Assembly (NCBI GenBank): GCA_904063045.1
Contig: CAJFCJ010000009.1
Coordinates: forward strand, 1,096,942-1,160,941
Length of the DNA: 64,000 bases
Reading direction: 5' to 3'
From: Dimorphilus gyrociliatus
Lineage: Eukaryota; Animalia; Annelida
Notes under the pieces: model-generated
The model's database searches: none
The model's input: only the letters and a program-made list of their open reading frames with translations
Told to the model about the DNA's origin: nothing
Position numbers and translations under genes: made by a program
Shown here: piece by piece, positions 1 through 64,000 of the stretch
How the letters are laid out: each line of letters starts with the position of its first letter
Position numbering within the stretch: position 1 is the first letter of the stretch

Positions 1-3000
1 TCTTCAGGAATTTCCCGATGTTAACGATTACAAGTTGGAGAAATTGTTTGTCATGAGTCTTCTTTGGAGTTTCGGAGCTCTTTTAGAAAAAGATGATCGT
101 ACAAAATTGGTTCAATATTTAAGAAATCATCCTTCAGGATTTTGTATTCCTTGTGGTGACCCATTCGAATGGATGGTTTCAAAGTCTGGAAACTGGGAGC
201 ACTGGGAGACCAGGGTGCCTGAGTATCATTTTCCAACAGATTATATGCCTAATTTTTCATCTATTCTTGTTCCTAATGTTGACAACACTAGAATGGCCTA
301 TATAATAGACACAATATGTAAGCAGGGTAAAGCTGTATTACTCATTGGAGAGCAGGGTACCGCAAAGACAGTTATGGTAAAAAAGCATTTAAAGACATAC
401 AATCCTGATAAACATCTAACAAAGATTTACAATTTCTCCTCCGAAACTAAACCAATTACATTTCAAAAAACAATTGAAAGTTATCTAGACAAGAGAGTTG
501 GTTCTACCTATGGTCCACCAAATGGTAGAAAAATGACAATCTTTATAGATGATATAAATATGCCGGAAATTAATGAATGGGGCGATCAAGTTACTAACGA
601 AATAACAAGACAATTGATTGAAACAAACGGATTTTATAGTCTAAATAAGCCAGGAGATTTTAATACGCTTGTAGATTTGCAATTTATTGGCGCAATGATA
701 CATCCAGGCGGAGGTCGAAATGATATTCCTCAGAGATTAAAAAGACACTTTTCTATATTTAATTGTACTCTACCCGCCGATAAATCTATTGATAGGATTT
801 TTTCCACTATTGGCCTCGGATATTTTTCCGAAAAGAGGTCTTTCCCTCAAAGAATCATTGATCTCATACCAAAGCTAGTTGAAGCAACTAGGTGATACAA
901 CTCGACAATAAGCAAAAATTTTCGTTTGTTTTTATAACTTTCAAAGTTCCCCTTATATTCGAGTTTTATCATCTAACTTATAATCTTAATATTCAGATTA
1001 ATATGGCAAAATACTAAATCAAAAATGTTACCAACGCCAACCAATTTCCATTATGTGTTTAACTTGAGAGATTTATCGAGAGTATGGGAAGGAATGCTTA
1101 AAGCTAATTCCAATGAAATTACCGAGGAATACATGCTTCTTTCTCTTTGGAAATGCGAAGTCAGCAGAGTTTTATCGGATCGTTTTGTATCAGAATCTCA
1201 TATGAAATGGTTTAATACATGTCTTACTAAGGTGGCCACAAACTTATTAGGAGATAGACTCTTGGAGCAAATACCCAATGAGCCATATTTCGTCAATTTT
1301 ATGAGAGATCCTCCAGAGTGTGAAGATGACTTTGATGAATTTGAAGCGCAATTTTCAAGACCATACGAATTAGTTAATTCGTGGCAAGAATTGACAGAAA
1401 GGATAAAAATGTTTATGTCTAATATGAATGAACAAATAAGAGGAGCTAACATGAATTTAGTCCTATTTAGGGATGCTGTTATCCACATAATAAAAATAAC
1501 TAGGATATTTGGTTTTGAAAATGGAAACATGTTGCTTGTTGGAGTTGGTGGCTCTGGAAAACAGTCGTTAACAAGATTAGCCTCTTTTATACAAGGATTA
1601 AAAACATTTAGAATTACCCTGACAAGAGCTTATAACATAACTAACTTCATAGAAGATTTAAAAACTCTTCATAAACTCTCAGGGAAAGATGGTAAGGGGG
1701 TGGCATTTATATTTACCGATAACGATATTAAGGAGGAATCGTTTCTTGAATTGTTAAATAATTTACTTAGTTCTGGTGAAGTATCAAATTTGTTCCAGAA
1801 GGATGAACTTGAAGAAATTACCCAAGATCTTATACCTGTAATGAAAAGAGAATTTCCAAAAAAATTGATAACTTTCGAGAATCTTTATGATTTCTTTATA
1901 TCAAGATGTAGAAAGAATCTTCATGTTATTCTTTGTTTTAGTCCGGTCGGCGAAAAATTTCGATCCAGATCACTGAAATTTCCTGGTCTTATTTCTGGCT
2001 GTACACTTAACTGGTTTCAGGAATGGCCGAAGGATGCTCTCATAGCTGTTGGCTCTCAAATTTTATCCGATTTAGAAGTTTTGGGAGATGATAAATTGAA
2101 AGATGGTCTTGTTGATGTTATCGGAACAATACATGATAGAGTGTCCTCGTCTTGCTACGAATACTTCAAAAGATTTCGTCGAAGAACCTTTACAACTCCT
2201 AAAACTTACTTGACTTTCGTAAACATGTATAAACAATATTATACAAAAAAAATGTCAGATGTTAATGATACCCAAAAAAGGATCCTAACTGGTTTAGAAA
2301 AGTTGGCCGAAGCTTCTCAGAGCGTCGACATGTTAAACAAAGAATTGGCGGAAAAGGAGATATATTTAAGAAAAGCAACAGAAATGGCAGACGACGTTCT
2401 AACTCGTGTAACGATAAACAAAAAAGAGGCGGAAATTGCCAAAACTGAAGTAATGAAATTGAAGATCAAAGCCGCGTCAATTGTAGACGAAATAAGTATT
2501 GAGAAAGCTGCCGCTGAAAGTAAATTAGAAGCGGCTAAACCAGCTTTAGAAGAAGCGGAGAATGCCTTAAAAACAATAAAAGCGCAAGATATACAAGTTG
2601 TTAAAAAATTGGGTAAACCACCTCATTTGATTATGAGAATTATGGATTGTGTTTTAATACTTTTAAGAAGGAAATTGGATAAAGTTACGTTTGATCAAGA
2701 AAGATCATGCATAAAACCATCATGGAACGAATCATTAAAAGCAATGAGTCAGTCGTCGTTTTTAAATGATTTAAAGAATTTTCCAAAGGATACAATTAAT
2801 GGGGAAATGGTTGAACTACTTTTACCTTATTTAGAAGCGGACGACTATAATATTGAGGTGGCTAGACGAATGTGCGGAGATGTTGCTGGACTTTGTTCAT
2901 GGACTAGAGCAATGAGAAATTTCTATGAAGTAAATAAGGAAGTTATACCGCTTAAGCTTAATTTAGCTGTTCAAGAAGGAAGATTTATTACGGCAAAACG

Positions 3001-6000
3001 GGAAGAAGATGCTGCTCAAGTATTACTTGACAGTAAGGAAAATGAATTAGCTGAAGTGCAGAAGATGTATAATGAAGCTGAAATGGAAAAGCGTCGTTTA
3101 ATGGACGATGCCAAAATGTGTCAGGAAAAGATAGACATGTCAAATGAGTTAATAAACGCCCTTTCTGGAGAAAAACTTCGTTGGACTGAACAAAGTAGAC
3201 ATTTTAACGCTCAAAAGCGAAATATAATAGGCGATTGCGTAATATGCATTGCTTTCATTAACTACTGCGGACCATTCAATCAAGAATATAGAAATATCTT
3301 ACTTACGTCATGGAGGGAGCAATTACAAAAGGCTAAAATACCATTTACGATTGACATCGATCTAATTAGTACTTTGGCCGATTTGGCAACGATAGGCGAA
3401 TGGAATTTACAAGGTCTACCGAATGATGAATTATCTCTTCAGGGACTTGATCGTGATTTAATACCTTTAAATTAACAGTAATTAAGTATCCAATTAGGCT
3501 CAATTAACACGATCACGTCTTTTAAAATATAGAATGGTATTATATGCTCATCTTCAGGAAGATATCCCCTCCTTATTGATCCACAAATGCAAGGAAAATT
3601 ATGGCTAAAAAATAAAGGAGCTATAAACGGTCTTCAAATAACTCATTTATCACACAGGTATTTTAGAAATCATCTTGAAGATTGTTTATCAATGGGGAGA
3701 CCTTTATTGATAGAGGATGTAGGAGAAGAATTAGATCCTATTCTTGATAATATTCTAGATAACAATATTATAAGGATAGGAAGAAACTTTAAAATATGCT
3801 TGGGAGATAAGGAAGTTGATTTCGATCCAAATTTTCGATTATACATTACAACTAAATTACCCAATCCAGTGTTTAGTCCAGAAATTTCTGCCTCAACCAC
3901 AACAATCGATTTTACAGTTACAATGACTGGATTGGAAGATCAACTCCTAGGTAGAGTTATACAACAGGAGAGAGCCGAACTAGAAAAAGAGAAAATTGCT
4001 CTTGTACAAGAAATTTCAAATAACAATAGGAGAATAAAGGAATTAGAATCTGATTTATTAGAAAAATTAACTGATAGTACTGGCTGTTTAATTGAGAATC
4101 GAGAGTTAATAGAAGTTTTAAACGTAACTAAGAAAATGGCGGGAGAAATTGAACAAAAATTAAAAGTTGCTGCAGAGACCACCATTAAGATAAACTCTGC
4201 AAGAAATGAATATAAATTAGTTGCAACTAGAGGTTCAATACTTTACTTTCTTATTTGCGATATGTCAATGTTAAATCCTATGTATCAAACATCGTTGAGA
4301 CAATTTCTTAAAATATTTGATAATTCTTTAATGAAGAGTGAAAGATCATTGGTCCAAGGGAAAAGAATTAGGTCTATAATTAATACATTAACCCAACAAG
4401 TGTATCATTTTGTTGTAACTGGATTATATGAGAAGCATAGATTTTTATTTACTTTGCTTATTACTTTAAAAATTGATTTGGGCAGAAATTATGTCAAAAG
4501 GAATGAATTTGAGATCCTAATTAAAGGAGGTGCTAATTTGGATATCAAATCTACTGAACCTAAAATAGCTAAATGGATTAGTGATCATGCTTGGTTGAAT
4601 TTAGTATCTTTGAGTAGTTTAAATACTTTTAATGATATAATTAAACATATAAAGCTAAATGAAAAAGCTTGGAAATTATGGTTTGAAAAAGATGAACCGG
4701 AGGAAGAGGAAATACCAAAAAGTTATGGAAAAGCCTTAGATTCTTTTCGCAGGTTGCTATTGATTAGGTCCTGGTGTCCTGATAGGACCATATCTCAAGC
4801 TAGAAAATATGTTGCCGATTCTCTTGGTGATATATATACTCAGCCGGTGTTACTCGATTTGGAGAGAATCTACCAGGATAGCGATCCAAAATCTCCTATG
4901 CTATGCCTATTGTCTATGGGATCAGATCCTACTGCATTAATAGAAATCTTAGCTAAATCTAAGCAAACTGAAGTTAGAACTATATCTATGGGCCAAGGTC
5001 AAGAGATATATGCAATTAAATTTTTAAAACAATTTATGATAGACGGTGGCTGGATTTTATTACAAAATTGCCATTTAAGCTTAAGTTTCATGATTGAATT
5101 GGTAGACAGATTGTTAGAAAATGAGCACATTCATCCATCTTTTAGATTATGGATGACAAGTGAAGTACACGAAAAGTTTCCTATTACACTTTTACAAATT
5201 TCTACTAGATTTACTAATGAACCACCTGAGGGAATTAGGGCTGGTCTGAAGAGAACGTATGGAAGTATTACTCAAGAAGTACTAGATATGTCGAATATGA
5301 TGCAATGGAAGCCTCTTCTCTATGCAATTTCTTTCCTTCATTCGGTTATTCAAGAAAGACGGACGTTTGGCTATCTGGGATGGAATATTCCTTATGATTT
5401 CAACCAATCAGACTGGAATGCTTGTATTCAATTTATTCAAAATCATTTGGATGATGCATATAAAATTGGTATTTCTTGGACAACAATCCGCTATATGATT
5501 AGTGAGGTTCATTATGGAGGAAGAGTGACCGATGACTACGATAAAAATCTCCTTAAAACCCTAATAAAAGTATGGTTTTCTGATGATATTTTCCATGATG
5601 ATTTTACATTTTCTCAAGGCTATAGCCTACCATTTTGTACTACTTCAGCAGAGTATTTAACATTTATTGACTCTCTTCCAAAAGTTGATCATCCTACAGC
5701 ATTTGGACTTCACTCAAATGCTGATATAACAAAACAATCCAATTTTGCTAAAGATGTCCTCGATGGAATTTTATCAATTCAACCAAAAGAATCGGTTGGT
5801 GGGGAAGATGTAGGAGAAACTAGAGAAACTGTTGTCTATCGTTTAGCGGAAGATATCCTAACAAAATTACCTATAGATTATGATTTTCAAGATATCAAAC
5901 AGAAATTAAATAGAATGGGAAACATTCAACCATTAAATATTTTCTTAAAACAAGAGATTGATAGACTTTATAAAGTTATCTCAACTATGAGAATAACATT

Positions 6001-6646
6001 AACAAATTTAAAACTAGCAATTGAGGGAACGATAATCATGTCTGATCAATTAAAAGATGCTTTTAATAGTATTTACGATGCTAAAATTCCATTACAATGG
6101 ATTAGAATATCTTGGGAATCTTCCACTCTCGGATTTTGGTTTAGTGAACTCTTAGACAGGCATGAACATTTAACATCCTGGCTTAAGTCGGGTAGACCTA
6201 ACTCATTTTGGTTGGCGGGTTTCTTCAATCCACAAGGATTTTTAACTGCTATGAGACAAGAAGTTACTAGAAGTCATAAAGGATGGTCGCTAGATTCTGT
6301 TGTCCTATCAAATGATGTAACAAAACTCCTAAAGGAAGACGTTATTCAAGGTCCTTTGGAGGGCGTTTATATATACGGCTTGTATTTAGAAGGTGCCGGG
6401 TGGGATCGAAAGAATTCAAGATTAACTGAAGCTGTCAATAAAATTCTATTCTCTCCTCTGCCAATCATACACGTCTACGCTATCCAGAAAGATAAATTCC
6501 ATTGTTCGACAGCATATTCCTGCCCTGTTTATAAGAGATCCATCAGAAATAGTGAGAATTATGTGGCTAACATGAATTTGAGAACTACTCAATCGTGTGA
6601 TCATTGGATAATGAGAGGTGTTGCCATACTGTGCGACATTAAATAG
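1..6646 (+). CDS. DNAH5: Axonemal outer-arm dynein heavy chain, DNAH5/DNAH8 type, 5'-truncated by window edge; exons <1-891, 997-3442, 3533-6646
   Basis: AAA3 [12 protein letters not shown] and [19 protein letters not shown]4 [13 protein letters not shown], stalk, RYPLLIDPQ (AAA5), LQNCHL (AAA6), C-terminal GVAILCDIK. Splicing restores EATR|[14 protein letters not shown] and LSLQ|[16 protein letters not shown]5 versus DNAH8 cannot be separated by eye. Confidence 0.93.
892..996 (+). other. 105-nt GT-AG intron with a 21-nt imperfect inverted repeat starting at the donor
   Basis: 892-912 GTGATACAACTCGACAATAAG versus 952-972 CTTATATTCGAGTTTTATCAT (17/21 Watson-Crick plus one G-U); CTAAC branch-like motif at 973-977. 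Confidence 0.85.
3443..3532 (+). other. 90-nt non-canonical GG-AG intron with internal inverted repeat
   Basis: CAG|GGACTT...ATATAG|AAT is the only junction giving the DNAH5-type Q-NGII-x5-RYPLLIDPQ spacing; in-frame stops at 3473-3475 and 3530-3532. Confidence 0.72.
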
Positions 6647-7326
6647 TTATTCAAGACAGTATAAGTTGATATTTGCTATTTAAATCATTTTGATAAAGAA
6701 ACACTTGAATAAATCAATTTTGTGTATTTTTAATAGTTTATATTTATCCATATTTCCATCATTCATATTTCATAATTGTATGTAAACATAACATCTTACA
6801 TTTAGCATGAATCATCTTCCTATCCTGTGTCTTTCTTTTTGTTTAACAGGATAAATTAGATTAGGCCTTGTAAATTATACAGTATTAATTATTATAACTT
6901 GTCAATTATCAATCAATAAGCTAAATAAGAATCGTAATTTTCATAAATAAAATAAACAAATAAGAAAAAGAGAAGAGTTAGTATAGATTCTTTAATCCCA
7001 TATTTAGGATTGTAAGTTAATCTTTGAATTATATAAACTATATATTGCCATTTTTTTTTAAATTTACAACAATATATCAACAAAAGATTTCATATTAATT
7101 TCAAAAAATGAAGTAATAACATCAATATTTAAATTCTATTCCTTCCTTTAGTTTTTCTTTTAGACGCTCTTCTATTTAAACGCTCAAGTATAATTATCAC
7201 CACATACTTCTCTAACACATTTTCGTTTTCTTCTTCACTTTTTCCTCATTTGTTTCGTGACTTATTTTTTCTGGATATTCTTCTTTGCCTATAATTCTAT
7301 TCGATTAGTTGCAATCTTCTTACGTA

Positions 7327-8305
7327 ATGAGAGGAAAAAAGTTTGTATATTATACAAGTGAAATTACTATGAAATACTCTACAAGTACAACAACTACAAA
7401 ATCGAATTTTGAATTAAATAAAAAAAGAGAAGTTGTAAAAAAGTGGTCTAATTTAAAAGAAGCTGAAAGTGAAGATAGTATGGCTAATATAGTTGTTATA
7501 GTATTATCAATATTTGGCGTATTTAGCTTTATAAGGTGTACTTACAAAGCTAATAGAACTAATTAACTAAGGATCTAAATAGATATTTTAGCTTTGTAAA
7601 TTCACTTTTATTTAAAGTTGTCTGGCTTTCTTCGCTTATAAAATGGGATGGTTCAATAATTTCTTAAGTAATACTGTTGGCGATGAAAAAAGTACTCCTA
7701 AACGACCTTCTCAACAGCAACAATCAACTCCACCTAACCAAGCTCAACCAATGAATGATCATAAACCGAGAATGTCTATTAGTAAATATGGTATTATACT
7801 AGATGAAACTGAAAAACACGAAGCGGCTACGAAACCTATTTTAAAAAAAGAATCAACTGTAGCATCCCAGGGTCGACGTAGTAACATTGACGATGATAAT
7901 AATGTACTTGCGCAAAGCGTTATGAACATTGCAAATTTATTACAAAGTCAAATGAATATGAGTAGTTTAGGGAGACAATCGCTTATGGGTATGCCTTTAC
8001 CATGTAATTTCCCCAGTCAACTCAGTCAATTTGATATGAACTCGATGAATCAGCAACAATTACTCCCTTTACAATTTTTACTTGGTCAACAACCTCAGTT
8101 TCCTCAGCAAATAACAAAAGAAAATAAATCGTTCGATAACCTTCTAGCTACAATGGGTATGGGAGGGAATACAAGTGATACACAAGACGAAGAAGACGTT
8201 TCACAAGGTGGTCGTGTCTATAAGGGCACAAGAAGAGGAGGAAAATTAAAAGTAGCTGATAAACCGAGAGTAGCAACTTACTTAAGGGAGGAAAGGGAAA
8301 GTTAG
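7327..8305 (+). CDS. Orphan single-pass membrane protein, about 298 aa; exons 7327-7535 and 7618-8305 (start uncertain)
   Basis: Phase-2 intron AG|GTGTAC...TTAAAG|T joins ORFs 7309-7566 and 7643-8305 into one hydrophobic helix IVVIVLSIFGVFSFISCLAFFAY, followed by a Q/P/M-rich tail. No family recognised. Confidence 0.7.
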
Positions 8306-9089
8306 AGAATGAAAGACATTAAATAGTATTTAATTGAGTTTGTCGTGTTTTTTTTTACGATTATTCTATAAATCAATCCAAAGTATAAAACAAAAATAAC
8401 CTATTTTGGTAGTGTTTCATGTCAAAACGTTAATTTCTTAGCCCTATTCTTCATTCGTCCTTTCTAAAAAGTAAAACTGGTTTGAATAGGCTACATTTTC
8501 TCTTTAAACAAAGGTCATACAATAATAAAATTTTTTTCAAGGTTATACATTATTTCCAGCTAGTTCCAGGAGTATTGAATAGATCCTAAAGCCGCTTTCT
8601 AATACTAAAGCTATTAATAATGTTAAGACAGAATAATTAAAAAAAACGATAGAACATTCTATTAATTCATATTGATTGATAATTCAGCAGCACTGGGTGA
8701 CAAAATTATGGACTATGTAAACGCTGTCATAAACTTTCAAACAACTATTAAATAATTTAAATTACGTTCAAAGCGCGATGATGTGTCACAAAAATACAAA
8801 AATATCATTAAATATTCAATTTTCAAGGATAGTGCCTGTCACCAGAACGGAAAATAAAGTCCAGCATTAGCAAAATTATTTCATACGAAACCAGTAAATA
8901 AAATTACCTGGCGAATGGCACGATTAAGAAAAAACATATTTATTTATAGATATTGAAATAGATTACAGATATCTTATTTTTCATGTTTAAGATATGTTCA
9001 AATGATTAAATTCACTAACTAATGTATAACTCTATATATTAAAATATATTCGTTGGCTATAGATTAGCAGTTGGTCCGATCTACTTAAT

Positions 9090-10289
9090 CTAAATATTTG
9101 ATCGATTGTCCCATAAACAATTTTGATCCACTTCATCTATCGAATTATAGCCACACATCGCCATATTTGTTTCAAGGTCACTTTTTAATAGCGAAAACAC
9201 ACTATTTAATCCTTCGCTTCCCTGTAAAAATATAATTATTTATATTCAATCTTTAATTGTAGTGAAAGAAAGAATCTTACATTTACAACTAATGCACTGA
9301 TGACTGGCTTAGCTATAAATACCATTTTAGCTCCAAGAGCTAAAAATTTTAAGATATCACCTCCAGTTCTTATTCCACCGTCGGCGAATAAAAGAATTCC
9401 TGATGCTTTAACAATTGGAGCAATAGATCTAAAAGCATCAATTGTAGCTGGGTAATCGGAACTATTTCTTCCTCCATGATTAGATACCCAAATACCAGCA
9501 ACACCAGTTTTAATAGCTTCTCTTGCGTTTTTTGGTGAGAGAATACCTTTAACAATGATGGGTAAAGTTGTATACGTCATTATTCTTTTAACAGATTCCC
9601 ATGTATAAGAATCATTTGTCCACTTATTAACTGAGTTGGCTGCTTTTGCATAATCGCAAAAACCCTCAGGCATATTAGGCAAGTAAACAGTACTTCGAAA
9701 TTCTTCGTTTAGAGTGGGTCTGTCAGGACTGAACGAATTGTGATCTAGTGTTAAAACAAAACCGTTCACTCCTTCGCGTTCAATGCCCTCGATGTAGCTC
9801 CTTGTGATAAATTCTTCTGACAGCATATTGATTTGCATAAAAATCAATGTATTTGGAGCAGTTTTTCTTATGTCTCTCAAGGGTTGAGTACTATACTGAC
9901 TTACGACATATAATACTTTTGAATATTCAGCAGCCCTTGCTGTAGCCAATTCTCCATCTTTATTTGTTAGGGAATGTAAAGCGCAAGGTCCTATGCCAAC
10001 TGGCATGGAGAGTTCTTTACCCAAAAGAGTTATTTGGGTGGATCGTTTACTAACGTCAACACAAATATTTGGACATAAGAACACTCTAGAATACAAACAA
10101 AAATATAATTTGTATAAAAAATGATAACAAAGATAAGTTAATTGTATACTTCTGCAATGCTTCTTCATTTCTTTTCAATCCTGCTGAAGAGTTTGGTCCC
10201 TTATAAAAATAACTGTTAGTTAAATCATCTAACTTTTCTTTTGCCGCCTCCTCATATTGTTTAAGACTTGTAAAAGTTTTATCACTCAT
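9090..10289 (-). CDS. FMN-dependent alpha-hydroxy acid oxidase (HAO family), divergent, about 358 aa; exons 10289-10150, 10085-9281, 9221-9090
   Basis: YEEAAKEKL, STQITLLG..SMPVGIGP, LPIIVKGILS, VSNHGGR, DGGIRTGGDILKFLALGA; last exon GSEGLNSVFSLLKSDLETNMAMCG recovered by hand; GT-AG introns in consistent phase. Confidence 0.9.
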
Positions 10290-10772
10290 TTTTAAAATAC
10301 TCTGTATCTTCAACTGTTATTAATTAAGCGTAATTAGTACAAAATCCATAAGTATACATTCTATATACTATACTAAAATAAGAGTAAAATCAGTACCTGA
10401 TAGAGAACAGTAAGTAAATTTACAGTTAACGATTTCTGTGTATATATATATAACAACTTTATAATAATAAGTGATTGTTATCAGCCATTGTTGACACGTG
10501 GAATGTTCCAGCATTTCAAATAAAATTGCTTACTTTCTAACCCCATCTATTGAGGACTTCCTAGGTTCAACGAGCAGTGAACTAAACGGGGGCATGGAAA
10601 CAATAGTCTGGCAATTTGCCAGTATCCGTAAAAAGAAGATGACATCATTCTGACAAAATGTGTATAGGCCCATATTTTATTTTTAACACTCAAATTATAC
10701 AAAACAGCTATAAAGTATACAGCTATATCATAAGTTTTATTATAGAGAATTTAGATTGTCATAGTTGTCTGT

Positions 10773-12337
10773 TTAAGTTGGTCTAGCCATACGCATTAAC
10801 TTTTGACGCCACATTCGTTTAGCTTGATTGAACCAATCGGAAGATAGATGTAATATTTTCACTAATCTATCCCTAATCTCTATAATTTCGGTAGCAGTTG
10901 GATTTGTTGTTAAACCATCTATAGAAAAAATTACAATAACATATTATTATTTTATCGTGTTAAGTAATTTAAAATTTAATAAAGTCTATTATTAAAATAG
11001 TTCCAACCTATAAAAGGTTCAAATATGGGCCATTCTTGAAATACAATCTTTTCATTCTCTGATTCCGAAGAAATACAATTATCATTTAGTCTAACATTTT
11101 GAGCGAATTGAACATGCATCAAACGGTTTAATGCATGCCTCACTAAGCTTTTTATATCAGGAGCTCTGATAAGAGAAAAGTAAAACTTCTGGAAAAGAGA
11201 AAGAGTAATAAAGTATTAATTATAAATATTATATCGTCCTTATAAAAGTATAAATTATTCATACTAATGAATTCCTCATAGTTTCATCGTTTTTAACAAT
11301 AGTATTCACTTCCCGAAAGTGTTGTAGATTCGTTATTGGAAGATTTAACGTTTGAAGTATTGTTTCAAGTTCGACAATTTTCTTTTCTTCGGTTTTTTTA
11401 AGCATCTTTGTCAAACTAGAGAAGAATCCTCTACGATTCTTTTTCTCATCCGAAAGACTTTTATCAAGATCTACCATTCCAGCTACGTAGTTTCAAACGA
11501 TAATATACTTAAAATTTAGTACTTTTTATTGTTTTTTACATGTAGATTTATATATTAAAAATGTATAAAATAATAAGTTTACTGCGAATTTCTCCTCTTT
11601 CAGTTTTACATAACTTCTGCAATTGTAAACTCTGTTGATGTAGGTGTTTTATAGTTTGTAATATGTAGAGTAGCTTTTCGAGAACATAATAATCAAGTTC
11701 GCTATCAGATAATAAGTTATTTTCGAAAGTTACTGTCTCTTTCTTCTTATTATCTTTTGTAGAAAGTTTTCCTAATTGATTTGAGGAAGTTAGTGACTAA
11801 AAAGTCTGTCTTCTTTGTTTATAAAATAAACTTACCTTCCGGTTCCTTTCTAGATGATTCTTCAAATAGTTCCTTAACTATTTCATTGTTAGTTTCTAGT
11901 AATTTCTTCTTTCTACATATTTCTAAATTAGATAATTAATTTATTAATTAAATGTCTTGTTCATTTGTATTATTTTAATACAAACCTTCACTTTCCGAAG
12001 CTTTCCTCTTCGTAAGACGATTTCGATTATTATTAACTTTATTGTTGGCTTTTTGTTTCCTTGTAACATACTTTTTTGCCTCTTCATAACTATCAATGTT
12101 AATACTATTCAATACGTTATATTTATATTTAACCCAATTAAATTTCGTTCGATCATCATTCGGGGCTATCCTCGTTCGAATTATCGTTTCTAATTCTTTA
12201 TTATCCGATGTATCAATATACCAAAAAGTATTTTCATCCTGATTAATCCAACTGGATGGAATTATTAAATATTGAGAATCATTCCTATCATTTGTTAAAG
12301 CAACAGAATATGAATCTAAACGAAGAATATCGTCCAT
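10773..12337 (-). CDS. DUF4806/BEN-like protein, about 390 aa; exons 12337-11986, 11922-11836, 11771-11583, 11482-11265, 11188-11008, 10918-10773
   Basis: Five GT-AG introns keep one open frame. N-terminal IIPSSW segment and C-terminal IKSLVRHALNRLM...K.VFQEWPIF...SDWFNQAKR resemble DUF4806-type proteins from memory, not from a search. Confidence 0.65.
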
Positions 12338-12914
12338 ATTTTTTTGTATTTCTCTTCCTTAAATTCCTGTTTTCAATAACGAAATGGCAGTCTTTAGTTT
12401 CATTCAAATAACTTTAAATTAATGTGAAAGCTTTTTATAAGGCTTTTTTTCGACTATTGATTAGTTATTGGCTAATTGACATTGATGTAGGCGTGTCTTA
12501 GAAAGAGAGTATTGTAGTTACTACATCACATAGACTAATCGAAAACAGAGGTACTCTTGGGGATTTTAAAGGGTTCATTAGAGGGTTCTCTAGCGAAGGT
12601 AGTATTTATTTTTAAAAAAAAACACTATTCCTTAGATACTACTAGTCAAAAGATCCAACCATTGACGCCTTGTTGACACATAATCAATGACGCTTCATCT
12701 TAAATTTTTCCGAAATAACTTTCAATTGAATTTCTTTTCTTTCTCGTTTTACTTTAATTCTCTATTCAAATACTAAAAACATTAAACGTTATTGATATTA
12801 TTTCCTTTTTTTTTATATAAAAACAAAATAAATAATATTTATACCAGTAAGAAGATATTTTTACTTTGTCTATAGGCTTACTTAGATATATACTTTTTTT
12901 TGTATATTTTAGGT

Positions 12915-14597
12915 ATGGCTGGTAGAGACGAAATCAAAGCTTTAACAACTTATTTAAAAGGTATTCAAATCGACAAAAATATAGATGATAGTCTATTAGC
13001 TCTAAGAAAGGTAATTAATAACTGAAATTGTATTTATAAAATTGGTAAAATTGTATTAATACCATATTATCGCTCATTTTAGATTTTAAGCTCGAATGCT
13101 AGAGGATTAGATATTACATCTATTCTTCCGATTTGTGTGCAATTTTTAACTAGTCCATCCATAATAGTGAAAAAATTAGTTTGTACTCTTTTAACAAGCC
13201 CAAGGTGTTGTGAAAATGAGGATTATATTATTTTAAGTATTAATACTTTATTAGTTGATTCGTCTTCTCCAAATCCTCAATTACGTGCCTTATGCGTGAG
13301 AACTTTACATAAATTGGCAATAAAATCACCATCAATAGTTGCATCGGTATCTCTACAAGCAGCTTTGAGAGCTTGCAAGGATACTAGCCCTGGAGTAAAG
13401 AGAGCTGGTCTTCTAGCTTTAGCGGATCTTGACTGCGAACGCTTAAACTACGTAGATGATTTATACAGAATGTTCCGAAACGACGATGATATTATTATTA
13501 CAAACTGTATAAGATGTTTATCTAATGTACTCGAGCAACATGGCAACTTAACAGTGCCAAAAGCTTTAGCTTATCACCTATTGAATAGGGTGGAAAAAAT
13601 GGATAGTTTTCAGGTACCAATCTTACTAAATGCTATTAGAAATTATAATGTTAATGAAAAGGATAAAATGGAATTAGTTAATCTTCTAGATCCTCTTTTG
13701 GAAAGACCTAATTTGATTGTTTGTCAAGTTACCTTCTATCTTATGAAGAGATTATTACCAGAATCATCTTACTCCCAATTGGCTACAAGAACGTCAAAAT
13801 TTATATCGAAAATGTTAAATCATCTTCATCCTAATATAACATTATCAAGTATAAAGTTTTTAAAATATTTAGTAGTTGAATATGATCTGAAAAGGAAGTT
13901 TGCGATTACACCAGTTTCTATCAAACCGAATGATTCGAATGTATTGATTATTCATAAGATAAGTTTATTAAATTGTTTAGCTACAGAAGAAAATGGGGGC
14001 CATATTTTAAAAGAACTAACAAACCTATTGAGAAAAACAAATTCTAATAGATTGTTTATGGTAATCGTTAATGAAATATCAACAATGGCTGAGCAAATAC
14101 CATCGATTAAGGAAAAGTGTTTAGATGCACTTTATATGGCAATAAATAATAACACTTGCAATGAAAGTCTTCAAACTATCGTGTTATGCTTTTTACGATT
14201 AAATGCTAGAATTCCAAAATCTACTTTATCTTTGCTAGAAGACTTGTGCCTTAATGGCTCAGTTGATAATTTTGAGCTAATATTCCTTCTTCAGTCTCAG
14301 CATACCGATCAATTGGACACATCACCTTATACTCTTGAAAATTTATTAACTAAATTTAAGGAAAACCAATCAGTATCTTACAGTTCATACTATGCTTTAC
14401 TATTATATGCTGTCAACCTGTTTTTAAAGCGCCCTGCGGAATGTCAATATATTTTGGGTGAAGTTATGGAATTGATAAATAACGGAGGAAATTCAATTTT
14501 AAAAATGAAAATTAAACTGTTATGTCATTTACTAAGTAAAAAAGATATGATTATGATTGGAAAGCTATTTTCCGTACAGAAAACTATTGAAATCTAA
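12915..14597 (+). CDS. AP4B1: AP-4 complex subunit beta, trunk only, about 536 aa; exons 12915-13010, 13083-14597
   Basis: KKLV, INTL..D.S.PNP..RAL, KALAYHLLNR, LVNLLDPLL, RPAECQYILG match AP4B1 rather than beta1/2/3. Confidence 0.82.
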
Positions 14598-14903
14598 TAA
14601 AATTCAATTCGATAAAAATAAATATCGGGATAGTATCTCTCTAGTGTATGCAGTTCTCTGTAATGAAGATTTCAATAAATTGTACATGACTATATTCAGT
14701 ACGAATATTTTATATATATAATACATGAATTCTTTTGTCTTTTATTCTCTATACAAGTAAAGGTTTACTTAAATTAGCGTGTTCGTTTTTTTGTATTTTC
14801 AACTTCTTAAGTTATACTAAATTTAGTTTGTATACACTTGGTTTTTGGAAAGTCAGATGTTGGAAAACTTTCTTCTATATATCAATCGTATTTCTGCTCC
14901 TCA

Positions 14904-15304
14904 TTACTTCTTCCCAGATTTTTTAATACCGCTTCCACCTGAGATAATTAACGTTTTATATATATATATATATTTTTATGCTAGAATATTATTAAATTTT
15001 AGATATTAACCCATAGGTCCTTTTTTAGAAGCTTTTTCCTGCATTTCTTTCAAGGCCTTCTGTTCTTCTTTTTGCTTTTGCTTGAATTTAAGGTCTTCCT
15101 GTTTAAATAGATTAGGATATGTAAAAATTGTTCGGAAAAATATGTTTAGAACAACTATCACTAACATCGTCCATATCTTGTGAATCCTTTTTAGGGTTTT
15201 TAAGTGGTTTTTTTTTTCCTCCTATATAAATTTAATAAAACCGAAATATTATATATTTTGACTAAAATTTTATGGCGTTTTCTTTTACCTTGTCTTCCAG
15301 ACAT
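14904..15304 (-). CDS. TMA7: Translation machinery-associated protein 7, 64 aa; exons 15304-15289, 15221-15166, 15098-15011, 14938-14904 (absent from ORF track)
   Basis: Spliced product [64 protein letters not shown]; all introns GT-AG and in phase. Confidence 0.95.
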
Positions 15305-15640
15305 GTTTAAACTTCCGTTTTATTTATTTATGAGAAATCGAAGAATGAATATGACAGATATTCTGTTTAAAAGGTAATTGTTTCGGCACACGCTATCTCG
15401 AGAACAACGAAATATACTGTAAAAACGCTCGATAAAATACGAGATTTCATTATTAAAACCCAATCTCAACTTTTTCGGGTACCGCATTCCATTTTCAACG
15501 ACACTCGTTCATATTTTAATGCACTAGAAACCATACAGATAGCAGACAAATAGTTCCTATAAAACTTTCCTATCTTTGTATAAGTTTTAGTTAGCGTTAC
15601 CGATCGGACAGAAAGTTAGCACATCACCGTAAGACTTGAC

Positions 15641-18219
15641 ATGGGGTCTGCTAGGAAGAGACCCACAGCTAAGAGTAACGAAAAAGGTAAGATTGTATGC
15701 AAATTCATTATAGCTAGTAAAGATATATCTTCAAGAATATCGACGTGAACTTTGATAAGAACTTAAATGAATAATATTAACTGATAATAATTCGATGATA
15801 ATGCTAAATGTCATTAGAGAAATATTTTACTAAACCTAACAAGTTTTTTTTATATAGTGAACATTTTCTAATGAAATATTTGTTTACAACCTATAAATTC
15901 AAAAAGCGTAGCATCCGCAATTGCATGTCTCTTTGAATATCAATTGTAAATGATGAAATTTAACATCTGTCATTAATAATAATCACATCAGCTCACTCTA
16001 ACACTCTTATATTTAATTTTAAAGCAGTTTAGACACGTAGCAAATGTCTCTTATTGATTATCATGCATATTTTAAGTGATACTTTAAACAAAAAAAGTTT
16101 GCATTTGTTTACAGAAGAGAATAATGGAGTTAAACCTATGAGGAATAAACAAACTACACATAATGCAAGAAAACCTAGAATAAGTCCTACGATATATGCA
16201 ATCTTTCTCTTCCTTATCATCATTTTTAGCGTTGTTGTTTATGTTACATTTTTCAGTGACTCCAAGTCAGGACTTGGTAAGTATTAAAAATTCAATTCTT
16301 TAATATCAACCAGATACCAATGTATATAAATATTACAAGCAGATACTTATTAACGTATCAGGTATTTTAAACATCTGATTATTCAATTTGTGTACGTACT
16401 TTTACCATCTTATATCTGGATGTTAACAAAAAAAATATGGATTAGCACATCCAAATGTGTTCATTGCTTTACGATTTACATGATTAAAAATATACATTCC
16501 ATAGTTTTACGAAGCGGCATATGATTCTTGTCGCCACCTATATATGGCAAATGACACGTTATTTTCTCTGTGAAACAGATAAATATTTATATTCGCATCC
16601 GTCATCCTCCTCCTCCTCCTCCTCCTCTTCTTCTTCTTCTTCTTCTTCTTCTTCTTCTTCTTCCTCTTCATCTATTAATAATAATAATAATAAAAATTCT
16701 AAGGATTCAAAAGACACTAAACGTTCATTGGAAACAAAGGGAAAGCCACAAAAAGTATACAAGTTTGCCGATATCACTAATAAAGAGGATAACAAGATTA
16801 GAAATCTTCTTGATGATGCTGATAAATTACTAAGTGACGTAAGGATCTTAACAAATACTTTTTTTCTTATCTAAATAATTTAGAGCTATTTGATTTCAAT
16901 CTTTTTTTAACTATTATTAATATAATTATCGCTTTACTGTAGGGCAATATCGAAGAAGCTAATAAGAAATTTGATTCTCTCCTTATGAAGTATCCAAGTA
17001 GTCCCAGAGCTAACTATGGCAAAGCCTATTCTCTAGATTTGTTATCTGAGAAAAAACAGAGTAATACTTTATTGGAAGCATCAATATCAGCTTATTCAAA
17101 AATATTAGACTTAGATGATGTACCATCGGTATTATTATTAAAAGCAGGTCTGAGATTGTCCAATAGACAAGAGTTCCGTGGTTGGTCTATAAAATCTGTT
17201 GTTACAATGAAAAAGTTAATTCAAAAATTTCCGGATAAATTGGCGCTCAGAAATAAATTGGGTATAGGCTATATGATGAGTGGGAAAATTGAAGAAGCAA
17301 GAGAGGTTTTCAAAGGTATTTTGCTAAAGGACCCTAACGATGGATGTGCTCTTGTTCATTACGGATTCATTTTGAAAACAACCGATAGAAATCCCAATGA
17401 GTCTATATCATATTTACAAAAAGGAATAGCCAGTAACGATCCGGAAACCCAGCATGGACGGTTTTACTTTCATCTTGGTGACGCTCTTTACAGAGTCAAT
17501 CGGATGGAAGAGGGCATGAAAGTCTACGAAGAAGGGGCAAAAAAAAATATTTTCCTCTCCAAGTGGCAGCGTTCACTTTATAACGTAGATCGTCTGACTG
17601 GTAGACCATGGTGGACATTGGAACAAACAGGTGTAGCCAAACAGCTTGATCATATAGCCAAAAATTGGAAAACTATACGAGACGAGGCTGTAAGTCAAAT
17701 GAATACTAACTCTAATCTTTTCGAAAAAGAAGACGAGGATTTAACAGATACAGGTGAATGGCACCAATTAACTCTTTTTCAAAGAGGTAAAGAGGTTTCA
17801 AAAAATTGTAAAAGAACACCCAAAACCTGTGCTCTATTTTCCGAGTTTTCTGCTGCCACCACGTGTAAAAGAGGTCAAATCAAGTTCTCTATTATGAAGC
17901 CTGGGGTCCACGTTCACCCTCACACTGGCCCAACCAATTGCCGACTTCGTGCTCATTTAGGTCTTATTATACCCGAAGGACCCAAGATAAGAGTTCAAGA
18001 CTCTATTCGGTTAGTTTGTCATTTTTTTAAATAAGATTTTGTTATCAATAAACTTTTTTTCTTTGTAGAGGTTGGAAAGAAGGTGACTGGATCGTATTCG
18101 ATGACTCATTCGAACACGAAGTTTGGCAAAATGGAACCAGCTTAAGAATGGTCCTAATTGTTGACTTTTGGCATCCAGAATTAACATTGAACGAAAAAAA
18201 AGTGCTATCTCCAATATAA
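15641..18219 (+). CDS. ASPH: Aspartyl/asparaginyl beta-hydroxylase, about 577 aa; exons 15641-15686, 16115-16276, 16314-16361 (tentative), 16579-16838, 16943-18009, 18069-18219
   Basis: Type II TM helix, KYPSSPRANYGKA, TPR region, GRFYFHLGDA, HTGPTNCRLRAHLGL, FDDSFEHEVW, VDFWHPEL. Confidence 0.93.
16602..16691 (+). repeat. Coding compound microsatellite (TCC)n(TCT)n(AAT)5, read as Ser24-Ile-Asn5 in ASPH
   Basis: Read directly from sequence; lies in the frame of ASPH exon 16579-16838. Confidence 0.9.
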
Positions 18220-18622
18220 CTTTTTCTCAAGTGTTAAGCCCATCACATTGCTCGAATTCTTTCTTCTCCATTGTTTAGTTGTCAAAATTGAAATCACTAT
18301 ATAAGAAATTTGAAAATTCTTTGTCACAAATTTACATATAAAAATGAAATGTATAGTGGCTTATTAGATAGCTATTACTAATAGTATAATCCTAAAAACC
18401 ATAACAAAATAAATAGCGCTAACTGAATTTAGAGAATGTTATTTAATTTATTCATAAAGGTCATTTAAAATATTCAAATGATGATCAATTAACCTTTAGA
18501 AACGTATCGTAAGCTTTATTCGAAAATAATTCAATGAATTTCCACTTTGAAGTCATGAATGACATTTGTATTTCCCGCCCAAGTATTAGTTGGTTGAATT
18601 TTTCGGCGTCTGCTTTAATCAA

Positions 18623-18632
18623 GTCACGTGAC
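18623..18632. promoter_or_regulatory. Perfect CLEAR-type palindromic E-box GTCACGTGAC about 150 nt upstream of the GALNS ATG
   Basis: Exact match to the TFEB/MITF CLEAR consensus next to a lysosomal enzyme gene; function inferred. Confidence 0.6.
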
Positions 18633-18778
18633 CAAGTAAAATTTAGCTTTGATTGATAATCGACAATTTCCTTAGGAATTATGCTGAGATAATAATCAAA
18701 ATTTAAGCCATATCCTTTTCTATGAATGGTGAAAATATTATTTTTGTTTTGCAACTGACTGGATAAACTAAAGCGGAG

Positions 18779-20686
18779 ATGAAGTATATATTTTTTCTGC
18801 TTCAATTACAAATGGTTTTTTCGAAGAAGCCGAATATCATTGTAATGTTTATGGACGATATGGGTTGGGGAGATTTAGGAATATATGGAAATCCTGCAAG
18901 TGAAACTCCTAACTTGGATAGATTAGCTGAAGAGGGCATTAAATTTACTGATATGTATACGGGTAGCTCCATCTGCTCGCCATCAAGGGCATCATTGTTG
19001 AGCGGAAGATTACCAATAAGAAATGGTTTTTATTCAGATGGTCAATTTGCAAGAGCATCTTACGCTCCTCAAGTTGTGTTGGGTGGTATTTCCGATTCAG
19101 AAGTTTTACTTCCAGAAATTCTTAAAGGAATTTATATAAAATTATATTAATAATTTATCTCAAATCAAATTCTTATCTAAATTCTATTCAAATTCCTTTA
19201 AGAAAATGGATATCAAAATAAAATTGTTGGAAAATGGCATCTAGGTCACAGGGAAAGATATTTACCATTAAATCATGGTTTTCACGAATGGTTCGGGGCA
19301 CCCAACTGCCATTATAAATATGATACAACAGTACAACCAAATATTCCAGTATACAAGAATAGAGAAATGACTGGAAGATATTATCAAGATTACAAAATTG
19401 ATCATAAAACTGGCTTAGGCAATCTCACTCAGTTATATACACAGGAAGCATTAGAATTTATTGAAAGAAAGACTAAGCAAAACGAGAATTTTTTCCTCTA
19501 TTGGGCGCCCGACGCAACTCATACGCCACTCTATGCATCTAAAGAATTCAGAGGTCACTTTATATTTATTAAAAAAAGTTTATTAATTATGCAAAAGTCC
19601 TATTATAGCACGAAAGAGAGAATTGTTTACTTAGGGAAATTGTAAAAATTCTTTTATGGGATATAAAAGTTGGGTCATTTAAGAATACTTCTTTATATAT
19701 GAGTTTGAATTTCTTAAGATTTACATTTCTTTTTAAAAAAAAATATCCATAATTCTCTTTTTAAAGTTGAGAGGAAAACTAGACGATGTAAATAGAACAA
19801 TAAAGATCGTAAACGATTTTCGATAGTTACTGTGAGTATATAGAATTTTTTTGTAGGAAAGTCGAAACGCGGTCTTTATGGAGACGCTATTATGGAAATA
19901 GACGCTGGCGTTGGAAAGATAATGGCTCTTCTTAAGAAACTCGATATCGATAAAAATACTTTCGTTTTTTTTTCTTCCGATAATGGAGCGGCAACATACG
20001 CGTTCACAAATGGCGGGTCCAATGGACCTTTTCTTTGCGGAAAGCAAACAACTTTCGAAGGGGGTTATAGGCAACCGGCATTGGCAAGATTTCCCGGAAA
20101 GATCCCTGCTGGCCAGATAACTAATCAAGTATCTTTGCTTATGGATCTTTTACCAACGATTTTAGATTTTGCCGATATTAAAATGCCAAGAAATCTAACT
20201 TTAGACGGTCAATCAATAAGAAATGTGATGGAAGGAACGTCAAAGGTATATGACAGGGGCGTTTTTTATTATAGGGGAAACGCTTTGTTTAAATCTAGAT
20301 ATGGGTTCTATAAAGCTCACTTTTATACGTGGAACACTCCTGCTGAAGCAATTAAAATTGGCTATCATTATTGCCCAGGTCAACGGATTGAGAATGTCAC
20401 AACCTCTCAGATGACTAACTATACAGACAAACCATTATTGTTTCACCTAGGAAGAGATCCAGGCGAGAAATTTCCAATAGATCCTACCACCGAAGAATAT
20501 CGTATTGGCCTAGCACCAATTTTAAAAATTGTTCAACAGCATAAAGATAAATTGATAAAAGCAAAGCCAGAATTCAATCTCTGTGATTTAGCAATTCAGA
20601 ATTGGGCTCCTAGAGGCTGCGAAAAAATTAACAGATGTATGAAAGCACCGCCATCATACGTTTACAAATGTTTTTGGCCATATTGA
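18779..20686 (+). CDS. GALNS: N-acetylgalactosamine-6-sulfatase, about 509 aa; exons 18779-19127, 19203-19553, 19857-20686
   Basis: Signal peptide, [17 protein letters not shown], formylglycine motif [33 protein letters not shown]-terminal [11 protein letters not shown]. Confidence 0.93.
19128..19202 (+). other. 75-nt non-canonical GA-AG intron
   Basis: AAAG|GAATTT...TTTAAG|AA gives [22 protein letters not shown]; the interval contains no GT or GC and has an in-frame TAA at 19148-19150. Confidence 0.78.
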
Positions 20687-20878
20687 TAAATTAACTATAT
20701 TATTGTTAGTACTAAAGAGAGAATATAGTAAATGTTCAATTGACTTAGAAGTTTAGTGTTTAATAAACTAAAGTGAAAAGAAAAATTCTATATTTTATAT
20801 TATGCAAATCTTTAAATTAATAGATCTATTTAAATTTTGATTCATTTCAAGCACAACACATAAGACTATTGCTAATAT

Positions 20879-23800
20879 CTATGATAGTTCGCCAATAGGT
20901 GCATTAGCCAGCCACAGATCATGAATAAAATTATAAAGACGATCTGACACTGATACTTTGTAGGGAGTCGGATTCAGTGCTCTTTTATGATCTTCTCTTA
21001 TCTTTGCCAATTCTTGCTTTGCATGATTGCGAATATCTATCAAATGTGGTAAATTTTCCTGCAGTTTTTCGTTAGCCCAGTATAATTTGTAAAGAGGCTC
21101 AATTCGAGTAGGTGAGACGTAGGCTCGTTTAGATTCGTGAAAAGGATGTCTGACTAAAACTTTTTCGCCAGCTTTTGGAGCCGGTTCGTCTAATCTTTGC
21201 AAAAGATCCACTAATGCATGGCCATCTTGACTATACAATCTATATACATTCTTTGCACCTGGCATAGTGACTTTTTCGACATCTTCCGACAATTTAATTC
21301 TGGGCAAACCTCCAACTTCAACCAATTTGAATACACATCCCAGTGCAGGCTGCTTTTGACACGTGACTAGATGTGTACCAATACCAAAGCCATCAATAGC
21401 ATGTCCTTGTTGATTAAGAGAATGAATTGTATCCTCATTAATGTCATTACTGGCAATAATCGTTAGATCAGCAAGGTAATCAATTTCTAGTTCCATTGAT
21501 ATTGTCATGAAAGCTCTTCGAACACTATTGGACAAATAGGCTAAATCGCCACTATCCAACCTAACGCCCATCGGTCGGTATCCCAATGAGTGCAGAACCA
21601 AGCTTACAGCCAAGAAATTTGGCATACCACTTCTCTGTACATCGTACGTATCAACCAAACAAAGGAAGGACGAAGGAAAAGAGGCAGCGTATGCAATAAA
21701 GGCGGCTAATTCGCCTTTATTAGTTTCTCCAGGAATTATATTTAATATAGACGAAATCTTTTCCAACCATTCTACTGTTTTTTCAGCAAGATTAACTGAT
21801 TGTGCACCAGTTTTACTCGCCAGAGTTGCGTGCTTTACTTCTTCCAAATTTGTAAAAGACGTCACAAATGCGTGCGCGTGCGTTCCTTTAACAGGAATAT
21901 CAAATAGTTTACCAGCTAAAACATTACTGGTACCATCAAATCCTCCAAGATAACAATATCTGGAAGCAGAAAGACCTCCATCGGGTCCTTGTGCTCTTCT
22001 TAAACCAAACTCTAATAGGGCCTTTTGATTTCCCGCCGCCAAACGAAATCTTGCGGCATTTGTCGCAACTAAGGATGCATAATTTGTCAAATTCAACAAT
22101 GTCGTCTCCAGCAATTGAACAATCGGTAATGGACCCTCAACTCTCATAACAGGTACCTTTGGAAATATCACAGACCCTTCTTCAACTGCGTATAACTTAA
22201 TATCTTTCGTGCTGACAGTTTTGAGGTAGTCAAAAAAAGCTGGTTCAGTTGGTGGAAGGACTGAACGTAGATACTCAATATCACACTCAGAATATCGGAA
22301 ATTTGATAGGAATTTCAGCACCTATTTGTTTTAAAAAAATGAAAGTAAACTTAATCGCGTTTGTAAATATAAATAAACCTCGCTTAAACCAGCGTAAATG
22401 GTAAACTCTCCACCAAACGGATTTTTGCGGAAGAATAAATCGAATACGGCGGTTTCTGACATTTTACCGCTTTTCCAGTAGGCATAAGCCATAGTAATTT
22501 GATAGAGATCTGTTGAATAAGTCAATAAATGAACATGTAGTTTGATAATTATATCATGTAAATTATGTATATTATATGCATGTAGTGTCTTATCCTAGTA
22601 CTGTATAGCAATAATAATAACGACACAAATAGGCTACACATGATTGAAAAAGCAAATGGCTTTAAGCTATTTAAATAACCTAAAATACTAAGAAAATTAC
22701 AAAAACCTATTTAGTTCCTAGGTTTTGTAATTCCCAATAAATATATTATAAATTTTGTCCATTATTGTTTTTATCTAGTTTTTTTGTCAACCAACTAGAT
22801 ATTTATGTATACACAGCATATGTATATATTTATATATCAGAATAAATATATGTATATAAAAGTTCCCAGTCCAATCAAATCATTAATTTCCGAACCTGCA
22901 CAATGACATATATCGATCAAGTAACTTTGAAATTTCTTATTGTTATTTCAGTGTTTATTTCAACAAAAATGCATGTTTTCTTTTTTATTTTATAGTTAAA
23001 GCAACTGTGTTAAAATAAAAAAAATGTTACTTAAAAAAAAGAGAATAAAAATCAGATAAATTCCATTGTTTTATTGTTAAATGAGTTTTAAAAAAAATTT
23101 AACTAGAATGAATTATTTCGCATTAGATTTTATAAATTATCACACTCTTTCACACCACATATATATATATATATATATTTATATGTATAATTCTAAGGAT
23201 TAGCAAATCAATAAATATTCCCCCATGTCATTCTAAAGTAGAATTGTTGTTTATCAGATCGTAAAAGTTGCTAATTTTAAATTTTATATATATTATATTT
23301 TTTTCTTTTTTTTATAAATGTCCCAATTTATAATATTCAAGAAAAGACTTCATTTATTACTGATATTACCAAGACAACATTTCCCCAATCGAAATTACAT
23401 TTTATTACGGAAATCATTTGATTAAATTTGTATAATTACTTATTTACGAAACCAAAAATTGATAGATTTTATTGAAATTTCCCAATTACCGCACGCAAAG
23501 CGCTTTTCCAACCACATCGATTCCGATCAGACGACGAAACGATGCTTGCATAATGAATAAGCTTTGTGATTGATCGCTCAAAAATCGGTTTTACTGGAAA
23601 AAGAAACGCTATTTGACGTTTGTCAACAAACTATTCAAGTTGAAATAGGCCTATTAGTAATGTCGATTCTGTTCGTTATATAAGAATATATGCAACAATA
23701 GTAACATTAATCTTTCAATTAATCGAACCTGGTTTATTCAAGGGAGAGGAGGCTAAATATTGGTAGAATCAAATTACAAAATATTGCATTCAATTCCACT

Positions 23801-24000
23801 GTTAACTGAGCGATATTAAGATGCTTTGTTAAGAAGCTACTCACATTAAAAAACTAGAATGGATTAAAAAATAACTCTCCAATCTAAGGAAGCAATAAAA
23901 AGTATCTTTCAAACTAACCTGTTAGCAAGGGCTGTATTACCCCATTTTGATCAGTATTTGAACATAACTTTTGGACTTTCTTTTCGTTGTCGGTTGCCAT
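20879..24000 (-). CDS. NAPRT: Nicotinate phosphoribosyltransferase, about 551 aa; exons 24000-23919, 22509-22379, 22321-20879
   Basis: First exon MATDNEKK...[10 protein letters not shown]|[12 protein letters not shown] found across a 1.4-kb intron; [30 protein letters not shown]. Confidence 0.93.
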
Positions 24001-26559
24001 CTTACACAATTGACAATATGATCCAAAAACTGGTATTGTGTGTTTTGCTGTTGTCATTTTTTCCGATTTAATTCAATTTTCACGTAAGGAAGAACTGCTA
24101 TGGTTGAGTGTTCAACGCTGAAAAAGGAACGAATTCGTTCAGAGGTGTAAAAATCAATCTGCATTGATCAATATTCCTGTCAGCGCAGCATTTTGATTAG
24201 AAATTGAGTGCGCATGTTCACTCATCGTAAAAAGATCTCAATTGAATGCTGACTTATGAAATATAAATTCTTTAAACCTTAATTTATAAATAAAGTGACA
24301 TGCGCAAAGTCTGAGTCAAAAATAGCCTATCCCATGTAAATATTAACAACGTAATTTATCGAAAACTCTTTAAAATAAATTGCGATTTATCTCCCGCCAA
24401 ATAAAAAGCAGTAGGCAGACGACAGGATGCTGCAGGAAATTTTACCGAAAAAAATTAGCTTTAATACAACGAAATTCAGAAATATATGGTTGATAATAAA
24501 CAATTACGGGTTAGTACTTTGGTTGAGTTACAAAAATACAAAACAATAGTACTCTTGGAATTTGTACATAAAAAATATATAGTAAACGCCTTCCAATACA
24601 AATCAGTTCCCATGATTGGTTAAAAACAGTGGTCTTATGTCTTTAAATAAAACAAAAAAAATACTCTTTTACCTTAATAAAAAAAAAATCAGCTTTCACA
24701 CTTTAATACCTATTGTTGATAGATATTGAACTGTGTTAAGCTTCGAGATGTGTTAATAATCATATCAATTTTGGCCTTATCAGATAACAAAGAACCTATT
24801 GAATAGCATATAAATTGTTAAAGTGAAAAATCTTCTGTTTTTCCTTCAAAATTTTAAGGGAACAATGAGAAAAAAGTAAGCAGCATTTTGTCATCGATTG
24901 TTGGAAAACATCTCGACATATAAAACAGTCCTTATATTAAGGCCTATGAAATAATAAACAGGATATGGTCTAAATCGTTGTACTGCGTGATAAAAGATTT
25001 ATAAAACATCTATTTAAAACGTTGTTTGCTATTTTAATCCCATTCTAATAACTATTTTGCCTTTATGTTTTTCAGGTTAAATGATTTAACCCTACTATCC
25101 CAATTGACCTTCATATTCATTCTATCATTTGCCGTCTCTCTAATTTTTGTTCACTTTACTATCTACTTGAGAGGATCAACCTATTATCAGACAATTTCAA
25201 AAACACAATTTCATCATAATTCTATTCTTAGAGTCAACACATCAATGTTCGTGAGATAGATAGAAAATAGGGATGCTATTAGTTATTCAACTGATGTTAG
25301 CCTCCTTCCTATTATATCTGAACTGTGATCAACTTAGCAAATCAAAAACCTAATACGGACTATTGTTGGAACTTTCAATTTTTTTTTAGAAATTAAATTC
25401 TGCTTTTTGCGTATTTTTGCCAACGTTCAAGTGTTTTTTTTGTATTGTAGAATCAGCAATATATAATGTTATATTTATTCAATTAAGGCAGGGAGCGAGA
25501 GAAAGAGAGAGAAAAAGAAAATGAAAAGATTAACAACCTCTCGTTCAGCAGAAACTTGAAGAATTAAAATCAATTTTTCTGTTCACAATTTAAAGTACAA
25601 TAAATTTTAGGATATTTTACTGAATACAATGAAAATTTCGAATAAAAATAGTCAAATATTTAAAAAGTTATTGAACCGTTAAACTAAATTACTTTTAAAT
25701 TTACTATCCCTATTGACTTTTCGTTCGATCACCAACGTAAGGAGAAAAAGGGGCTGCATAAACGAGTAATTTCCATTTTAAATAAAGCGTCCCGTTGATA
25801 GGCTCAATCCTAAGGCCAATAGAAACAAGAAACTCCCATTTCAATGGTCAATAATAGATATAGAATGGCTAATTAAGTAATTAGATAATAAAAAAAAGAA
25901 TAAAGGAATGGAAGGAGGGGAAAAATTTTAATGAATGACACAAGTTTTCCACATATATTATATATACAATATATCAACGCCATAATATAAACAACGATCG
26001 TATACATTGACAAACTTTTCAAAAAGAAAACAATCAACAATTTTACAAAAGAAAATTGTAAAATATTAAATATTTTTGCTTCTGTTGGTTAATATTAAAA
26101 GCTATTGTTGATTATTTAACAATTTAACAAGATATATTGTCATAGAATAGTTTTTATACTAAAAAAAGATAAAAAAAATGAGAAAAAACGCACCATTCAC
26201 ACTTATACTCCTTAAAACAGAGCATAAATTAGTGTATTTAATATATATAGTGTATATAAATTAAGTCCGTAGTTTTAATTATTAGAATGCTTCTAAATGA
26301 CAAAAACTTTCATTTATTTTATCTCTTTTTCTTAAACAATAGGACTATTAATTTTCTTCATTCGACAAAACTACAAGACAAAGATATCAAAATAATAAAA
26401 AACAAAAGTATAATTTTCGCAATTTTTTTTTCCTTCTTTGCTTTTTCTTTACAAAGAAACAAAAAAAAAGAGAAATTAACACTGAAACAGACACTGAAAA
26501 GAAAATTTTACTTTTTTTTACTTTCTTTTCGTTTTATGTTAAAAATAAGAAAAATAGAA

Positions 26560-29142
26560 TTAATCTTCTTCCAACAATCGCATAAAAACTCTGAAATATG
26601 ATCCTTCATCGCTTTCATTTGTATCTAAAGCAAATGTAGATTTATCTTTTATACTGTGAACAACCTGATCGGTAACTAGAACATATATTCCATCTTTTTC
26701 TATGGTATATACTTCTCCTAATAGGCTAATATCAACGCCTAGTAAAATCGCAAGTTTTTCTTTTAATTGGGAAATTGTAGTGTTGTCTAAATAAATTGCG
26801 TGATAAACATTTTTTCTAGATAATTCGAGATTCTTTCTCTGTTTCTTAAAATAGTAAGCTTCGTCATCTGAAACGTTACCATCATTTTCTTTGTGACGCT
26901 TTGAGGTGGGATTGGGAACTTTTATTGGAGGATTATCCCTGAAAGCATTGCCGGAGAAATTACAGCGTTTTCCCTTTACTAATTTTCGAATTGGCTTGAT
27001 ATCCTAAAAAAAATCTCTCTTTGATGTAAGCTATAGAAATTGACTATAATATTATTATACCTTAGTAGTGTTAAATTTAAGAGATGTTAGCAAAGTATCT
27101 TCATCTGCTGAGGAGAGCGAACCTTCAGATCTTACTCTCGTTATTGTATGCTCTTCTCCTTTTTCGCTTGCTCTTCTACTTGATCTAGTTTCTTGACATA
27201 CAAACAGAGTTAATCTTGGCCTCACATTTTTCACTTGAAGAGCGTTGTCTAATCGAATACCATCAGCTAAACCGCAAATTTGTATTAACTCGTCTCTTGT
27301 CAACCGAAGTAAATCACTGCCGGAAAAATTCTCAAACACTCGACTATAACTTGAAAACCTAATGTTAGTAAAGAAAAAATATTGTGGTTTAGTAATTGTC
27401 TTCCTTAGCGCAAAGTTCTAACAAAGAAATATTTTATACCTGTTATTATTTAACCAATCAACAACTTCAGCCGAAGTTGAATTCGCAGAAACATTTGAAC
27501 TGATAGTCTTTATTGTGGTTGAAGCAGTTGTAGTAACATTTGTCGTTGTTAGACATTTTACCGTTCCTGAAGGACTTGCTATAGGGGTATTTGATGGAGT
27601 GTCTGGCGGATTTTCTAATTCAAAGTTTACAGTTTTTGGATTCATAATCAAATAATGTTGAACGACTTCAAGAGGTACATCTACTAATTTCGTAACATTT
27701 GATACAGGTCTGTATTTAGCACGTTCAGATTCTGGCTTTTTTTCAATTTTCTCCCTATCTGTTTTATGCTTTCTATCAGCTCCCTTTGGTTTGAAAACTT
27801 TAATCTGAAAAAGTATATTAAAAAGTGTTATATAGTTAAAAGTAAAATTATTCAAAATCTTTTTCACCTGACAAGCTGCACAGTGTAAAATTTTCTCTCC
27901 ATTTTCAGTATACGTTTCTACTTGAATTCTAAATGGTACTCCTTTCTCTCCTCCGTGTTTTCGTTGCGTGAATTCAGTGCTTATACAATGAACCTTTATA
28001 AATAAAGAACATTTCTCGCTCCAATGAACTGTTACTGCATTCAAAACATCTGGATGCACTACGATATCTGTTATGCCAAATGATAAGGGAACATCAACAT
28101 CCATAAATCTTCTTCCGGGATGATCGTTCTTCCAACTTTCTAACTGCTCTTTTTCAGAATATTGCATTCTCCTTTCATGAAACAGAACCCTTACGATGCT
28201 CTGGAGAGGACCAATACTGTAAAAACATTTTGTTCGCATTGAAGTTGATTCTAGGTGAATTATATTTTTTACCCATTGTCCTTTCTAGCAAGCTTCAATT
28301 CATAAGATTGCGCTTGATTAAGATACGTGAGAGTTTCTTCTGTTTCCTTAGTAGCGGCAGAAGTTGCAGCAACCAAAAGATAATCTAAAGGAATCTTTTC
28401 TTCAGCAGTTGATATAATAAGAGTAGAGGCATGTTCTATCGTATCATTTTCATCTTCATCCTTAAATTTCGGTAGTGCATGTAGAGCATCGCTGTTAAAA
28501 AAGGTTAATTAATAAGATATGACTGGACTAATAGAGGAAATTGAAGGTTTCGTATAGGTTAATTTAAAAAATTTTAATTGGATCTCTCAATTGCTTTTTA
28601 AAAAAAGAAAAGAAATTAAAATAAAAAGAGCAATTCTTCAAGATATTAAAGTTTAACAAGTATTGAAAAAAATAAGATATTAATTATCTTAATGATCAAC
28701 AAAACAAGAAATAAATTGGGAGCAGATACTTTTAAAAAAAAGACAATTCTTTTGCTCTGAATAAAAGAAAGCTCTTCTCAGACCATCTAATAGAATATTT
28801 TATTAGACTGGATTCAAAAAAAAATAATATTAGATATCTAAGAGCAGAATATCATTTTCATGCAAACTTGGATATAATATCCTCACATGGGTCAATCTCA
28901 AGAGGATAAATATAAAAAATATTTAGACGGACGTAGAATTTAATAGTGATAGACTTGATTAAGTTATTTCTAAAAGAGTGTATATTCAAGGTATACTACC
29001 TCATGTTATATGTGTAATTGTTAACATCAAAGCCAAGTCCCTGCAGGGATCCCTCGAATGTATCAGCCAATCCATCATTTATTTCATCAGCTTTAATAGA
29101 ACTGAACAAGGAGAGTAGATTTGCGTTATGTTCGTTTGACAT
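26560..29142 (-). CDS. TFCP2: LSF/CP2-family transcription factor (TFCP2/UBP1 type) with CP2 DNA-binding domain, SAM domain and C-terminal YHAIYL domain; 5' end may extend upstream
   Basis: [85 protein letters not shown]; stop TAA at 26562-26560. Confidence 0.9.
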
Positions 29143-30759
29143 TACCTAGAGAGGAAACAAACTAATAGTCTTTTGTAATGAATGAATCTGCATTGAAATA
29201 TTAGCAAACATGTTTGTGTTCAAGTAAACAAACGGGCGATAACGTGGGAAATAATTGAAAATCATTATTTCTCTAAATCTTATAAGAAGAAAATATAACT
29301 ATTTTATAAATAATCTACAGAGACTTAAAATTCACCTTTTAGTGAGGATGATTAAATATAGACTACCTGTAAATATGTGTTATAATGAAACTTTCACTTA
29401 CGTTTGTCTCTATGTCGTCTGCTAAAAATGTAGGATCGCAGGACTGATTGTTTTTATTGTGCAACGGATGTTATCAATTGAATAAATTGTACCGTTTGAA
29501 ACAATAATTTCTTAAATTAAGAATTTCACAATTTGATACTTTTTGATTAAGTCTGTTAAACAGTTTTAAAAAAAACCTTAAATATCAGTCAGATTGAATA
29601 ATTCAATTGTCTATTACATAACTACTGGCAAATGAATTGACCAATCATTAGTATGGCAAGATTTACATAAAACAAACTGGGTTACATTTCGTATCCTCCA
29701 AAATTTGAAGGAAGGATCATTTATTCTATCGTTTAATTTATTACTGAAAATAGCTTCGATTTTTTCAAGTTTCGGAGGGAAATTAATGCGGACCGAGTTT
29801 CAAACGAAATGTGTTCCTTTATACAGTATCCTGCAATAAGTCACATTTTGTCGTCATAAAAACAGAAAAATATATACATACTCTTGAAAAGTCGGATCGA
29901 GCAGTTGCTTATATGTTTTATTGGAATATGGATATTTCCTGGTCCGATTGAAAGAAATAGAATTATAGAAATTGTGATTTTATAAAATCTCCTATTATCG
30001 TGCACTTGCTTAATTTAGAAATTTGGCAACAGCTTAATATATGTTTATTTTGATTTTCATTTATAATGAATAGTTGAAAGTTGGCTGAACTACATACTTC
30101 TATCAAATATGGTAATATTTTTGTAAAAAGATTTTGATATTCCCTCAATGAACTAGTGTACTTTACTATCTCTTACAAGGGCAAGATAAGAAAATAAGAA
30201 TTTGAAACGAACAAAACAATATAAAAGTTGTCTTTAGTTTTAACTATAACCTAAGTTTTTAAGAAATTTATTATCTAATTTTACGATTTAAACTTAGAAT
30301 AAGTTACGTAAGAATAGAATCGATAAAAAGAAACATAAGATGCTCTGTTAAAAATAATTCTTAGAAAATCAAAACAACATTGATTTCTTTATATGTTTGC
30401 ATTTTTAAAGAAAAATGCGCCGTCATTCTTTGTAGTTGACTAAAAAATGACTCATAATATAATTATTAAATTGCATAAATATTTATATAGAATATTAATA
30501 AGTATAATAATAGGGTTTATTGGCAAATTAACGACTGTTTATAAAAGAAAATTTTAAGATAATTATTAAACACTGTAGGAGATTTCAATGAAGAAATCTT
30601 TTGTTATTTTAATTGGTTAATATATGATGGAAAGATATATGTTCTATATTTCTTCAACAGTTCACAAATAGTTGACTTAGTTATAATCAGAAACATTACT
30701 TACATACTACTAAAAACTGATGTTATCTATATGTTATCTTTATCTATATACAGTCTGGC

Positions 30760-33700
30760 ATGCTTGGTAATCTTACGGCTTGGGTGCTAAATACATATTT
30801 AGGAGAATATGTTGAAAATTTCGATGCTAGTCATTTAACCATTGGTTTATTACGAGGTTAATTTTAAAACATTTTAAATAGCAATTATATTCTATTGAGA
30901 TATTGCAATATAGGTCAGGTTGAGTTAGAGGATCTGCCCTTGAAGAAATCTGCATTCGATAAACTTGGTTTGCCAATTGAAGTTAAATCTGGAATTATTG
31001 GCAAAGCCACGCTGAATATACCTGTTAGACAACTAAAAAGTCAACCTTGGATAATACGTTTGAGTGATATATATGTAGTTTTAGGATGCTGTGATGAGTC
31101 TAAGGTAAAATTACAGTTTTTTTTGTATTATTTAAGATTATGACATTATATTTTAAATAAAATATCACCTTATTCTAGTTTAATGAACAAGACTTAAAAA
31201 AATCTCTTCAAGAATGGAAATTACAAAAATTGAAGATTTTAGAAGAAAAATGGAGAGAAACACAAGGAACAAAACAAAACTCCGCATGGTGGTGGTCATA
31301 TGGAACATCATTTGTCTCAAATATTTTGGAAAACGTTCAGTTAGATTTAAGTGGTGTTCATATACGCTTTGAAGATACAGGAAATCTTATAGGAAAACCA
31401 TTTGCATTTGGTTTACAATTTGATTCATTGTCTGCAAAAAGTACTGATCATGACTGGGTAAAAGTCTCAATTTTTTTTCATATATTCACTATTAAATTAA
31501 AAAATTTCATTTAGATACCAAAGTTTGTGCATAGAGCGGAAACAGATATTATGAGAAAATTACTTGATATAAAAGATTTTGCTATATATTGGAATGTTCA
31601 ACCTTCACAATTCTATTGTAATCTTGAAGCAAGAGAGTTGATAAATGAATTAAATAAACAGTCTAACCTTGAAAATCAGGTTAAAAGAATTTCTATAGAA
31701 AATTACATAACCACATGTATATATTTAATTGTTTAATAATATCCAGGATATCGAGAATCTAATTCCACCGTTAAGTTTAAAGGCAAAAATGCAAAGAAAT
31801 ACACAAATGGAGGCGTTAAAGTCACTTTCAACACCTAGAATTGCCCTTGATATTGTCATGTCTGATTTGCCTGTAAATCTGTCTAGTAAACAATACTCTC
31901 AATTTATAAGATTAACTCGAGCAATAGAGAAGTTAGAGAGAAAACAGAAATATGCAAAATGGAAACCTCAAGTTCCTATTTCAAAAGGGTAAATATTCGG
32001 TTTTTTCTATTTTTACCTAAACAATGAACAAACTTTTTCAAATGACAGCCCAAAAGAATGGTGGAATTTTGCTATTAATTGTCATCTAGAAGAAATTCAT
32101 CATTCTAGAGAAGTTTATACATTTGAGTTTTTACTAGAACGCGCAAAATTACTTGTTGGATATGTAAAAGCTTATGAAAAACAATGGAAACAAGAATACG
32201 TTGATATTAAATCAGAAGTTTGTACTTTCTAGTTAACATTTATTATGAATATTATCTTTTCAAATTTATAAATTTTTAAAACTTTAGGAGTTTTTGAGAG
32301 AAGCTGAAGAAATATTTAATTTTGATCAACTAAAATACTTAAGGGAGATTGCATTAAAAAGAGCGGAGAGAACAAAAGTTTTACAGGAAGATCAAGCGAA
32401 AGCTGAAACTGAAAAAAATGTTGAAGCTAAACAAGAAAATAGTTGGACAGGATATTGGTTTAGTGGTTGGTATGGAGGAAAGAAAGATGAATTACCGGAG
32501 AAAAAGCTACCGGATAAAATAGCTGGAGGTAAATTAAGCTAGATCTAATATTATTAATTAAAAATATATTTTTATTAATGCATTTCTTAAAATAGCTATT
32601 GAAGAGAAAGAACTAGAGGATTTTATCGAAAGTATAAAAGAGACAATCGATAATGATACACTACTTAAACGAGACGCTGTCTTTGCGAAATTCTCTTTCA
32701 GATTGGAAAATGCTCAGCTAGGGCTTTTCACAAATCGTAAATAACTTAATTATACATGAGATGAAGATTATAATTTTAATATATATTTTCTCTTTTAAAA
32801 TAGAAACTAAAGACAGTCAAATAGTCGAATTTGCTGCTAAAAATTTGATACTTCAATCTGAATGGCGACCACGAAGTTTAAGCTATAAACTAAATATGAG
32901 CGTGCAAAGCATTCAAATTAATGATAAAACCAATTCGAATTCTTTACTCCCTTCTTTAATATCGCCTCAAAGAAAAGTGGTTTGTAACAGTCAAATTATT
33001 TATGGCTGTTTAATATATACTTAATTATCTATTTTGTATTATATTTTAGGATGCCAGCTCCTATCGCTCAATGTTATCAACCCTCTTTAGGCCTCAATCA
33101 CCAATACCAACACCTTCACCAACAGGATTCTTTGGTGACGAAAAGCTATTTGAATTAACATTTGAAAAGAAGCCTCCTAAGTCAAATTCTGATTATTGGT
33201 AATGAATTTCATAAAATAAGTTTAATTAAGTTGCATTTGAGAGATAATTATATTGAATACTTTATTCTTTAATAGCTTTGAACTGAAAACACGACCACTT
33301 GATATTGTCTACAACGCTAAAATATTGCAAAAGATACGAGACTTCTTTTCCATAAGACGGTCATTACTCTCAAGCGAGGCACAAGAAGATGCCTTACTAG
33401 CGGGTAATGCTTTGTTTATATTAATATATAATATATGTTTTATAAAATAAAGAATTTACATCGATTTTGTATCTTTCAGCAATTACTAGACGAAAATTTG
33501 ATGAGTTGAAGAAACAGACGGCTGAAGGTTTACAAGAGAAATTAGACGAATTAATTGAAGGATCAGATGCCGTAATTATCTTAGTTATTTGTAATAACAG
33601 AATTATTTTAAAAATTTGCACATAAATATATTTTAGATAACATCAAAGAGATGGCAGGTTAACCTTGATGTTGCAGCTCCTCAAATCATTGTACCCGATT

Positions 33701-36700
33701 CGTTTGACATAAAGCCAGCAACTTATGTTGTAATTGGTCTTGGTAGATTACAATTTCACAACGTAACAGCTGGAATATTTCGAAATGAAAGTCAGTCAGA
33801 TATTAATGAAGATGATGATGAAGGTATAAATAACCAGTTGTTGTCATCAATTATAATGCTATTATTATTATTCTTACAGAAGATTTTTTCGTTACGCCAT
33901 CATCTACACCACCTACAGAAAGCATGCCTCCTCAATCATTATCCGATTTAAGGGCTGACTCAGATTTATCACATCAAGCTCTACAAGAAAAAATTTACGA
34001 AAAATACATACTTAACCTATCGGATGCCCACGTTATGATTGGTACCAGTAATGATAATTGGAAAAATGCATTAAATAAAAATTCTAGTATACTACATTGT
34101 ATTGATAGATTTTCCATTAGTTTACAAATTGAAAGGTAACGAACTTTTACATTTTTGAAATATTCATTAATTATACTTGCACTATTTCAGGCGGCTAATT
34201 CATTCAGATGATCCCGAATGGCCAAAATTAACACTTTCAGGGAATGTTCCAGCATTACAGCTACATGTTAGCGAATCTAAAATAAAGGCATTACAATTCT
34301 GCTTCAAACTATTTGCAAGTAATCCAGAAATTAATCTTAAACGAAAAACACCCAATGAGATTACAAGAAGCGTTTCCAAAGAGACAGCTATGTATCAAAG
34401 TGTATATAGCTTGTATAGTAAAAGCGTATTAAAGTTAGTAAGAAATAATAGTAAAAATATAGTTTTAAAATGGTTTCTGACAGTGTCTCTAGCTATTCGT
34501 CCTCTAATGAAGATGAAAAGAAAAAAATTGCCGAATCGAAACTGTTTCTTATGCAATTTACGGTTAATAAGATGTCTTTAGAAGTTCAGAGTCAAGGTTT
34601 TTACTTTTTATTTCTCCTCATTTCCCTTTTTAATTGTTATTGAGATTTGCCAAAGATTTGCAAAAGCTCTATAATATTTTGGGATAAAGCATAGTGATTA
34701 TACGAGGCCGAATTATTATTTAAAGAAAAGTCTATCGGTGCGATTTCTAATCCAAAATCAAATTTTCTTTAGGTAGACCGATTGCTGAATTACAAATATC
34801 TGGTGTCAGAGCTAACTTTACTAAACGTCCATATGATTTGTCAACTTGTTTGACAGTACATAGTCTACTTGTGGCAGATGCAATGCAAACTTATGGACCT
34901 GATTTTGAGCTATTAGTTGCCTCTCATCGAAATTTATGGTTTGTAATGCCTTATACAGCACATTATAATATAAATTAGTCTTCTTTTCATTTAGTCTGGA
35001 TAGTAGATCTGGAAGTATACGAGATTCTGATCCTAACTCTCCCATACTAAAATCACCTGCTAGTCCTAGTTCACCAGGAGAAATAGACCTACCACCAAAA
35101 CAGAGATCCAGTTTCACAAGTATTCATCATATGTTTATGAACGCCCTGCAGAATGTTACAGGTAGCTATATTACGACTATAGTAATCATCACTGTGTTAA
35201 TGTACTTTTAAATGACACTTAGGATCTAAAAATTATGAATCATCGATGAGAACAGCGTCACCTCCTATAATTGATAGTGAAGCTTTGATAAGTGTCGAAA
35301 TCGAAGTTATCGAAAGGAAAGATGAAGAAAGTGATCCAATGATAATTGGAAATCTTCAATTTCATAGTTTAGATTTTATTTGTAAGTTTATATATTTTAT
35401 CAACTTAAAGTCATTTAAAATATCTTCATTCTATAATTCAAAACAGTCAATCAAGAAACCCTTATCGAATTACTTAGTTTCTATAAAACTGTTCTTCCAT
35501 CTACAAAATCTCTGCAGAAACCTTCATCAACTGCAGTTGACCGTGTTGCTAAAACTTCCGGCTATTCAATTGAGCTAACAGCAGATCTCAGACGTTTAAA
35601 CTTATTGTTAATGAGAACGCAACCTATTGGACAAATGGTTCGTGGAGTTAAAGTTGCAACTGTGGCTGTAACCGGTGGTAGGGTTGGAACAACAGTAACA
35701 GGAGGATCTGTAGAATTAAAAGGATCATTGGATGGAATGGAAATCGTAAGTGTTCTAGACGAAAATAAACAAACAGTATTTTGTGTTGGGGGCAAAGAAG
35801 AAGTTGTATTAGAAGAGAGTGAAAAAGCTTGCGATTTCGAATTTTATAAGGATGATTCTGAATTTTCTGCCCCAAAGGTCAAAGTCCACATGGCATCTCT
35901 ATGCTACTTTCACAATCCAATAGTCCTGCAACAAGTTTCTTTCTGCTTAGATCAATTCCAAGAACAAGTTAGAACATTAGCTGCACAGATTAAAAGTCAT
36001 GCAAAAGATTACGCTATGAGTATTGTAAAGCCTAAATCGACAAATATGACGTTCGACGCAATTTTTGAAACACCATATATAGTCTTACCTAAGTCAGCAA
36101 ATAGTAGTAGTGTTCTTATTGCTCAATTAGGAACAATAGATATGAAACATGATACACCTTTAGCAAATTCAACAATGATTGATGAAGGTTTGTTAGATAT
36201 CGTTATAAATGTACTATGTAGCTATCTTACTAATTATCTGTTTATCCATAATTTTAAAGGATTAGAAAAGTCAAATCTATTTTCTGTTGATATGAGAGAA
36301 GTTAAGATGTTTGCTGTTGATGGCTGTGATAGATTGTTGAATATTGGAGTGGAACAATTAATAGAGTATTGTCGTCGAGGATCAAAAATTTTACACGAGG
36401 CTAACTTGCTGTTCAATGTTGATAGACAAAATTTATCGACAGATATAGAACTCGAAGAAAGGCAAGAAATTGCAATAAGCGGGAAAATTATTACACCTAT
36501 AAAAATGACTTTAAGAAAGGATTCTTTTGAACAAATTTTAGCTACATTAAATAATTTAACACCTGAAAGCAATGAATTCAGTGGTAACTATTGTCTTTAA
36601 TATATTTATTTTGCTGCAGTAAAATTATAACATAAACCATATCCTTCCATTATTCTTTTAGATTCTTCTGCAGAGTTTGATACTATGAGTCTTGAAAGCT

Positions 36701-39700
36701 TTGATTCAACATTTTCTCCTGAAAAAATTCCACTAGCCATTAAAGCTTCATTTGACCTACCTTTGTTTCAAGTTACTCTAGAGTTTGAACAACAAGGAGG
36801 CGTTGATGTTAAACTTCACGATTTTACATTTTCCTTAACTAAAAGAGACAATCATAGCAAAAATCTAGATTTAAAATTGCAAAGTTTGACAGTTAAAGAC
36901 CTATTGGAACCAGAAAATTCTAGTCACAGGTATTTAATGGTCTCTAATGCTTTTATCAAGAGGCAAAAGGAAGAACCCCAATTCATATCAACGTCGTGCC
37001 CAACTAGTATGATTGACATAAATGCTCCAGAAATGCCTTCCAGTCTACCAACATCTTTCACAAGTATTCCAGCGTTCAGTAGCGATAATAGAACACCAAT
37101 TAAACGACTAAAATCTAAAAGGTATGTGGGACAATTTGATATATTTTAAAAATGTTCTGAGAAGTTTATTTCCACCTATTATAGTAGCGAATGTCCTGAT
37201 ACACCACCCCCAACCCCAACAAATTCAAGAAGGAGATCCAAAGGAGATGATGAAGCATTTGTTCATATTAATGTTACTCTGGTTGAAAAGAAAAGCCCAC
37301 TGTTTGAAAGTAAATTTAACAAGGTGAATATAATTCATAATAACAGAGTTTTATATCAAAATAATCAAACCTTTTCCAATTCTGCTTCTAGACCCACAGG
37401 ATCATTACAGCTGAATTCAATACTTTGAATACAACTATGAATTTACAGACCTGGGTTGTGTTGTTAGATTTCCTCGGTTTAGGAGCAAAAGTACATGATC
37501 CAGATGAATTTCGATTGAATCGATCAATATCCCAAGTCAATAGAAGAATATCAACCGTAGACGGTAAATTCAGACATTTTGGAAATTATAAATTTATTAA
37601 ACAAATTGTTTATACTATTCTACAGAGCCAGTAAATACTGAAGTACAATTCTGTGTGAATAGTTTATCTTTAATTTTAAATAAAGAAAACTATGAACTTG
37701 CCAGTGCAAATGTATCAAACTTAGAAAGTCATGTTATAATGAGAGATCATAATTTAGACATGAAAGGCACTTTAGGTAGCGTATATTTGAAGGATTCCTC
37801 ACCAGAAGGATATTTATATGACCAGAAATTTTCCTCAACTGGAGAGCAGGCATTAGCCTTTGAAATAAAAAAGTAAATATTTAAATATATACAGAATCTA
37901 TATTGTACTTTTACTAATAAACTCTATTGATAATCTAATATAGATATGGATTACCAGACCCCGATTTGATCCGAGATTATGATATTAGCATAAACTTGAA
38001 AATGTCATCTGTGAGATACATTCACACTCAACGATTTAGTCAGGAGGTATTGGCTTTCTTTCAAAATTTCAACCAACTTCAAGATGTTCTCGGGAGAATG
38101 AGAGCTTCATCTGCCGGGAAAAAAGTAAGTTTTTGTTTAGTTTTGTTTATTTCATTAATATGGAGAACTATGTATACATTCAGATAAGTGAAAAAGCTTT
38201 TCGAGGATCTCGTATTTTACTAAGCATAGATGCTGGATCGCCAATAATTGTGTTACCAATGAGTTCCCGCTCCAACCAAATTATTGTTGCAGATCTTGGA
38301 AAATTAACTGTTAGAAATCGATTCTTATTTGCAAATGATCCGCAAACTTTAAGTTCTAAGAATCAACCCCCTCCAACAATCATATCAGCAATGGATTTGA
38401 GTGTCTATGGATCATTAGAAAAAGATTTAAGAGCAGGAGAAACTGAAGACAATCATATCTGTTTGTTAGATGTTTGGAAAGTTGGCTTAAAAGATATGGA
38501 TTTATACGAAGCTAGAAGATCGGAAAGAGATCATTATATTGATAGTATAGAATTTGGAAATTTCAGCGTTGAAAGACAATCTAAACTTTTAGAAGAGAAA
38601 TGCGAATTGAGTTTACAGGTTGAAAGAAATTTAGAAGGGGATATTTCTCATTCAGTTCCTGACTTCTGCATTGAAGGATCTCTTAGTTCAGTGTATTGTT
38701 CACTAGGCTTAGAGCAATTTAAACTTGTAAAGGGATTCTTAGAATTTAACCTGGGAGAACAATTAGATGAATTTAAACAGCAAATGATGTCCCATTTAAG
38801 TGATCCAAAAATACATACAATCATCAGCGGTAATGTTTGGAAAGGAATGTCATTTAGCCTGCACTTAAAAAATGTCACTGTTGAATTAAGCAACTCTGAA
38901 AATGATGAAAATTCTTTAGCAAAGTTTGATTTTATATCTTCAAAAGTTTCTTATGAAAGTCACTCGGATGGAACGAAAGATATAGATTTAGTTTCTAATG
39001 AAATTTTAGTGTCTGACCTACGATATATCAAGGAACCATCAAACACTCGTCCTAATGTTTTCACTAACATTTTACAACCTAGTAGACAAAATGGAAATGG
39101 AAATACTAAACTGCAAATGGAGCTAAATTATAGAAAGACTAAATCAGCTACTAAATTTACTATTTTATTAAATGACATGAAATTAATGGGAATTTTTGAT
39201 TGGTTATTTATTATGAAAGATTATTTATTATCAAAACCCAAAAATCCTGCATCGGGTATGTACATAAACATGTGTTTCACATACTATAAATTATATTTAA
39301 CAATATTGATGTTTTTTAACAGAATCGTCTTCAAGAAGTCATTCGATTGAAAGTTCTATAATTGGCCCATTTGAGGCGAATAAACCTACTGGACATCCAA
39401 TGACAGTTTCTGTTACGGCTGGAATCATTACAAAAAGAGTAAATAGTGAAACAGGGGAGTCTCCTTTTGAGCTAAAGCTAAATGTGACAAATACCGAGTT
39501 AGTTTTGGTTGAAGATGCATCTCAGCTGGATTCTAATGCTGTCATCCTAAAGGTAAATTATCTAAAAGAAGTCATAACTGTTTGTAAACTTCAATTAAAA
39601 TTTATTTTTATTTGTAGAGTACTGCTGTTCTTACCTATAAGCCAACCCACCACGATAGACCTTTAAATTGTAATCTTCAAAGCCTAGAAGTTTTCTCTTG

Positions 39701-42700
39701 TTGCCTATCCTCGGAAGAGGAGACCGCCCTATCTATTATTGACCCAACTACTGTCAGCTTGGAACTTATAGGAAAAACTATGCCTCATCATCACGATTCA
39801 TTCTCGAGCGGTTTAATGGAAGTTCAGAAACGTGTTGAACCTGTTCTTGAAGTATCTTTCACCTCACTAAATATTAGATTATCTTACAACGATTCTAAGC
39901 TATTTCTGGCCATTTTGAAATCACTTCCGAAGCAAGCACAAAGTATTGTCGGCTCGAAATCAAAGAATGTTGTATCATCTAAATCCAGTTACAGCGTTGT
40001 TGATCAGGAGGGTATGTATTATTTTTTTAAAAACAATTTAAATGTTAACATTTAGAACTTTTAAATAGAATATCTAACTGAGAATTTGCGTTCCCTGGGC
40101 TATCCTACAGAAAAATGTAAACTTGCTCTGAAGGAGGCAGATAACGATGTTGAATTAGCAAAACAAATCCTAATTCAAGGTAAAAATTTTACATCATCCA
40201 GATCCATGCTTGAATTGAAGAATGACGAAAAGAAGGAAAATTTATCGATACACTCTTATGAGGTAAGTCTGTAGAATTTCCCTATAGTTTTGGATAAAAG
40301 AGTGACTAATAAATTTATTTCAACTTTAGATTAAAGCTGGTAATATATGCATTTGTCTAATTGACGATTGCTTGGATGCAGACGTACCCCTACTTGAATT
40401 AACAATGACATGTGAATATTTCAGATTTACTATACTTTTATTTATTAAAATAAACTATAATGTGCTTTTTTGTAGCTGTTCAATTACATCAAGTTTTTCA
40501 TGGAGCGATTAGAGGGCGCGCTAGTTTTAAATTTGCACTAGATTCTTACAATAGAAGGCTTTCTGGTTGGGAACCTGTTATTGAACCTTGGCAGTGCAGA
40601 GTTAACTGGGAGCAAAGTTATTCAGATAGCTCGGAGGGTTCTCAAAGAGATTTAACTGTTAAAATGGAATGTCAGTCTCTTTTTGTATATTAAAATAATT
40701 AATCAAATTCTATTTCTGACTTTTAGCGAGAGATGTTATCAATGTTAACTTAACGAAAACGTTAATGCAACTCTACTCTCAAACAAAAGATAAATGGATG
40801 GAAGATTATTATGAAGCAGCACAACCTGTATCTTTTGCAGTACCAAAGCGTCGAATACCATTTATTCCCTTCACTATTCGAAATGAAACTGGTGTTAATC
40901 TGAACTTTGCCACTATTGTTACTACCCCTACTAGATTTGCTGATGAAACTGTAAAAGAAACAAAACGAAATTGGACGTTAGTGGAAAAAGATGGTCAAAT
41001 CAATTTTAAATTTCAAGAGAGAGAAAAAACTAGACATAAAGTATAATGACATTCTTTATTTCTTTCATTATTATACTTTCATTTCTTTTAATTCCCAGAA
41101 TACGCATCAATTGAAAATACAACAAGTCATAATAAAAGTTAGCGGATGGCAGGAGGCGAGCGCTTTATCTGTAGATAAAACTGGCGTTTTCTTTAGAGAC
41201 GTGACAGCCGACAATGAAACATCATCTTCTGTTGTAAGTAACAATTAGAAAACCTTTTGATTTTTAAAGATAATTTTTTTATATTCCTCAATCATATTTT
41301 TATAGTTTTCAAGCCAACGAAGTGCTCGCATTGTGTTTGATATATCTTTAGAAGGTACTGCAAAGAAAGTTATTACAGTTCGATCCGCTCTGCTCGTTCA
41401 GAATAAACTGCCTGATAAAATTGAATTAAAACTTACAGGGCAAACTAGTTAGTATTTTTTTAGTTCTACTTTGATTATTTTTTATCTAAATTTTTATCTT
41501 TCTCATTAGCTCTTATGGACAAAGTTTATGAATTGGATACTGGAACAAAATTCGCTGTTCCTTTACCGTATGTCTCATCAAGAATATATGTTCGTCCAAG
41601 TGGATGGGGATCAAATTACTGCTCTAAAGATATCTATTGGAGTCATGCAACAAAAACAGCAGAATTTCAAAGTTATGTTCGAAGTTGTGATTGGTCTGCT
41701 GATACTTCAGATAGCACATATAGGTAGGTATTAAACTGTTATTTTTTATTGAAAGAATTTAATATATTTAATTATTAGATTTTGTGTATCCGTTTATCGC
41801 CAAAAATATCCTCAAGAAGAAAAAATTGTTTCCAAGACAATAACTGGCGGCACTTCAGTGTCTTTCAACTCTTATCCTCAACCGGCTCATTTAATTACCC
41901 TTTGTCCTCCTATAACATTCAGAAATTTGTTACCTTTTGATATTACACTTGATATTTCGGGTACAAGCATTAAGAACGAACTAAAAGCAGGCAGTGAAGT
42001 GTTTCTAAGAGACGCTAATATTGAAGAAGATATAAGTTTACGAATAGATATGGAATACTTTAAACAATGTAAAACCCTTATCATATCGAAGTCAGACTGG
42101 ATGAATATTTGCAATACCTATAAAATTATGTTTGAAGATAAAAAGGAAAGACTTTTACAATTATTCTTAGAGATGAAAGAAGGTTTAGGAGGTTGTTTGA
42201 AAATGGTTCTCTATGGAAAATTCTGGATTCTTAACAAAACTGGCTTACCTCTATTATTTAAGCAGGACGATGCTTCAACTGAAGCAGCTGGCCAATTCGA
42301 TGAACACGAGGCTGCTCGTTGCGTTACACCTTTTGTGTTTTCATACGCAAATCACGATGCATCAGAGGCGTAAGTAAAATATATTAGTACATAAATAATA
42401 ATTTACCAGCTATAACTCAAAATAGACTTTTAATGAGAATTGGAAGAACTGTTCACGGTTCTGCAAAACCATCATGGTGCAGGAGAATTAACCTAATAAA
42501 TGGAATATCAAGAAGAGATCTTCATGTCACTCCTCATGACAAAAGAAAGCCTGACTGGTATAATATTTTTATATACAAATGAATACAATTTTTAATTGAA
42601 TATCTTGACTGTTCAATTAGGGTATACGATATTGGTATTGAAGTTTGCCCCGGAAAAGGGCAATATAGTAGAACGAAAATGGTTACGTTGACTCCCAGCT

Positions 42701-45700
42701 TTCACTTTGAAAATCGAACAAATTATAGATTATTATTTGCCCAAGAATTTTTTACAAGAGGAAAAGGATTCGAGAACATCCATGGTCAATTAGTAGCCCT
42801 ACCAAAGTGTAATATGGCATTCCATTGGCCAAGAGTTGATTTGGATCAATTGCTAAGTGTTAGACGCCTGGATATTGCAGATTGTCATTGGTCTGGTGGT
42901 TTCAAAATAGATGTTGTTAATTCTTTCCATGTGAACATGAGGTTTAAAATTGTATATTTAATTACATTATTTACCTGATAAATGTTTCATTCATATAGGG
43001 ATAGTGAAGGAACTTGCCACTTTCTACAAGTGGATGTCATTCTAGAGCAAGCAACCTTTTACACAATTTTCACTGATGCCCAAACTATGCCTCCACCGTA
43101 TCGAATAGATAACTTGTCAGAGGTTCAAATACAATATTTCCAAACTAAAACATCAAATGATCAATTAAGGACTATAATCAAACCAAACACTAAAGGTATA
43201 TCTATTTGTTCATTGAATTATTACTTGTTGCTATCAATTTATACCGTCCATTCTAATTGCAGTGTCTTATGCATGGGACGAACCAACACAGCCTCATCAC
43301 ATCACTCTATCCGTACCTGGCGGTAGTAGTTCTACTTATAACTTGGACGTTCTAAAAGATGGCGATAAACTTTGCTACGAAAATTTCATTTATATTGCAT
43401 TTACTGGAACCTTTAAAACGGATGGAATTCCAGGTGGAGAAGAGCTTGTTTTAGATGTACCAAGCGAAAATAATGGCTACAAAGTCTACCTGAAACGAAA
43501 AGAGGCAGGAAAACGGTCACAATTATGGAGAATGAATACTGAAGGATATTTAATACATGAAGGTTCAATGCCACCGTCAGATCCAAGATCAACGCCAAAA
43601 CCGGCTACCAATGCTTACGTTCTAGATATTGATGATATAGCTATTCAACCAAATAAAGAAACGTCTCTTGTTATAAGGAAGAAAAACGATAGAAGAAAGG
43701 GTACACAAACATGGAAATGTGTGGTTTGTATTTTATAACATTAGAATAAAAAAGTACAAGTACTAAGCTATGTCATGCTTCTTTTAGATGGGCACTTTAC
43801 AGCTACGAAATGCTAATGCTCCCTTCATAGTACAATCGCAACACGGTTTAGAAGGAATGATAGATGGTATTTAGAATAAAACTTGTATTATATCAGTTTG
43901 ACTGTTGATAATAATTTATTTATTTTCATAAAAAAAAGGTGGTGAAGCTATTTTAGTTAGATCTAACGATCTAATAGTATCCATTGATTCTATTCCAATA
44001 TATAAAATGGTTGGTTTCAAGAAAGTCCGACCTGGTTCCGGATTATTATCTGTTAAAGTCACGATGGATGGACCAACAAGAGTTCTTGAAATTACTGATG
44101 TTAGATATGCGGTAAGTATTAGATAGGAAAGTATTACTTGCTTCAATATTTTAAAGATATAAAATATCTATAGGGACATTTAAGAAATCCAATTGGAAGT
44201 TCAGTTGATAAGTTGGAATCAGAAAAAGCGAAATCCGATGAATTATCGGAGAATAGAAGCGTTGATGTAAGAAATTTTTCATATTTTACTTAAAGCTACT
44301 ATATTTACATTTTGTGAACAGATATCAGTAATTCTGACAGAAGGTGTAGGAGTGTCATTGATAAATCATTTACCAGAAGAACTATTGTATATAAGATTAA
44401 AAGAGATAAGTGTACATTGGAACTTAAATGCTGACTCGGAACAGACTATGCAAGCAAGCATTCATTCCATCGAAGTAATGGAAAATTACACAATAACTTT
44501 TACGTAACCTTAATTAAACTCCCTTAACTGTTATATATAGGCTGACAATCAACTCTTTGGCTGTATCAATCCAAAAGTACTTCAAATCCCAGTTAAGAAG
44601 AATGAAATTGAAAATTCAGCACCAGCACTATTTCTAAGCTTTACAAAATTAGATTCAAAACGTTGGAATATTGACGTTTTCAAGGTAACATTTTCAATAT
44701 GGTATATCATATAAATTCAATTACAATTTTTATGAATAGAATATAGAGATAAAATTACGAGCTGTTATGCTAAGATTAGAAGAGATTTTGCTATGGAAGT
44801 TTATTCAATTTTTTACCAGTTTATCCCAATTGATAGAAATTGATGAAGATAAGAGAAATTCATTATCAGAGTAAATTATCTAATTAGCAAATATTATTAA
44901 ATAATAATGAAATATGATCATTATAGTAAATGGACGGCAACTATTGGTGTTGATCTAAAGCGATACTATGCTGGACGGCTATCTATTGAAGCAAATAAAT
45001 TGTTACTTTCATTAAAAACGAGACCAGAACTTCCAGAAGACCTGAAAGCTATTAAGAGGCAAATCGGTGTACCTTTGGTCAAATTTGATGAAGCTAATGT
45101 TGAATTGGAATCTTTTGTTAAGGATCATTTATTTAATACAAAGAAATTGCTCAAAGAAGCTATTTTATTACATTTTAGAGAGGTAAGGGACTATATATAT
45201 ATACAGTACATATGTTCTAAATTCACTAAATTCTTTTTCTCGTACTAAAAAAGGAATTCCGTAGTCAAGCTGCTCAAATTTTAGGATCCGTCGATTTCCT
45301 TGGAAATCCTGCCGGTTTAATTAATGATGTATCCGAAGGAATTTCAAGTCTAATTGATGGTAACATTCCTGGTCTATTTGCAAACGTTACTCATGGCGTA
45401 TCCGACTCCACGGCGAAAGTTATGGGATCAGTGTCTGATGTAGTCGGTCTTCCTTTTGATAATAAACATGAACAGAAAAGAAGAGAAATTAGAGAACAGG
45501 CCAGCGGACCGTGGGATTCTCTGAAAGCCGGGGGAAAAGGCCTAGGCCACGGACTATGGGGTGGCGTTAAAGGAGTTATTGATCAACCCATTAAAGGCTA
45601 CAAAGAGAATAGAGTTGGAGGGGCAATTATTGGTATTGGTGCTGGATTTTATGGTCTATTGGCAAAGCCAATGGCTGGTGTATTAGACTTTGCAACCGGC

Positions 45701-46442
45701 GGGGCAACAGCCGTTAGAGAATTTGCTAGTTCGAAAGGGGAAGAAAATGGAAAACGAATCAGGCTAGCAAGATGTTGCACGGGTCCAGCTGGTTTATTAC
45801 CTGCCTATGATAGACGTATTTCCGCCGCCCAACAATTACTGTTCTCATTAAATTATAATCGCTACGATGAAAGGTAACATTATTTTTTTATAAGCAACTT
45901 ATTGATTACAATTGTCACATTATTACATTGAAATACTTATTCACTTTAGATGCATCGATTTGGTATGTCTACGACAGCAGAGTGAAGTGACAGTAAAAGC
46001 GCTAATAACTTCTAGAAGGACCTTTATAATAGATCATAAAGAAGAGGTTAAAGTTATTGTAAAAGTTGATTATGCAACACTGCAAAACTGCAAATCCTTA
46101 GAGAAGTGTTAGTTTATAATTATTAATTTGTACAACCATCTGTTTATATTATATTCTAATCCGAACAGCTGGAAAATTTTATATTGAATTCGCTTGCAAA
46201 GTTGATAAAGACGGAGAATCAGTTGAAAGTGACGAACCTAAAATAAAAAGACCATGGGTTAGTTGCGATTCTAGAGATGTTGCATCCATAGTAAGTATAA
46301 GAAACTTTTCTACGTGTTCAATAATAATTCAACTAATTATGTCTTATCTTAGGTTTCTCAGCAAGTCAATTACGCTAAACATTCATACTTTGAAGCCAAA
46401 CAAACTTTACCAAAAGATGACGAAGAACTATTTGATAAATAA
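30760..46442 (+). CDS. VPS13D: Intermembrane lipid transfer protein VPS13D, about 50 short GT-AG introns
   Basis: Chorein-N MLGNLTAWVLNTYLGEYVEN, UBA domain near 40070-40170, WEPVIEPW, VAB repeats, ricin-like LDIDD region, QAAQILGSVDFLGNPAGL, terminal QQVNYAKHSYFEAK. Exons traced continuously in frame. Confidence 0.93.
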
Positions 46443-47415
46443 CACTTTTTTACTTTTGTTTGTACGAAAAAAGAACAGTAAAAGAGAGGAAATTTGTTTT
46501 TTTTTTGTTTTTGATTTTGCTTGTTATATCTTCTTGTTGAAACAAACTCCCAGGAGGGAAAAGATGAAAGAAAGAGATAGAATTTACACAATATATATAT
46601 ATACAGTATATATATATATGTGTATATGAACTTTGAACTTTGAACAAGCAGCTTTATCTTTCTTCACCTCCTCCTAGCCCTTCTCTCTTCGCAAAAGAAA
46701 AAAAACTCTAATCTACTTAAAGTTTGAATTCTTATCGTTACTCTTTTTGTTACAATTTTATTAGTATCTCCATCTTTTATTACACTAATTTTTTATAACT
46801 TTAAAAAAAAAAAACCTTTTTTTGCACGATAAAAGAAAAGTTTGTCTTGATTATCTTCTTTATATTATTTCTGTTTTTCCTTTTTTGCATTATTATAAGT
46901 AATTGTACAACATCTGCTATAAAAAAAAAACATGAACAAGTTAACAGGTAATAGTTTATTCTATGTAATTAACTCTCCTGCAAAAATATGTAAAATATAC
47001 AATTTAAAACTAGACATATTTTTCCATACAGTTTTGAATGGGAAATAATAATTATTATTTGAATATTCAAATAATTCTTCTCCTTTATTGCATTATTAAA
47101 AATATTTAATACTTAGATAAAGAAAAAAAGTAAATATCCTTTTTTTTATATTTTAAAGAGCCAGAGATAAATTTTAACCTAAATTTTATAACCTAGTTTT
47201 AATTTATTGGCTCTTAGAGCTATACTGCAAGTTTACACAGTTAAGTTCTTTAAGGTCTGTATGTACGCTTTCCGATAGAAATTGTTTCATGCGCCACCTC
47301 TCGGTTAACAGTATCCACGTCAAATTTCTAAGCGGAAGTGACATTTCCAAGCTAAACCTCGATTCATTTCCTGTTTGATGAATTTCGCAAGTTCACTGAG
47401 TGTTGTTAAAGAGAT

Positions 47416-48372
47416 ATGACCACTCCTGCTACCCTGGGACGAGAGGAATTTCTCAATATTATCAAAAGAAAATCTACATCAGAAGCAAGGCGTCACTTTA
47501 CGAACTTTGTTAGAAGTAGCAGTAATCGAAGGTACAAAAATCATTTATGGGCTAAAAATAGCAAACAAGATAAAAAACAATCTTTATGTATTGTTTACTA
47601 TCTTAATAGAAAAGTAGTTAGATATCGCATTTTAAGTAAACTGTTAATTTATGAAGAGCTGGGATTTGAGCATTTCAATTAGTAAGGTTGATAGAGCGTC
47701 TCGTAATCATTCTGCAGTTTTCAGATAATGTATTATTAAAAAAAAACTTATAAATTAATCTATAGAAAAGCCATAAGTCGGTGTTTGGTTTTGTTATCGG
47801 AGGTCTTTTACCTGAAATCTTATTCGGAATCCTTTAAGGCTGACGCTTTTGCATCCTGCTCTAAAGTTCTATGTATGCATCGAAATTTAGAAAATTACTT
47901 ACGAAGAGGGCACGCTCCTCCAATTCACGGTATCAAGAGCTTCGTACGACCAACTGTATTTCTCAAATTAGTGCAGAGAGGAGTCTTCCTCGATTCAAAA
48001 CTTTTTCAAGTAGTACATATAATCATCTTACGCTCTCTCTACGAATTACAAACCGAACTGCGTTGTATGAGCCCAACTATGGCAGCGAAATTTCTCTCTA
48101 TTAAATCAATAATGAACTGCTTAATGACCTGTCTCAGGTACCTCTCAAGGTCGAATGGTGGTCATACAAAACCCTACTCATTCGTTAAAACTTCAAGAAT
48201 GTATGCAATAACTCGTTTATTAAGGCAAGATTGGTTTTCTTTCAATTTGAAAAAGCTTTGTCGTGTGACTATTTTGCAACGTTTATACGACAACGGTAAT
48301 CTTCCCTCGTCAATCGACAAACTTCCCTTGCCAAAATCGCTACTTCATTACGTATCGTGTGACTTAGATTAA
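47416..48372 (+). CDS. SOCS-box protein of unknown family; 5' exon structure unresolved
   Basis: C-terminal FNLKKLCRVTILQRL...IDKLPLPKSLLHYV fits the BC-box plus Cul5-box pattern. ORF 47785-48372 is solid; its link to ORF 47416-47682 is uncertain. Confidence 0.62.
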
Positions 48373-48954
48373 AAGCTTATGCCAAAGTATTAAAGGGCTA
48401 AAGTCCAAACGAAAAAACTAGTAAACCATTCGGATATTCTTATTTATTTTGATATTATCATTATTATTATGATTGCAATTGAATAATAATCTGTAAATAG
48501 TGTATTCGTTCATTAAAGGAATAAATAGTGATATAATATAGTAAAGATATTTAGTGTCCTTAAAAAAATACTTTTTGGTAGAGAATCCTCTATTAAAGGA
48601 TTATCTTTTTAATATTTTCCCCTATTATATTCACCTGTTATCGTGTTAATCAAATAAATGAACTCTAGGCCTACATATAACATATGCAAAAAAAAGAAAC
48701 ACTTTTGGGGGAATATGTTAATCTGTATTTTAGCGATCATAAACTTAATGGCAACTACAAAACATTTCACCACTGCATTCAAGTGAGGCACACAATGAAA
48801 TTGCTTTTACAATTAATTCAAAATGTAATTTCTATTGAACGTCTCAGAAACAATAAAATAACTAAAATTAATATGTAACATATATATGTATCTAATTGAT
48901 TCCTCCAATCATCTTACCAAAAATATATGCATTTCTCAAATATGCAAAATTCAA

Positions 48955-51900
48955 TTACAGCTCGCTGACCTCTGCTTTATTTCCTTTCATAATACCTTTC
49001 TGCTTTCCACCTGTCTTAGCTGGCGCAGGAACAGATTTCGTTTCTTTAGCTCCCTTTTCAACTTTTTTCTCTTCCGTTTTACTATCAGTAGGCTTTTTCT
49101 TCAAGATTCCGGTGCTAGGTGCAGTGGGAGTAGCATCAGCCGATCTTAATCTATTTGTTAATTGCGTCTCACTGCCACTATCCTTTCCATCATCCGAGGC
49201 GTTTTTAGATTCACCTGAACCTTCGGACGATACAGTCGAGCTTTTTCCACTAGAACCTCTAGACGATGGTCGTTTGTTCTTATGCTTCGGTTTCGCCGGC
49301 TCTGGGGAGACAATCATCTACAAAGAAAACATTAAATATAAACTATTTTATTAAATCCATTAGCTTAAAACTATTTACGCTATCCAGCTTCTTTTGAATA
49401 TTATCAAATTTATCAATTCCCATATAATCGATTTGGCCTTGTTCCCACAAGAATCTTCTTTGAGAATCATCCGTATTAAGATCGGAATAGACGATATTTA
49501 AACTTTGACTTCTCATTCTCATCTAATATTTTAAAAAATGAAAAAATGATTAATAACTATTAACGATGGAGACGATTTTAAAATTAACCAATGAAATTGA
49601 TCAAGAATTAAAGAAATAAAAGACAGCATAGACTAAAATTTAACTATTTTTCCTTTCCTGAAAAATGAAACAGAAGAAATACCGAAATAATAAAGAAATT
49701 ATGTCCAAAAGCAAGCTTCCTTTACACTTTCTAATATGAATAATAATAAAAGAGATACTACACAGAGGAAAAAATACATTTTGTGATGTGCACTGACAGA
49801 ATATTTGAAAAGAAATATAAAAGTTTATGGACAGTTTAATCTACTTTTATAAGATGGTGTTTTCCTTTTTTCCGCTTGCTTTCCATTAAGAAAATAGTGA
49901 TTTTGTGTTTAGAAAAAAGAAAATACTTTTGCAAACTATTAACTAAACTTTGAAAGTGCAAATGGGAAAAAAAATATAATAGATAAAGCAATAGACCTAT
50001 TAGTATTTCCAACGCTTACCCGCCCTCATATTTTTGTATTTTTTTTCTGTTCAAGTACCTTTCTCTCTCTCTCTCTCTCTCTCTCTTAACATTGCAAAAA
50101 AATAAAAACAAATAGAACATTTTGAGGTACAATATCCAAAAGAAAAAAGAATTCAAGTAAGTTTTCTTTTTTAGACCTTAATCATTTAAACTCACGTTAA
50201 GATTGTTTCAGCGCATGAAACTGGTGAATTGTTGTAACGATTTTAATTAAAAAAATTTCCTTTTTATGTTTGCAGCTTTTGTCACTCTAATTGAATTACT
50301 ACATTCTTAATTTCATTACCTCGCCCCTTCCTCGTTTCTTGGTCTTTTTCTTTTTTCCTGATACACTTTGCACAACTTCTTCGTGTCTTGTTTGACAAAA
50401 AGAGCAATCTCCTGCTTTATGATTACTGCAGCCATTTTCTACGACAGCCTAAAAGTAACTTTGAAGTCAAGAAACTAATAATAACTTTTACAGTAACTCT
50501 AGTGAAACTAGTTAAATTTAAATGAAAATTTTGGTACGTATTATTATAAAGTATTTAAATGACTCCTTAGTTACTTTAACGATGTCCGCTCCGTGTGAAA
50601 TAACGCTATCCTGAAAGGGCGTTTCAATTCTTGTAGGAGTTGCAGAACGCGGTGTCGATGGGCCAGAAAAATCCTTAAAAGTAGAAATTGAGGAAGGACT
50701 AGTAGGTATAGATGATGCTGAAGAATCGACATATTCGTGAATCTCTTTTGGCAGCTCTCTTGGATTTTCTTTTAGAATCTCCTTAGGAGCTTCGACAGGA
50801 GGTTGCATTGGTGGGGGTTCGTGATGTGCTAAAGGCACTGCTGGTTGAGTCGATTCGTAGGCCTCAACCACTTTTGGCAAAGCGGGTAGATCTTCTTTTA
50901 CTACCGACTGACTAATATCATCTCCAAAACTTTGGAGGACTATATTGAACTCTTTCGCAGTGTAAGTTTCAGATCTTGGAGCAACATACTCTTCTTTGGT
51001 TCTCATTGGAGGTTCAGCATAAAAAGTTTCATAAAAATCATAATCTTTCCTTTCTTTCAGTTCTACGACCATTTGAAGTTCATTACTGGTCGGAATGGGA
51101 GAATAAAATGTCTCGACGCTAGGTGGTATGTATGGTCCCTGCATTTGGGACGGTGGTTGAAAGTTGCCAGCAGCGATACCTGGCGACCATTTCTGAAAAG
51201 TTGAAAAACCCACTACATCCAAAAATCAAAGAAAGGTTGAAAAGAATGTAGAAGGTAAGGCTGAGGTACCCAGCCCAATCAAGCGCAAGGGTAGGGTAGG
51301 GATAGGTAAAGGTCAGAGTAGATAGTTGTTTCATCATGCTTGATTAAGTTTATGAGTTACAAGATGTAAATATTTTACTACTCTCATTTAATTATGCAAA
51401 ATTATTTCACTTCACTAAATATTAATCTACATGTTCAACAATTAAATAGATAAAGCAATTGGAAGTAGTAGTTTGCTGACTTCCTAATCTTACTTTTAAC
51501 AAAAATCTAATCAAAGTTGTTATTTCTATGTTTTAAAAACAGTCACAGAAAATTCAATTGTTTTTTTGTTTTTTTTAATTTTCATCATTTAAAAAGACTT
51601 CACTATACTTTCTAAGTTCTTGTTCTTCTCTTTTTCCGTGTAAACACAACAAAAATTGTTTCAAAAAGCAAATAAATATTACCTTTGCCTCTCAAATACA
51701 ATTTAGATTAATTATTTGCCATTAATAGTAAATTAGAGAAGGAGAAAAATAATTGCGAAATCATGCTCAGGTAGAAACCAAGAAGGTAGAAAAAAAAAAC
51801 AAAAAATTTAAATCAAACGACGCAAAAGCTCTTTTCAATTACCACCAGGTGACGCTGCTATGTTTGGCAATCTTCACTTGCCTTCGTTTTTGAACAGACA

Positions 51901-54581
51901 GATATACTTTCGTAGAAAGTTTTCTACAATTAAAACACTTAAAAAGTTGTCTCTCTTTTTCTTTCTTTTTCACAACACTGTACACCAATATAGAACAATA
52001 ATCGACAAATATAATAACACATACGAATAAAAACAGCTAAACTTTTTGAAATTTTAAACAATCTTTTCAAAATTACTACCATTATCGGTTAAATAAATTT
52101 ACTATCTTTATAAATGCTTTAGGCAACAACTAATATCTTTCACTGCTTTTTCAGTAACGATTAAGCGTGGAAATATTTTTTTACTAAGTTTTTGAAATGA
52201 GAAGCGAAATCATTCAAGCGACTAAAAAAAGTATGAGCTGAGATAAAAATAGGCCTATTGCATTATAGCATCTTACCTCTTTTGGGAATGTCGGCGACTG
52301 ATAAAAATAATCGCCACATTTAGTTTAAAGTAATTAGTAAAAATTTTATACCCATAAAAGTATTTTCAATAATTCAATGATTAGTTGAATAATAATAATG
52401 GTAATTAATTATAATGAAACGTTGATATATCTAAAGTATATAAGTTAATCATATATATATATATATATATATTGGAAATATAAATATAATTAATGATAAT
52501 GTCTGAGGATAATGATTTAATAAATAAAATTAGTACTCACAATTTCTTCGGGTAAACGCTTGTGAACTCTACTAACAAATAAATTCCACCAGTGTCGCAA
52601 GAAGTCGGCACAATGGCCTGAAAATTCCTGGAAAAGAACAAAATTACTTTAAACATAAGGAAACAACAATTGTTATTTATATAAGGATTTTTTCTAATAA
52701 CCAACCGATTCCGAAACCTTTCCGGTTGAAACATCGAAACTATGATGCCAAGGTTTTACTGCACCGATAAAATGGGCAACTTTAACATCCTTACCAAATC
52801 TAAAATTAAATCATTTTATCATTGTTAATGATATTAAGAAATATTATGAAAACAACTAACTGTTTAAATGCTGGAAGATAGCTGTAAAAACTCTGAGCAA
52901 CGCAGTTATACAAAAAAGAAATCCTATTCCAGTTTGTGTAATAGGAATTGAGTAGACCTTGATCACCGCCGTCAAAACTTCCTGATTGTACAGCAAATTT
53001 AAGCAGTTTCTGATAACTAAAAGGAAAGGAATAAGGTTAATTAATAATCAATAATAAAAATTTAATTAGCTCTTACGTTTCCAACGATGGCTTATATACG
53101 TAAACTCCAGAATTGAAGCAATCTGGCCATCCTGGATCGGGAGCAGCAGAAAATTCTTCCTTCTCGAACAGATCATCGATGTTTTTTAGCACCTAAAACA
53201 AATAGTAACTTTTAAAAGTTAACAAACATCGATTAACCGAAATAAATTTTCGAAAACTTTTTGTTTCGCTACAAAAAAAATCGCTTTTTTTGTTCGAGTT
53301 AAAAGACAATTGATTATCTATTTTGCACGTTTTCAAGAGCAAAATCTGCTATGGTTATCGAGAAGTTCCTCTTTAATATTCAACAGTTTGAAGAGCAAAT
53401 ACAAGATAATTACAATGAATTTATCTCTATTTTAGATTAATATATAGCTGAAATTTTACATGCCCTATCTTGAAAGTTAACACAATACCCTTGATTGATG
53501 GTAAGCTAATCTACAAACAATTCGAAGAAAACATAAAGAGGATATATGTACCCTATTGTAGTCTTATGTTACTGGAAATAGATACATAAGGCCTCGTTGT
53601 AATATAGAATGTAAAATGTCTCAACTAACCAAAGTATCTGCATCCATAAAAACGCACTTGTCATATTCAGTCAAACGCCAGCAATGCAACTTTGTAAAGG
53701 TTACACCAAGGTCAGGTCTTGCCAGGAGATCCAAATTAACATTATCCCTGCTATCTAACACGTTTACTTCCACTACCTTATCGGCACTTTCTGCCAGTTG
53801 TTCCCTAAAATGGTATAGTTGAGTTAGTGACCTAGATTTGGCAATTTCGTTGAAAATTTCATCAAGGTTAAGTAGAACTTGAAGTAGCTCTGTTTGTTTA
53901 ATCTTATAAGCACGCAAATAAATCCCTTTTTAATGATTAAACGCACGCGACACTAATTCTCTAACCGGTAAATAACTATTTATATGTAATTATAGACCTT
54001 ATTTTTTCTCACTTAGCTTGTTTAAGTGTAGAACCGAAAATATTTGGGATTATTTCACTAGAGCACTTGATTACGGGCTCTATCATAGCTTAGTGCACGT
54101 TTTTGCAAAGGTCAAGGAAAGGCATTTTCATTTTATATCTCTACTTACTTCATCTTTTGAGACAGTCCATTTGTAATCATAACTACAATTTGCCGGGTTG
54201 TTCCGACCTCTTTCAGAGATTCCACCCATACCAAGACACCAATGGCATACGAATCGTTCGTACATAGTGTAACGTAAGCTTCTTTAGCTATAGAGAGATA
54301 TATAATATCGTTAATAATAGATAATCATAGTTTTATTTAAGTAATAAATATTGAGAAACTTAATTCCTTTTAATAGAAAGGAATTATTATAAGCCTTGAC
54401 ATTGACACGAATAGAATGTTCTCTATAAAAACTAAGGTCAATTAGAATTAATAATTTTAAGGCTGGTAAAATATCTATAAATATATACTTAAATGCTGCA
54501 TTTCAATTTACCTTGTGACATTCTCTGTAACGTAATAAAATTACAAAAATAAGTCAAAAACCTACCGGTCGATGGAGCCAT
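48955..54581 (-). CDS. GYG1: Glycogenin with long multi-exon C-terminal extension
   Basis: [69 protein letters not shown] (acceptor Tyr), HFIGAVKPW, and glycogen-synthase-binding [22 protein letters not shown] in exon 49522-49379. Confidence 0.9.
50062..50086 (+). repeat. (CT)n microsatellite in a glycogenin intron
   Basis: Read directly from sequence. Confidence 0.9.
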
Positions 54582-55503
54582 TCGGGAGCTTTATAATGAA
54601 GGATCTAAGACTGATGTTGATTGGTTGATACAATCGTACGCTGTATCTTTAAATAAGTTTTCCAAGTCTGTCTATTCGTTTTATTTGATACTTTTTAGAC
54701 TGAGTACTTTATATAATAATAAACTACTCAAGTAATTGAACTGATTATATACTTAAAATTATATAAAATGCCTCAAAATTGCCATTAAAAGACAATTTAT
54801 CTATAATATTTTATAAGTACTTAACAATATTTTTGAAAATAATCAATTTTATTATTAACTTTCCAGGAATTATCTTTTCTCTATTATCTCAATAAATATT
54901 AAAGAAGTTTCTTATTTATGCTTCTTTCATGAGATTTCTATCAATTTTCCTATCTTTCATAAAAGTGTAGGCTTTCCTCTTTCTAATTATATATATATAT
55001 ATATATTGTAAAAGTATGTTTGAAACGAAAGTACATCAATATTTGTCGCTTGACAAATTTAATTAAATGTTTCTCCTAGTATTTTTCGACTAAGATGCAT
55101 ACATTTTCAAAAATTATGATCGATATTATTGAATTTCTCAAACAGATGTCATTCCATTGTTAATTAAAGCCCTTTTGAACTGCCATGCATGCTTCTCTAA
55201 AAATCACTTAAGTAGCCTTTGAGCAATTCTTTTATTTCGCTAATTTTTAAATAAGGATTCTTTATTATTTGTAACCTTTTCACTTAAATTATATATTGTG
55301 TGGTATAATAATACATCTATCAATATTATAATTTCGAAGGATTCGAGTAAACTAGGATAAATTTCACATTCCGGCCAAATATCTGTCTGGGTTAAGTTAT
55401 GTCTATTTTTAAATTTAGTCTGGTTCCTATTCATTATCCGAATTTCAACAGTAAAATATATTACAAAATACTGTCAGTCGAAGACCTGTGTTTAGTGCAT
55501 CCC

Positions 55504-55518
55504 GTTACTAAGCATAAC
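55504..55518 (+). promoter_or_regulatory. Possible RFX X-box GTTACTAAGCATAAC about 65 nt upstream of CCDC39
   Basis: GTT...AAC arms with a good GTTACT half-site, upstream of a motile-cilia gene; second half-site imperfect. Confidence 0.35.
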
Positions 55519-55580
55519 AAAACATACCGATCGAATAATTCATTTAAAGAAATTAGTCGTCAACATTTATAATTTTCGAC

Positions 55581-58532
55581 ATGCCCAGCTCAAGCAGTAT
55601 ATTGAGCGAACTAGATTGGGATGAAGGAATAGCCATCCCTGTTGCTAATGCAGAAAATAAGTCATTAGAAGATGAAATCCAAAAGAAACAGAAGAAAATT
55701 GTTGCCCTTCAAACAAAACATGGAAAAAATGTTGAGAGAATTGGTGCCATTCAGGATCATATGAAAAATGTCAAGCAAGAATTACATCATACCCAAAATT
55801 TAGTTAATGCCAGAAAGAAAGAAATAGATACTACCGAACATTTTCAAAAGGTAATCCTTCGGTACATTTTCTTAATCTATTAGTGAAACAAATTTACTAA
55901 CATTATATACGATAGATTTAATTTTAAATACATTTTTTTATCCGACATACAACTTAATTAGCTTAAATAATATTTATTTAAAGGTTGCCAGTAGAGAAGA
56001 CGGAAGAATTCAACAAGAACTTATCAGACTTGGACGCGATTTCAATGAACTTAAAGAACGCTCTAATCGATATGAGAATAACATCTTTAAACAAACTCAA
56101 CGAGTCGAAGAGTTAAAATCTCAAATGAATTGGGATGAAAAAGCCTTAGAAGCTTGGTTGGAAGAGTCCGCAAGAAAGGACGAAGATGCCATGACTATTA
56201 TCAAATACACTCAACAAGATGAAGGAAGAATCAAAGAACTTACTCTTAGGATTGAACATTTGAGCGAAGAGTATAAAAAGAAGAAAGAAGAACTTGACAG
56301 AGAAACGACAAACACTCATACAACTCAGGTTGAATTAGACAAGACAGCTGAAGAATTTAGAAGAACTCATGCTGAAAGACAAGAGCTAATTCAACAATGG
56401 GAGCACACCATTGAACAAATGCAGAGAAGAGATCATGAAATGGATTTACTTGCCGGACATTTAGCTGTAGTTAGAAACCAAGTTCGAGAGAATGAGGAAA
56501 CAATAAAGGAGAAAGAGCAATTTTTGGAAAATGAACAAAACAACAATGAAGAAAAAGATAAGCAAATTCAAATAACTGAAAGAACAGCCGCTAGGTTAAG
56601 ATTACAATACCAAGAGGAAGAATTGGCAAGAGACCAATTTAATTCTGAATTAGAAGCCTTAAAACGAACCTGTGACAGAACAGCTCTCGATTTAGAGCTA
56701 ACAAGATCTCAAATTACTCAATTGAAGAGAGACACAATTGACAAACAACAGCAATTGAAGGATGCAAAAATCGTAAAGGAAAATCTTGTGGAAAAGCTAA
56801 AGGTATGGTTTTCAAACTACTTCTTATGAATTTAATAGAATTTAATTTATTTCCATTATTTCAATAGATTGCCGAAGAGACTTCGATGAGTGCTGAAGAA
56901 AGGGCTCAACAAATGGATAAACTCTTAACGGAAGAAGAAAGACGTCAAGTTCAGATGAAAGCTGAATTAGAGAGATTAAGAGAACAACACTTTCAGAAGA
57001 GCGAAGTTTTGAATAAATCTAAAACCACAGAAAGAAATATTGACGCTGAAATTCAAGGATCACGTGCCACTTTAAGGAATTTAAATGCCAAATTGACAAA
57101 AATCGACACGGAGAGCTTAAAACAACAAGAGATTCTTTACAATCAAGATTTTACAATACAACAATTAGAAAGAAGAATGGGTAGAATGCAAGGCGAAACC
57201 TCAAATGAAGATAAATTGAGAATGGAGGCGAAAATTAAAGAGTTAGTGGATGTTTTGAAAGAAGAGGAAAACACTAAAGCTGTGTTAACTCAACAATTAA
57301 AGAGATTACAAGATGACATACGAAGAGTAAAGAGAGACTTAGAAAAAGCCAGTCTAGAGAAGAAAGCGTTGACTTCAAAAATTGAAGAACTAGAATTACA
57401 TTCGGATTCTTCTCACAGAGAATTGAAAAACGTTTCAAATGAAAAACAAGAATTAATGGTGGAACACAACGTCCTCAAGCTAGAATTAAAAAAATTAAGA
57501 GATACCCTTAACTTTAAAGCTGATGATGTGTTGAGTTTAGAAAAAAGAAGATTACAATTGGAAACTGCTATGAAAGAAAGATCTAAAGAGATTTCCTTAC
57601 ATCAAGATATGCTTATAAGTCAACTTAGAGCTGCCGAAGATGAGAGACAGCATGTCAGTTCGGAACTCCACGAACGTATAGCCAAAATTGACAAATTGAA
57701 AAAGAGATACGAAATATTAATGGTATCTATGGCCCCTCCTGAGGGAGAAGAAGAACAATCACAAGCTTTCTACGTCATAAAAGCCGCTCAAGAAAAAGAG
57801 GAGTTGCAGAGAGATGGTGACGACCTAGACGCAAAAATTAGAAAAGCTGAAAAGGAAATTCGAGCTTTGGAAAATACTCTAAGATTAATGAATTCTAGAA
57901 ACGAAACTTATAGAAAGAGTTTCAATAAAGTTCAGGAAACTTCAGAGGAGATGGAGGAAAAACAAGCCTTGGATGAACAACAAAGAGCAGTAACTGACAA
58001 GTATAAATACAAGAAGAGACAAATTCGTGAAATGAGTGAGGACTTGAGAACAATGAGCAGTACTCTTGACAATTTATGTACAGAGGAAGAGCAAATTTCC
58101 GATATGATGGATGACATGCAAAGAAAAAAACAAAAATTTAACAAAGAACTTGAAGAGCAAAAGGTTCGACTAGAAAGAGTAACAAAGCAGAATAATAGAC
58201 TAAAAAAAGAACTGAAACTTAAAAAAGATGCTCCTGAAGATAAGGATATTGAACTTCGGGGGGCAAGAGAGTTCAATAAGAGTGTAATGAATGAAATTGG
58301 AGAAATGGTCAGTCAATTCCCAGAAATGACGGACAACATTTATACGTATTTTACGCAAGCAAATCTCCCTCCACCATCTGCTCCTTCTTCAGCTAGCTCC
58401 TCGGCTAGAAGTTCCATTGCTTCTGTTCGATCTTCGAGAGCAAGCGCTGTTGATGTTGGGCAATGGGCTACAAGATTAAGTGGAAGTAGTTCTTCATCTG
58501 CCAAATCTTCTGCCAGATCTTCAAGACGCTAA
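55581..58532 (+). CDS. CCDC39: Coiled-coil domain-containing protein 39 (axonemal 96-nm ruler), about 917 aa; exons 55581-55850, 55984-56802, 56868-58532
   Basis: LSELDWDEGIAIPVANAENK, MNWDEKALEAWLEES, QAFYVIKAAQEKEELQRDGDDLDAKIRKAEKEIRALENTL. Confidence 0.93.
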
Positions 58533-58944
58533 CCATAGACATTTTATGCGTTTTTTTTTTTAAAAACAAATCAATTACTATTTCAAATAAATAAATATTC
58601 CAGTATTCAGCAATGAAACTACATTTCTTTCGAAAATTATCTAATATGTTAGTATCTTCTTGTAAAAGAAAATTCGAACAAAATCTTAAAAGAGAGGGCT
58701 TTCCAAACGAAATTATCTGATGTCTTTAAATATCGAACAGTTTTCGATTACCATATTGCTTGCTACCTGTGAAAATCATCGAAGGGAAACTTAACTGCCT
58801 TTATTACAATTTTCAAACAAAATAAATAACTTGATAAAATTATATAAAAATAAGAGAGGAACTCTTTTCTTATTCTTAAATCTAACTTAGGAAGATAAAG
58901 TTTTATTCTTTTGAGCGATAATATAAATATTTAATAAAGAACAC

Positions 58945-59722
58945 ATGGGTAAGGCCAGAAAGACTCGAGCAATAAATATAACTAAGCACTCAGGTCAAAT
59001 TTCTGAACATAAAAAGAAACTAATAAAATTAGATGGATTTGCCGATGAGGTAAGAGTATATTTTACATAACGATAAAAATGACTTTCTTTTATTTTATTA
59101 AGATATTCCAAGAAACTGCTTTTGATGAAGATTGTGACGCTCGAAGTGCTGTCACGAGTAGAACTTTAAAAAATTTTGGATTATCGAAAAAGGATAAGCA
59201 AATTGTTAAAAGAAAAGTTCTACATAAAAGTAAAATAAATCTCAAATACTGCCGGGGAAATTGTCTAACAAATATCTATATTTTCTAATAGAAATTGATT
59301 CAATTAAAACTGCAAAGAATCTAAAAAAGATACAAAAGAAAAAAGATAAGACACCAGTTGTTGGAAATTTACAGAACTTAATTGACAGTCTACCCACAGT
59401 TGATATGGTAACTAAACAACTTACGACAAAGTAATGAGATATTAACAACCTACTGTATCATCAATGAAATATAATCTTAATTTCTTTTAGACAACGTCCT
59501 GAAATTAAAGAGAGAACTATAAAAAAGTCTAATCAAAGATGCAAAGAAGTGTTAGTATAAAATTAATAATATAGAAGCTCTTGTAATCTATATCTCCGTT
59601 TATTAAACAGTGAGAAAAACGTTTCTGTCTTTAAGGAAGTTCTAAAAAATGAATCGTTTAAATCTTCTCCAATTGCTGCTTTGAAAGAACATTTACGTCT
59701 TACATCTGAGGCAATGGAATAG
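58945..59722 (+). CDS. SLX9: Ribosome biogenesis protein SLX9/FAM207A homolog, about 180 aa; exons 58945-59049, 59103-59229, 59292-59430, 59491-59550, 59611-59722
   Basis: Basic protein starting MGKARK, with TPVVGNLQNLIDSLP and FKEVLKNESFKSSPIAALKEHL motifs; four in-phase GT-AG introns. Confidence 0.75.
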
Positions 59723-60312
59723 GTGAGCTATAAAATATGTATTATTTGATTATATGTGAATTTTACGAACAAACTTAATTAATTTATTAACTCTGCAGGA
59801 CCTCGAAAACCTTTGAGAGTAAACTTTAAGTCCTTTTCTATAAATAAAGAAGCTTTTGATATTTTTAACAAGATACAAGACAGTGTTTTTAATATTGGAA
59901 CTCTTATAGGTCCAACGATTTTTAATGATGAAATTATAAACCTTAATTCCAAAGAGAAATACAATTCAGCGACCAATTCGTTAGAAATGTTTAAAAATTC
60001 TGATAGAATATATCGAGCACAGATAACTTTTATTGATAAAGAAGGATTTCTAATCAAAAGGTTCTTCTCATAGGTTAATTAAATATCATATAAAGAGAGA
60101 ATCTTTTACAATTATTATGAAATGCATTCTAAAAGGACTAGATACGGTTTTCAACCTTCAAGAAAATTGGCAAAAATTATCAATTATTGTAAAAGATTAG
60201 AAAGTAATCTCCTCTTAATGAAAAATCAGAATATCATTTAAGTAATATTATGCATTCAAACGAGATAAAATACAATAAAAAATATTTAAAAATGTTGTAA
60301 AAGACTAGTTAA

Positions 60313-62840
60313 TTAAACTTCGAACAATTCTCTCATTTCCTGAAGCGTTGCAAATAGTGTCTTTGAGAATCTCGCTGAGTCAGTGTTTCCAGCGCTCTTC
60401 TTACTAGATATATGAAAAAAGAGGCGATGTTCACCAGCAAACATGTAAGAAACCCCATAACCATCATCAGCAACCGGTCCGAAACCTCCTCCAGGACAAA
60501 GCTTATTACGATATGCTTTTAAATCGCAAGGGGGAGAATTTCTAATTTGTTGCTGGGGTTGTTGTGAAGTGCTCAAGGTCCAAGGCATGAGCAAAGCTTT
60601 CCGAAGAAAGTCGCAGTCTTCATTGAATCCCTTACCAACAACCAGTAGCGCGAAGAGATGTCTATCGAAACCTTTTCCTTTCATAGCATCTCTGCAAGCT
60701 TTTTGATGATTTCGGCACGTTTCCCTCATGAGTTGTCGACATTTTTCGGTATCTCTTGGGGTTTTCACCATTTCTCTATTTGGAAAAATATATGCTAGTG
60801 TAAAAAAAAGCAAACGCATCAAAACAATTACCTTATCCATTCTGCCATTACTGAAGTTAATGGACGAACCGTTTCGGTTCTGCCGTACAGAAACAATCTA
60901 GTCATGGATGCCTCGTAGGTCAATGCCAGTTTTCCCCCAGAATCCTTAAAGTAAGTGTATTGGAAAGCACATTGAACAAAACCATCCGGGCTAACCTTAC
61001 ACATTTTCATAACATCTTTTCCAAATTTAGTGTGTTCAACAACTTGCAAATCAAGATCTTCATTGTTTTGCTTAGCAAAATTTCTAGAATATTCTATTTG
61101 AACATTTAGATCGGGATTTGATAGATCCCATTGCAGCATTTGAGGCTTATACAACTTTGCCTGTTTATAGCCTATATCTAAAGTATGTCCATCATCATCG
61201 TAAACCTTTTTTAATATTTCGTATGTCATTACATATTCACTTGCATGTCCCATAACCGGTGCATCACCCCAAGCGTGTTCGCAATTTGTTCCAAAATGTG
61301 CGTCAGCAAAAACGATTACTTGAAATGATTTATCGAACCAATGACTAGTTTCTCCGTCTCCGTGCAATAAGTACTTTCCTCTTTCTGACCAAGAAGATTT
61401 ATTTTGAGTTTCTAAGCAAACAACAAACAAAGCTGTTTCAATGGCGTCTAGAGACTCTCTATTGAGGCCAGATGAAAAATATCTATTTCTATTCCTTGCC
61501 CAATCCGATCTCTCAATTGCTGTTAAAACGCTTATGCATCGACTATTTTTATTGTAATCTTTATAAGCCGAATCTGCGTCTCTGATAATCCAATGCAATT
61601 GTTTTTCTAAGCTGACAGGATTTAGAGGTTTTGAATTGCTATCGATTATACTCAGCTTGTAAAATAAGCCCCTTCTCATCACAATAATATGCTTTGAGTA
61701 TGGTGATGTCACCAGTTTGTCCAATTCTTCACCAGGAATTCTCGTAGTTCCAAATATTCTTTCATACTGCGACATGCATAGCGGCACCGTATCTCTAATT
61801 AGCAGCGGTTCAACTTCCTCTCTCTTGTATTTATGACGAAATTCTAAATATGTATGAATAAGAAAGGCAGCTCTAGCTTCTTGTATGGTTGTTCCTCTCC
61901 AATCAGCATTATCTAAACAGTAGTAATTAGAATTTATCGCTAGAGGAACACGTGACATTAGGTACACATATTTCTCCCACCAGTCAGACACGTAATTAAA
62001 ACTCCACCACGATTTCAGTATAAGAACTCTTTGCAGTTTGAGACCAACGCCCCTTTCAAATTCCTTTGCTTCGCTTTTCAATTTATCAAATTCTTTTTCA
62101 GTTGTTAGAGGTTCAACAGACAGCAGCCATTTATCGATCGTATCTGCTAAATTAGGAACGGGTAGAGTTGGCAATGAACTTTGATAAGAATTCGTAGACG
62201 GATGATAACCAGATATAAGTTTTACGAAAAACGCCCATACTGCAGTTGACCAGCTAATTCCTCTTCCAGGTCTCTCATCCATCCATCCTGTGTAACGCAA
62301 TAATAAGCGTAAAGTCCATCTCCTAATGTACATTAAGCCGATAAAGAAAACCACTCCTCCGGCAAATGATACAGTAACAATTTTTAAAGGCTTTGGATTT
62401 TCTACTGGTATATATTTTTCCAATTTGTGCAATTCATCAGTCAGAGGTTTTGCAAATTTTGGTTCTTTTGCAAGAAGTAGTGAAAAAGCACCTGTAGTTA
62501 CTCCTAAATTATAAATATGGGTTGGCCATAGACCATTAGCGAGTAGGTTCCTGTTGAAAATGAAAATTATTAAAGTTATAAAGGCTAAATGAGCACTAAT
62601 TATGTAAAAAAAATTGATTATAATTGTCAGATATATTTATCAGAACAAAAGTAATAAATAATTCAATATATCCATGTCAAACACGCCAGAGAAAGGAAAT
62701 CTAGTTGATAAGTACCTCGTTGTATAAAATCGACGGACCCAATTCTTCCGCAATCCCCTAATAAAGTCTTGAGTTGGTTCCCTTCCCTCCTCCAAATGAT
62801 AAACATTAAATTCTGCAACCGCTTGACGCGCCTCTGCCAT
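60313..62840 (-). CDS. CPT1: Carnitine O-palmitoyltransferase 1, about 768 aa; exons 62840-62716, 62550-60832, 60775-60313
   Basis: MAEARQAVAEF N-terminus, TM segments, YVSDWWEKYVYL, catalytic EHAWGDAPVMGH, LTYEASMTRLFLYGRTETVR, GGGFGPVADDGYGVSY. Confidence 0.93.
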
Positions 62841-63362
62841 AGCCAGTATCTATAAGCTTATCATTATTGCCAACAGAGTTTTCACTTTCTGAATACAATG
62901 CAGTTAGCCTCTTGATGCAAAATATAAACAAATTCACAATCCGTCTCACTTTCTCCCTGCCTCTTTATAGACGCGGAGCGGGTACCGTTAAAAAACCAGT
63001 TTTTAATAAGAGTATGAAGGTTGCTGATTGGCTAACATCTCTAAACAAAATTATACTCTATACCGCGAAAATCTCAAGAGAGAATTATTTAAATATTTTC
63101 ATTACTTGTAATTTTTTTTAAAATCGCACGTGGTATAGTTTAAGAAAGATTTTAATTTTTATTAATATTCATTTTTGAAAAAAATAAAACTGCATCCATT
63201 TTTCAATCAGCTGCTAAATGAAAATACCAATTTTTCAATAATAATTATAAACACATTGTGATCGATCTGTTAATGTTAAAGTTTATCAAACACTCTTAAA
63301 GCTGCAGGTATATCAAATATATCTATTACATGATTGTTGCCTTTCTATGTTTTTAAAACATC

Positions 63363-64000
63363 CTAAGTACTGGATTCATCTTTTTCGGTTATGGTTTTGG
63401 CTGATCTGTCAGCTTGACTTAATTCACTTTTTTTACTTTCTATTCTTAATCTCCTATTTTCTTCCATTGTACTCTTCCAAACTTGTTCAAGATCTTGTTC
63501 TAGAGACTCTTTTTCGCATCGTGTGCGTTCTAATTCGGACTCTTTATCTCTTATCAGCAATCTAAGATGTCTCATCTCTCTTTCGTACTGATCAGATAAT
63601 TTTTTCATTTCTATATCCTTCTCCTTCAGTGACTCACAGACTTCTTCAATCTTTTCTTCAGCTTTCAGCTTAACTGACTAGAATTGAAAAGTATGATGAG
63701 TTTATTATTGAAAATTTAAAATATACATTCACTGAATACAAACTTTTAACTTTTCTTTATTTACTAATTTTTGCTTTTCTATTAAGAAGTTTTCCTTAAG
63801 TATTTTTTGTCTTTCTTTTTCCTTATGATGTACAGTTTTTTTCAGACTATCTCTCTCAAATGCCGCTCTTTCAGCCTATAAAATAAAATTGTTATATAAA
63901 AAACAAGTTAACTAGCCGAAAAAAGATATTAATCTATCTTTTATACTAACCGCTTTCACAACGGCTTGCAAATATTGTTCAATAGATTGACCCTTAAGAT
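63363..64000 (-). CDS. 3' end of an unidentified coiled-coil protein gene entering from beyond the window (three exons visible)
   Basis: LKGQSIEQYLQAVVKA|AERAAFERDS...KQKL|SVKLKAEEKIEE...DLEQVWKSTMEENRRLR...ESST stop; phase-0 GT-AG introns. Confidence 0.75.

Follow-up and report, generated by a model that had tools for sequence, protein, structure and literature searches.

The window examined here, the full 64 kb of Dimorphilus gyrociliatus DNA that was analyzed, includes an axonemal dynein heavy chain gene, the gene for N-acetylgalactosamine-6-sulfatase (GALNS), a lineage-restricted membrane protein gene, and VPS13-family, glycogenin-like and coiled-coil genes. Seven short introns in these genes, hereafter hairpin introns, contain a stem at or near the 5' splice site. 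In the typical geometry of the class, a segment that begins 3-12 nt inside the 5' exon and ends 10-30 nt into the intron pairs with the 3' part of that intron. A preliminary description of this DNA had proposed that such stems recur in unrelated genes and might assist intron definition.

Results

Two hairpin introns interrupt the dynein gene. The first, at 892-996 (plus strand, GT-AG, 105 nt), has arms at 889-912 and 952-975 that form 20 Watson-Crick pairs and one GU pair out of 24, with a branch-like CTAAC motif at the end of the 3' arm. Its junction leaves no gap in the alignment with DNAH5/8 homologues, its helix is highly significant against shuffled sequence (p=0.0005; MFE -26.8 kcal/mol, z=-3.97), and the site is spanned by a single fish exon. 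The second, at 3443-3532 (plus strand, 90 nt), is a non-canonical GG-AG intron with arms at 3432-3455 and 3508-3531 and a core of 11 pairs out of 12 at 3444-3455/3508-3519 (helix p=0.0045; MFE z=-1.5 to -1.85). The GG-AG product aligns without gaps and retains the conserved NGII motif. An in-frame GT-AG alternative at 3453-3557 was rejected because it creates a 5-residue gap in the alignment. Neither fish nor bee dynein has an intron at the 3443 site. Every intron remaining in the dynein region is hairpin-ended.

The GALNS intron at 19128-19202 (plus strand, 75 nt) has the non-canonical borders GA-AG and is the longest inverted repeat of the window. Its arms lie at 19119-19156 and 19167-19204, and the base of the stem is a perfect 15-bp helix that reaches beyond the intron by 9 nt on the 5' exon side and 2 nt on the 3' exon side (helix p=0.0005; MFE z=-4.06). 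The alignment to human GALNS (4fdi) runs through residue 103 upstream of the intron and resumes downstream at residue 106, and the junction accounts for two residues. The site is internal to an exon of another animal's GALNS and to many exon-sized ORF fragments. A possible imperfect direct repeat of 7-9 nt at this intron is also a near-palindrome.

No shift-equivalent boundary of the 3443 or 19128 intron yields GT-AG, GC-AG or AT-AC. The dynein GG-AG and GALNS GA-AG introns are two predicted non-canonical introns whose borders are fixed by gapless protein homology. Both of these homology-supported non-GT introns fall in the hairpin class, a link that is biased in that our gene finder accepted GT and GC donors only, so that these two had to be entered manually. 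Left to itself, the finder had picked wrong GT-AG alternatives in both genes.

The membrane protein gene carries a GT-AG intron at 7536-7617 (plus strand, 82 nt), with arms at 7533-7565 and 7576-7608 (helix p=0.002). Here the exon end at 7523-7535 is copied twice, inverted at 7541-7553 and in direct orientation at 7588-7600 (direct repeat p=0.016). A related lineage (L005) has an intron at the same site, where the reading frame requires splicing. This ortholog shares the weak GTGTA donor and lacks a significant helix (p=0.36, MFE z=+0.9), so the stem is dispensable in the L005 lineage. Judged by this comparison of sequences, the predicted intron predates its stem. For the two dynein introns and this one, the pairings reported in the preliminary description were confirmed: 17 of 21 positions at 892-912/952-972, 11 of 12 in the GG-AG core, and 16 of 18 at 7536-7553/7588-7605 with a perfect 12-bp core. 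Its observation that different introns share no arm sequence also held, and the arms are unrelated.

Three further introns are weaker or prediction-only members of the class. In the VPS13-family gene, the GT-AG intron at 41041-41098 (plus strand, 58 nt) has a 12-bp stem that joins 41038-41049 to 41068-41079 (helix p=0.0025; donor-anchored p=0.004; MFE z=-2.85). It could be a chance outlier, as about 0.3 such results are expected in 78 tests, and its flanking exon has no detectable homologues. The GT-AG intron predicted at 50449-50574 (minus strand, 126 nt), in the unconserved C-terminal part of the glycogenin-like gene, was called from our own gene finder and in-frame stops only. Its arms, at 50560-50586 on the 5' side of the RNA and 50443-50469 on the 3' side, span both splice sites (helix p=0.012; MFE -32.5 kcal/mol, z=-3.27). 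The weakest of the seven is predicted at 63876-63950 in the coiled-coil gene (minus strand, GT-AG, 75 nt), where a GU-rich stem, approximately 63928-63948 with 63894-63912, begins at intron positions +2 to +5 (anchored p=0.003, unanchored p=0.02).

These introns were evaluated within a set of 78 short introns (median length 65 nt) predicted by our own gene finder, with a homology check on a few only. For each, the best ungapped helix was compared with 2000 dinucleotide shuffles. Five of the 78 reached p<0.01, two of them at p<=0.0005, where 0.8 would be expected; among controls, 2 of 160 windows of 100 nt in other non-coding DNA and 2 of 160 in exons did so. When the donor was held fixed and the intron interior shuffled, p<0.01 was again found in 5 of 78, and the other p-values were approximately uniform (KS p=0.33). 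Most introns were at chance level (median helix z of -0.01). Outside the hairpin set, the 71 introns had a median MFE z of +0.3, and the share of their donors that pair in the MFE fold was in line with that of shuffles (0.59 vs 0.56). The lowest MFE z-scores (-3.8 to -1.85) belonged to the same six introns that top the helix test, and the MFE folds that take in the 5' splice site had z of -1.5 to -4.1.

The preliminary description had suggested folding introns against dinucleotide-shuffled controls. Applied to the 78 introns of the window, this analysis set apart the six with the lowest z-scores and left the 71 outside the hairpin set at chance. Donor-in-stem architecture is thus non-random in approximately seven of 78 introns, about one in twelve; as a general or frequent mode of intron definition it was not borne out. 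Among the short pairings proposed to start at the donor, 41041 stood, and with a longer stem than first described, whereas those at 44112 (p=0.31), 39256 (p=0.45), 43196 (p=0.50) and 13011 (p=0.96) are at chance level.

The 5' splice site lies inside the helix in all six of the strongest cases, compared with 15 of the other 72 introns (Fisher p=2e-4). Hairpin introns are longer than the rest (median 82 vs 64 nt, p=0.009), and their donor scores are not significantly lower (p=0.21). The arms reach both intron ends in 19128, 3443 and 50449; in 892, 7536 and 41041 the 3' end lies 9-21 nt beyond them. A branch-like YTRAY motif occurs in five of the seven, though the motif is weak across the set (43/78). 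The proposal that the 3' arm ends at the branch region holds clearly for 892-996, with its CTAAC; elsewhere the best motif is at the start of the 3' arm or absent. The first intron dinucleotide departs from the GT or GC of U2-type introns in 3443 (GG) and 19128 (GA) and is GT in the other five. All seven have G at +1, a 3' AG and a T-rich tract, which points to removal by the spliceosome.

Signs of a mobile element were sought in the same sequence. No second copy of any arm or hairpin intron occurs within the 64-kb window, and direct repeats between exon end and intron are at the level of shuffles (2/78 and 3/78 at p<0.05). The only target-site-duplication-like repeat at the hairpin introns is a shared AG or AAG, for which the splice consensus accounts. 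Given the single copies and the lack of such a duplication, a transposon family is not demonstrated in the window.

Discussion

Three of the hairpin introns, the two in dynein and the one in GALNS, can be placed against other animals. In all three cases the site is intronless in the animals compared (fish and bee for dynein, another animal for GALNS), and the genes that hold them have been stripped of ancestral introns. The explanation we favor, to which we would give about an even chance, is that the hairpin introns are a small class of end-paired, mostly new, ordinary U2-type spliceosomal introns, whose stems are footprints of their origin rather than a general device for intron definition. 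The preliminary description had raised the idea that the stems record intron birth, and the three testable cases fit it.

The stems would mainly reflect where the intron sequence came from. Inverted-repeat DNA may have landed at an AG|G site within an exon. Alternatively, a local inverted duplication could have supplied the arms, as the A-A'-A repeat at 7523-7600 may illustrate. Such inserts might survive by virtue of a spliceosome that, in this genome, tolerates a variable +2 base. Once present, a stem would hold the end of the 5' exon beside the 3' end of the intron, and could in this way aid a weak donor without being a general requirement. Against this account, enclosing the 5' splice site in a helix normally impedes U1 binding. 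Two observations also run against parts of it. In 19128 and 50449 the pairing extends 9-12 nt into ancestral coding sequence, which speaks against a simple insert, and the greater age of the 7536 intron relative to its stem speaks against the favored explanation itself.

The stems could instead be functional and under selection, bringing the 5' splice site or exon end beside the branch or the 3' splice site, and be needed where the donor is weak or other than GT and the intron exceeds the length of about 60 nt favored by this spliceosome. We regard this as unlikely, albeit with some evidence in its favor: both non-GT introns bear stems, the 5' splice site is covered in six of six, hairpin introns are the longer ones, and in the Dimorphilus genome short introns are reported to be the most efficiently spliced (PMC7854359). 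Against it, the L005 ortholog of 7536 keeps its GTGTA donor without a stem, donor scores are not significantly reduced in the class, and burying a donor usually inhibits splicing. Nor do the stems shorten introns to a normal length, as had been supposed: they enclose 73-120 nt and leave an abnormal effective length of 6-21 nt between the 3' end of the stem and the AG, compared with the usual 55-70 nt.

A stronger version would make these a Dimorphilus class of structure-defined introns, in which pairing of the exon/intron junction with the 3' end of the intron replaces U1 recognition or recruits a structure-triggered pathway. We think this quite improbable. If it were true, inverted-repeat DNA landing in exons of essential genes would be removed exactly, even with a GA or GG donor. 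Dimorphilus would then provide the first example of such a system among protostome animals, and an active route by which introns are gained.

It is also conceivable, though distinctly improbable in our judgment, that the stems are inhibitory, hiding the 5' splice site so that the introns are retained or detained, either as regulation or as mildly harmful young introns. Hiding a 5' splice site within a stem is well established as a means of reducing its use. X1 contigs, which appear to derive from RNA, cross 3443-3532 and 7536-7617 unspliced and contain no spliced path there, which also weighs against the favored explanation; the same material has three spliced minus-strand GT-AG junctions (6676-6799, 7289-8400 and 7316-8400). 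However, contigs can show presence and not absence, the X1 contig over dynein could represent pre-mRNA or antisense transcription reading through the gene, and the conserved dynein and GALNS proteins require the spliced form.

We hold it very unlikely that the introns leave by SOS-type splicing (AKAP17A/CAAP1/RTCB), the spliceosome-independent, structure-triggered excision of base-paired inverted repeats from mRNAs. Pairing by itself sets off that pathway, whose conservation extends from C. elegans to human (PMC12779559). At 19128, 3443 and 50449 each of the two cut sites is bordered or overlapped by the inverted repeats, and two boundaries are other than GT-AG. But G at +1, a 3' AG and a T-rich tract in seven of seven introns would be an odd outcome of such a process (approximately 1/1000 by chance for the two non-GT cases), SOS splicing is imprecise where these essential genes need one exact junction, and its known triggers are longer repeats (54 nt).

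Two readings have a very small probability. The introns might be precursors of mirtrons or 3'-tailed mirtrons, in which a stem from +1 yields a small RNA after splicing and a tail of 6-24 nt is trimmed; stems that start at or near +1, arms of 20-38 nt, short 3' tails and 10-nt loops in 7536 and 19128 would suit this, and the geometry fits 892, 7536 and 19128, yet pairing begins in the exon, a feature that mirtrons do not call for, the AU-rich stems have many mismatches, there is no Rfam match, and the 7536 stem is not conserved. Finally, chance complementarity in short AT-rich introns, where about 56% of donor positions pair in the MFE fold of shuffled introns, explains four of the five short cases (p 0.31-0.96) and could explain 41041 and 63876 as the tail of 78 tests, but as an account of everything it conflicts with the excess of significant helices over expectation and over both controls and with the placement of helices on the 5' splice site, and for 892, 19128, 7536 and 3443 it is ruled out by the shuffle tests.

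The origin of new animal introns is an old open question, and records of introns that were made by transposons or that end in hairpins come chiefly from protists and tunicates. Dimorphilus is a slowly evolving, well-annotated annelid. If the class of end-paired introns holds genome-wide, it would offer a tractable animal case for intron birth and for spliceosomal tolerance of GA and GG donors, in which one can ask whether end-pairing aids splicing or only marks origin. Annotation pipelines limited to GT/GC-AG introns will mis-model such genes, as in dynein and GALNS.

Several known systems invite comparison with these introns. Mirtrons and 3'-tailed mirtrons form a hairpin from the first intron base and leave a short unpaired 3' tail with the branch and AG; the Dimorphilus pairing, in contrast, reaches into the exon and forms weak stems rich in AU. 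The 'zipper' stems of yeast lie between the 5' splice site and the branch point of long introns and leave the signals free. Intra-intron pairing would likewise bring splice signals closer in Dimorphilus, but here the 5' splice site is itself within the helix. The tunicate Oikopleura dioica has a compact genome, short introns and non-canonical G*-AG borders (GA-AG, GG-AG, GC-AG). To our knowledge, end-pairing has not been described for its G*-AG introns. In both animals a variable +2 base is tolerated while G at +1 and the 3' AG are kept (related tunicate work, PMC13326754).

SOS splicing resembles our case in that paired inverted repeats mark the segment removed, GU-AG is not required and the pathway is conserved in animals (Zhao et al. 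2025, PMC12779559). It differs in being imprecise and rarely GU-AG-like, whereas the Dimorphilus introns need a single exact junction and keep spliceosomal hallmarks. The non-conventional introns of euglenids, to which the preliminary description had likened these, also have ends held by secondary structure and non-canonical borders (PMC11282704, PMC12501133). This likeness did not hold up: the CAG/CTG pairing of +4..+6 with -8..-6 is absent from the dynein, 7536 and GALNS introns, and the borders are GN-AG in every case, with G at +1 and a 3' AG.

Like introners (Gozashti et al. 2022, PMC9860276), the hairpin introns, most of them probably new, have terminal inverted repeats and lie in gene regions of an aquatic organism that hold few other introns, with lineage-specific positions at both dynein sites and in GALNS. 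Unlike introners, which are defined by many near-identical copies, they have none in this window and their arms are unrelated. Introners are reported in just two animal groups, and annelids are not mentioned (Gozashti et al. 2022, PMC9860276).

The introns of Amoebophrya and Fritillaria borealis offer a further parallel, and one that favors the explanation by origin. The Dimorphilus introns differ from them in that G at +1 and the 3' AG are kept and only +2 varies, in that no repeated family or clear target-site duplication was seen, in forming a small minority of introns, in a stem that arose in an older intron, and in their annelid host. In all of these organisms, however, complementary motifs (8-20 nt in Amoebophrya and Fritillaria) join the 5' and 3' ends of the intron, short repeats overlap the exon/intron borders, some borders are non-canonical, and the positions are species-specific (PMC7789003, PMC11282704).

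Hairpins over the 5' splice site

The preliminary description of this DNA had proposed that introns of unrelated genes recurrently begin within a stem. Measured against shuffled controls, the proposal holds for a few outliers and fails for the bulk of introns. We compared the best ungapped helix of each of 78 introns, taken with 12 nt of flank, with those of 2000 dinucleotide shuffles. Five introns reached p<0.01 where 0.8 would be expected, two of them at the floor of 0.0005, while the median z of -0.01 lies at chance level. The six top introns are 892-996 in dynein, 19128-19202 in GALNS, 7536-7617 in a membrane-protein gene, 41041-41098 in a VPS13-family gene and 3443-3532, again in dynein, all on the plus strand, and 50449-50574 in a glycogenin-like gene on the minus strand. 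In all six, the 5' arm starts 3-12 nt within the exon and hence covers the 5' splice site; the best helix lies over this site in 6/6 top introns versus 15/72 others (Fisher p=2e-4). Control windows of 100 nt reached p<0.01 in 2 of 160 cases in other non-coding DNA and in 2 of 160 in exons.

When the donor was kept fixed and the interior alone shuffled, the same outliers emerged, together with minus-strand intron 63876-63950 of a coiled-coil gene (p=0.003); the remaining p-values look uniform (KS p=0.33). The shorter donor complementarities that had been listed as further cases are at chance level in this test (44112, p=0.31; 39256, p=0.45; 43196, p=0.50; 13011, p=0.96). ViennaRNA folds gave the lowest MFE z-scores to the same six introns, and a median z of +0.3 to the other 71. 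Even in shuffles the MFE fold pairs about 56% of donor positions, which is why short complementarities are so easily spotted by eye in this DNA. Terminal pairing was not found in 16 longer introns.

Gene content and intron prediction

The window belongs to Dimorphilus gyrociliatus, a miniature annelid, and is AT-rich (about 31% G+C). Its dynein is a DNAH5/8-like axonemal heavy chain of the outer-arm type, and the further genes identified are GALNS, a glycogenin-like gene, adaptin, a VPS13-family gene, an FMN-dependent dehydrogenase, NAPRT, aspartyl beta-hydroxylase, CCDC39 and a carnitine acyltransferase. No Rfam family or tRNA was found in the 64 kb. Long A-run/T-run inverted repeats cluster at 26152-26528 (I3, I5, I13), in low-complexity non-coding DNA adjoining the gene at 26560-29142.

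Introns were predicted with our own dynamic-programming gene finder, which combines 3-periodic Markov coding scores with splice-site matrices and was retrained three times; a simpler ORF-bridging finder was dropped, its output being mostly false introns. The finder returned 93 introns. Its short introns appear typical of the genome, with a median of 65 nt against a published 66 bp for D. gyrociliatus (PMC7854359); their donors are GTAAGT, GTAAAT or GTTAGT and their acceptors TTTTAG or ACAG. Homology led to three corrections: 892-996, whose removal gives a gap-free alignment at the junction to many dynein homologues, was added, 3443-3532 replaced the finder's 3453-3557, and 19128-19202 replaced its 19086-19202. 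The resulting test set of 78 introns of up to 200 nt consists of predictions, few of them checked by homology.

Two introns with non-canonical donors

Without 3443-3532, dynein reads ...LSLQ directly into the next exon and aligns free of gaps to nine homologues. The sole in-frame GT-AG alternative, 3453-3557, cuts out the conserved NGII block and opens a gap of 5 residues in the alignment. Boundary shifts that yield an equal product give GG..AG, GG..TA or AG..AT, none of them canonical. In GALNS, the upstream exon ends at residue 103 of human GALNS (4fdi) and the downstream exon starts at 106; exactly two residues must be supplied at the junction, which sets the intron at 19128-19202. It reads GA..AG, with shifts GG..AA, AG..TA and AA..TT. 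In both introns +1 is G and +3 is A, a T-rich tract is present and the intron ends in AG. Splicing of these GG-AG (3443-3532) and GA-AG (19128-19202) introns is predicted from protein homology.

Two other readings of these segments were dropped. Against translational bypassing of segments of 3n length, 3443 has neither matching take-off and landing codons nor a stop directly after take-off. A U12-type reading of 19128 draws on TTCCTTTAA near its 3' end; at its 5' end the intron does not resemble the U12 consensus, and the motif runs up to the AG.

Non-GT donors occur in 2/7 hairpin introns, an association biased by a finder that took only GT/GC, the exceptions having been added by hand. Run with GA and GG allowed, the finder prefers GG-AG and GA-AG introns to weak GT donors in an orphan gene (10919-11004 and 11166-11274, minus strand) and a GG-AG intron to a weak GT donor in the VPS13 gene (41727-41778, plus strand). 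These three candidates are gene-finder predictions only, and none has a significant stem.

The membrane-protein intron and its counterpart in a relative

A protein search found contigs of a related lineage (Logan SRR23372229, SRR31984834) that contain the dynein end and the membrane-protein gene; their coding sequence is about 75% identical to that of Dimorphilus at the nucleotide level. In the relative (L005:2790-3666), the first exon is kept and an 81-nt GT-AG intron with donor GTGTATTTAC lies at the same site. The relative's frame requires a splice at the equivalent of 7536, and it has no ATG at the position where the annotated Dimorphilus protein starts; 7536-7617 is therefore a real, conserved intron. 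The Dimorphilus gene (7480-7535 joined to 7618-8305) is recorded as 220 residues from the ATG at 7643. Its upstream exon (MANIVVI...) is conserved in the relative and is in frame only with 7536-7617 spliced out, and the annotation probably lacks the first exon and the transmembrane start of the protein.

In the relative's intron no helix reaches significance (best score 9.0, p=0.36; MFE z=+0.9). The stem at 7536 is thus specific to Dimorphilus, was born inside an older intron and is dispensable for splicing that weak donor. The 13 nt that end exon 1 (TTAGCTTTATAAG, from 7523) reappear inverted at 7541-7553 (+6 to +18) and in direct orientation at 7588-7600 in the 3' arm. This local A-A'-A layout, spanning 7523-7600, is the pattern that fold-back or template-switch repair would be expected to leave, and the stem looks like a local inverted duplication more than a foreign insert.

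RNA evidence

One sequencing run, X1, behaves like RNA, as judged from exact joints of three minus-strand GT-AG introns (6676-6799, 7289-8400 and 7316-8400) and a 117-nt coverage hole at 7318-7434. Introns 7289-8400 and 7316-8400 share a donor and differ by 27 nt at the acceptor. This minus-strand transcript probably represents the 3' portion, after splicing, of the FMN-dependent dehydrogenase gene (9090-10289). The plus-strand membrane-protein gene lies entirely within the transcript's 1.1-kb intron, and the final exon of the transcript overlaps dynein at its 3' end.

X1 contigs cross 3443-3532 and 7536-7617 unspliced, and the spliced path is absent from the run. Since 7536-7617 is a genuine intron, these contigs are no argument against splicing. 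They may derive from pre-mRNA or from antisense transcription over dynein, or stem-bearing introns may be spliced poorly.

Age of the intron sites

Mapped onto the Dimorphilus protein, the exon boundaries of a fish dynein gene place both Dimorphilus intron sites (aa 296.7 and 1112.0 in the window's part) within fish exons, and a bee gene is continuous over the second (3443-3532). At least 12 fish intron sites have no Dimorphilus counterpart in the first 1150 codons of this region. Across all of it (1-6646, about 2150 codons) there are two introns only, both at new sites, and this comparison of gene structures suggests that the ancestral introns were lost wholesale and that two new ones were then gained. 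The GA-AG site of GALNS (aa 116.3) falls inside an exon (aa 94-128) of another animal's GALNS gene, L004, and inside many exon-sized ORF fragments from other genomes. Judged by the few animals compared, all three testable hairpin introns thus appear to occupy intron-free sites, in host genes otherwise stripped of old introns. The exon flanking 41041 has no detectable homologues.

A caution comes from the one ordinary intron compared, GALNS intron 2 (19554-19856, 303 nt, donor AG|GTCACT), which is also off the compared animal's site: it lies 5 codons upstream of the L004 intron site (after TSRRG). This offset could be intron sliding or independent gain.

Shape of the hairpin introns

Hairpin introns are longer than the others (median 82 nt versus 64 nt, p=0.009), with no significant difference in donor or acceptor scores. 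Lengths divisible by three occur in 5/7 of them (105, 90, 75, 126 and 75 nt) versus 19/71 others (nominal p=0.026), and each of the five has in-frame stops. In 19128, 50449 and 3443 the entire intron is enclosed by a helix that extends to both splice sites, and in 892, 7536, 41041 and 63876 the helix stops 9-21 nt upstream of the AG. The earlier suggestion that the 3' arm stops at the branch region is borne out by 892, where a good CTAAC motif lies at the arm end, and by no other hairpin intron. As had been described, the arms of different introns are unrelated. No arm has a second copy, and no repeat family was found, within the 64-kb window. With the exception of 7536, there are no direct repeats resembling target-site duplications beyond the AG/AAG given by the splice consensus.

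Origin of the stems and comparison with known introns

We favour the view that the stems are footprints of intron origin. Inverted-repeat DNA would have been inserted at AG|G sites, or a local fold-back duplication would have arisen, with a host spliceosome that tolerates a variable +2 base. A helping role is possible, in which the stem would tether the 5' exon to the 3' end of the intron. The proposal that stems shorten introns to a workable length does not fit, as 73-120 nt lie within the stems and 6-21 nt remain outside. SOS-type excision is imprecise and seldom uses GU-AG-like sites (PMC12779559). Against it stands the persistence of G at +1, the T-rich tract and the final AG in both non-GT introns, which argues for U2-type splicing.

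The Dimorphilus genome paper makes no mention of non-canonical or hairpin introns (PMC7854359), and a large introner survey makes none of annelids (PMC9860276). For the introns described here, neither a repeat family nor target-site duplications were found in the 64-kb window, in contrast to introns with inverted-repeat ends in Amoebophrya and Fritillaria (PMC7789003, PMC11282704). They resemble the latter in their new positions, greater length, inverted repeats at the ends and relaxed donors.

Follow-up and report, generated by a model that had tools for sequence, protein, structure and literature searches.

The window analyzed here, a 64,000-nucleotide stretch of the genome of the annelid Dimorphilus gyrociliatus, contains a gene for a DNAH5-type dynein heavy chain (outer-arm, DNAH5/gamma-type), two introns of which are listed in Table 1. 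The second of these, dynein intron 2, starts with GGACTTGA (ggacttga...aaatatag from border to border) and separates an exon that closes with ...TCT CTT CAG from one that opens with AAT GGT ATT. In an alignment with human DNAH5, the upstream exon runs up to residue 3589 (...LSIQ) and the downstream exon resumes at residue 3590 (NGII...), with no residues lost, and the join is likewise seamless against two other solved dyneins. Dynein introns were placed by anchored global alignment to paralogs, in which both RNA-verified junctions were recovered as the top matches. A local-alignment junction scorer was dropped because it ranked a wrong junction over the RNA-verified junction of intron 1, as were frame-only intron enumeration, which was too ambiguous, and a codon-usage exon filter, which gave no discrimination. 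Joined exon models were used solely for scoring against the paralogs.

The initial annotation had proposed, from the letters of the window, that 3443–3532 is a real intron with a GG donor, and this is confirmed: the segment is excised precisely from the mRNA despite its non-GT donor. In RNA contigs from two runs (X3 and X4), exactly 90 nucleotides are absent, namely 3441–3530 with two letters of ambiguity, which is equivalent to 3443–3532 read as GG..AG. A contig from a third transcriptome, that of another study (X2), has intron 1 spliced and intron 2 retained; splicing is thus not fully efficient, and translation of the retained form reaches a stop after 10 additional codons. The RNA evidence consists of assembled contigs. 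The only all-canonical alternative, from the GT at 3453 to the AG at 3557, would swap the nine residues NGIICSSSG for GLDR, as had been predicted, and its junction is absent from every RNA contig examined, a type of data in which rare forms are lost.

A T-to-G error at 3444 that conceals a true GT, against which the initial annotation had cautioned, is excluded. Both the genomic contig X1, which was assembled independently (depth 268) and may derive from the source sample, and the intron-retaining RNA contig X2 show zero differences from the window and read GG. Hairpins and short direct repeats (here AG/AG) are also the classic settings of template switching by reverse transcriptase, a possibility raised in PMC7072748, and such switching over the hairpin described below would mimic an intron. 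However, the repeat measures only 2 nt, the identical junction occurs in two runs, and the 4,600-residue motor would be truncated without the deletion, whereas with it the protein join is perfectly conserved. An artefact of either kind is therefore extremely improbable, and already largely refuted.

Table 1. Dynein features of the window and elements of the intron 2 hairpin (window coordinates)
Feature	Position	Strand	Remarks
Dynein intron 1, GT..AG, 105 nt, clamped	892–996	+	Skipped in contigs X2 and X3; end-pairing −23.3 kcal/mol, 0/2000 shuffles; single copy
Dynein exon upstream of the GG intron	997–3442	+	Ends ...ELSLQ; open frame; aligned to human DNAH5 up to residue 3589; RNA contigs reach 3440/3442
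Outer helix extension across the 5′ splice junction	3441–3443	+	A-U, G.U, and G.U with 3520–3522; minimum free energy (MFE) structure
Dynein intron 2, phase 0, 90 nt, GG..AG	3443–3532	+	Skipped in X3 and X4, retained in X2; top junction in global paralog alignment; single copy
Stem, 5′ arm GACTTGATCGTG	3444–3455	+	Starts one base into the intron; cryptic GT at 3453–3454 inside
Candidate branch-site-like TTAAC, best such motif	3504–3508	+	25 nt upstream of the 3′ splice site; abuts the 3′ arm; predicted from sequence
Stem, 3′ arm CACGATCACGTC	3508–3519	+	11/12 positions paired with the 5′ arm, one mismatch
Last dynein exon, 1037 codons plus stop	3533–6646	+	Open frame; aligned to human DNAH5 from residue 3590
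Exonic AG, acceptor of the all-canonical alternative with GT3453	3556–3557	+	Use not seen in RNA contigs

The cDNA leaves the register of the intron ambiguous, since removal of 3443–3532 (GG..AG), 3442–3531 (GG..TA), or 3441–3530 (AG..AT) yields one and the same mRNA. GG..AG is the sole register ending in AG and is for this reason preferred as the probable one. Read in this way, the context is CAG/GGACTT...TATAG/A (slashes mark the borders), with an exonic AG, G at +1, A at +3, and a terminal AG; the 3′ end has a short T run (TCTTTT) and is then A-rich. The same AG/G.A donor context has been described for the GA-AG introns of Oikopleura and Eurytemora (PMC7072748), and this match to G[A/G]-AG introns depends on preferring the terminal-AG register.

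Recognition of the donor by a modified U1 RNA was considered and ruled out, as the main U1 copies have the standard 5′ end ATACTTACCTG, and the single variant copy has changes at positions 2 and 9 but keeps the base that reads +2. Against this 5′ end, the GG donor offers a contiguous match only at −3 to +1. A U12-type intron was also rejected. Its hallmarks, an RTATCCTT start and TCCTTAAC 10–15 nt before the 3′ end, are missing or misplaced: TTAAC is 25 nt away from the 3′ end, and the GTATCC inside the intron, at 3486, does not fit the register of the observed junction.

The two arms of the stem predicted in the initial annotation pair at 11 of 12 positions, and the predicted wobble extension continues the helix outward, giving a helix of 3441–3455 with 3508–3522 that spans the 5′ splice site and, as had been claimed, covers both the GG donor and the cryptic GT. 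Pairing of exon positions 3432–3440 with 3523–3531 continues the helix in a weaker and imperfect form, such that the 24-nt arms 3432–3455 and 3508–3531 reach 75% complementarity. The whole-region MFE z-score of intron 2 is only −1.64; this measure was too blunt and was replaced by a test of end-pairing, in which the intron scores −19.1 kcal/mol compared to −7.8 ± 2.6 for shuffles, with none of 2000 dinucleotide shuffles equal to it and z between −4.4 and −4.8. The stem is real, far beyond chance. Its solid part is 12 bp long, and the interior of the hairpin is weak and AU-rich. No Rfam family (snoRNA, miRNA) was found in the hairpin at thresholds, the best microRNA E-value being 0.61, and no box C/D-like motifs were seen by eye.

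End-pairing was tested for about 70 introns, most of them predicted, and its distribution is bimodal. Four introns of the window form a discrete group with z from −4.8 to −6.8, and the remaining 52 predicted window introns are null-like. These four, termed clamped here, are dynein intron 1 (GT), dynein intron 2 (GG), an intron in GALNS (GA), whose exon join is seamless compared to human GALNS residues 103/104/105, and a predicted GT intron at 7536–7617. They are 75–105 nt long, and in each a helix that begins in the final exon bases before the intron crosses the 5′ splice site and pairs with the 3′ part of the intron. In dynein intron 1, 889–897 pairs with 967–975, together with two more segments; the helix lies over the 5′ splice site, and a CTAAC motif (973–977) stands at its end. 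In the GALNS and 7536–7617 introns, nearly the entire intron is one hairpin, and the palindrome extends into the flanking exons. Among 17 introns placed by paralog alignment in three gamma-type dynein genes, the only clamped ones are the two of this window. Long inverted repeats at 33019/33231, 35206/35420, and 43998/44108 were inspected as well and are not clamped introns.

Non-GT donors occur in two of the four clamped introns and in none of about 66 unclamped ones (Fisher p = 0.0025, or p = 0.035 when restricted to the alignment-placed set), a comparison that is biased because most of the unclamped introns were self-predicted with a GT-favoring scoring scheme. The association of the stem with the GG donor, as originally put forward, therefore holds in part: the stem is real and clamped introns are enriched in non-GT donors, but it is not GG-specific, given that the canonical GT-AG intron 1 has a stronger stem over its own 5′ splice site. 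Rather, the stem defines an intron class that admits GT, GA, and GG donors.

Two further readings of the hairpin were considered. Introns of 75–105 nt, with a hairpin that begins at the first intron base and leaves a short 3′ tail, resemble 3′-tailed mirtrons, and the GALNS and 7536–7617 introns consist almost wholly of one hairpin. The purpose of the stem might accordingly be that the debranched intron folds as a pre-miRNA-like hairpin giving rise to small RNAs. Such a function is improbable: in intron 2 the solid stem is only 12 bp long, with weak extensions and a weak AU-rich interior, where a pre-miRNA has a duplex of ~22 bp, no Rfam microRNA family reaches threshold, the pairing enters exon bases that a mirtron does not need, and the link to non-GT donors would be left unexplained. 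In the second reading, the helix would serve as the recognition element of a non-spliceosomal, structure-guided removal, like the nonconventional route proposed for euglenids, whose introns also have paired ends; the unusual border, the pairing of the ends, and the near lack of complementarity to U1 would agree with this. The terminal AG, the AG/G exon context, and the branch-like TTAAC are instead spliceosome-like, and the clamped class also includes GT-AG introns. We know of no structure-guided non-spliceosomal intron pathway in animals, and regard this route as highly improbable.

Intron 2 appears, from comparison of loci, to be lineage-specific. The 3442/3533 site lacks an intron in five outgroups (Patella, Solemya, Priapulus, a fish, and Rotaria) and in all dynein paralogs of the D. 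gyrociliatus genome, which rules out an ancestral intron; dynein intron 1 is missing in both closest paralogs. However, in a relative (protein P0121, Logan SRR31984834, found with a 300-aa query; 82–84% protein identity) the open reading frame is broken at this position, and the corresponding Asn codon is preceded by an acceptor CAG. A search for dinophilid orthologs with the 1037-aa exon returned none above 60% identity, and the upstream 91-aa open reading frame, from which the donor dinucleotide of the P0121 lineage could be read, was searched for and not found. The last 36 intron bases of the relative match those of D. gyrociliatus at 19 of 36 positions at most, compared to 15.2 ± 2.7 for random sequence, which means that the stem of D. 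gyrociliatus is intact although divergence elsewhere in the intron is close to saturation. As a separate observation, the dynein gene carrying the GG intron has lost neighboring ancestral introns.

Terminal inverted repeats and a lineage-specific position are features that intron 2 shares with introners and miniature inverted-repeat transposable elements (MITEs), and multiple copies and a target-site duplication are not found. A genome search at E ≤ 10 returned only the self match for each of the four clamped introns, which rejects a repeat or introner family, and the flanks of intron 2 (TTCAGG and TTTTAA) contain no target-site duplication beyond a generic 2-nt AG. The stem could still be a relic of the way in which a real spliceosomal intron arose, through a palindromic or MITE-like insertion or through fold-back break repair, with no role in splicing and with a spliceosome relaxed at +2. 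The lineage-specific position would agree with such an origin, introns that descend from transposons in Fritillaria, Micromonas, and dinoflagellates are typified by inverted-repeat ends, and the palindromes of the GALNS and 7536–7617 introns enter flanking exons as an insertion or repair signature might. We consider a mere relic rather unlikely, given that the four single-copy introns have no terminal sequence in common and that target-site duplications are lacking. The intron is older than the split from the relative of ~83% identity and its 3′ end is near random, yet 11 of the 12 stem pairs are still in place, contrary to what would be expected under neutral decay.

Based on these data, the explanation that we favor as probable is that dynein intron 2 is a genuine lineage-specific intron of a discrete clamped minority class, probably removed by the major spliceosome. 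Because the 5′ end of U1 is ordinary and the donor matches it only from −3 to +1, the choice of donor would probably rely on the exonic AG, the G at +1, and the A at +3, assisted by the helix, which would hold the 5′ splice site beside the branch and 3′ region and probably hide the competing GT at 3453. The helping role assigned to the helix is tentative. U1 is normally blocked where a helix covers the 5′ splice site, and the stem might therefore impede splicing instead of assisting it; retention of intron 2 in X2 is equally compatible with hindrance by the stem and with a weak donor. More tentatively, the four introns may represent a structure-defined class of recently gained, single-copy introns clamped through the 5′ splice site, in which GT, GA, and GG all serve; the GT rule would be suspended there because the helix, not U1 pairing, defines the 5′ splice site.

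Dynein intron 2 is an RNA-supported GG-AG intron in an annelid. The D. gyrociliatus genome has been described as 'conservative' and compact, and the defaults of PASA/EVM, the pipeline with which it was annotated, accept only consensus splice sites. Genes like this dynein are consequently likely to be mis-modeled, with nine residues swapped for four or with a truncated product. A word search of the genome paper gave no mention of GT-AG or non-canonical splice sites (PMC7854359). More generally, the occurrence of end-clamped introns with canonical and non-canonical donors in one window suggests a testable rule, helix first and donor identity relaxed. With the site intronless in other phyla and paralogs, and neighboring ancestral introns lost, the locus offers a clean case for the gain of an intron and its becoming spliceable. 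If the structure-defined class holds true, a bilaterian other than a tunicate would choose splice sites under the guidance of structure or by bypassing U1, and new introns could in this way become established even where consensus signals are missing.

The closest donor match is with the GA-AG and GG-AG introns of Eurytemora affinis and Oikopleura dioica, which share the G at +1, a non-T at +2, the exonic AG, the A at +3, and the AG acceptor (Frey and Pucker 2020, PMC7072748; Robertson 2017, as cited there). All three species are marine invertebrates with compact genomes. Such introns make up several percent of all introns in E. affinis and O. dioica (PMC7072748), compared to two of about 70 here, and no annelid is reported to have them. 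None of the D. gyrociliatus U1 copies clearly corresponds to the U1 variant that has been proposed for E. affinis. The initial annotation knew of no report tying GA or GG donors to a stem. This stands for Oikopleura and Eurytemora, as the literature surveyed describes end-pairing neither for their GA/GG-donor introns nor for any annelid, but not for non-canonical introns in general, whose paired ends have been reported in Fritillaria borealis, euglenids, and Amoebophrya (review PMC11282704).

The introns of F. borealis resemble the present ones in their species-specific positions, non-GT/AG borders, and inverted-repeat ends, and are removed by the major spliceosome; they are mostly AG-AC or AG-AT, form the majority in that genome, and come with target-site duplications and repeated MITE families (Henriet et al. 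2019 via PMC11282704; PMC13326754). In contrast, the D. gyrociliatus introns have unique sequences, no duplication, and an AG acceptor, and constitute a small minority class. Introners have in common with them a lineage-specific gain in an aquatic organism and inverted-repeat ends, but occur as many near-identical copies rather than singly; the survey of Gozashti et al. (2022, PMC9860276) places them in only two animal groups, and no annelid turned up when its text was searched by word. Euglenid nonconventional introns likewise combine variable borders with a stem near the ends that draws both ends together, but occur in protists, have no polypyrimidine tract, and leave the transcript as circles through an undefined route (PMC11282704; PMC12501133), whereas the AG/G context and terminal AG found here look spliceosomal and GT-AG introns have the same structure. 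Replacement of U1 pairing by the helix, if it occurs, would bear on how the Fritillaria and Euglena genomes came to tolerate non-GT introns. In the structure-dependent introns of teleosts, finally, a hairpin that bridges the 5′ and 3′ ends replaces part of splice-site recognition (Lin et al. 2016, PMC4691745), as is suggested for D. gyrociliatus, but the teleost stems are built of (AC)n/(GT)n simple repeats next to canonical sites, whereas those of D. gyrociliatus are unique in sequence and run through the 5′ splice site itself.

At its left end, the window begins within a gene for an axonemal dynein heavy chain of the DNAH5 type (outer-arm, gamma-type). The human DNAH5 alignment ends at residue 3589 (...LSIQ) for the exon ending at 3442 and resumes at residue 3590 (NGII...) for the exon beginning at 3533, and the joins across 3442/3533 are equally seamless with the 9fqr chain and the Chlamydomonas gamma chain, so that exactly 90 nt must be removed as intron 2 (the GG intron). 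Because the AG of 3441–3442 recurs at 3531–3532, the same mRNA would result from three registers, GG..AG (3443–3532), GG..TA and AG..AT, of which only the first has a terminal AG.

Positions of the dynein exons and introns, the clamped introns (5′ end paired with the 3′ part) and the closest dynein paralogs
Feature	Position	Strand	Splice sites	Remark
Dynein exon	...2-891	+		open at the window's left side
Dynein intron 1	892-996	+	GT..AG	clamped
Dynein exon	997-3442	+		between introns 1 and 2
Dynein intron 2 (GG intron)	3443-3532	+	GG donor	clamped
Dynein last exon	3533-6646	+
Predicted intron	7536-7617		GT..AG (donor GTGTAC)	clamped; between ORFs 7309-7563 and 7616-8302
GALNS (sulfatase) intron	19128-19202		GA..AG	clamped
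Closest dynein paralog	G000:C2:2198000-2222999
Closest dynein paralog	G000:C7:2678000-2702999

Four public sequencing runs, available as contig-level data only, were aligned over window positions 700–6600. The genomic run X1 (depth 268; possibly the source sample) shows zero differences from the window. Runs X3 and X4, from a 2020 study, are RNA-derived, as judged from contig totals of 35–42 Mb, from spliced contigs and from uneven coverage that increases toward the 3′ end; each yields one contig with an exact 90-nt skip (3441–3530, ambiguity 2), and intron 1 is skipped too in X3. In the RNA run X2 (2017 study), a 6.1-kb contig skips intron 1 and retains intron 2, with zero differences from the window. 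The X1 and X2 contigs thus show GG at the DNA level and, in an independent sample, at the RNA level, which answers the concern, raised in the initial annotation, of a T-to-G assembly error at 3444. That the removal is an artefact is a rival, improbable reading. No intronless copy able to mimic splicing exists in the genome, only paralogs at 57–66% identity. The all-canonical alternative considered earlier (GT3453/AG3557) is used in no contig, with the proviso that contigs could miss rare forms. Given the exact removal in X3 and X4 and the seamless DNAH5 join, the proposed non-GT intron is borne out: the GG intron does get removed from the RNA, though not always. When it is kept, 10 codons are added before a premature stop, and the retained form in X2, as opposed to the spliced form in the two 2020 libraries, may reflect slow or regulated splicing.

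Of the 12 positions in 3444–3455, 11 pair with 3508–3519, and the 5′ arm does contain the cryptic donor at 3453. The helix extends outward over the splice junction (A3441-U3522, G3442.U3521 and G3443.U3520), and looser pairing continues out to 3432/3531. The minimum free energy of the whole region is unimpressive (z = -1.64). An end-pairing test, in which an intron's 5′ end is matched to its 3′ part and the strongest duplex compared with those from 2000 dinucleotide shuffles of that intron, gives -19.1 kcal/mol for the GG intron and -7.8 ± 2.6 for its shuffles, none of which (0/2000) is as good.

The initial annotation had tied the stem to the GG donor; the stem stands, but its specificity for GG does not. 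In intron 1, an RNA-verified canonical intron (GTGATA...CAG), the helix is stronger still (-23.3 kcal/mol; 0/2000 shuffles as good), its 21 bp running, with interruptions, from exon position -3 through the 5′ splice site. Its 3′ strand ends in a CTAAC branch-like motif (973–977), 20 nt from the 3′ splice site, and would therefore place the 5′ splice site beside the likely branch adenosine. The stem is a property of an intron class rather than of the GG donor.

Two intron sets were scored. The first comprised 56 window introns, called by chaining ORFs and applying a simple splice-site score; except for the two dynein introns and that of GALNS, these are predictions. The second comprised 17 introns from three genes for gamma-type dyneins, positioned through an anchored global alignment against paralogs, a procedure that recovered both RNA-verified dynein junctions as top hits. 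Across the two sets, end-pairing is bimodally distributed, with four far outliers (z between -4.4 and -7.8, varying with the run) and all other introns shuffle-like. In the predicted outlier, 7524–7538 would pair with 7603–7620 over both splice sites (-20.1 kcal/mol, z = -5.4). The GALNS intron is bounded by a perfect inverted repeat of 15 bp (arms 19119–19133 and 19190–19204) that takes in 9 upstream-exon and 2 downstream-exon bases, and its junction is seamless by homology: the upstream exon stops at human GALNS residue 103, the split codon encodes residue 104 and the downstream exon resumes at 105. Clamped introns measure 75–105 nt, unclamped ones mostly 51–70 nt. Non-GT donors occur in two of four clamped and none of about 66 unclamped introns (Fisher p = 0.0025), a comparison biased by a predictor that favours GT; for the alignment-placed set alone, p = 0.035.

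Elsewhere in the window, a VPS13-like gene carries a perfect 11-bp inverted repeat (35206–35216, TTTTAAATGAC; 35410–35420, GTCATTTAAAA), whose arms sit in two introns around a 159-nt in-frame exon (about 35223–35381). This repeat could loop out the exon, leading to skipping or back-splicing.

The Q/N site is uninterrupted in five outgroup animals (Patella, Solemya, Priapulus, the fish Dissostichus and Rotaria), which settles the ortholog check proposed earlier; two flanking introns common to most of them are absent from D. gyrociliatus. Dynein paralogs of this genome have no intron at this site or at that of intron 1. The two closest are nearly intronless (open frames of 1,644–2,096 codons), and a dozen or so short GT-AG introns persist in the 5′ half of the window's gene. 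As judged from the intronless outgroups and paralogs, the GG intron is a gain in this lineage and this gene alone.

A relative provides a further comparison. Its protein P0121, encoded on a Logan contig of 1,635 nt (run SRR31984834), shares 82–84% identity with the beginning of the last exon. One ORF of the contig ends at 277 and the next begins at 329 in the same frame, and P0121 reads MQSNFNEFSTKQ, then NAIICSSAGRFPLLIDPQ; together, these features indicate that the relative's gene is interrupted at the equivalent position, by 93 nt or more and in the same phase, with acceptor CAG. A search for the protein of the relative's upstream ORF returned no match. The relative's last 36 intron bases, back-translated, match the D. 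gyrociliatus intron at 19/36 positions at best (random, 15.2 ± 2.7), so the intron is old enough for near-saturated divergence. Despite such divergence, the stem in D. gyrociliatus has 11 of its 12 pairs intact, indirect evidence that the pairing has been maintained. In a rival view, a palindromic insertion left the helix behind as a neutral relic; no terminal sequence is common to the four clamped introns, and no target-site duplication beyond AG is found. Their membership in a repeat family was ruled out, each matching only itself in the 77.9-Mb assembly.

P0121 ends in RKC-stop directly after GGAN; D. gyrociliatus continues with LDIK... (4537/4538, after ...IKGGAN). This suggests that the relative has an intron at 4537/4538 that is absent here, which would mean that introns have turned over between close lineages.

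Based on these data, a major-spliceosome intron assisted by its helix is the favoured model. The U1 genes have a standard 5′ end. Contiguous pairing of CAG/GGACTT with it is confined to -3 to +1, and recognition by U1 in the ordinary way must therefore be weak. The helix would bring the branch and 3′ region close to the 5′ splice site and would mask GT3453, which, joined to the true acceptor, would produce a 10-nt frame shift. A serious caveat is that the helix may instead hinder splicing: a helix on the 5′ splice site usually inhibits the reaction, and intron retention in X2 would fit such hindrance. A mirtron-like hairpin and excision outside the spliceosome are rivals to the favoured model; the terminal AG and a TTAAC motif adjoining the 3′ arm lend the intron a spliceosomal look, and U12 motifs are absent from it.

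A variant U1 snRNA gene (G000:C3:2401789-2401954) starts with AAACTTACTTGG rather than ATACTTACCTGG (changes at positions 2 and 9). It scores below the main copies, and the base reading intron +2 is unchanged.

A full-text literature search found no paper on such introns in D. gyrociliatus; a word search of its genome paper gave no mention of non-canonical splice sites (PMC7854359), and a word search of an introner survey gave none of annelids (PMC9860276). Structure-assisted splicing is known in fish (PMC4691745). Non-GT introns with paired ends and lineage-specific positions are on record for Fritillaria borealis, euglenids and parasitic dinoflagellates (PMC11282704), and GA and GG donors for a copepod (Eurytemora) and for Oikopleura, whose GA-AG introns share with the GG intron a donor context of exonic AG, +1 G and +3 A (PMC7072748). 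In contrast to these known cases, the host here is an annelid, each hairpin is single-copy, the acceptor is AG, the helix crosses the 5′ splice site and enters the exon, and GT, GA and GG donors stand side by side in one structural class.

Follow-up and report, generated by a model that had tools for sequence, protein, structure and literature searches.

The GT at the start of an intron is among the most invariant signals of eukaryotic genes, and in most genomes donors with GA or GG are exceedingly rare; their frequencies in human are 0.006% and 0.014%, respectively (PMC5714493). Common use of these donors was formerly known only from a copepod and from larvacean tunicates. In the kind of splicing described for Eurytemora affinis and Oikopleura dioica, G[AG]-AG introns are common and make up about 10% of introns. 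The GA-AG and GG-AG introns of E. affinis follow a simple rule, an obligate exonic AG upstream of the donor and an A at position +3 (PMC5714493), which is also described for E. affinis together with O. dioica (PMC7072748). The miniature marine annelid Dimorphilus gyrociliatus has a genome of 73.8 Mb with a median intron of 66 bp (PMC7854359), and a literature search linked neither Dimorphilus nor Dinophilus to non-canonical splicing or introners. The genome paper relied on PASA, EVM and AUGUSTUS and does not mention non-canonical, GA-AG or GT-AG sites (PMC7854359); its pipeline evidently takes only consensus sites.

The D. gyrociliatus window analyzed here, meaning the whole stretch of 64,000 nucleotides (GCA_904063045.1 CAJFCJ010000009.1:1096942-1160941), contains at 18779-20686 a gene that is, as judged from its sequence, GALNS (N-acetylgalactosamine-6-sulfatase), a type I sulfatase: the Sulfatase and Sulfatase_C domains (PF00884 and PF14707) are detected in its exons, the CxPSR formylglycine motif is present, and the top match is GALNS. 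Human GALNS (PDB entry 4fdi) is the top PDB match for exons 1 and 2, with E values of 1.6e-39 and 4.8e-47, and the three-exon model (Table 1) yields a full product of 509 residues. The first exon opens with an ATG at 18779, encodes a signal-peptide-like N-terminus and the catalytic CSPSR motif, and ends in ...CTT AAA G, the final G being the first base of a split GAA codon. An insert at 19128-19202 interrupts the orthologue here, with ...LLPEILK translated upstream, and (E) followed by NGYQNK downstream; across the exon 1-exon 2 join, the spliced product reads LLPEILKENGYQ. In the alignment to 4fdi, exon 1 stops at residue 103, and the second residue of exon 2 matches residue 106. The split codon G/AA (Glu) is thus residue 104 and Asn residue 105, and the 19127/19203 join is gapless. 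The Pfam Sulfatase profile passes from position 88 to 91 across the same join. A first-pass annotation of this DNA had claimed that removal of the insert restores the exact sulfatase spacing, which agrees with the 4fdi series 103/104/105 and with the profile. A NAPRT reading frame that is 100% identical to DgyrCDS7489 of D. gyrociliatus adjoins GALNS. Word searches of proteins returned matches among which the D. gyrociliatus GALNS protein itself was absent, and a 509-residue protein (P0244), considered as a candidate for it, belongs to another annelid and is 59% identical.

Table 1. Coordinates, in the window, of GALNS features and of the other introns pinned by homology or clear consensus
Feature	Position	Strand	Description	Fold z
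GALNS exon 1	18779..19127	+	Translation; Pfam Sulfatase profile 1-88; 4fdi residues 4-103; RNA contig from 18700	
Cryptic GT	19086..19087	+	Donor evidently used by the public 473-aa model; removes 14 conserved residues	
5' helix arm	19119..19133	+	9 exon bases and intron +1..+6 (TTCTTAAAG/GAATTT); perfect 15-nt inverted repeat	
GALNS intron 1	19128..19202	+	75-nt GA...AG, phase 1, lineage-specific position	-3.3
3' helix arm	19190..19204	+	Intron -13..-1 and 2 exon bases (AAATTCCTTTAAG/AA)	
GALNS exon 2	19203..19553	+	4fdi residues 106-219; Pfam profile 91-184; RNA contig	
GALNS intron 2	19554..19856	+	Canonical GT-AG, 303 nt; spliced and unspliced RNA contigs	+2.0
GALNS exon 3	19857..20686	+	Stop TGA 20684-20686; Pfam Sulfatase profile 202-301 and Sulfatase_C	
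Dynein A intron	892-996		GT-AG; strong donor-to-branch-region stem	-3.9
Dynein B intron	3443-3532	+	GG-AG; weaker stem starting at donor	-1.2
HAO intron	10086-10149		GT-AG	-0.7
ASPH-like intron	16839-16942		GT-AG	+0.4
ASPH-like intron	18010-18068		GT-AG	+0.1
NAPRT intron	22322-22378		GT-AG	+1.7
CCDC39 intron	56803-56867		GT-AG	+0.5
CRAT intron	60776-60831		GT-AG	-0.1

The public sulfatase model spans window positions 18845-20686 and encodes 473 residues; it was placed via a 21.6-kb locus of CAJFCJ010000009.1 that is identical to window 10879-32492. Its range of 1842 nt less its coding sequence of 1422 nt leaves 420 nt, or 303 + 117, from which it follows that the model starts at an internal ATG (18845) and splices from 19086 to the acceptor at 19202. 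The donor at 19086-87 is the nearest GT upstream of intron 1. Its use had been predicted to delete 14 conserved residues, and the public model does exactly so. With those 14 residues and the signal peptide lost, the model is wrong at this locus.

Removal of the insert from RNA was assessed in the assembled contigs of run X2 (2017), the library kind being deduced from the contigs themselves. For intron 2, X2 contains one contig in spliced form (depth 287) and one in unspliced form (depth 42.5), and hence behaves as an RNA library. It has no mismatches to the assembly over the exons and intron 2 and thus derives from the same strain. A contig of 859 nt, at a depth of 212, runs through 18700-19124 and resumes at 19200-19554, skipping 75 nt. 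Three letters of the join are ambiguous (AAG occurs at both 19125-27 and 19200-02), so that it is equivalent to 19127/19203. Four registers are equivalent (AA..TT, AG..TA, GG..AA, and GA..AG); GA..AG is chosen as the sole one of the four with a 3' AG. Among sampled words, X2 contains 95%, and the missing 5% is the share that touches intron 1. Among the X2 contigs none retains intron 1, whereas intron 2 is partly retained, and the donor at 19086 is unused. The first-pass annotation had placed a GA-AG intron at 19128-19202 and had named use of 19086 or retention of the insert as findings that would overturn it; the junction seen in X2, together with the gapless GALNS join, is the one it proposed. 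Splicing of intron 1 is at least as complete as that of the canonical intron 2, and the lack of a retained form, in assembled contigs as opposed to raw reads, weakly favors constitutive removal.

The composition of the insert is as the same annotation described. Its 75 nt comprise A31 C9 G2 T33, the two Gs being the first and last bases, and translation continued from exon 1 would end at a TAA at 19148, the first of four in-frame TAA codons. The chance of a G-free interior is ~5e-4 at the ~10% G of other introns in the window, for a feature that was picked post hoc. The donor stands in the context AAAG/GAATTT, with an exonic AG and an A at +3.

Introns of the U12 type start with the donor [AG]TATCCTT, and their branch site resembles TCCTTAAC and is placed roughly at least 10 nt upstream of the acceptor. 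Assignment of intron 1 to this type was rejected: its donor is GAATTTAT, and its sole TCCTT-like string (TTCCTTTAAG) lies directly against the 3' splice site. A mirtron was likewise rejected, since the hairpin, although of pre-miRNA size, has arms that are unrelated in a relative (below) apart from the first 7 and last 13 nt. A-to-I editing of the helix is unable to turn GA into GU. Searches with Rfam gave no match in the window at gathering thresholds, nor in intron 2 at E<=1.

A diverged relative of D. gyrociliatus emerged from an exon 3 word search through a Logan protein (P0121) that is 88% identical, and two genomic contigs (L002 and L003), from different runs, are syntenic with the D. 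gyrociliatus locus, NAPRT adjoining. Their exons are 81-84% identical to those of D. gyrociliatus at the nucleotide level, with third-codon identity of 53-66%, and 88-92% identical in amino acids. At the identical codon the relative has a 96-nt GA..AG intron (L002 613-708). Its termini, GAATTTA...AAATTCCTTTAAG, are the same as in D. gyrociliatus, its interior is unrelated, and its third codon is an in-frame stop. The interior contains 12 Gs, so that the G-free interior of the D. gyrociliatus intron is incidental. Being common to both lineages, intron 1 is older than the split from this Dimorphilus-like lineage. Although silent sites are close to saturation, amino-acid identity of the downstream exons stays at 88-92%, and these exons are thus translated in frame. 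Stops in both inserts and strong purifying selection on the exons that follow require that the insert be removed in vivo. Between the lineages, intron 2 keeps only the GT of its donor (GTCACT versus GTTGTT), whereas intron 1 keeps +1..+7; a 57-nt block within intron 2 is conserved in the relative.

The site of intron 1 lies within a single 36-codon exon, (N/S)AYTPQ...GYRNKIIGKW, both in an annelid, Ridgeia piscesae (L004), and in a mollusc, Lottia gigantea (L005); this exon is flanked by introns before AYTPQ and within the W codon of GKW/HLG. D. gyrociliatus lacks both flanking introns, and its own intron falls between their sites; its position is thus lineage-specific. A new position is not peculiar to the GA intron, since the canonical GALNS intron 2 was not found at its position in Ridgeia or Lottia, nor the NAPRT intron in Capitella. 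Both of these introns are hairpin-free, and the notion that a new position implies a hairpin was discarded.

A second non-GT donor occurs in the dynein gene of the window, which is orthologous to DNAH5. The exon that ends at 3442 reaches residue 3589 of DNAH5 (8j07) and the exon from 3533 resumes at residue 3590; the alignment is gapless for 300 residues to either side. This alignment pins 3443-3532 on the plus strand as a predicted 90-nt GG...AG intron in the context CAG/GGA (CAG/GGACTT), with A at +3. There is a canonical alternative, from a GT at 3453 to an AG at 3557 (3453..3557), but it would replace the conserved NGIICSSS. The gapless 3589/3590 join upholds the earlier description of this intron as a second case, and both non-GT donors (GALNS AG/GAA and dynein AG/GGA) obey the signature AG/G[AG]A. 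Eight GT-AG introns were pinned by homology or clear consensus, so that non-GT introns account for two of the ten pinned in the window, a non-random sample from which VPS13 is left out. Exon chaining that maximises open reading frames, tried for the VPS13 introns, gave wrong calls for dynein intron B and GALNS intron 2 and was dropped. The first-pass annotation had interpreted the two donors as a lineage tolerance for non-GT donors, and the findings support this as the right reading. Of the accessory features it had listed, the G-free interior, the length divisible by three and the AA at the start of the downstream exon are unneeded, and the first of these is not conserved.

It is judged about 85% probable that 19128-19202 is a genuine, constitutively removed GALNS intron with a GA 5' end, spliced by the major spliceosome. 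Removal is most likely by that (U2-type) machinery, a chemistry that we infer. The donor in this lineage would need only an exonic AG, a G at +1, and an A at +3, a relaxed rule that would be the same as in E. affinis and O. dioica. Intron 1 lies at a site that is intron-free in other spiralians and is older than the split from the Dimorphilus-like relative.

A 15-bp helix across the splice sites was overlooked in the first-pass annotation. The helix is perfect and spans both splice sites (Table 1), with an imperfect extension to arms of 38 nt. The minimum free energy fold is the terminal hairpin (-17.6 kcal/mol, z = -3.3), a stability equaled in 1 of 200 shuffles, and shuffling the 100-nt segment 3000 times gave a 15-bp stem once. 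Apart from one poly-T/poly-A pair, the window contains no other perfect repeat of at least 15 bp. Perfect inverted repeats of at least 12 bp show no general enrichment, with 7 observed versus 5.9 expected. Inverted-repeat matches elsewhere lie at 7542-7599, a possible UTR intron, and at 60100-60198, a 3' UTR hairpin. Seven of the eight canonical introns in the window lack a comparable fold (z from -0.7 to +2.0). The relative has the identical 15 bp and three further pairs (z = -2.9).

The helix has been kept while the interior was wholly replaced. The odds are roughly even that it serves to mark out the two splice sites, or to bring them together, in an intron whose donor has poor pairing to U1. 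Against such a role, a donor buried in a helix would be expected to hinder U1 binding. The arms are identical in the two lineages, so that compensatory changes, which would prove that pairing is under selection, are absent. They also overlap the zones of linear splice signals. However, intron 1 keeps +3..+7 and -13..-8 while the donor of intron 2 keeps only its GT, which favors constraint beyond generic splice signals.

The best surviving alternative accepts a spliceosomal intron and takes the helix for a functionless relic, either of an inverted-repeat (MITE- or introner-like) insertion or of snap-back repair, that seems conserved only through its overlap with the donor, the pyrimidine tract and coding bases. 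Such an origin fits the lineage-specific position, the terminal inverted repeat, the AAG on either side of the junction, and the lack of observed compensatory changes in the arms between the two lineages. Introner- and MITE-derived introns have terminal inverted repeats, and the perfect 15-bp repeat agrees with this, though 9 + 2 of its bases are exonic. Transposon-born non-canonical introns with terminal inverted repeats and target site duplications are described for Fritillaria borealis and algae (PMC11282704). However, intron 1 has no second copy in the 64 kb when searched against the window with blastn-short, and an element family derived from it is unsupported within the window. The interior is fully turned over while 19 intronic arm bases are unchanged, including +4..+7 and -13..-8, and the AAG repeat is expected by chance from an exonic AG/ and an intronic AG/. 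The sequences CTTAAAG and CTTTAAG at the junctions match at 6 of 7 positions, which is explicable by the splice consensus and by the palindrome itself. A relic is thus a possible but somewhat doubtful account of the helix.

A non-spliceosomal route, in which an endonuclease and a ligase act on the helix, as proposed for euglenid introns or in tRNA/HAC1-type splicing, is very unlikely. The ends do pair across both cut sites, and the donor is a poor match to the standard U1 5' end, as such a route would have it. The borders are nevertheless spliceosome-like (AG/G.A ... YAG/), and there is no bulge-helix-bulge or IRE1-type loop motif. Distances from cut to stem differ among the three hairpin introns (GALNS intron 1, dynein GG-AG, and dynein GT-AG), which argues for a pairing-aided spliceosome over a nuclease that measures structure.

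Reverse transcriptase is well known to skip hairpins that are flanked by short direct repeats, which gives rise to artefacts. It could accordingly be held that no splicing takes place in vivo, and that the gap reflects skipping between the AAG repeats or an allele or copy without the insert; the evidence for removal comes from one contig of one run of unrecorded kind. That account is scarcely credible. In-frame stops are present in the inserts of both lineages, yet the downstream exons are strongly constrained, and the removal this requires in vivo excludes skipping as the whole story. In addition, a retained contig is absent at a depth of 212 while retention of intron 2 at a depth of 42 was assembled, X2 is of the same strain (0 mismatches), and the insert is present in the DNA of both lineages. 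Finally, long-read assemblies do contain single-base errors, but the idea of a true GT donor, with an error of assembly or sequencing behind the A at 19129, is in effect refuted, as had been anticipated, by GA in the assembly and at the same position in two independent contigs of the relative from different runs, and by a second non-GT donor with the same context in the window.

Yeast "zipper stems" bring the donor near the branch site and can promote splicing, and lie inside long canonical introns. The GALNS helix resembles them in that intramolecular pairing joins the intron ends, but it includes both junctions and exon bases, in a 75-nt intron with a GA donor. The nonconventional introns of euglenids (PMC12501133, PMC11170887) share non-GT-AG borders and end pairing with GALNS intron 1; they are not known to have a G...AG rule or an exonic AG, whereas the GALNS borders are spliceosome-like. 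The transposon-derived introns of F. borealis and the introner elements of algae resemble GALNS intron 1 in that their borders are non-canonical, their positions are species-specific, their ends carry inverted repeats, and a short direct repeat stands at the junctions. However, the F. borealis borders (Henriet et al. 2019, via PMC11282704) are mostly AG-AC or AG-AT and not G[AG]-AG. Introners moreover form multi-copy families, whereas GALNS intron 1 is single copy in the 64 kb. It is also old, being common to a diverged relative, with the arms alone retained, which points to selection over recent insertion.

[quoted passage not shown] The border, the exonic AG with A at +3, constitutive removal and an unshared position, which are among the marks of G[AG]-AG introns, are all found at this locus. 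The comparison supports intron 1 as an intron of the E. affinis and O. dioica type in a further phylum. The setting differs from that of E. affinis, whose genes are long and intron-rich: D. gyrociliatus belongs to the Annelida (Spiralia), and its genome is compact, with few introns and long exons. An annelid that can be kept in culture, with a genome of 74 Mb, would provide an independent case, and gene models with non-GT introns can be corrected, as here for GALNS.

The terminal helix across both splice sites is a feature beyond the E. affinis and O. dioica kind: pairing of intron ends is unmentioned in the papers that describe those species (PMC5714493, PMC7072748), whereas a conserved helix of 15 bp is present here, with a function that is plausible but unproven. 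That end-to-end pairing may offset a donor unreadable by U1 is a testable idea, and it bears on the survival of new introns after insertion and on relaxed recognition of the 5' splice site. Taken together, Dimorphilus (Dinophilidae) may be the third independent animal lineage, and the first spiralian, whose major spliceosome routinely accepts G[AG] donors, with a class of introns that are clamped by a conserved helix, are born from inverted-repeat insertions, and have the helix in place of the lost pairing between U1 and the donor; this joint reading is tentative and falls a little short of an even chance. The GALNS intron would be an RNA-verified and evolutionarily conserved example of it.

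The probable start of GALNS is ATG 18779, upstream of the start in the public model, since the additional hydrophobic, signal-peptide-like N-terminus that it encodes is conserved in a diverged relative of D. gyrociliatus and is spanned by an RNA contig. A second public model, that of NAPRT, probably lacks one 5′ exon, as judged by alignment: the Owenia and Tubulanus homologs match upstream of the annotated ATG, up to position 22513, immediately after an acceptor-like TTCAACAG.

Features discussed in the text, in window coordinates (slashes mark splice boundaries)
Feature	Position	Details
DNAH5-like gene intron	892-996	Canonical GT-AG; fold
Likely GT-AG intron with inverted repeat	7537-7617	AAG/GTGTAC ... 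TTTAAAG/
GALNS N-terminus	18779-18847	Public start ATG 18845; upstream ATG 18779
Coral-run (X1) RNA matches	19253-19445; 20076-20252	Exon 2; exon 3
Conserved block within GALNS intron 2	19775-19832	Identity with relative; L002 (genomic contig of the relative) about 1255-1312
NAPRT 5′ region	22492-22520	Minus strand; homolog alignment

GALNS intron 2 contains a block of approximately 57 nt that matches the related lineage at every position; the remainder of the 303-nt intron aligns to L002 at random-level identity. All frames of the block contain stops, and no match to it was found in Rfam. On its 3′ side, D. gyrociliatus has ACT/GTGAGT where the relative has CTG/GAAGTT. Regulatory element, poison exon and small RNA are all possible readings of the block.

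RNA from GALNS was also found in a coral metatranscriptome run (X1), in which two contigs are approximately 99% identical to exons 2 and 3. This degree of identity places D. gyrociliatus, or a near-identical strain, in the coral sample, possibly as aquarium fauna.

The canonical donors among the pinned introns of the window are strongly degenerate (GTGATA, GTTTAT, GTATAC, GTAATT, GTCACT, GTATGG, GTAAGG, and GTTAGT), with G occupying +5 in only a few of them. Intron length is a multiple of three in 5 of the 10 pinned introns. In the fold of the canonical DNAH5-like intron, a long stem links the donor with a CTAAC-like motif (z = −3.9 against shuffled sequence; none of 200 shuffles equally stable), and end-pairing therefore also occurs outside the non-GT introns. 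A perfect 12-bp inverted repeat (arms 7542-7553 and 7588-7599) lies inside a further probable GT-AG intron, which is a short distance 5′ of the ATG (7643) of the next gene.

The positions of three D. gyrociliatus introns (GALNS 1, GALNS 2, and NAPRT) were compared with the Ridgeia, Lottia, and Capitella loci. For all three, the nearest intron in the other spiralians is 7–23 codons away, and ancestral introns are missing from D. gyrociliatus at the compared GALNS and NAPRT loci. This pattern, in a comparison of three introns, fits awkwardly with the published view that ancestral introns have mostly been kept.
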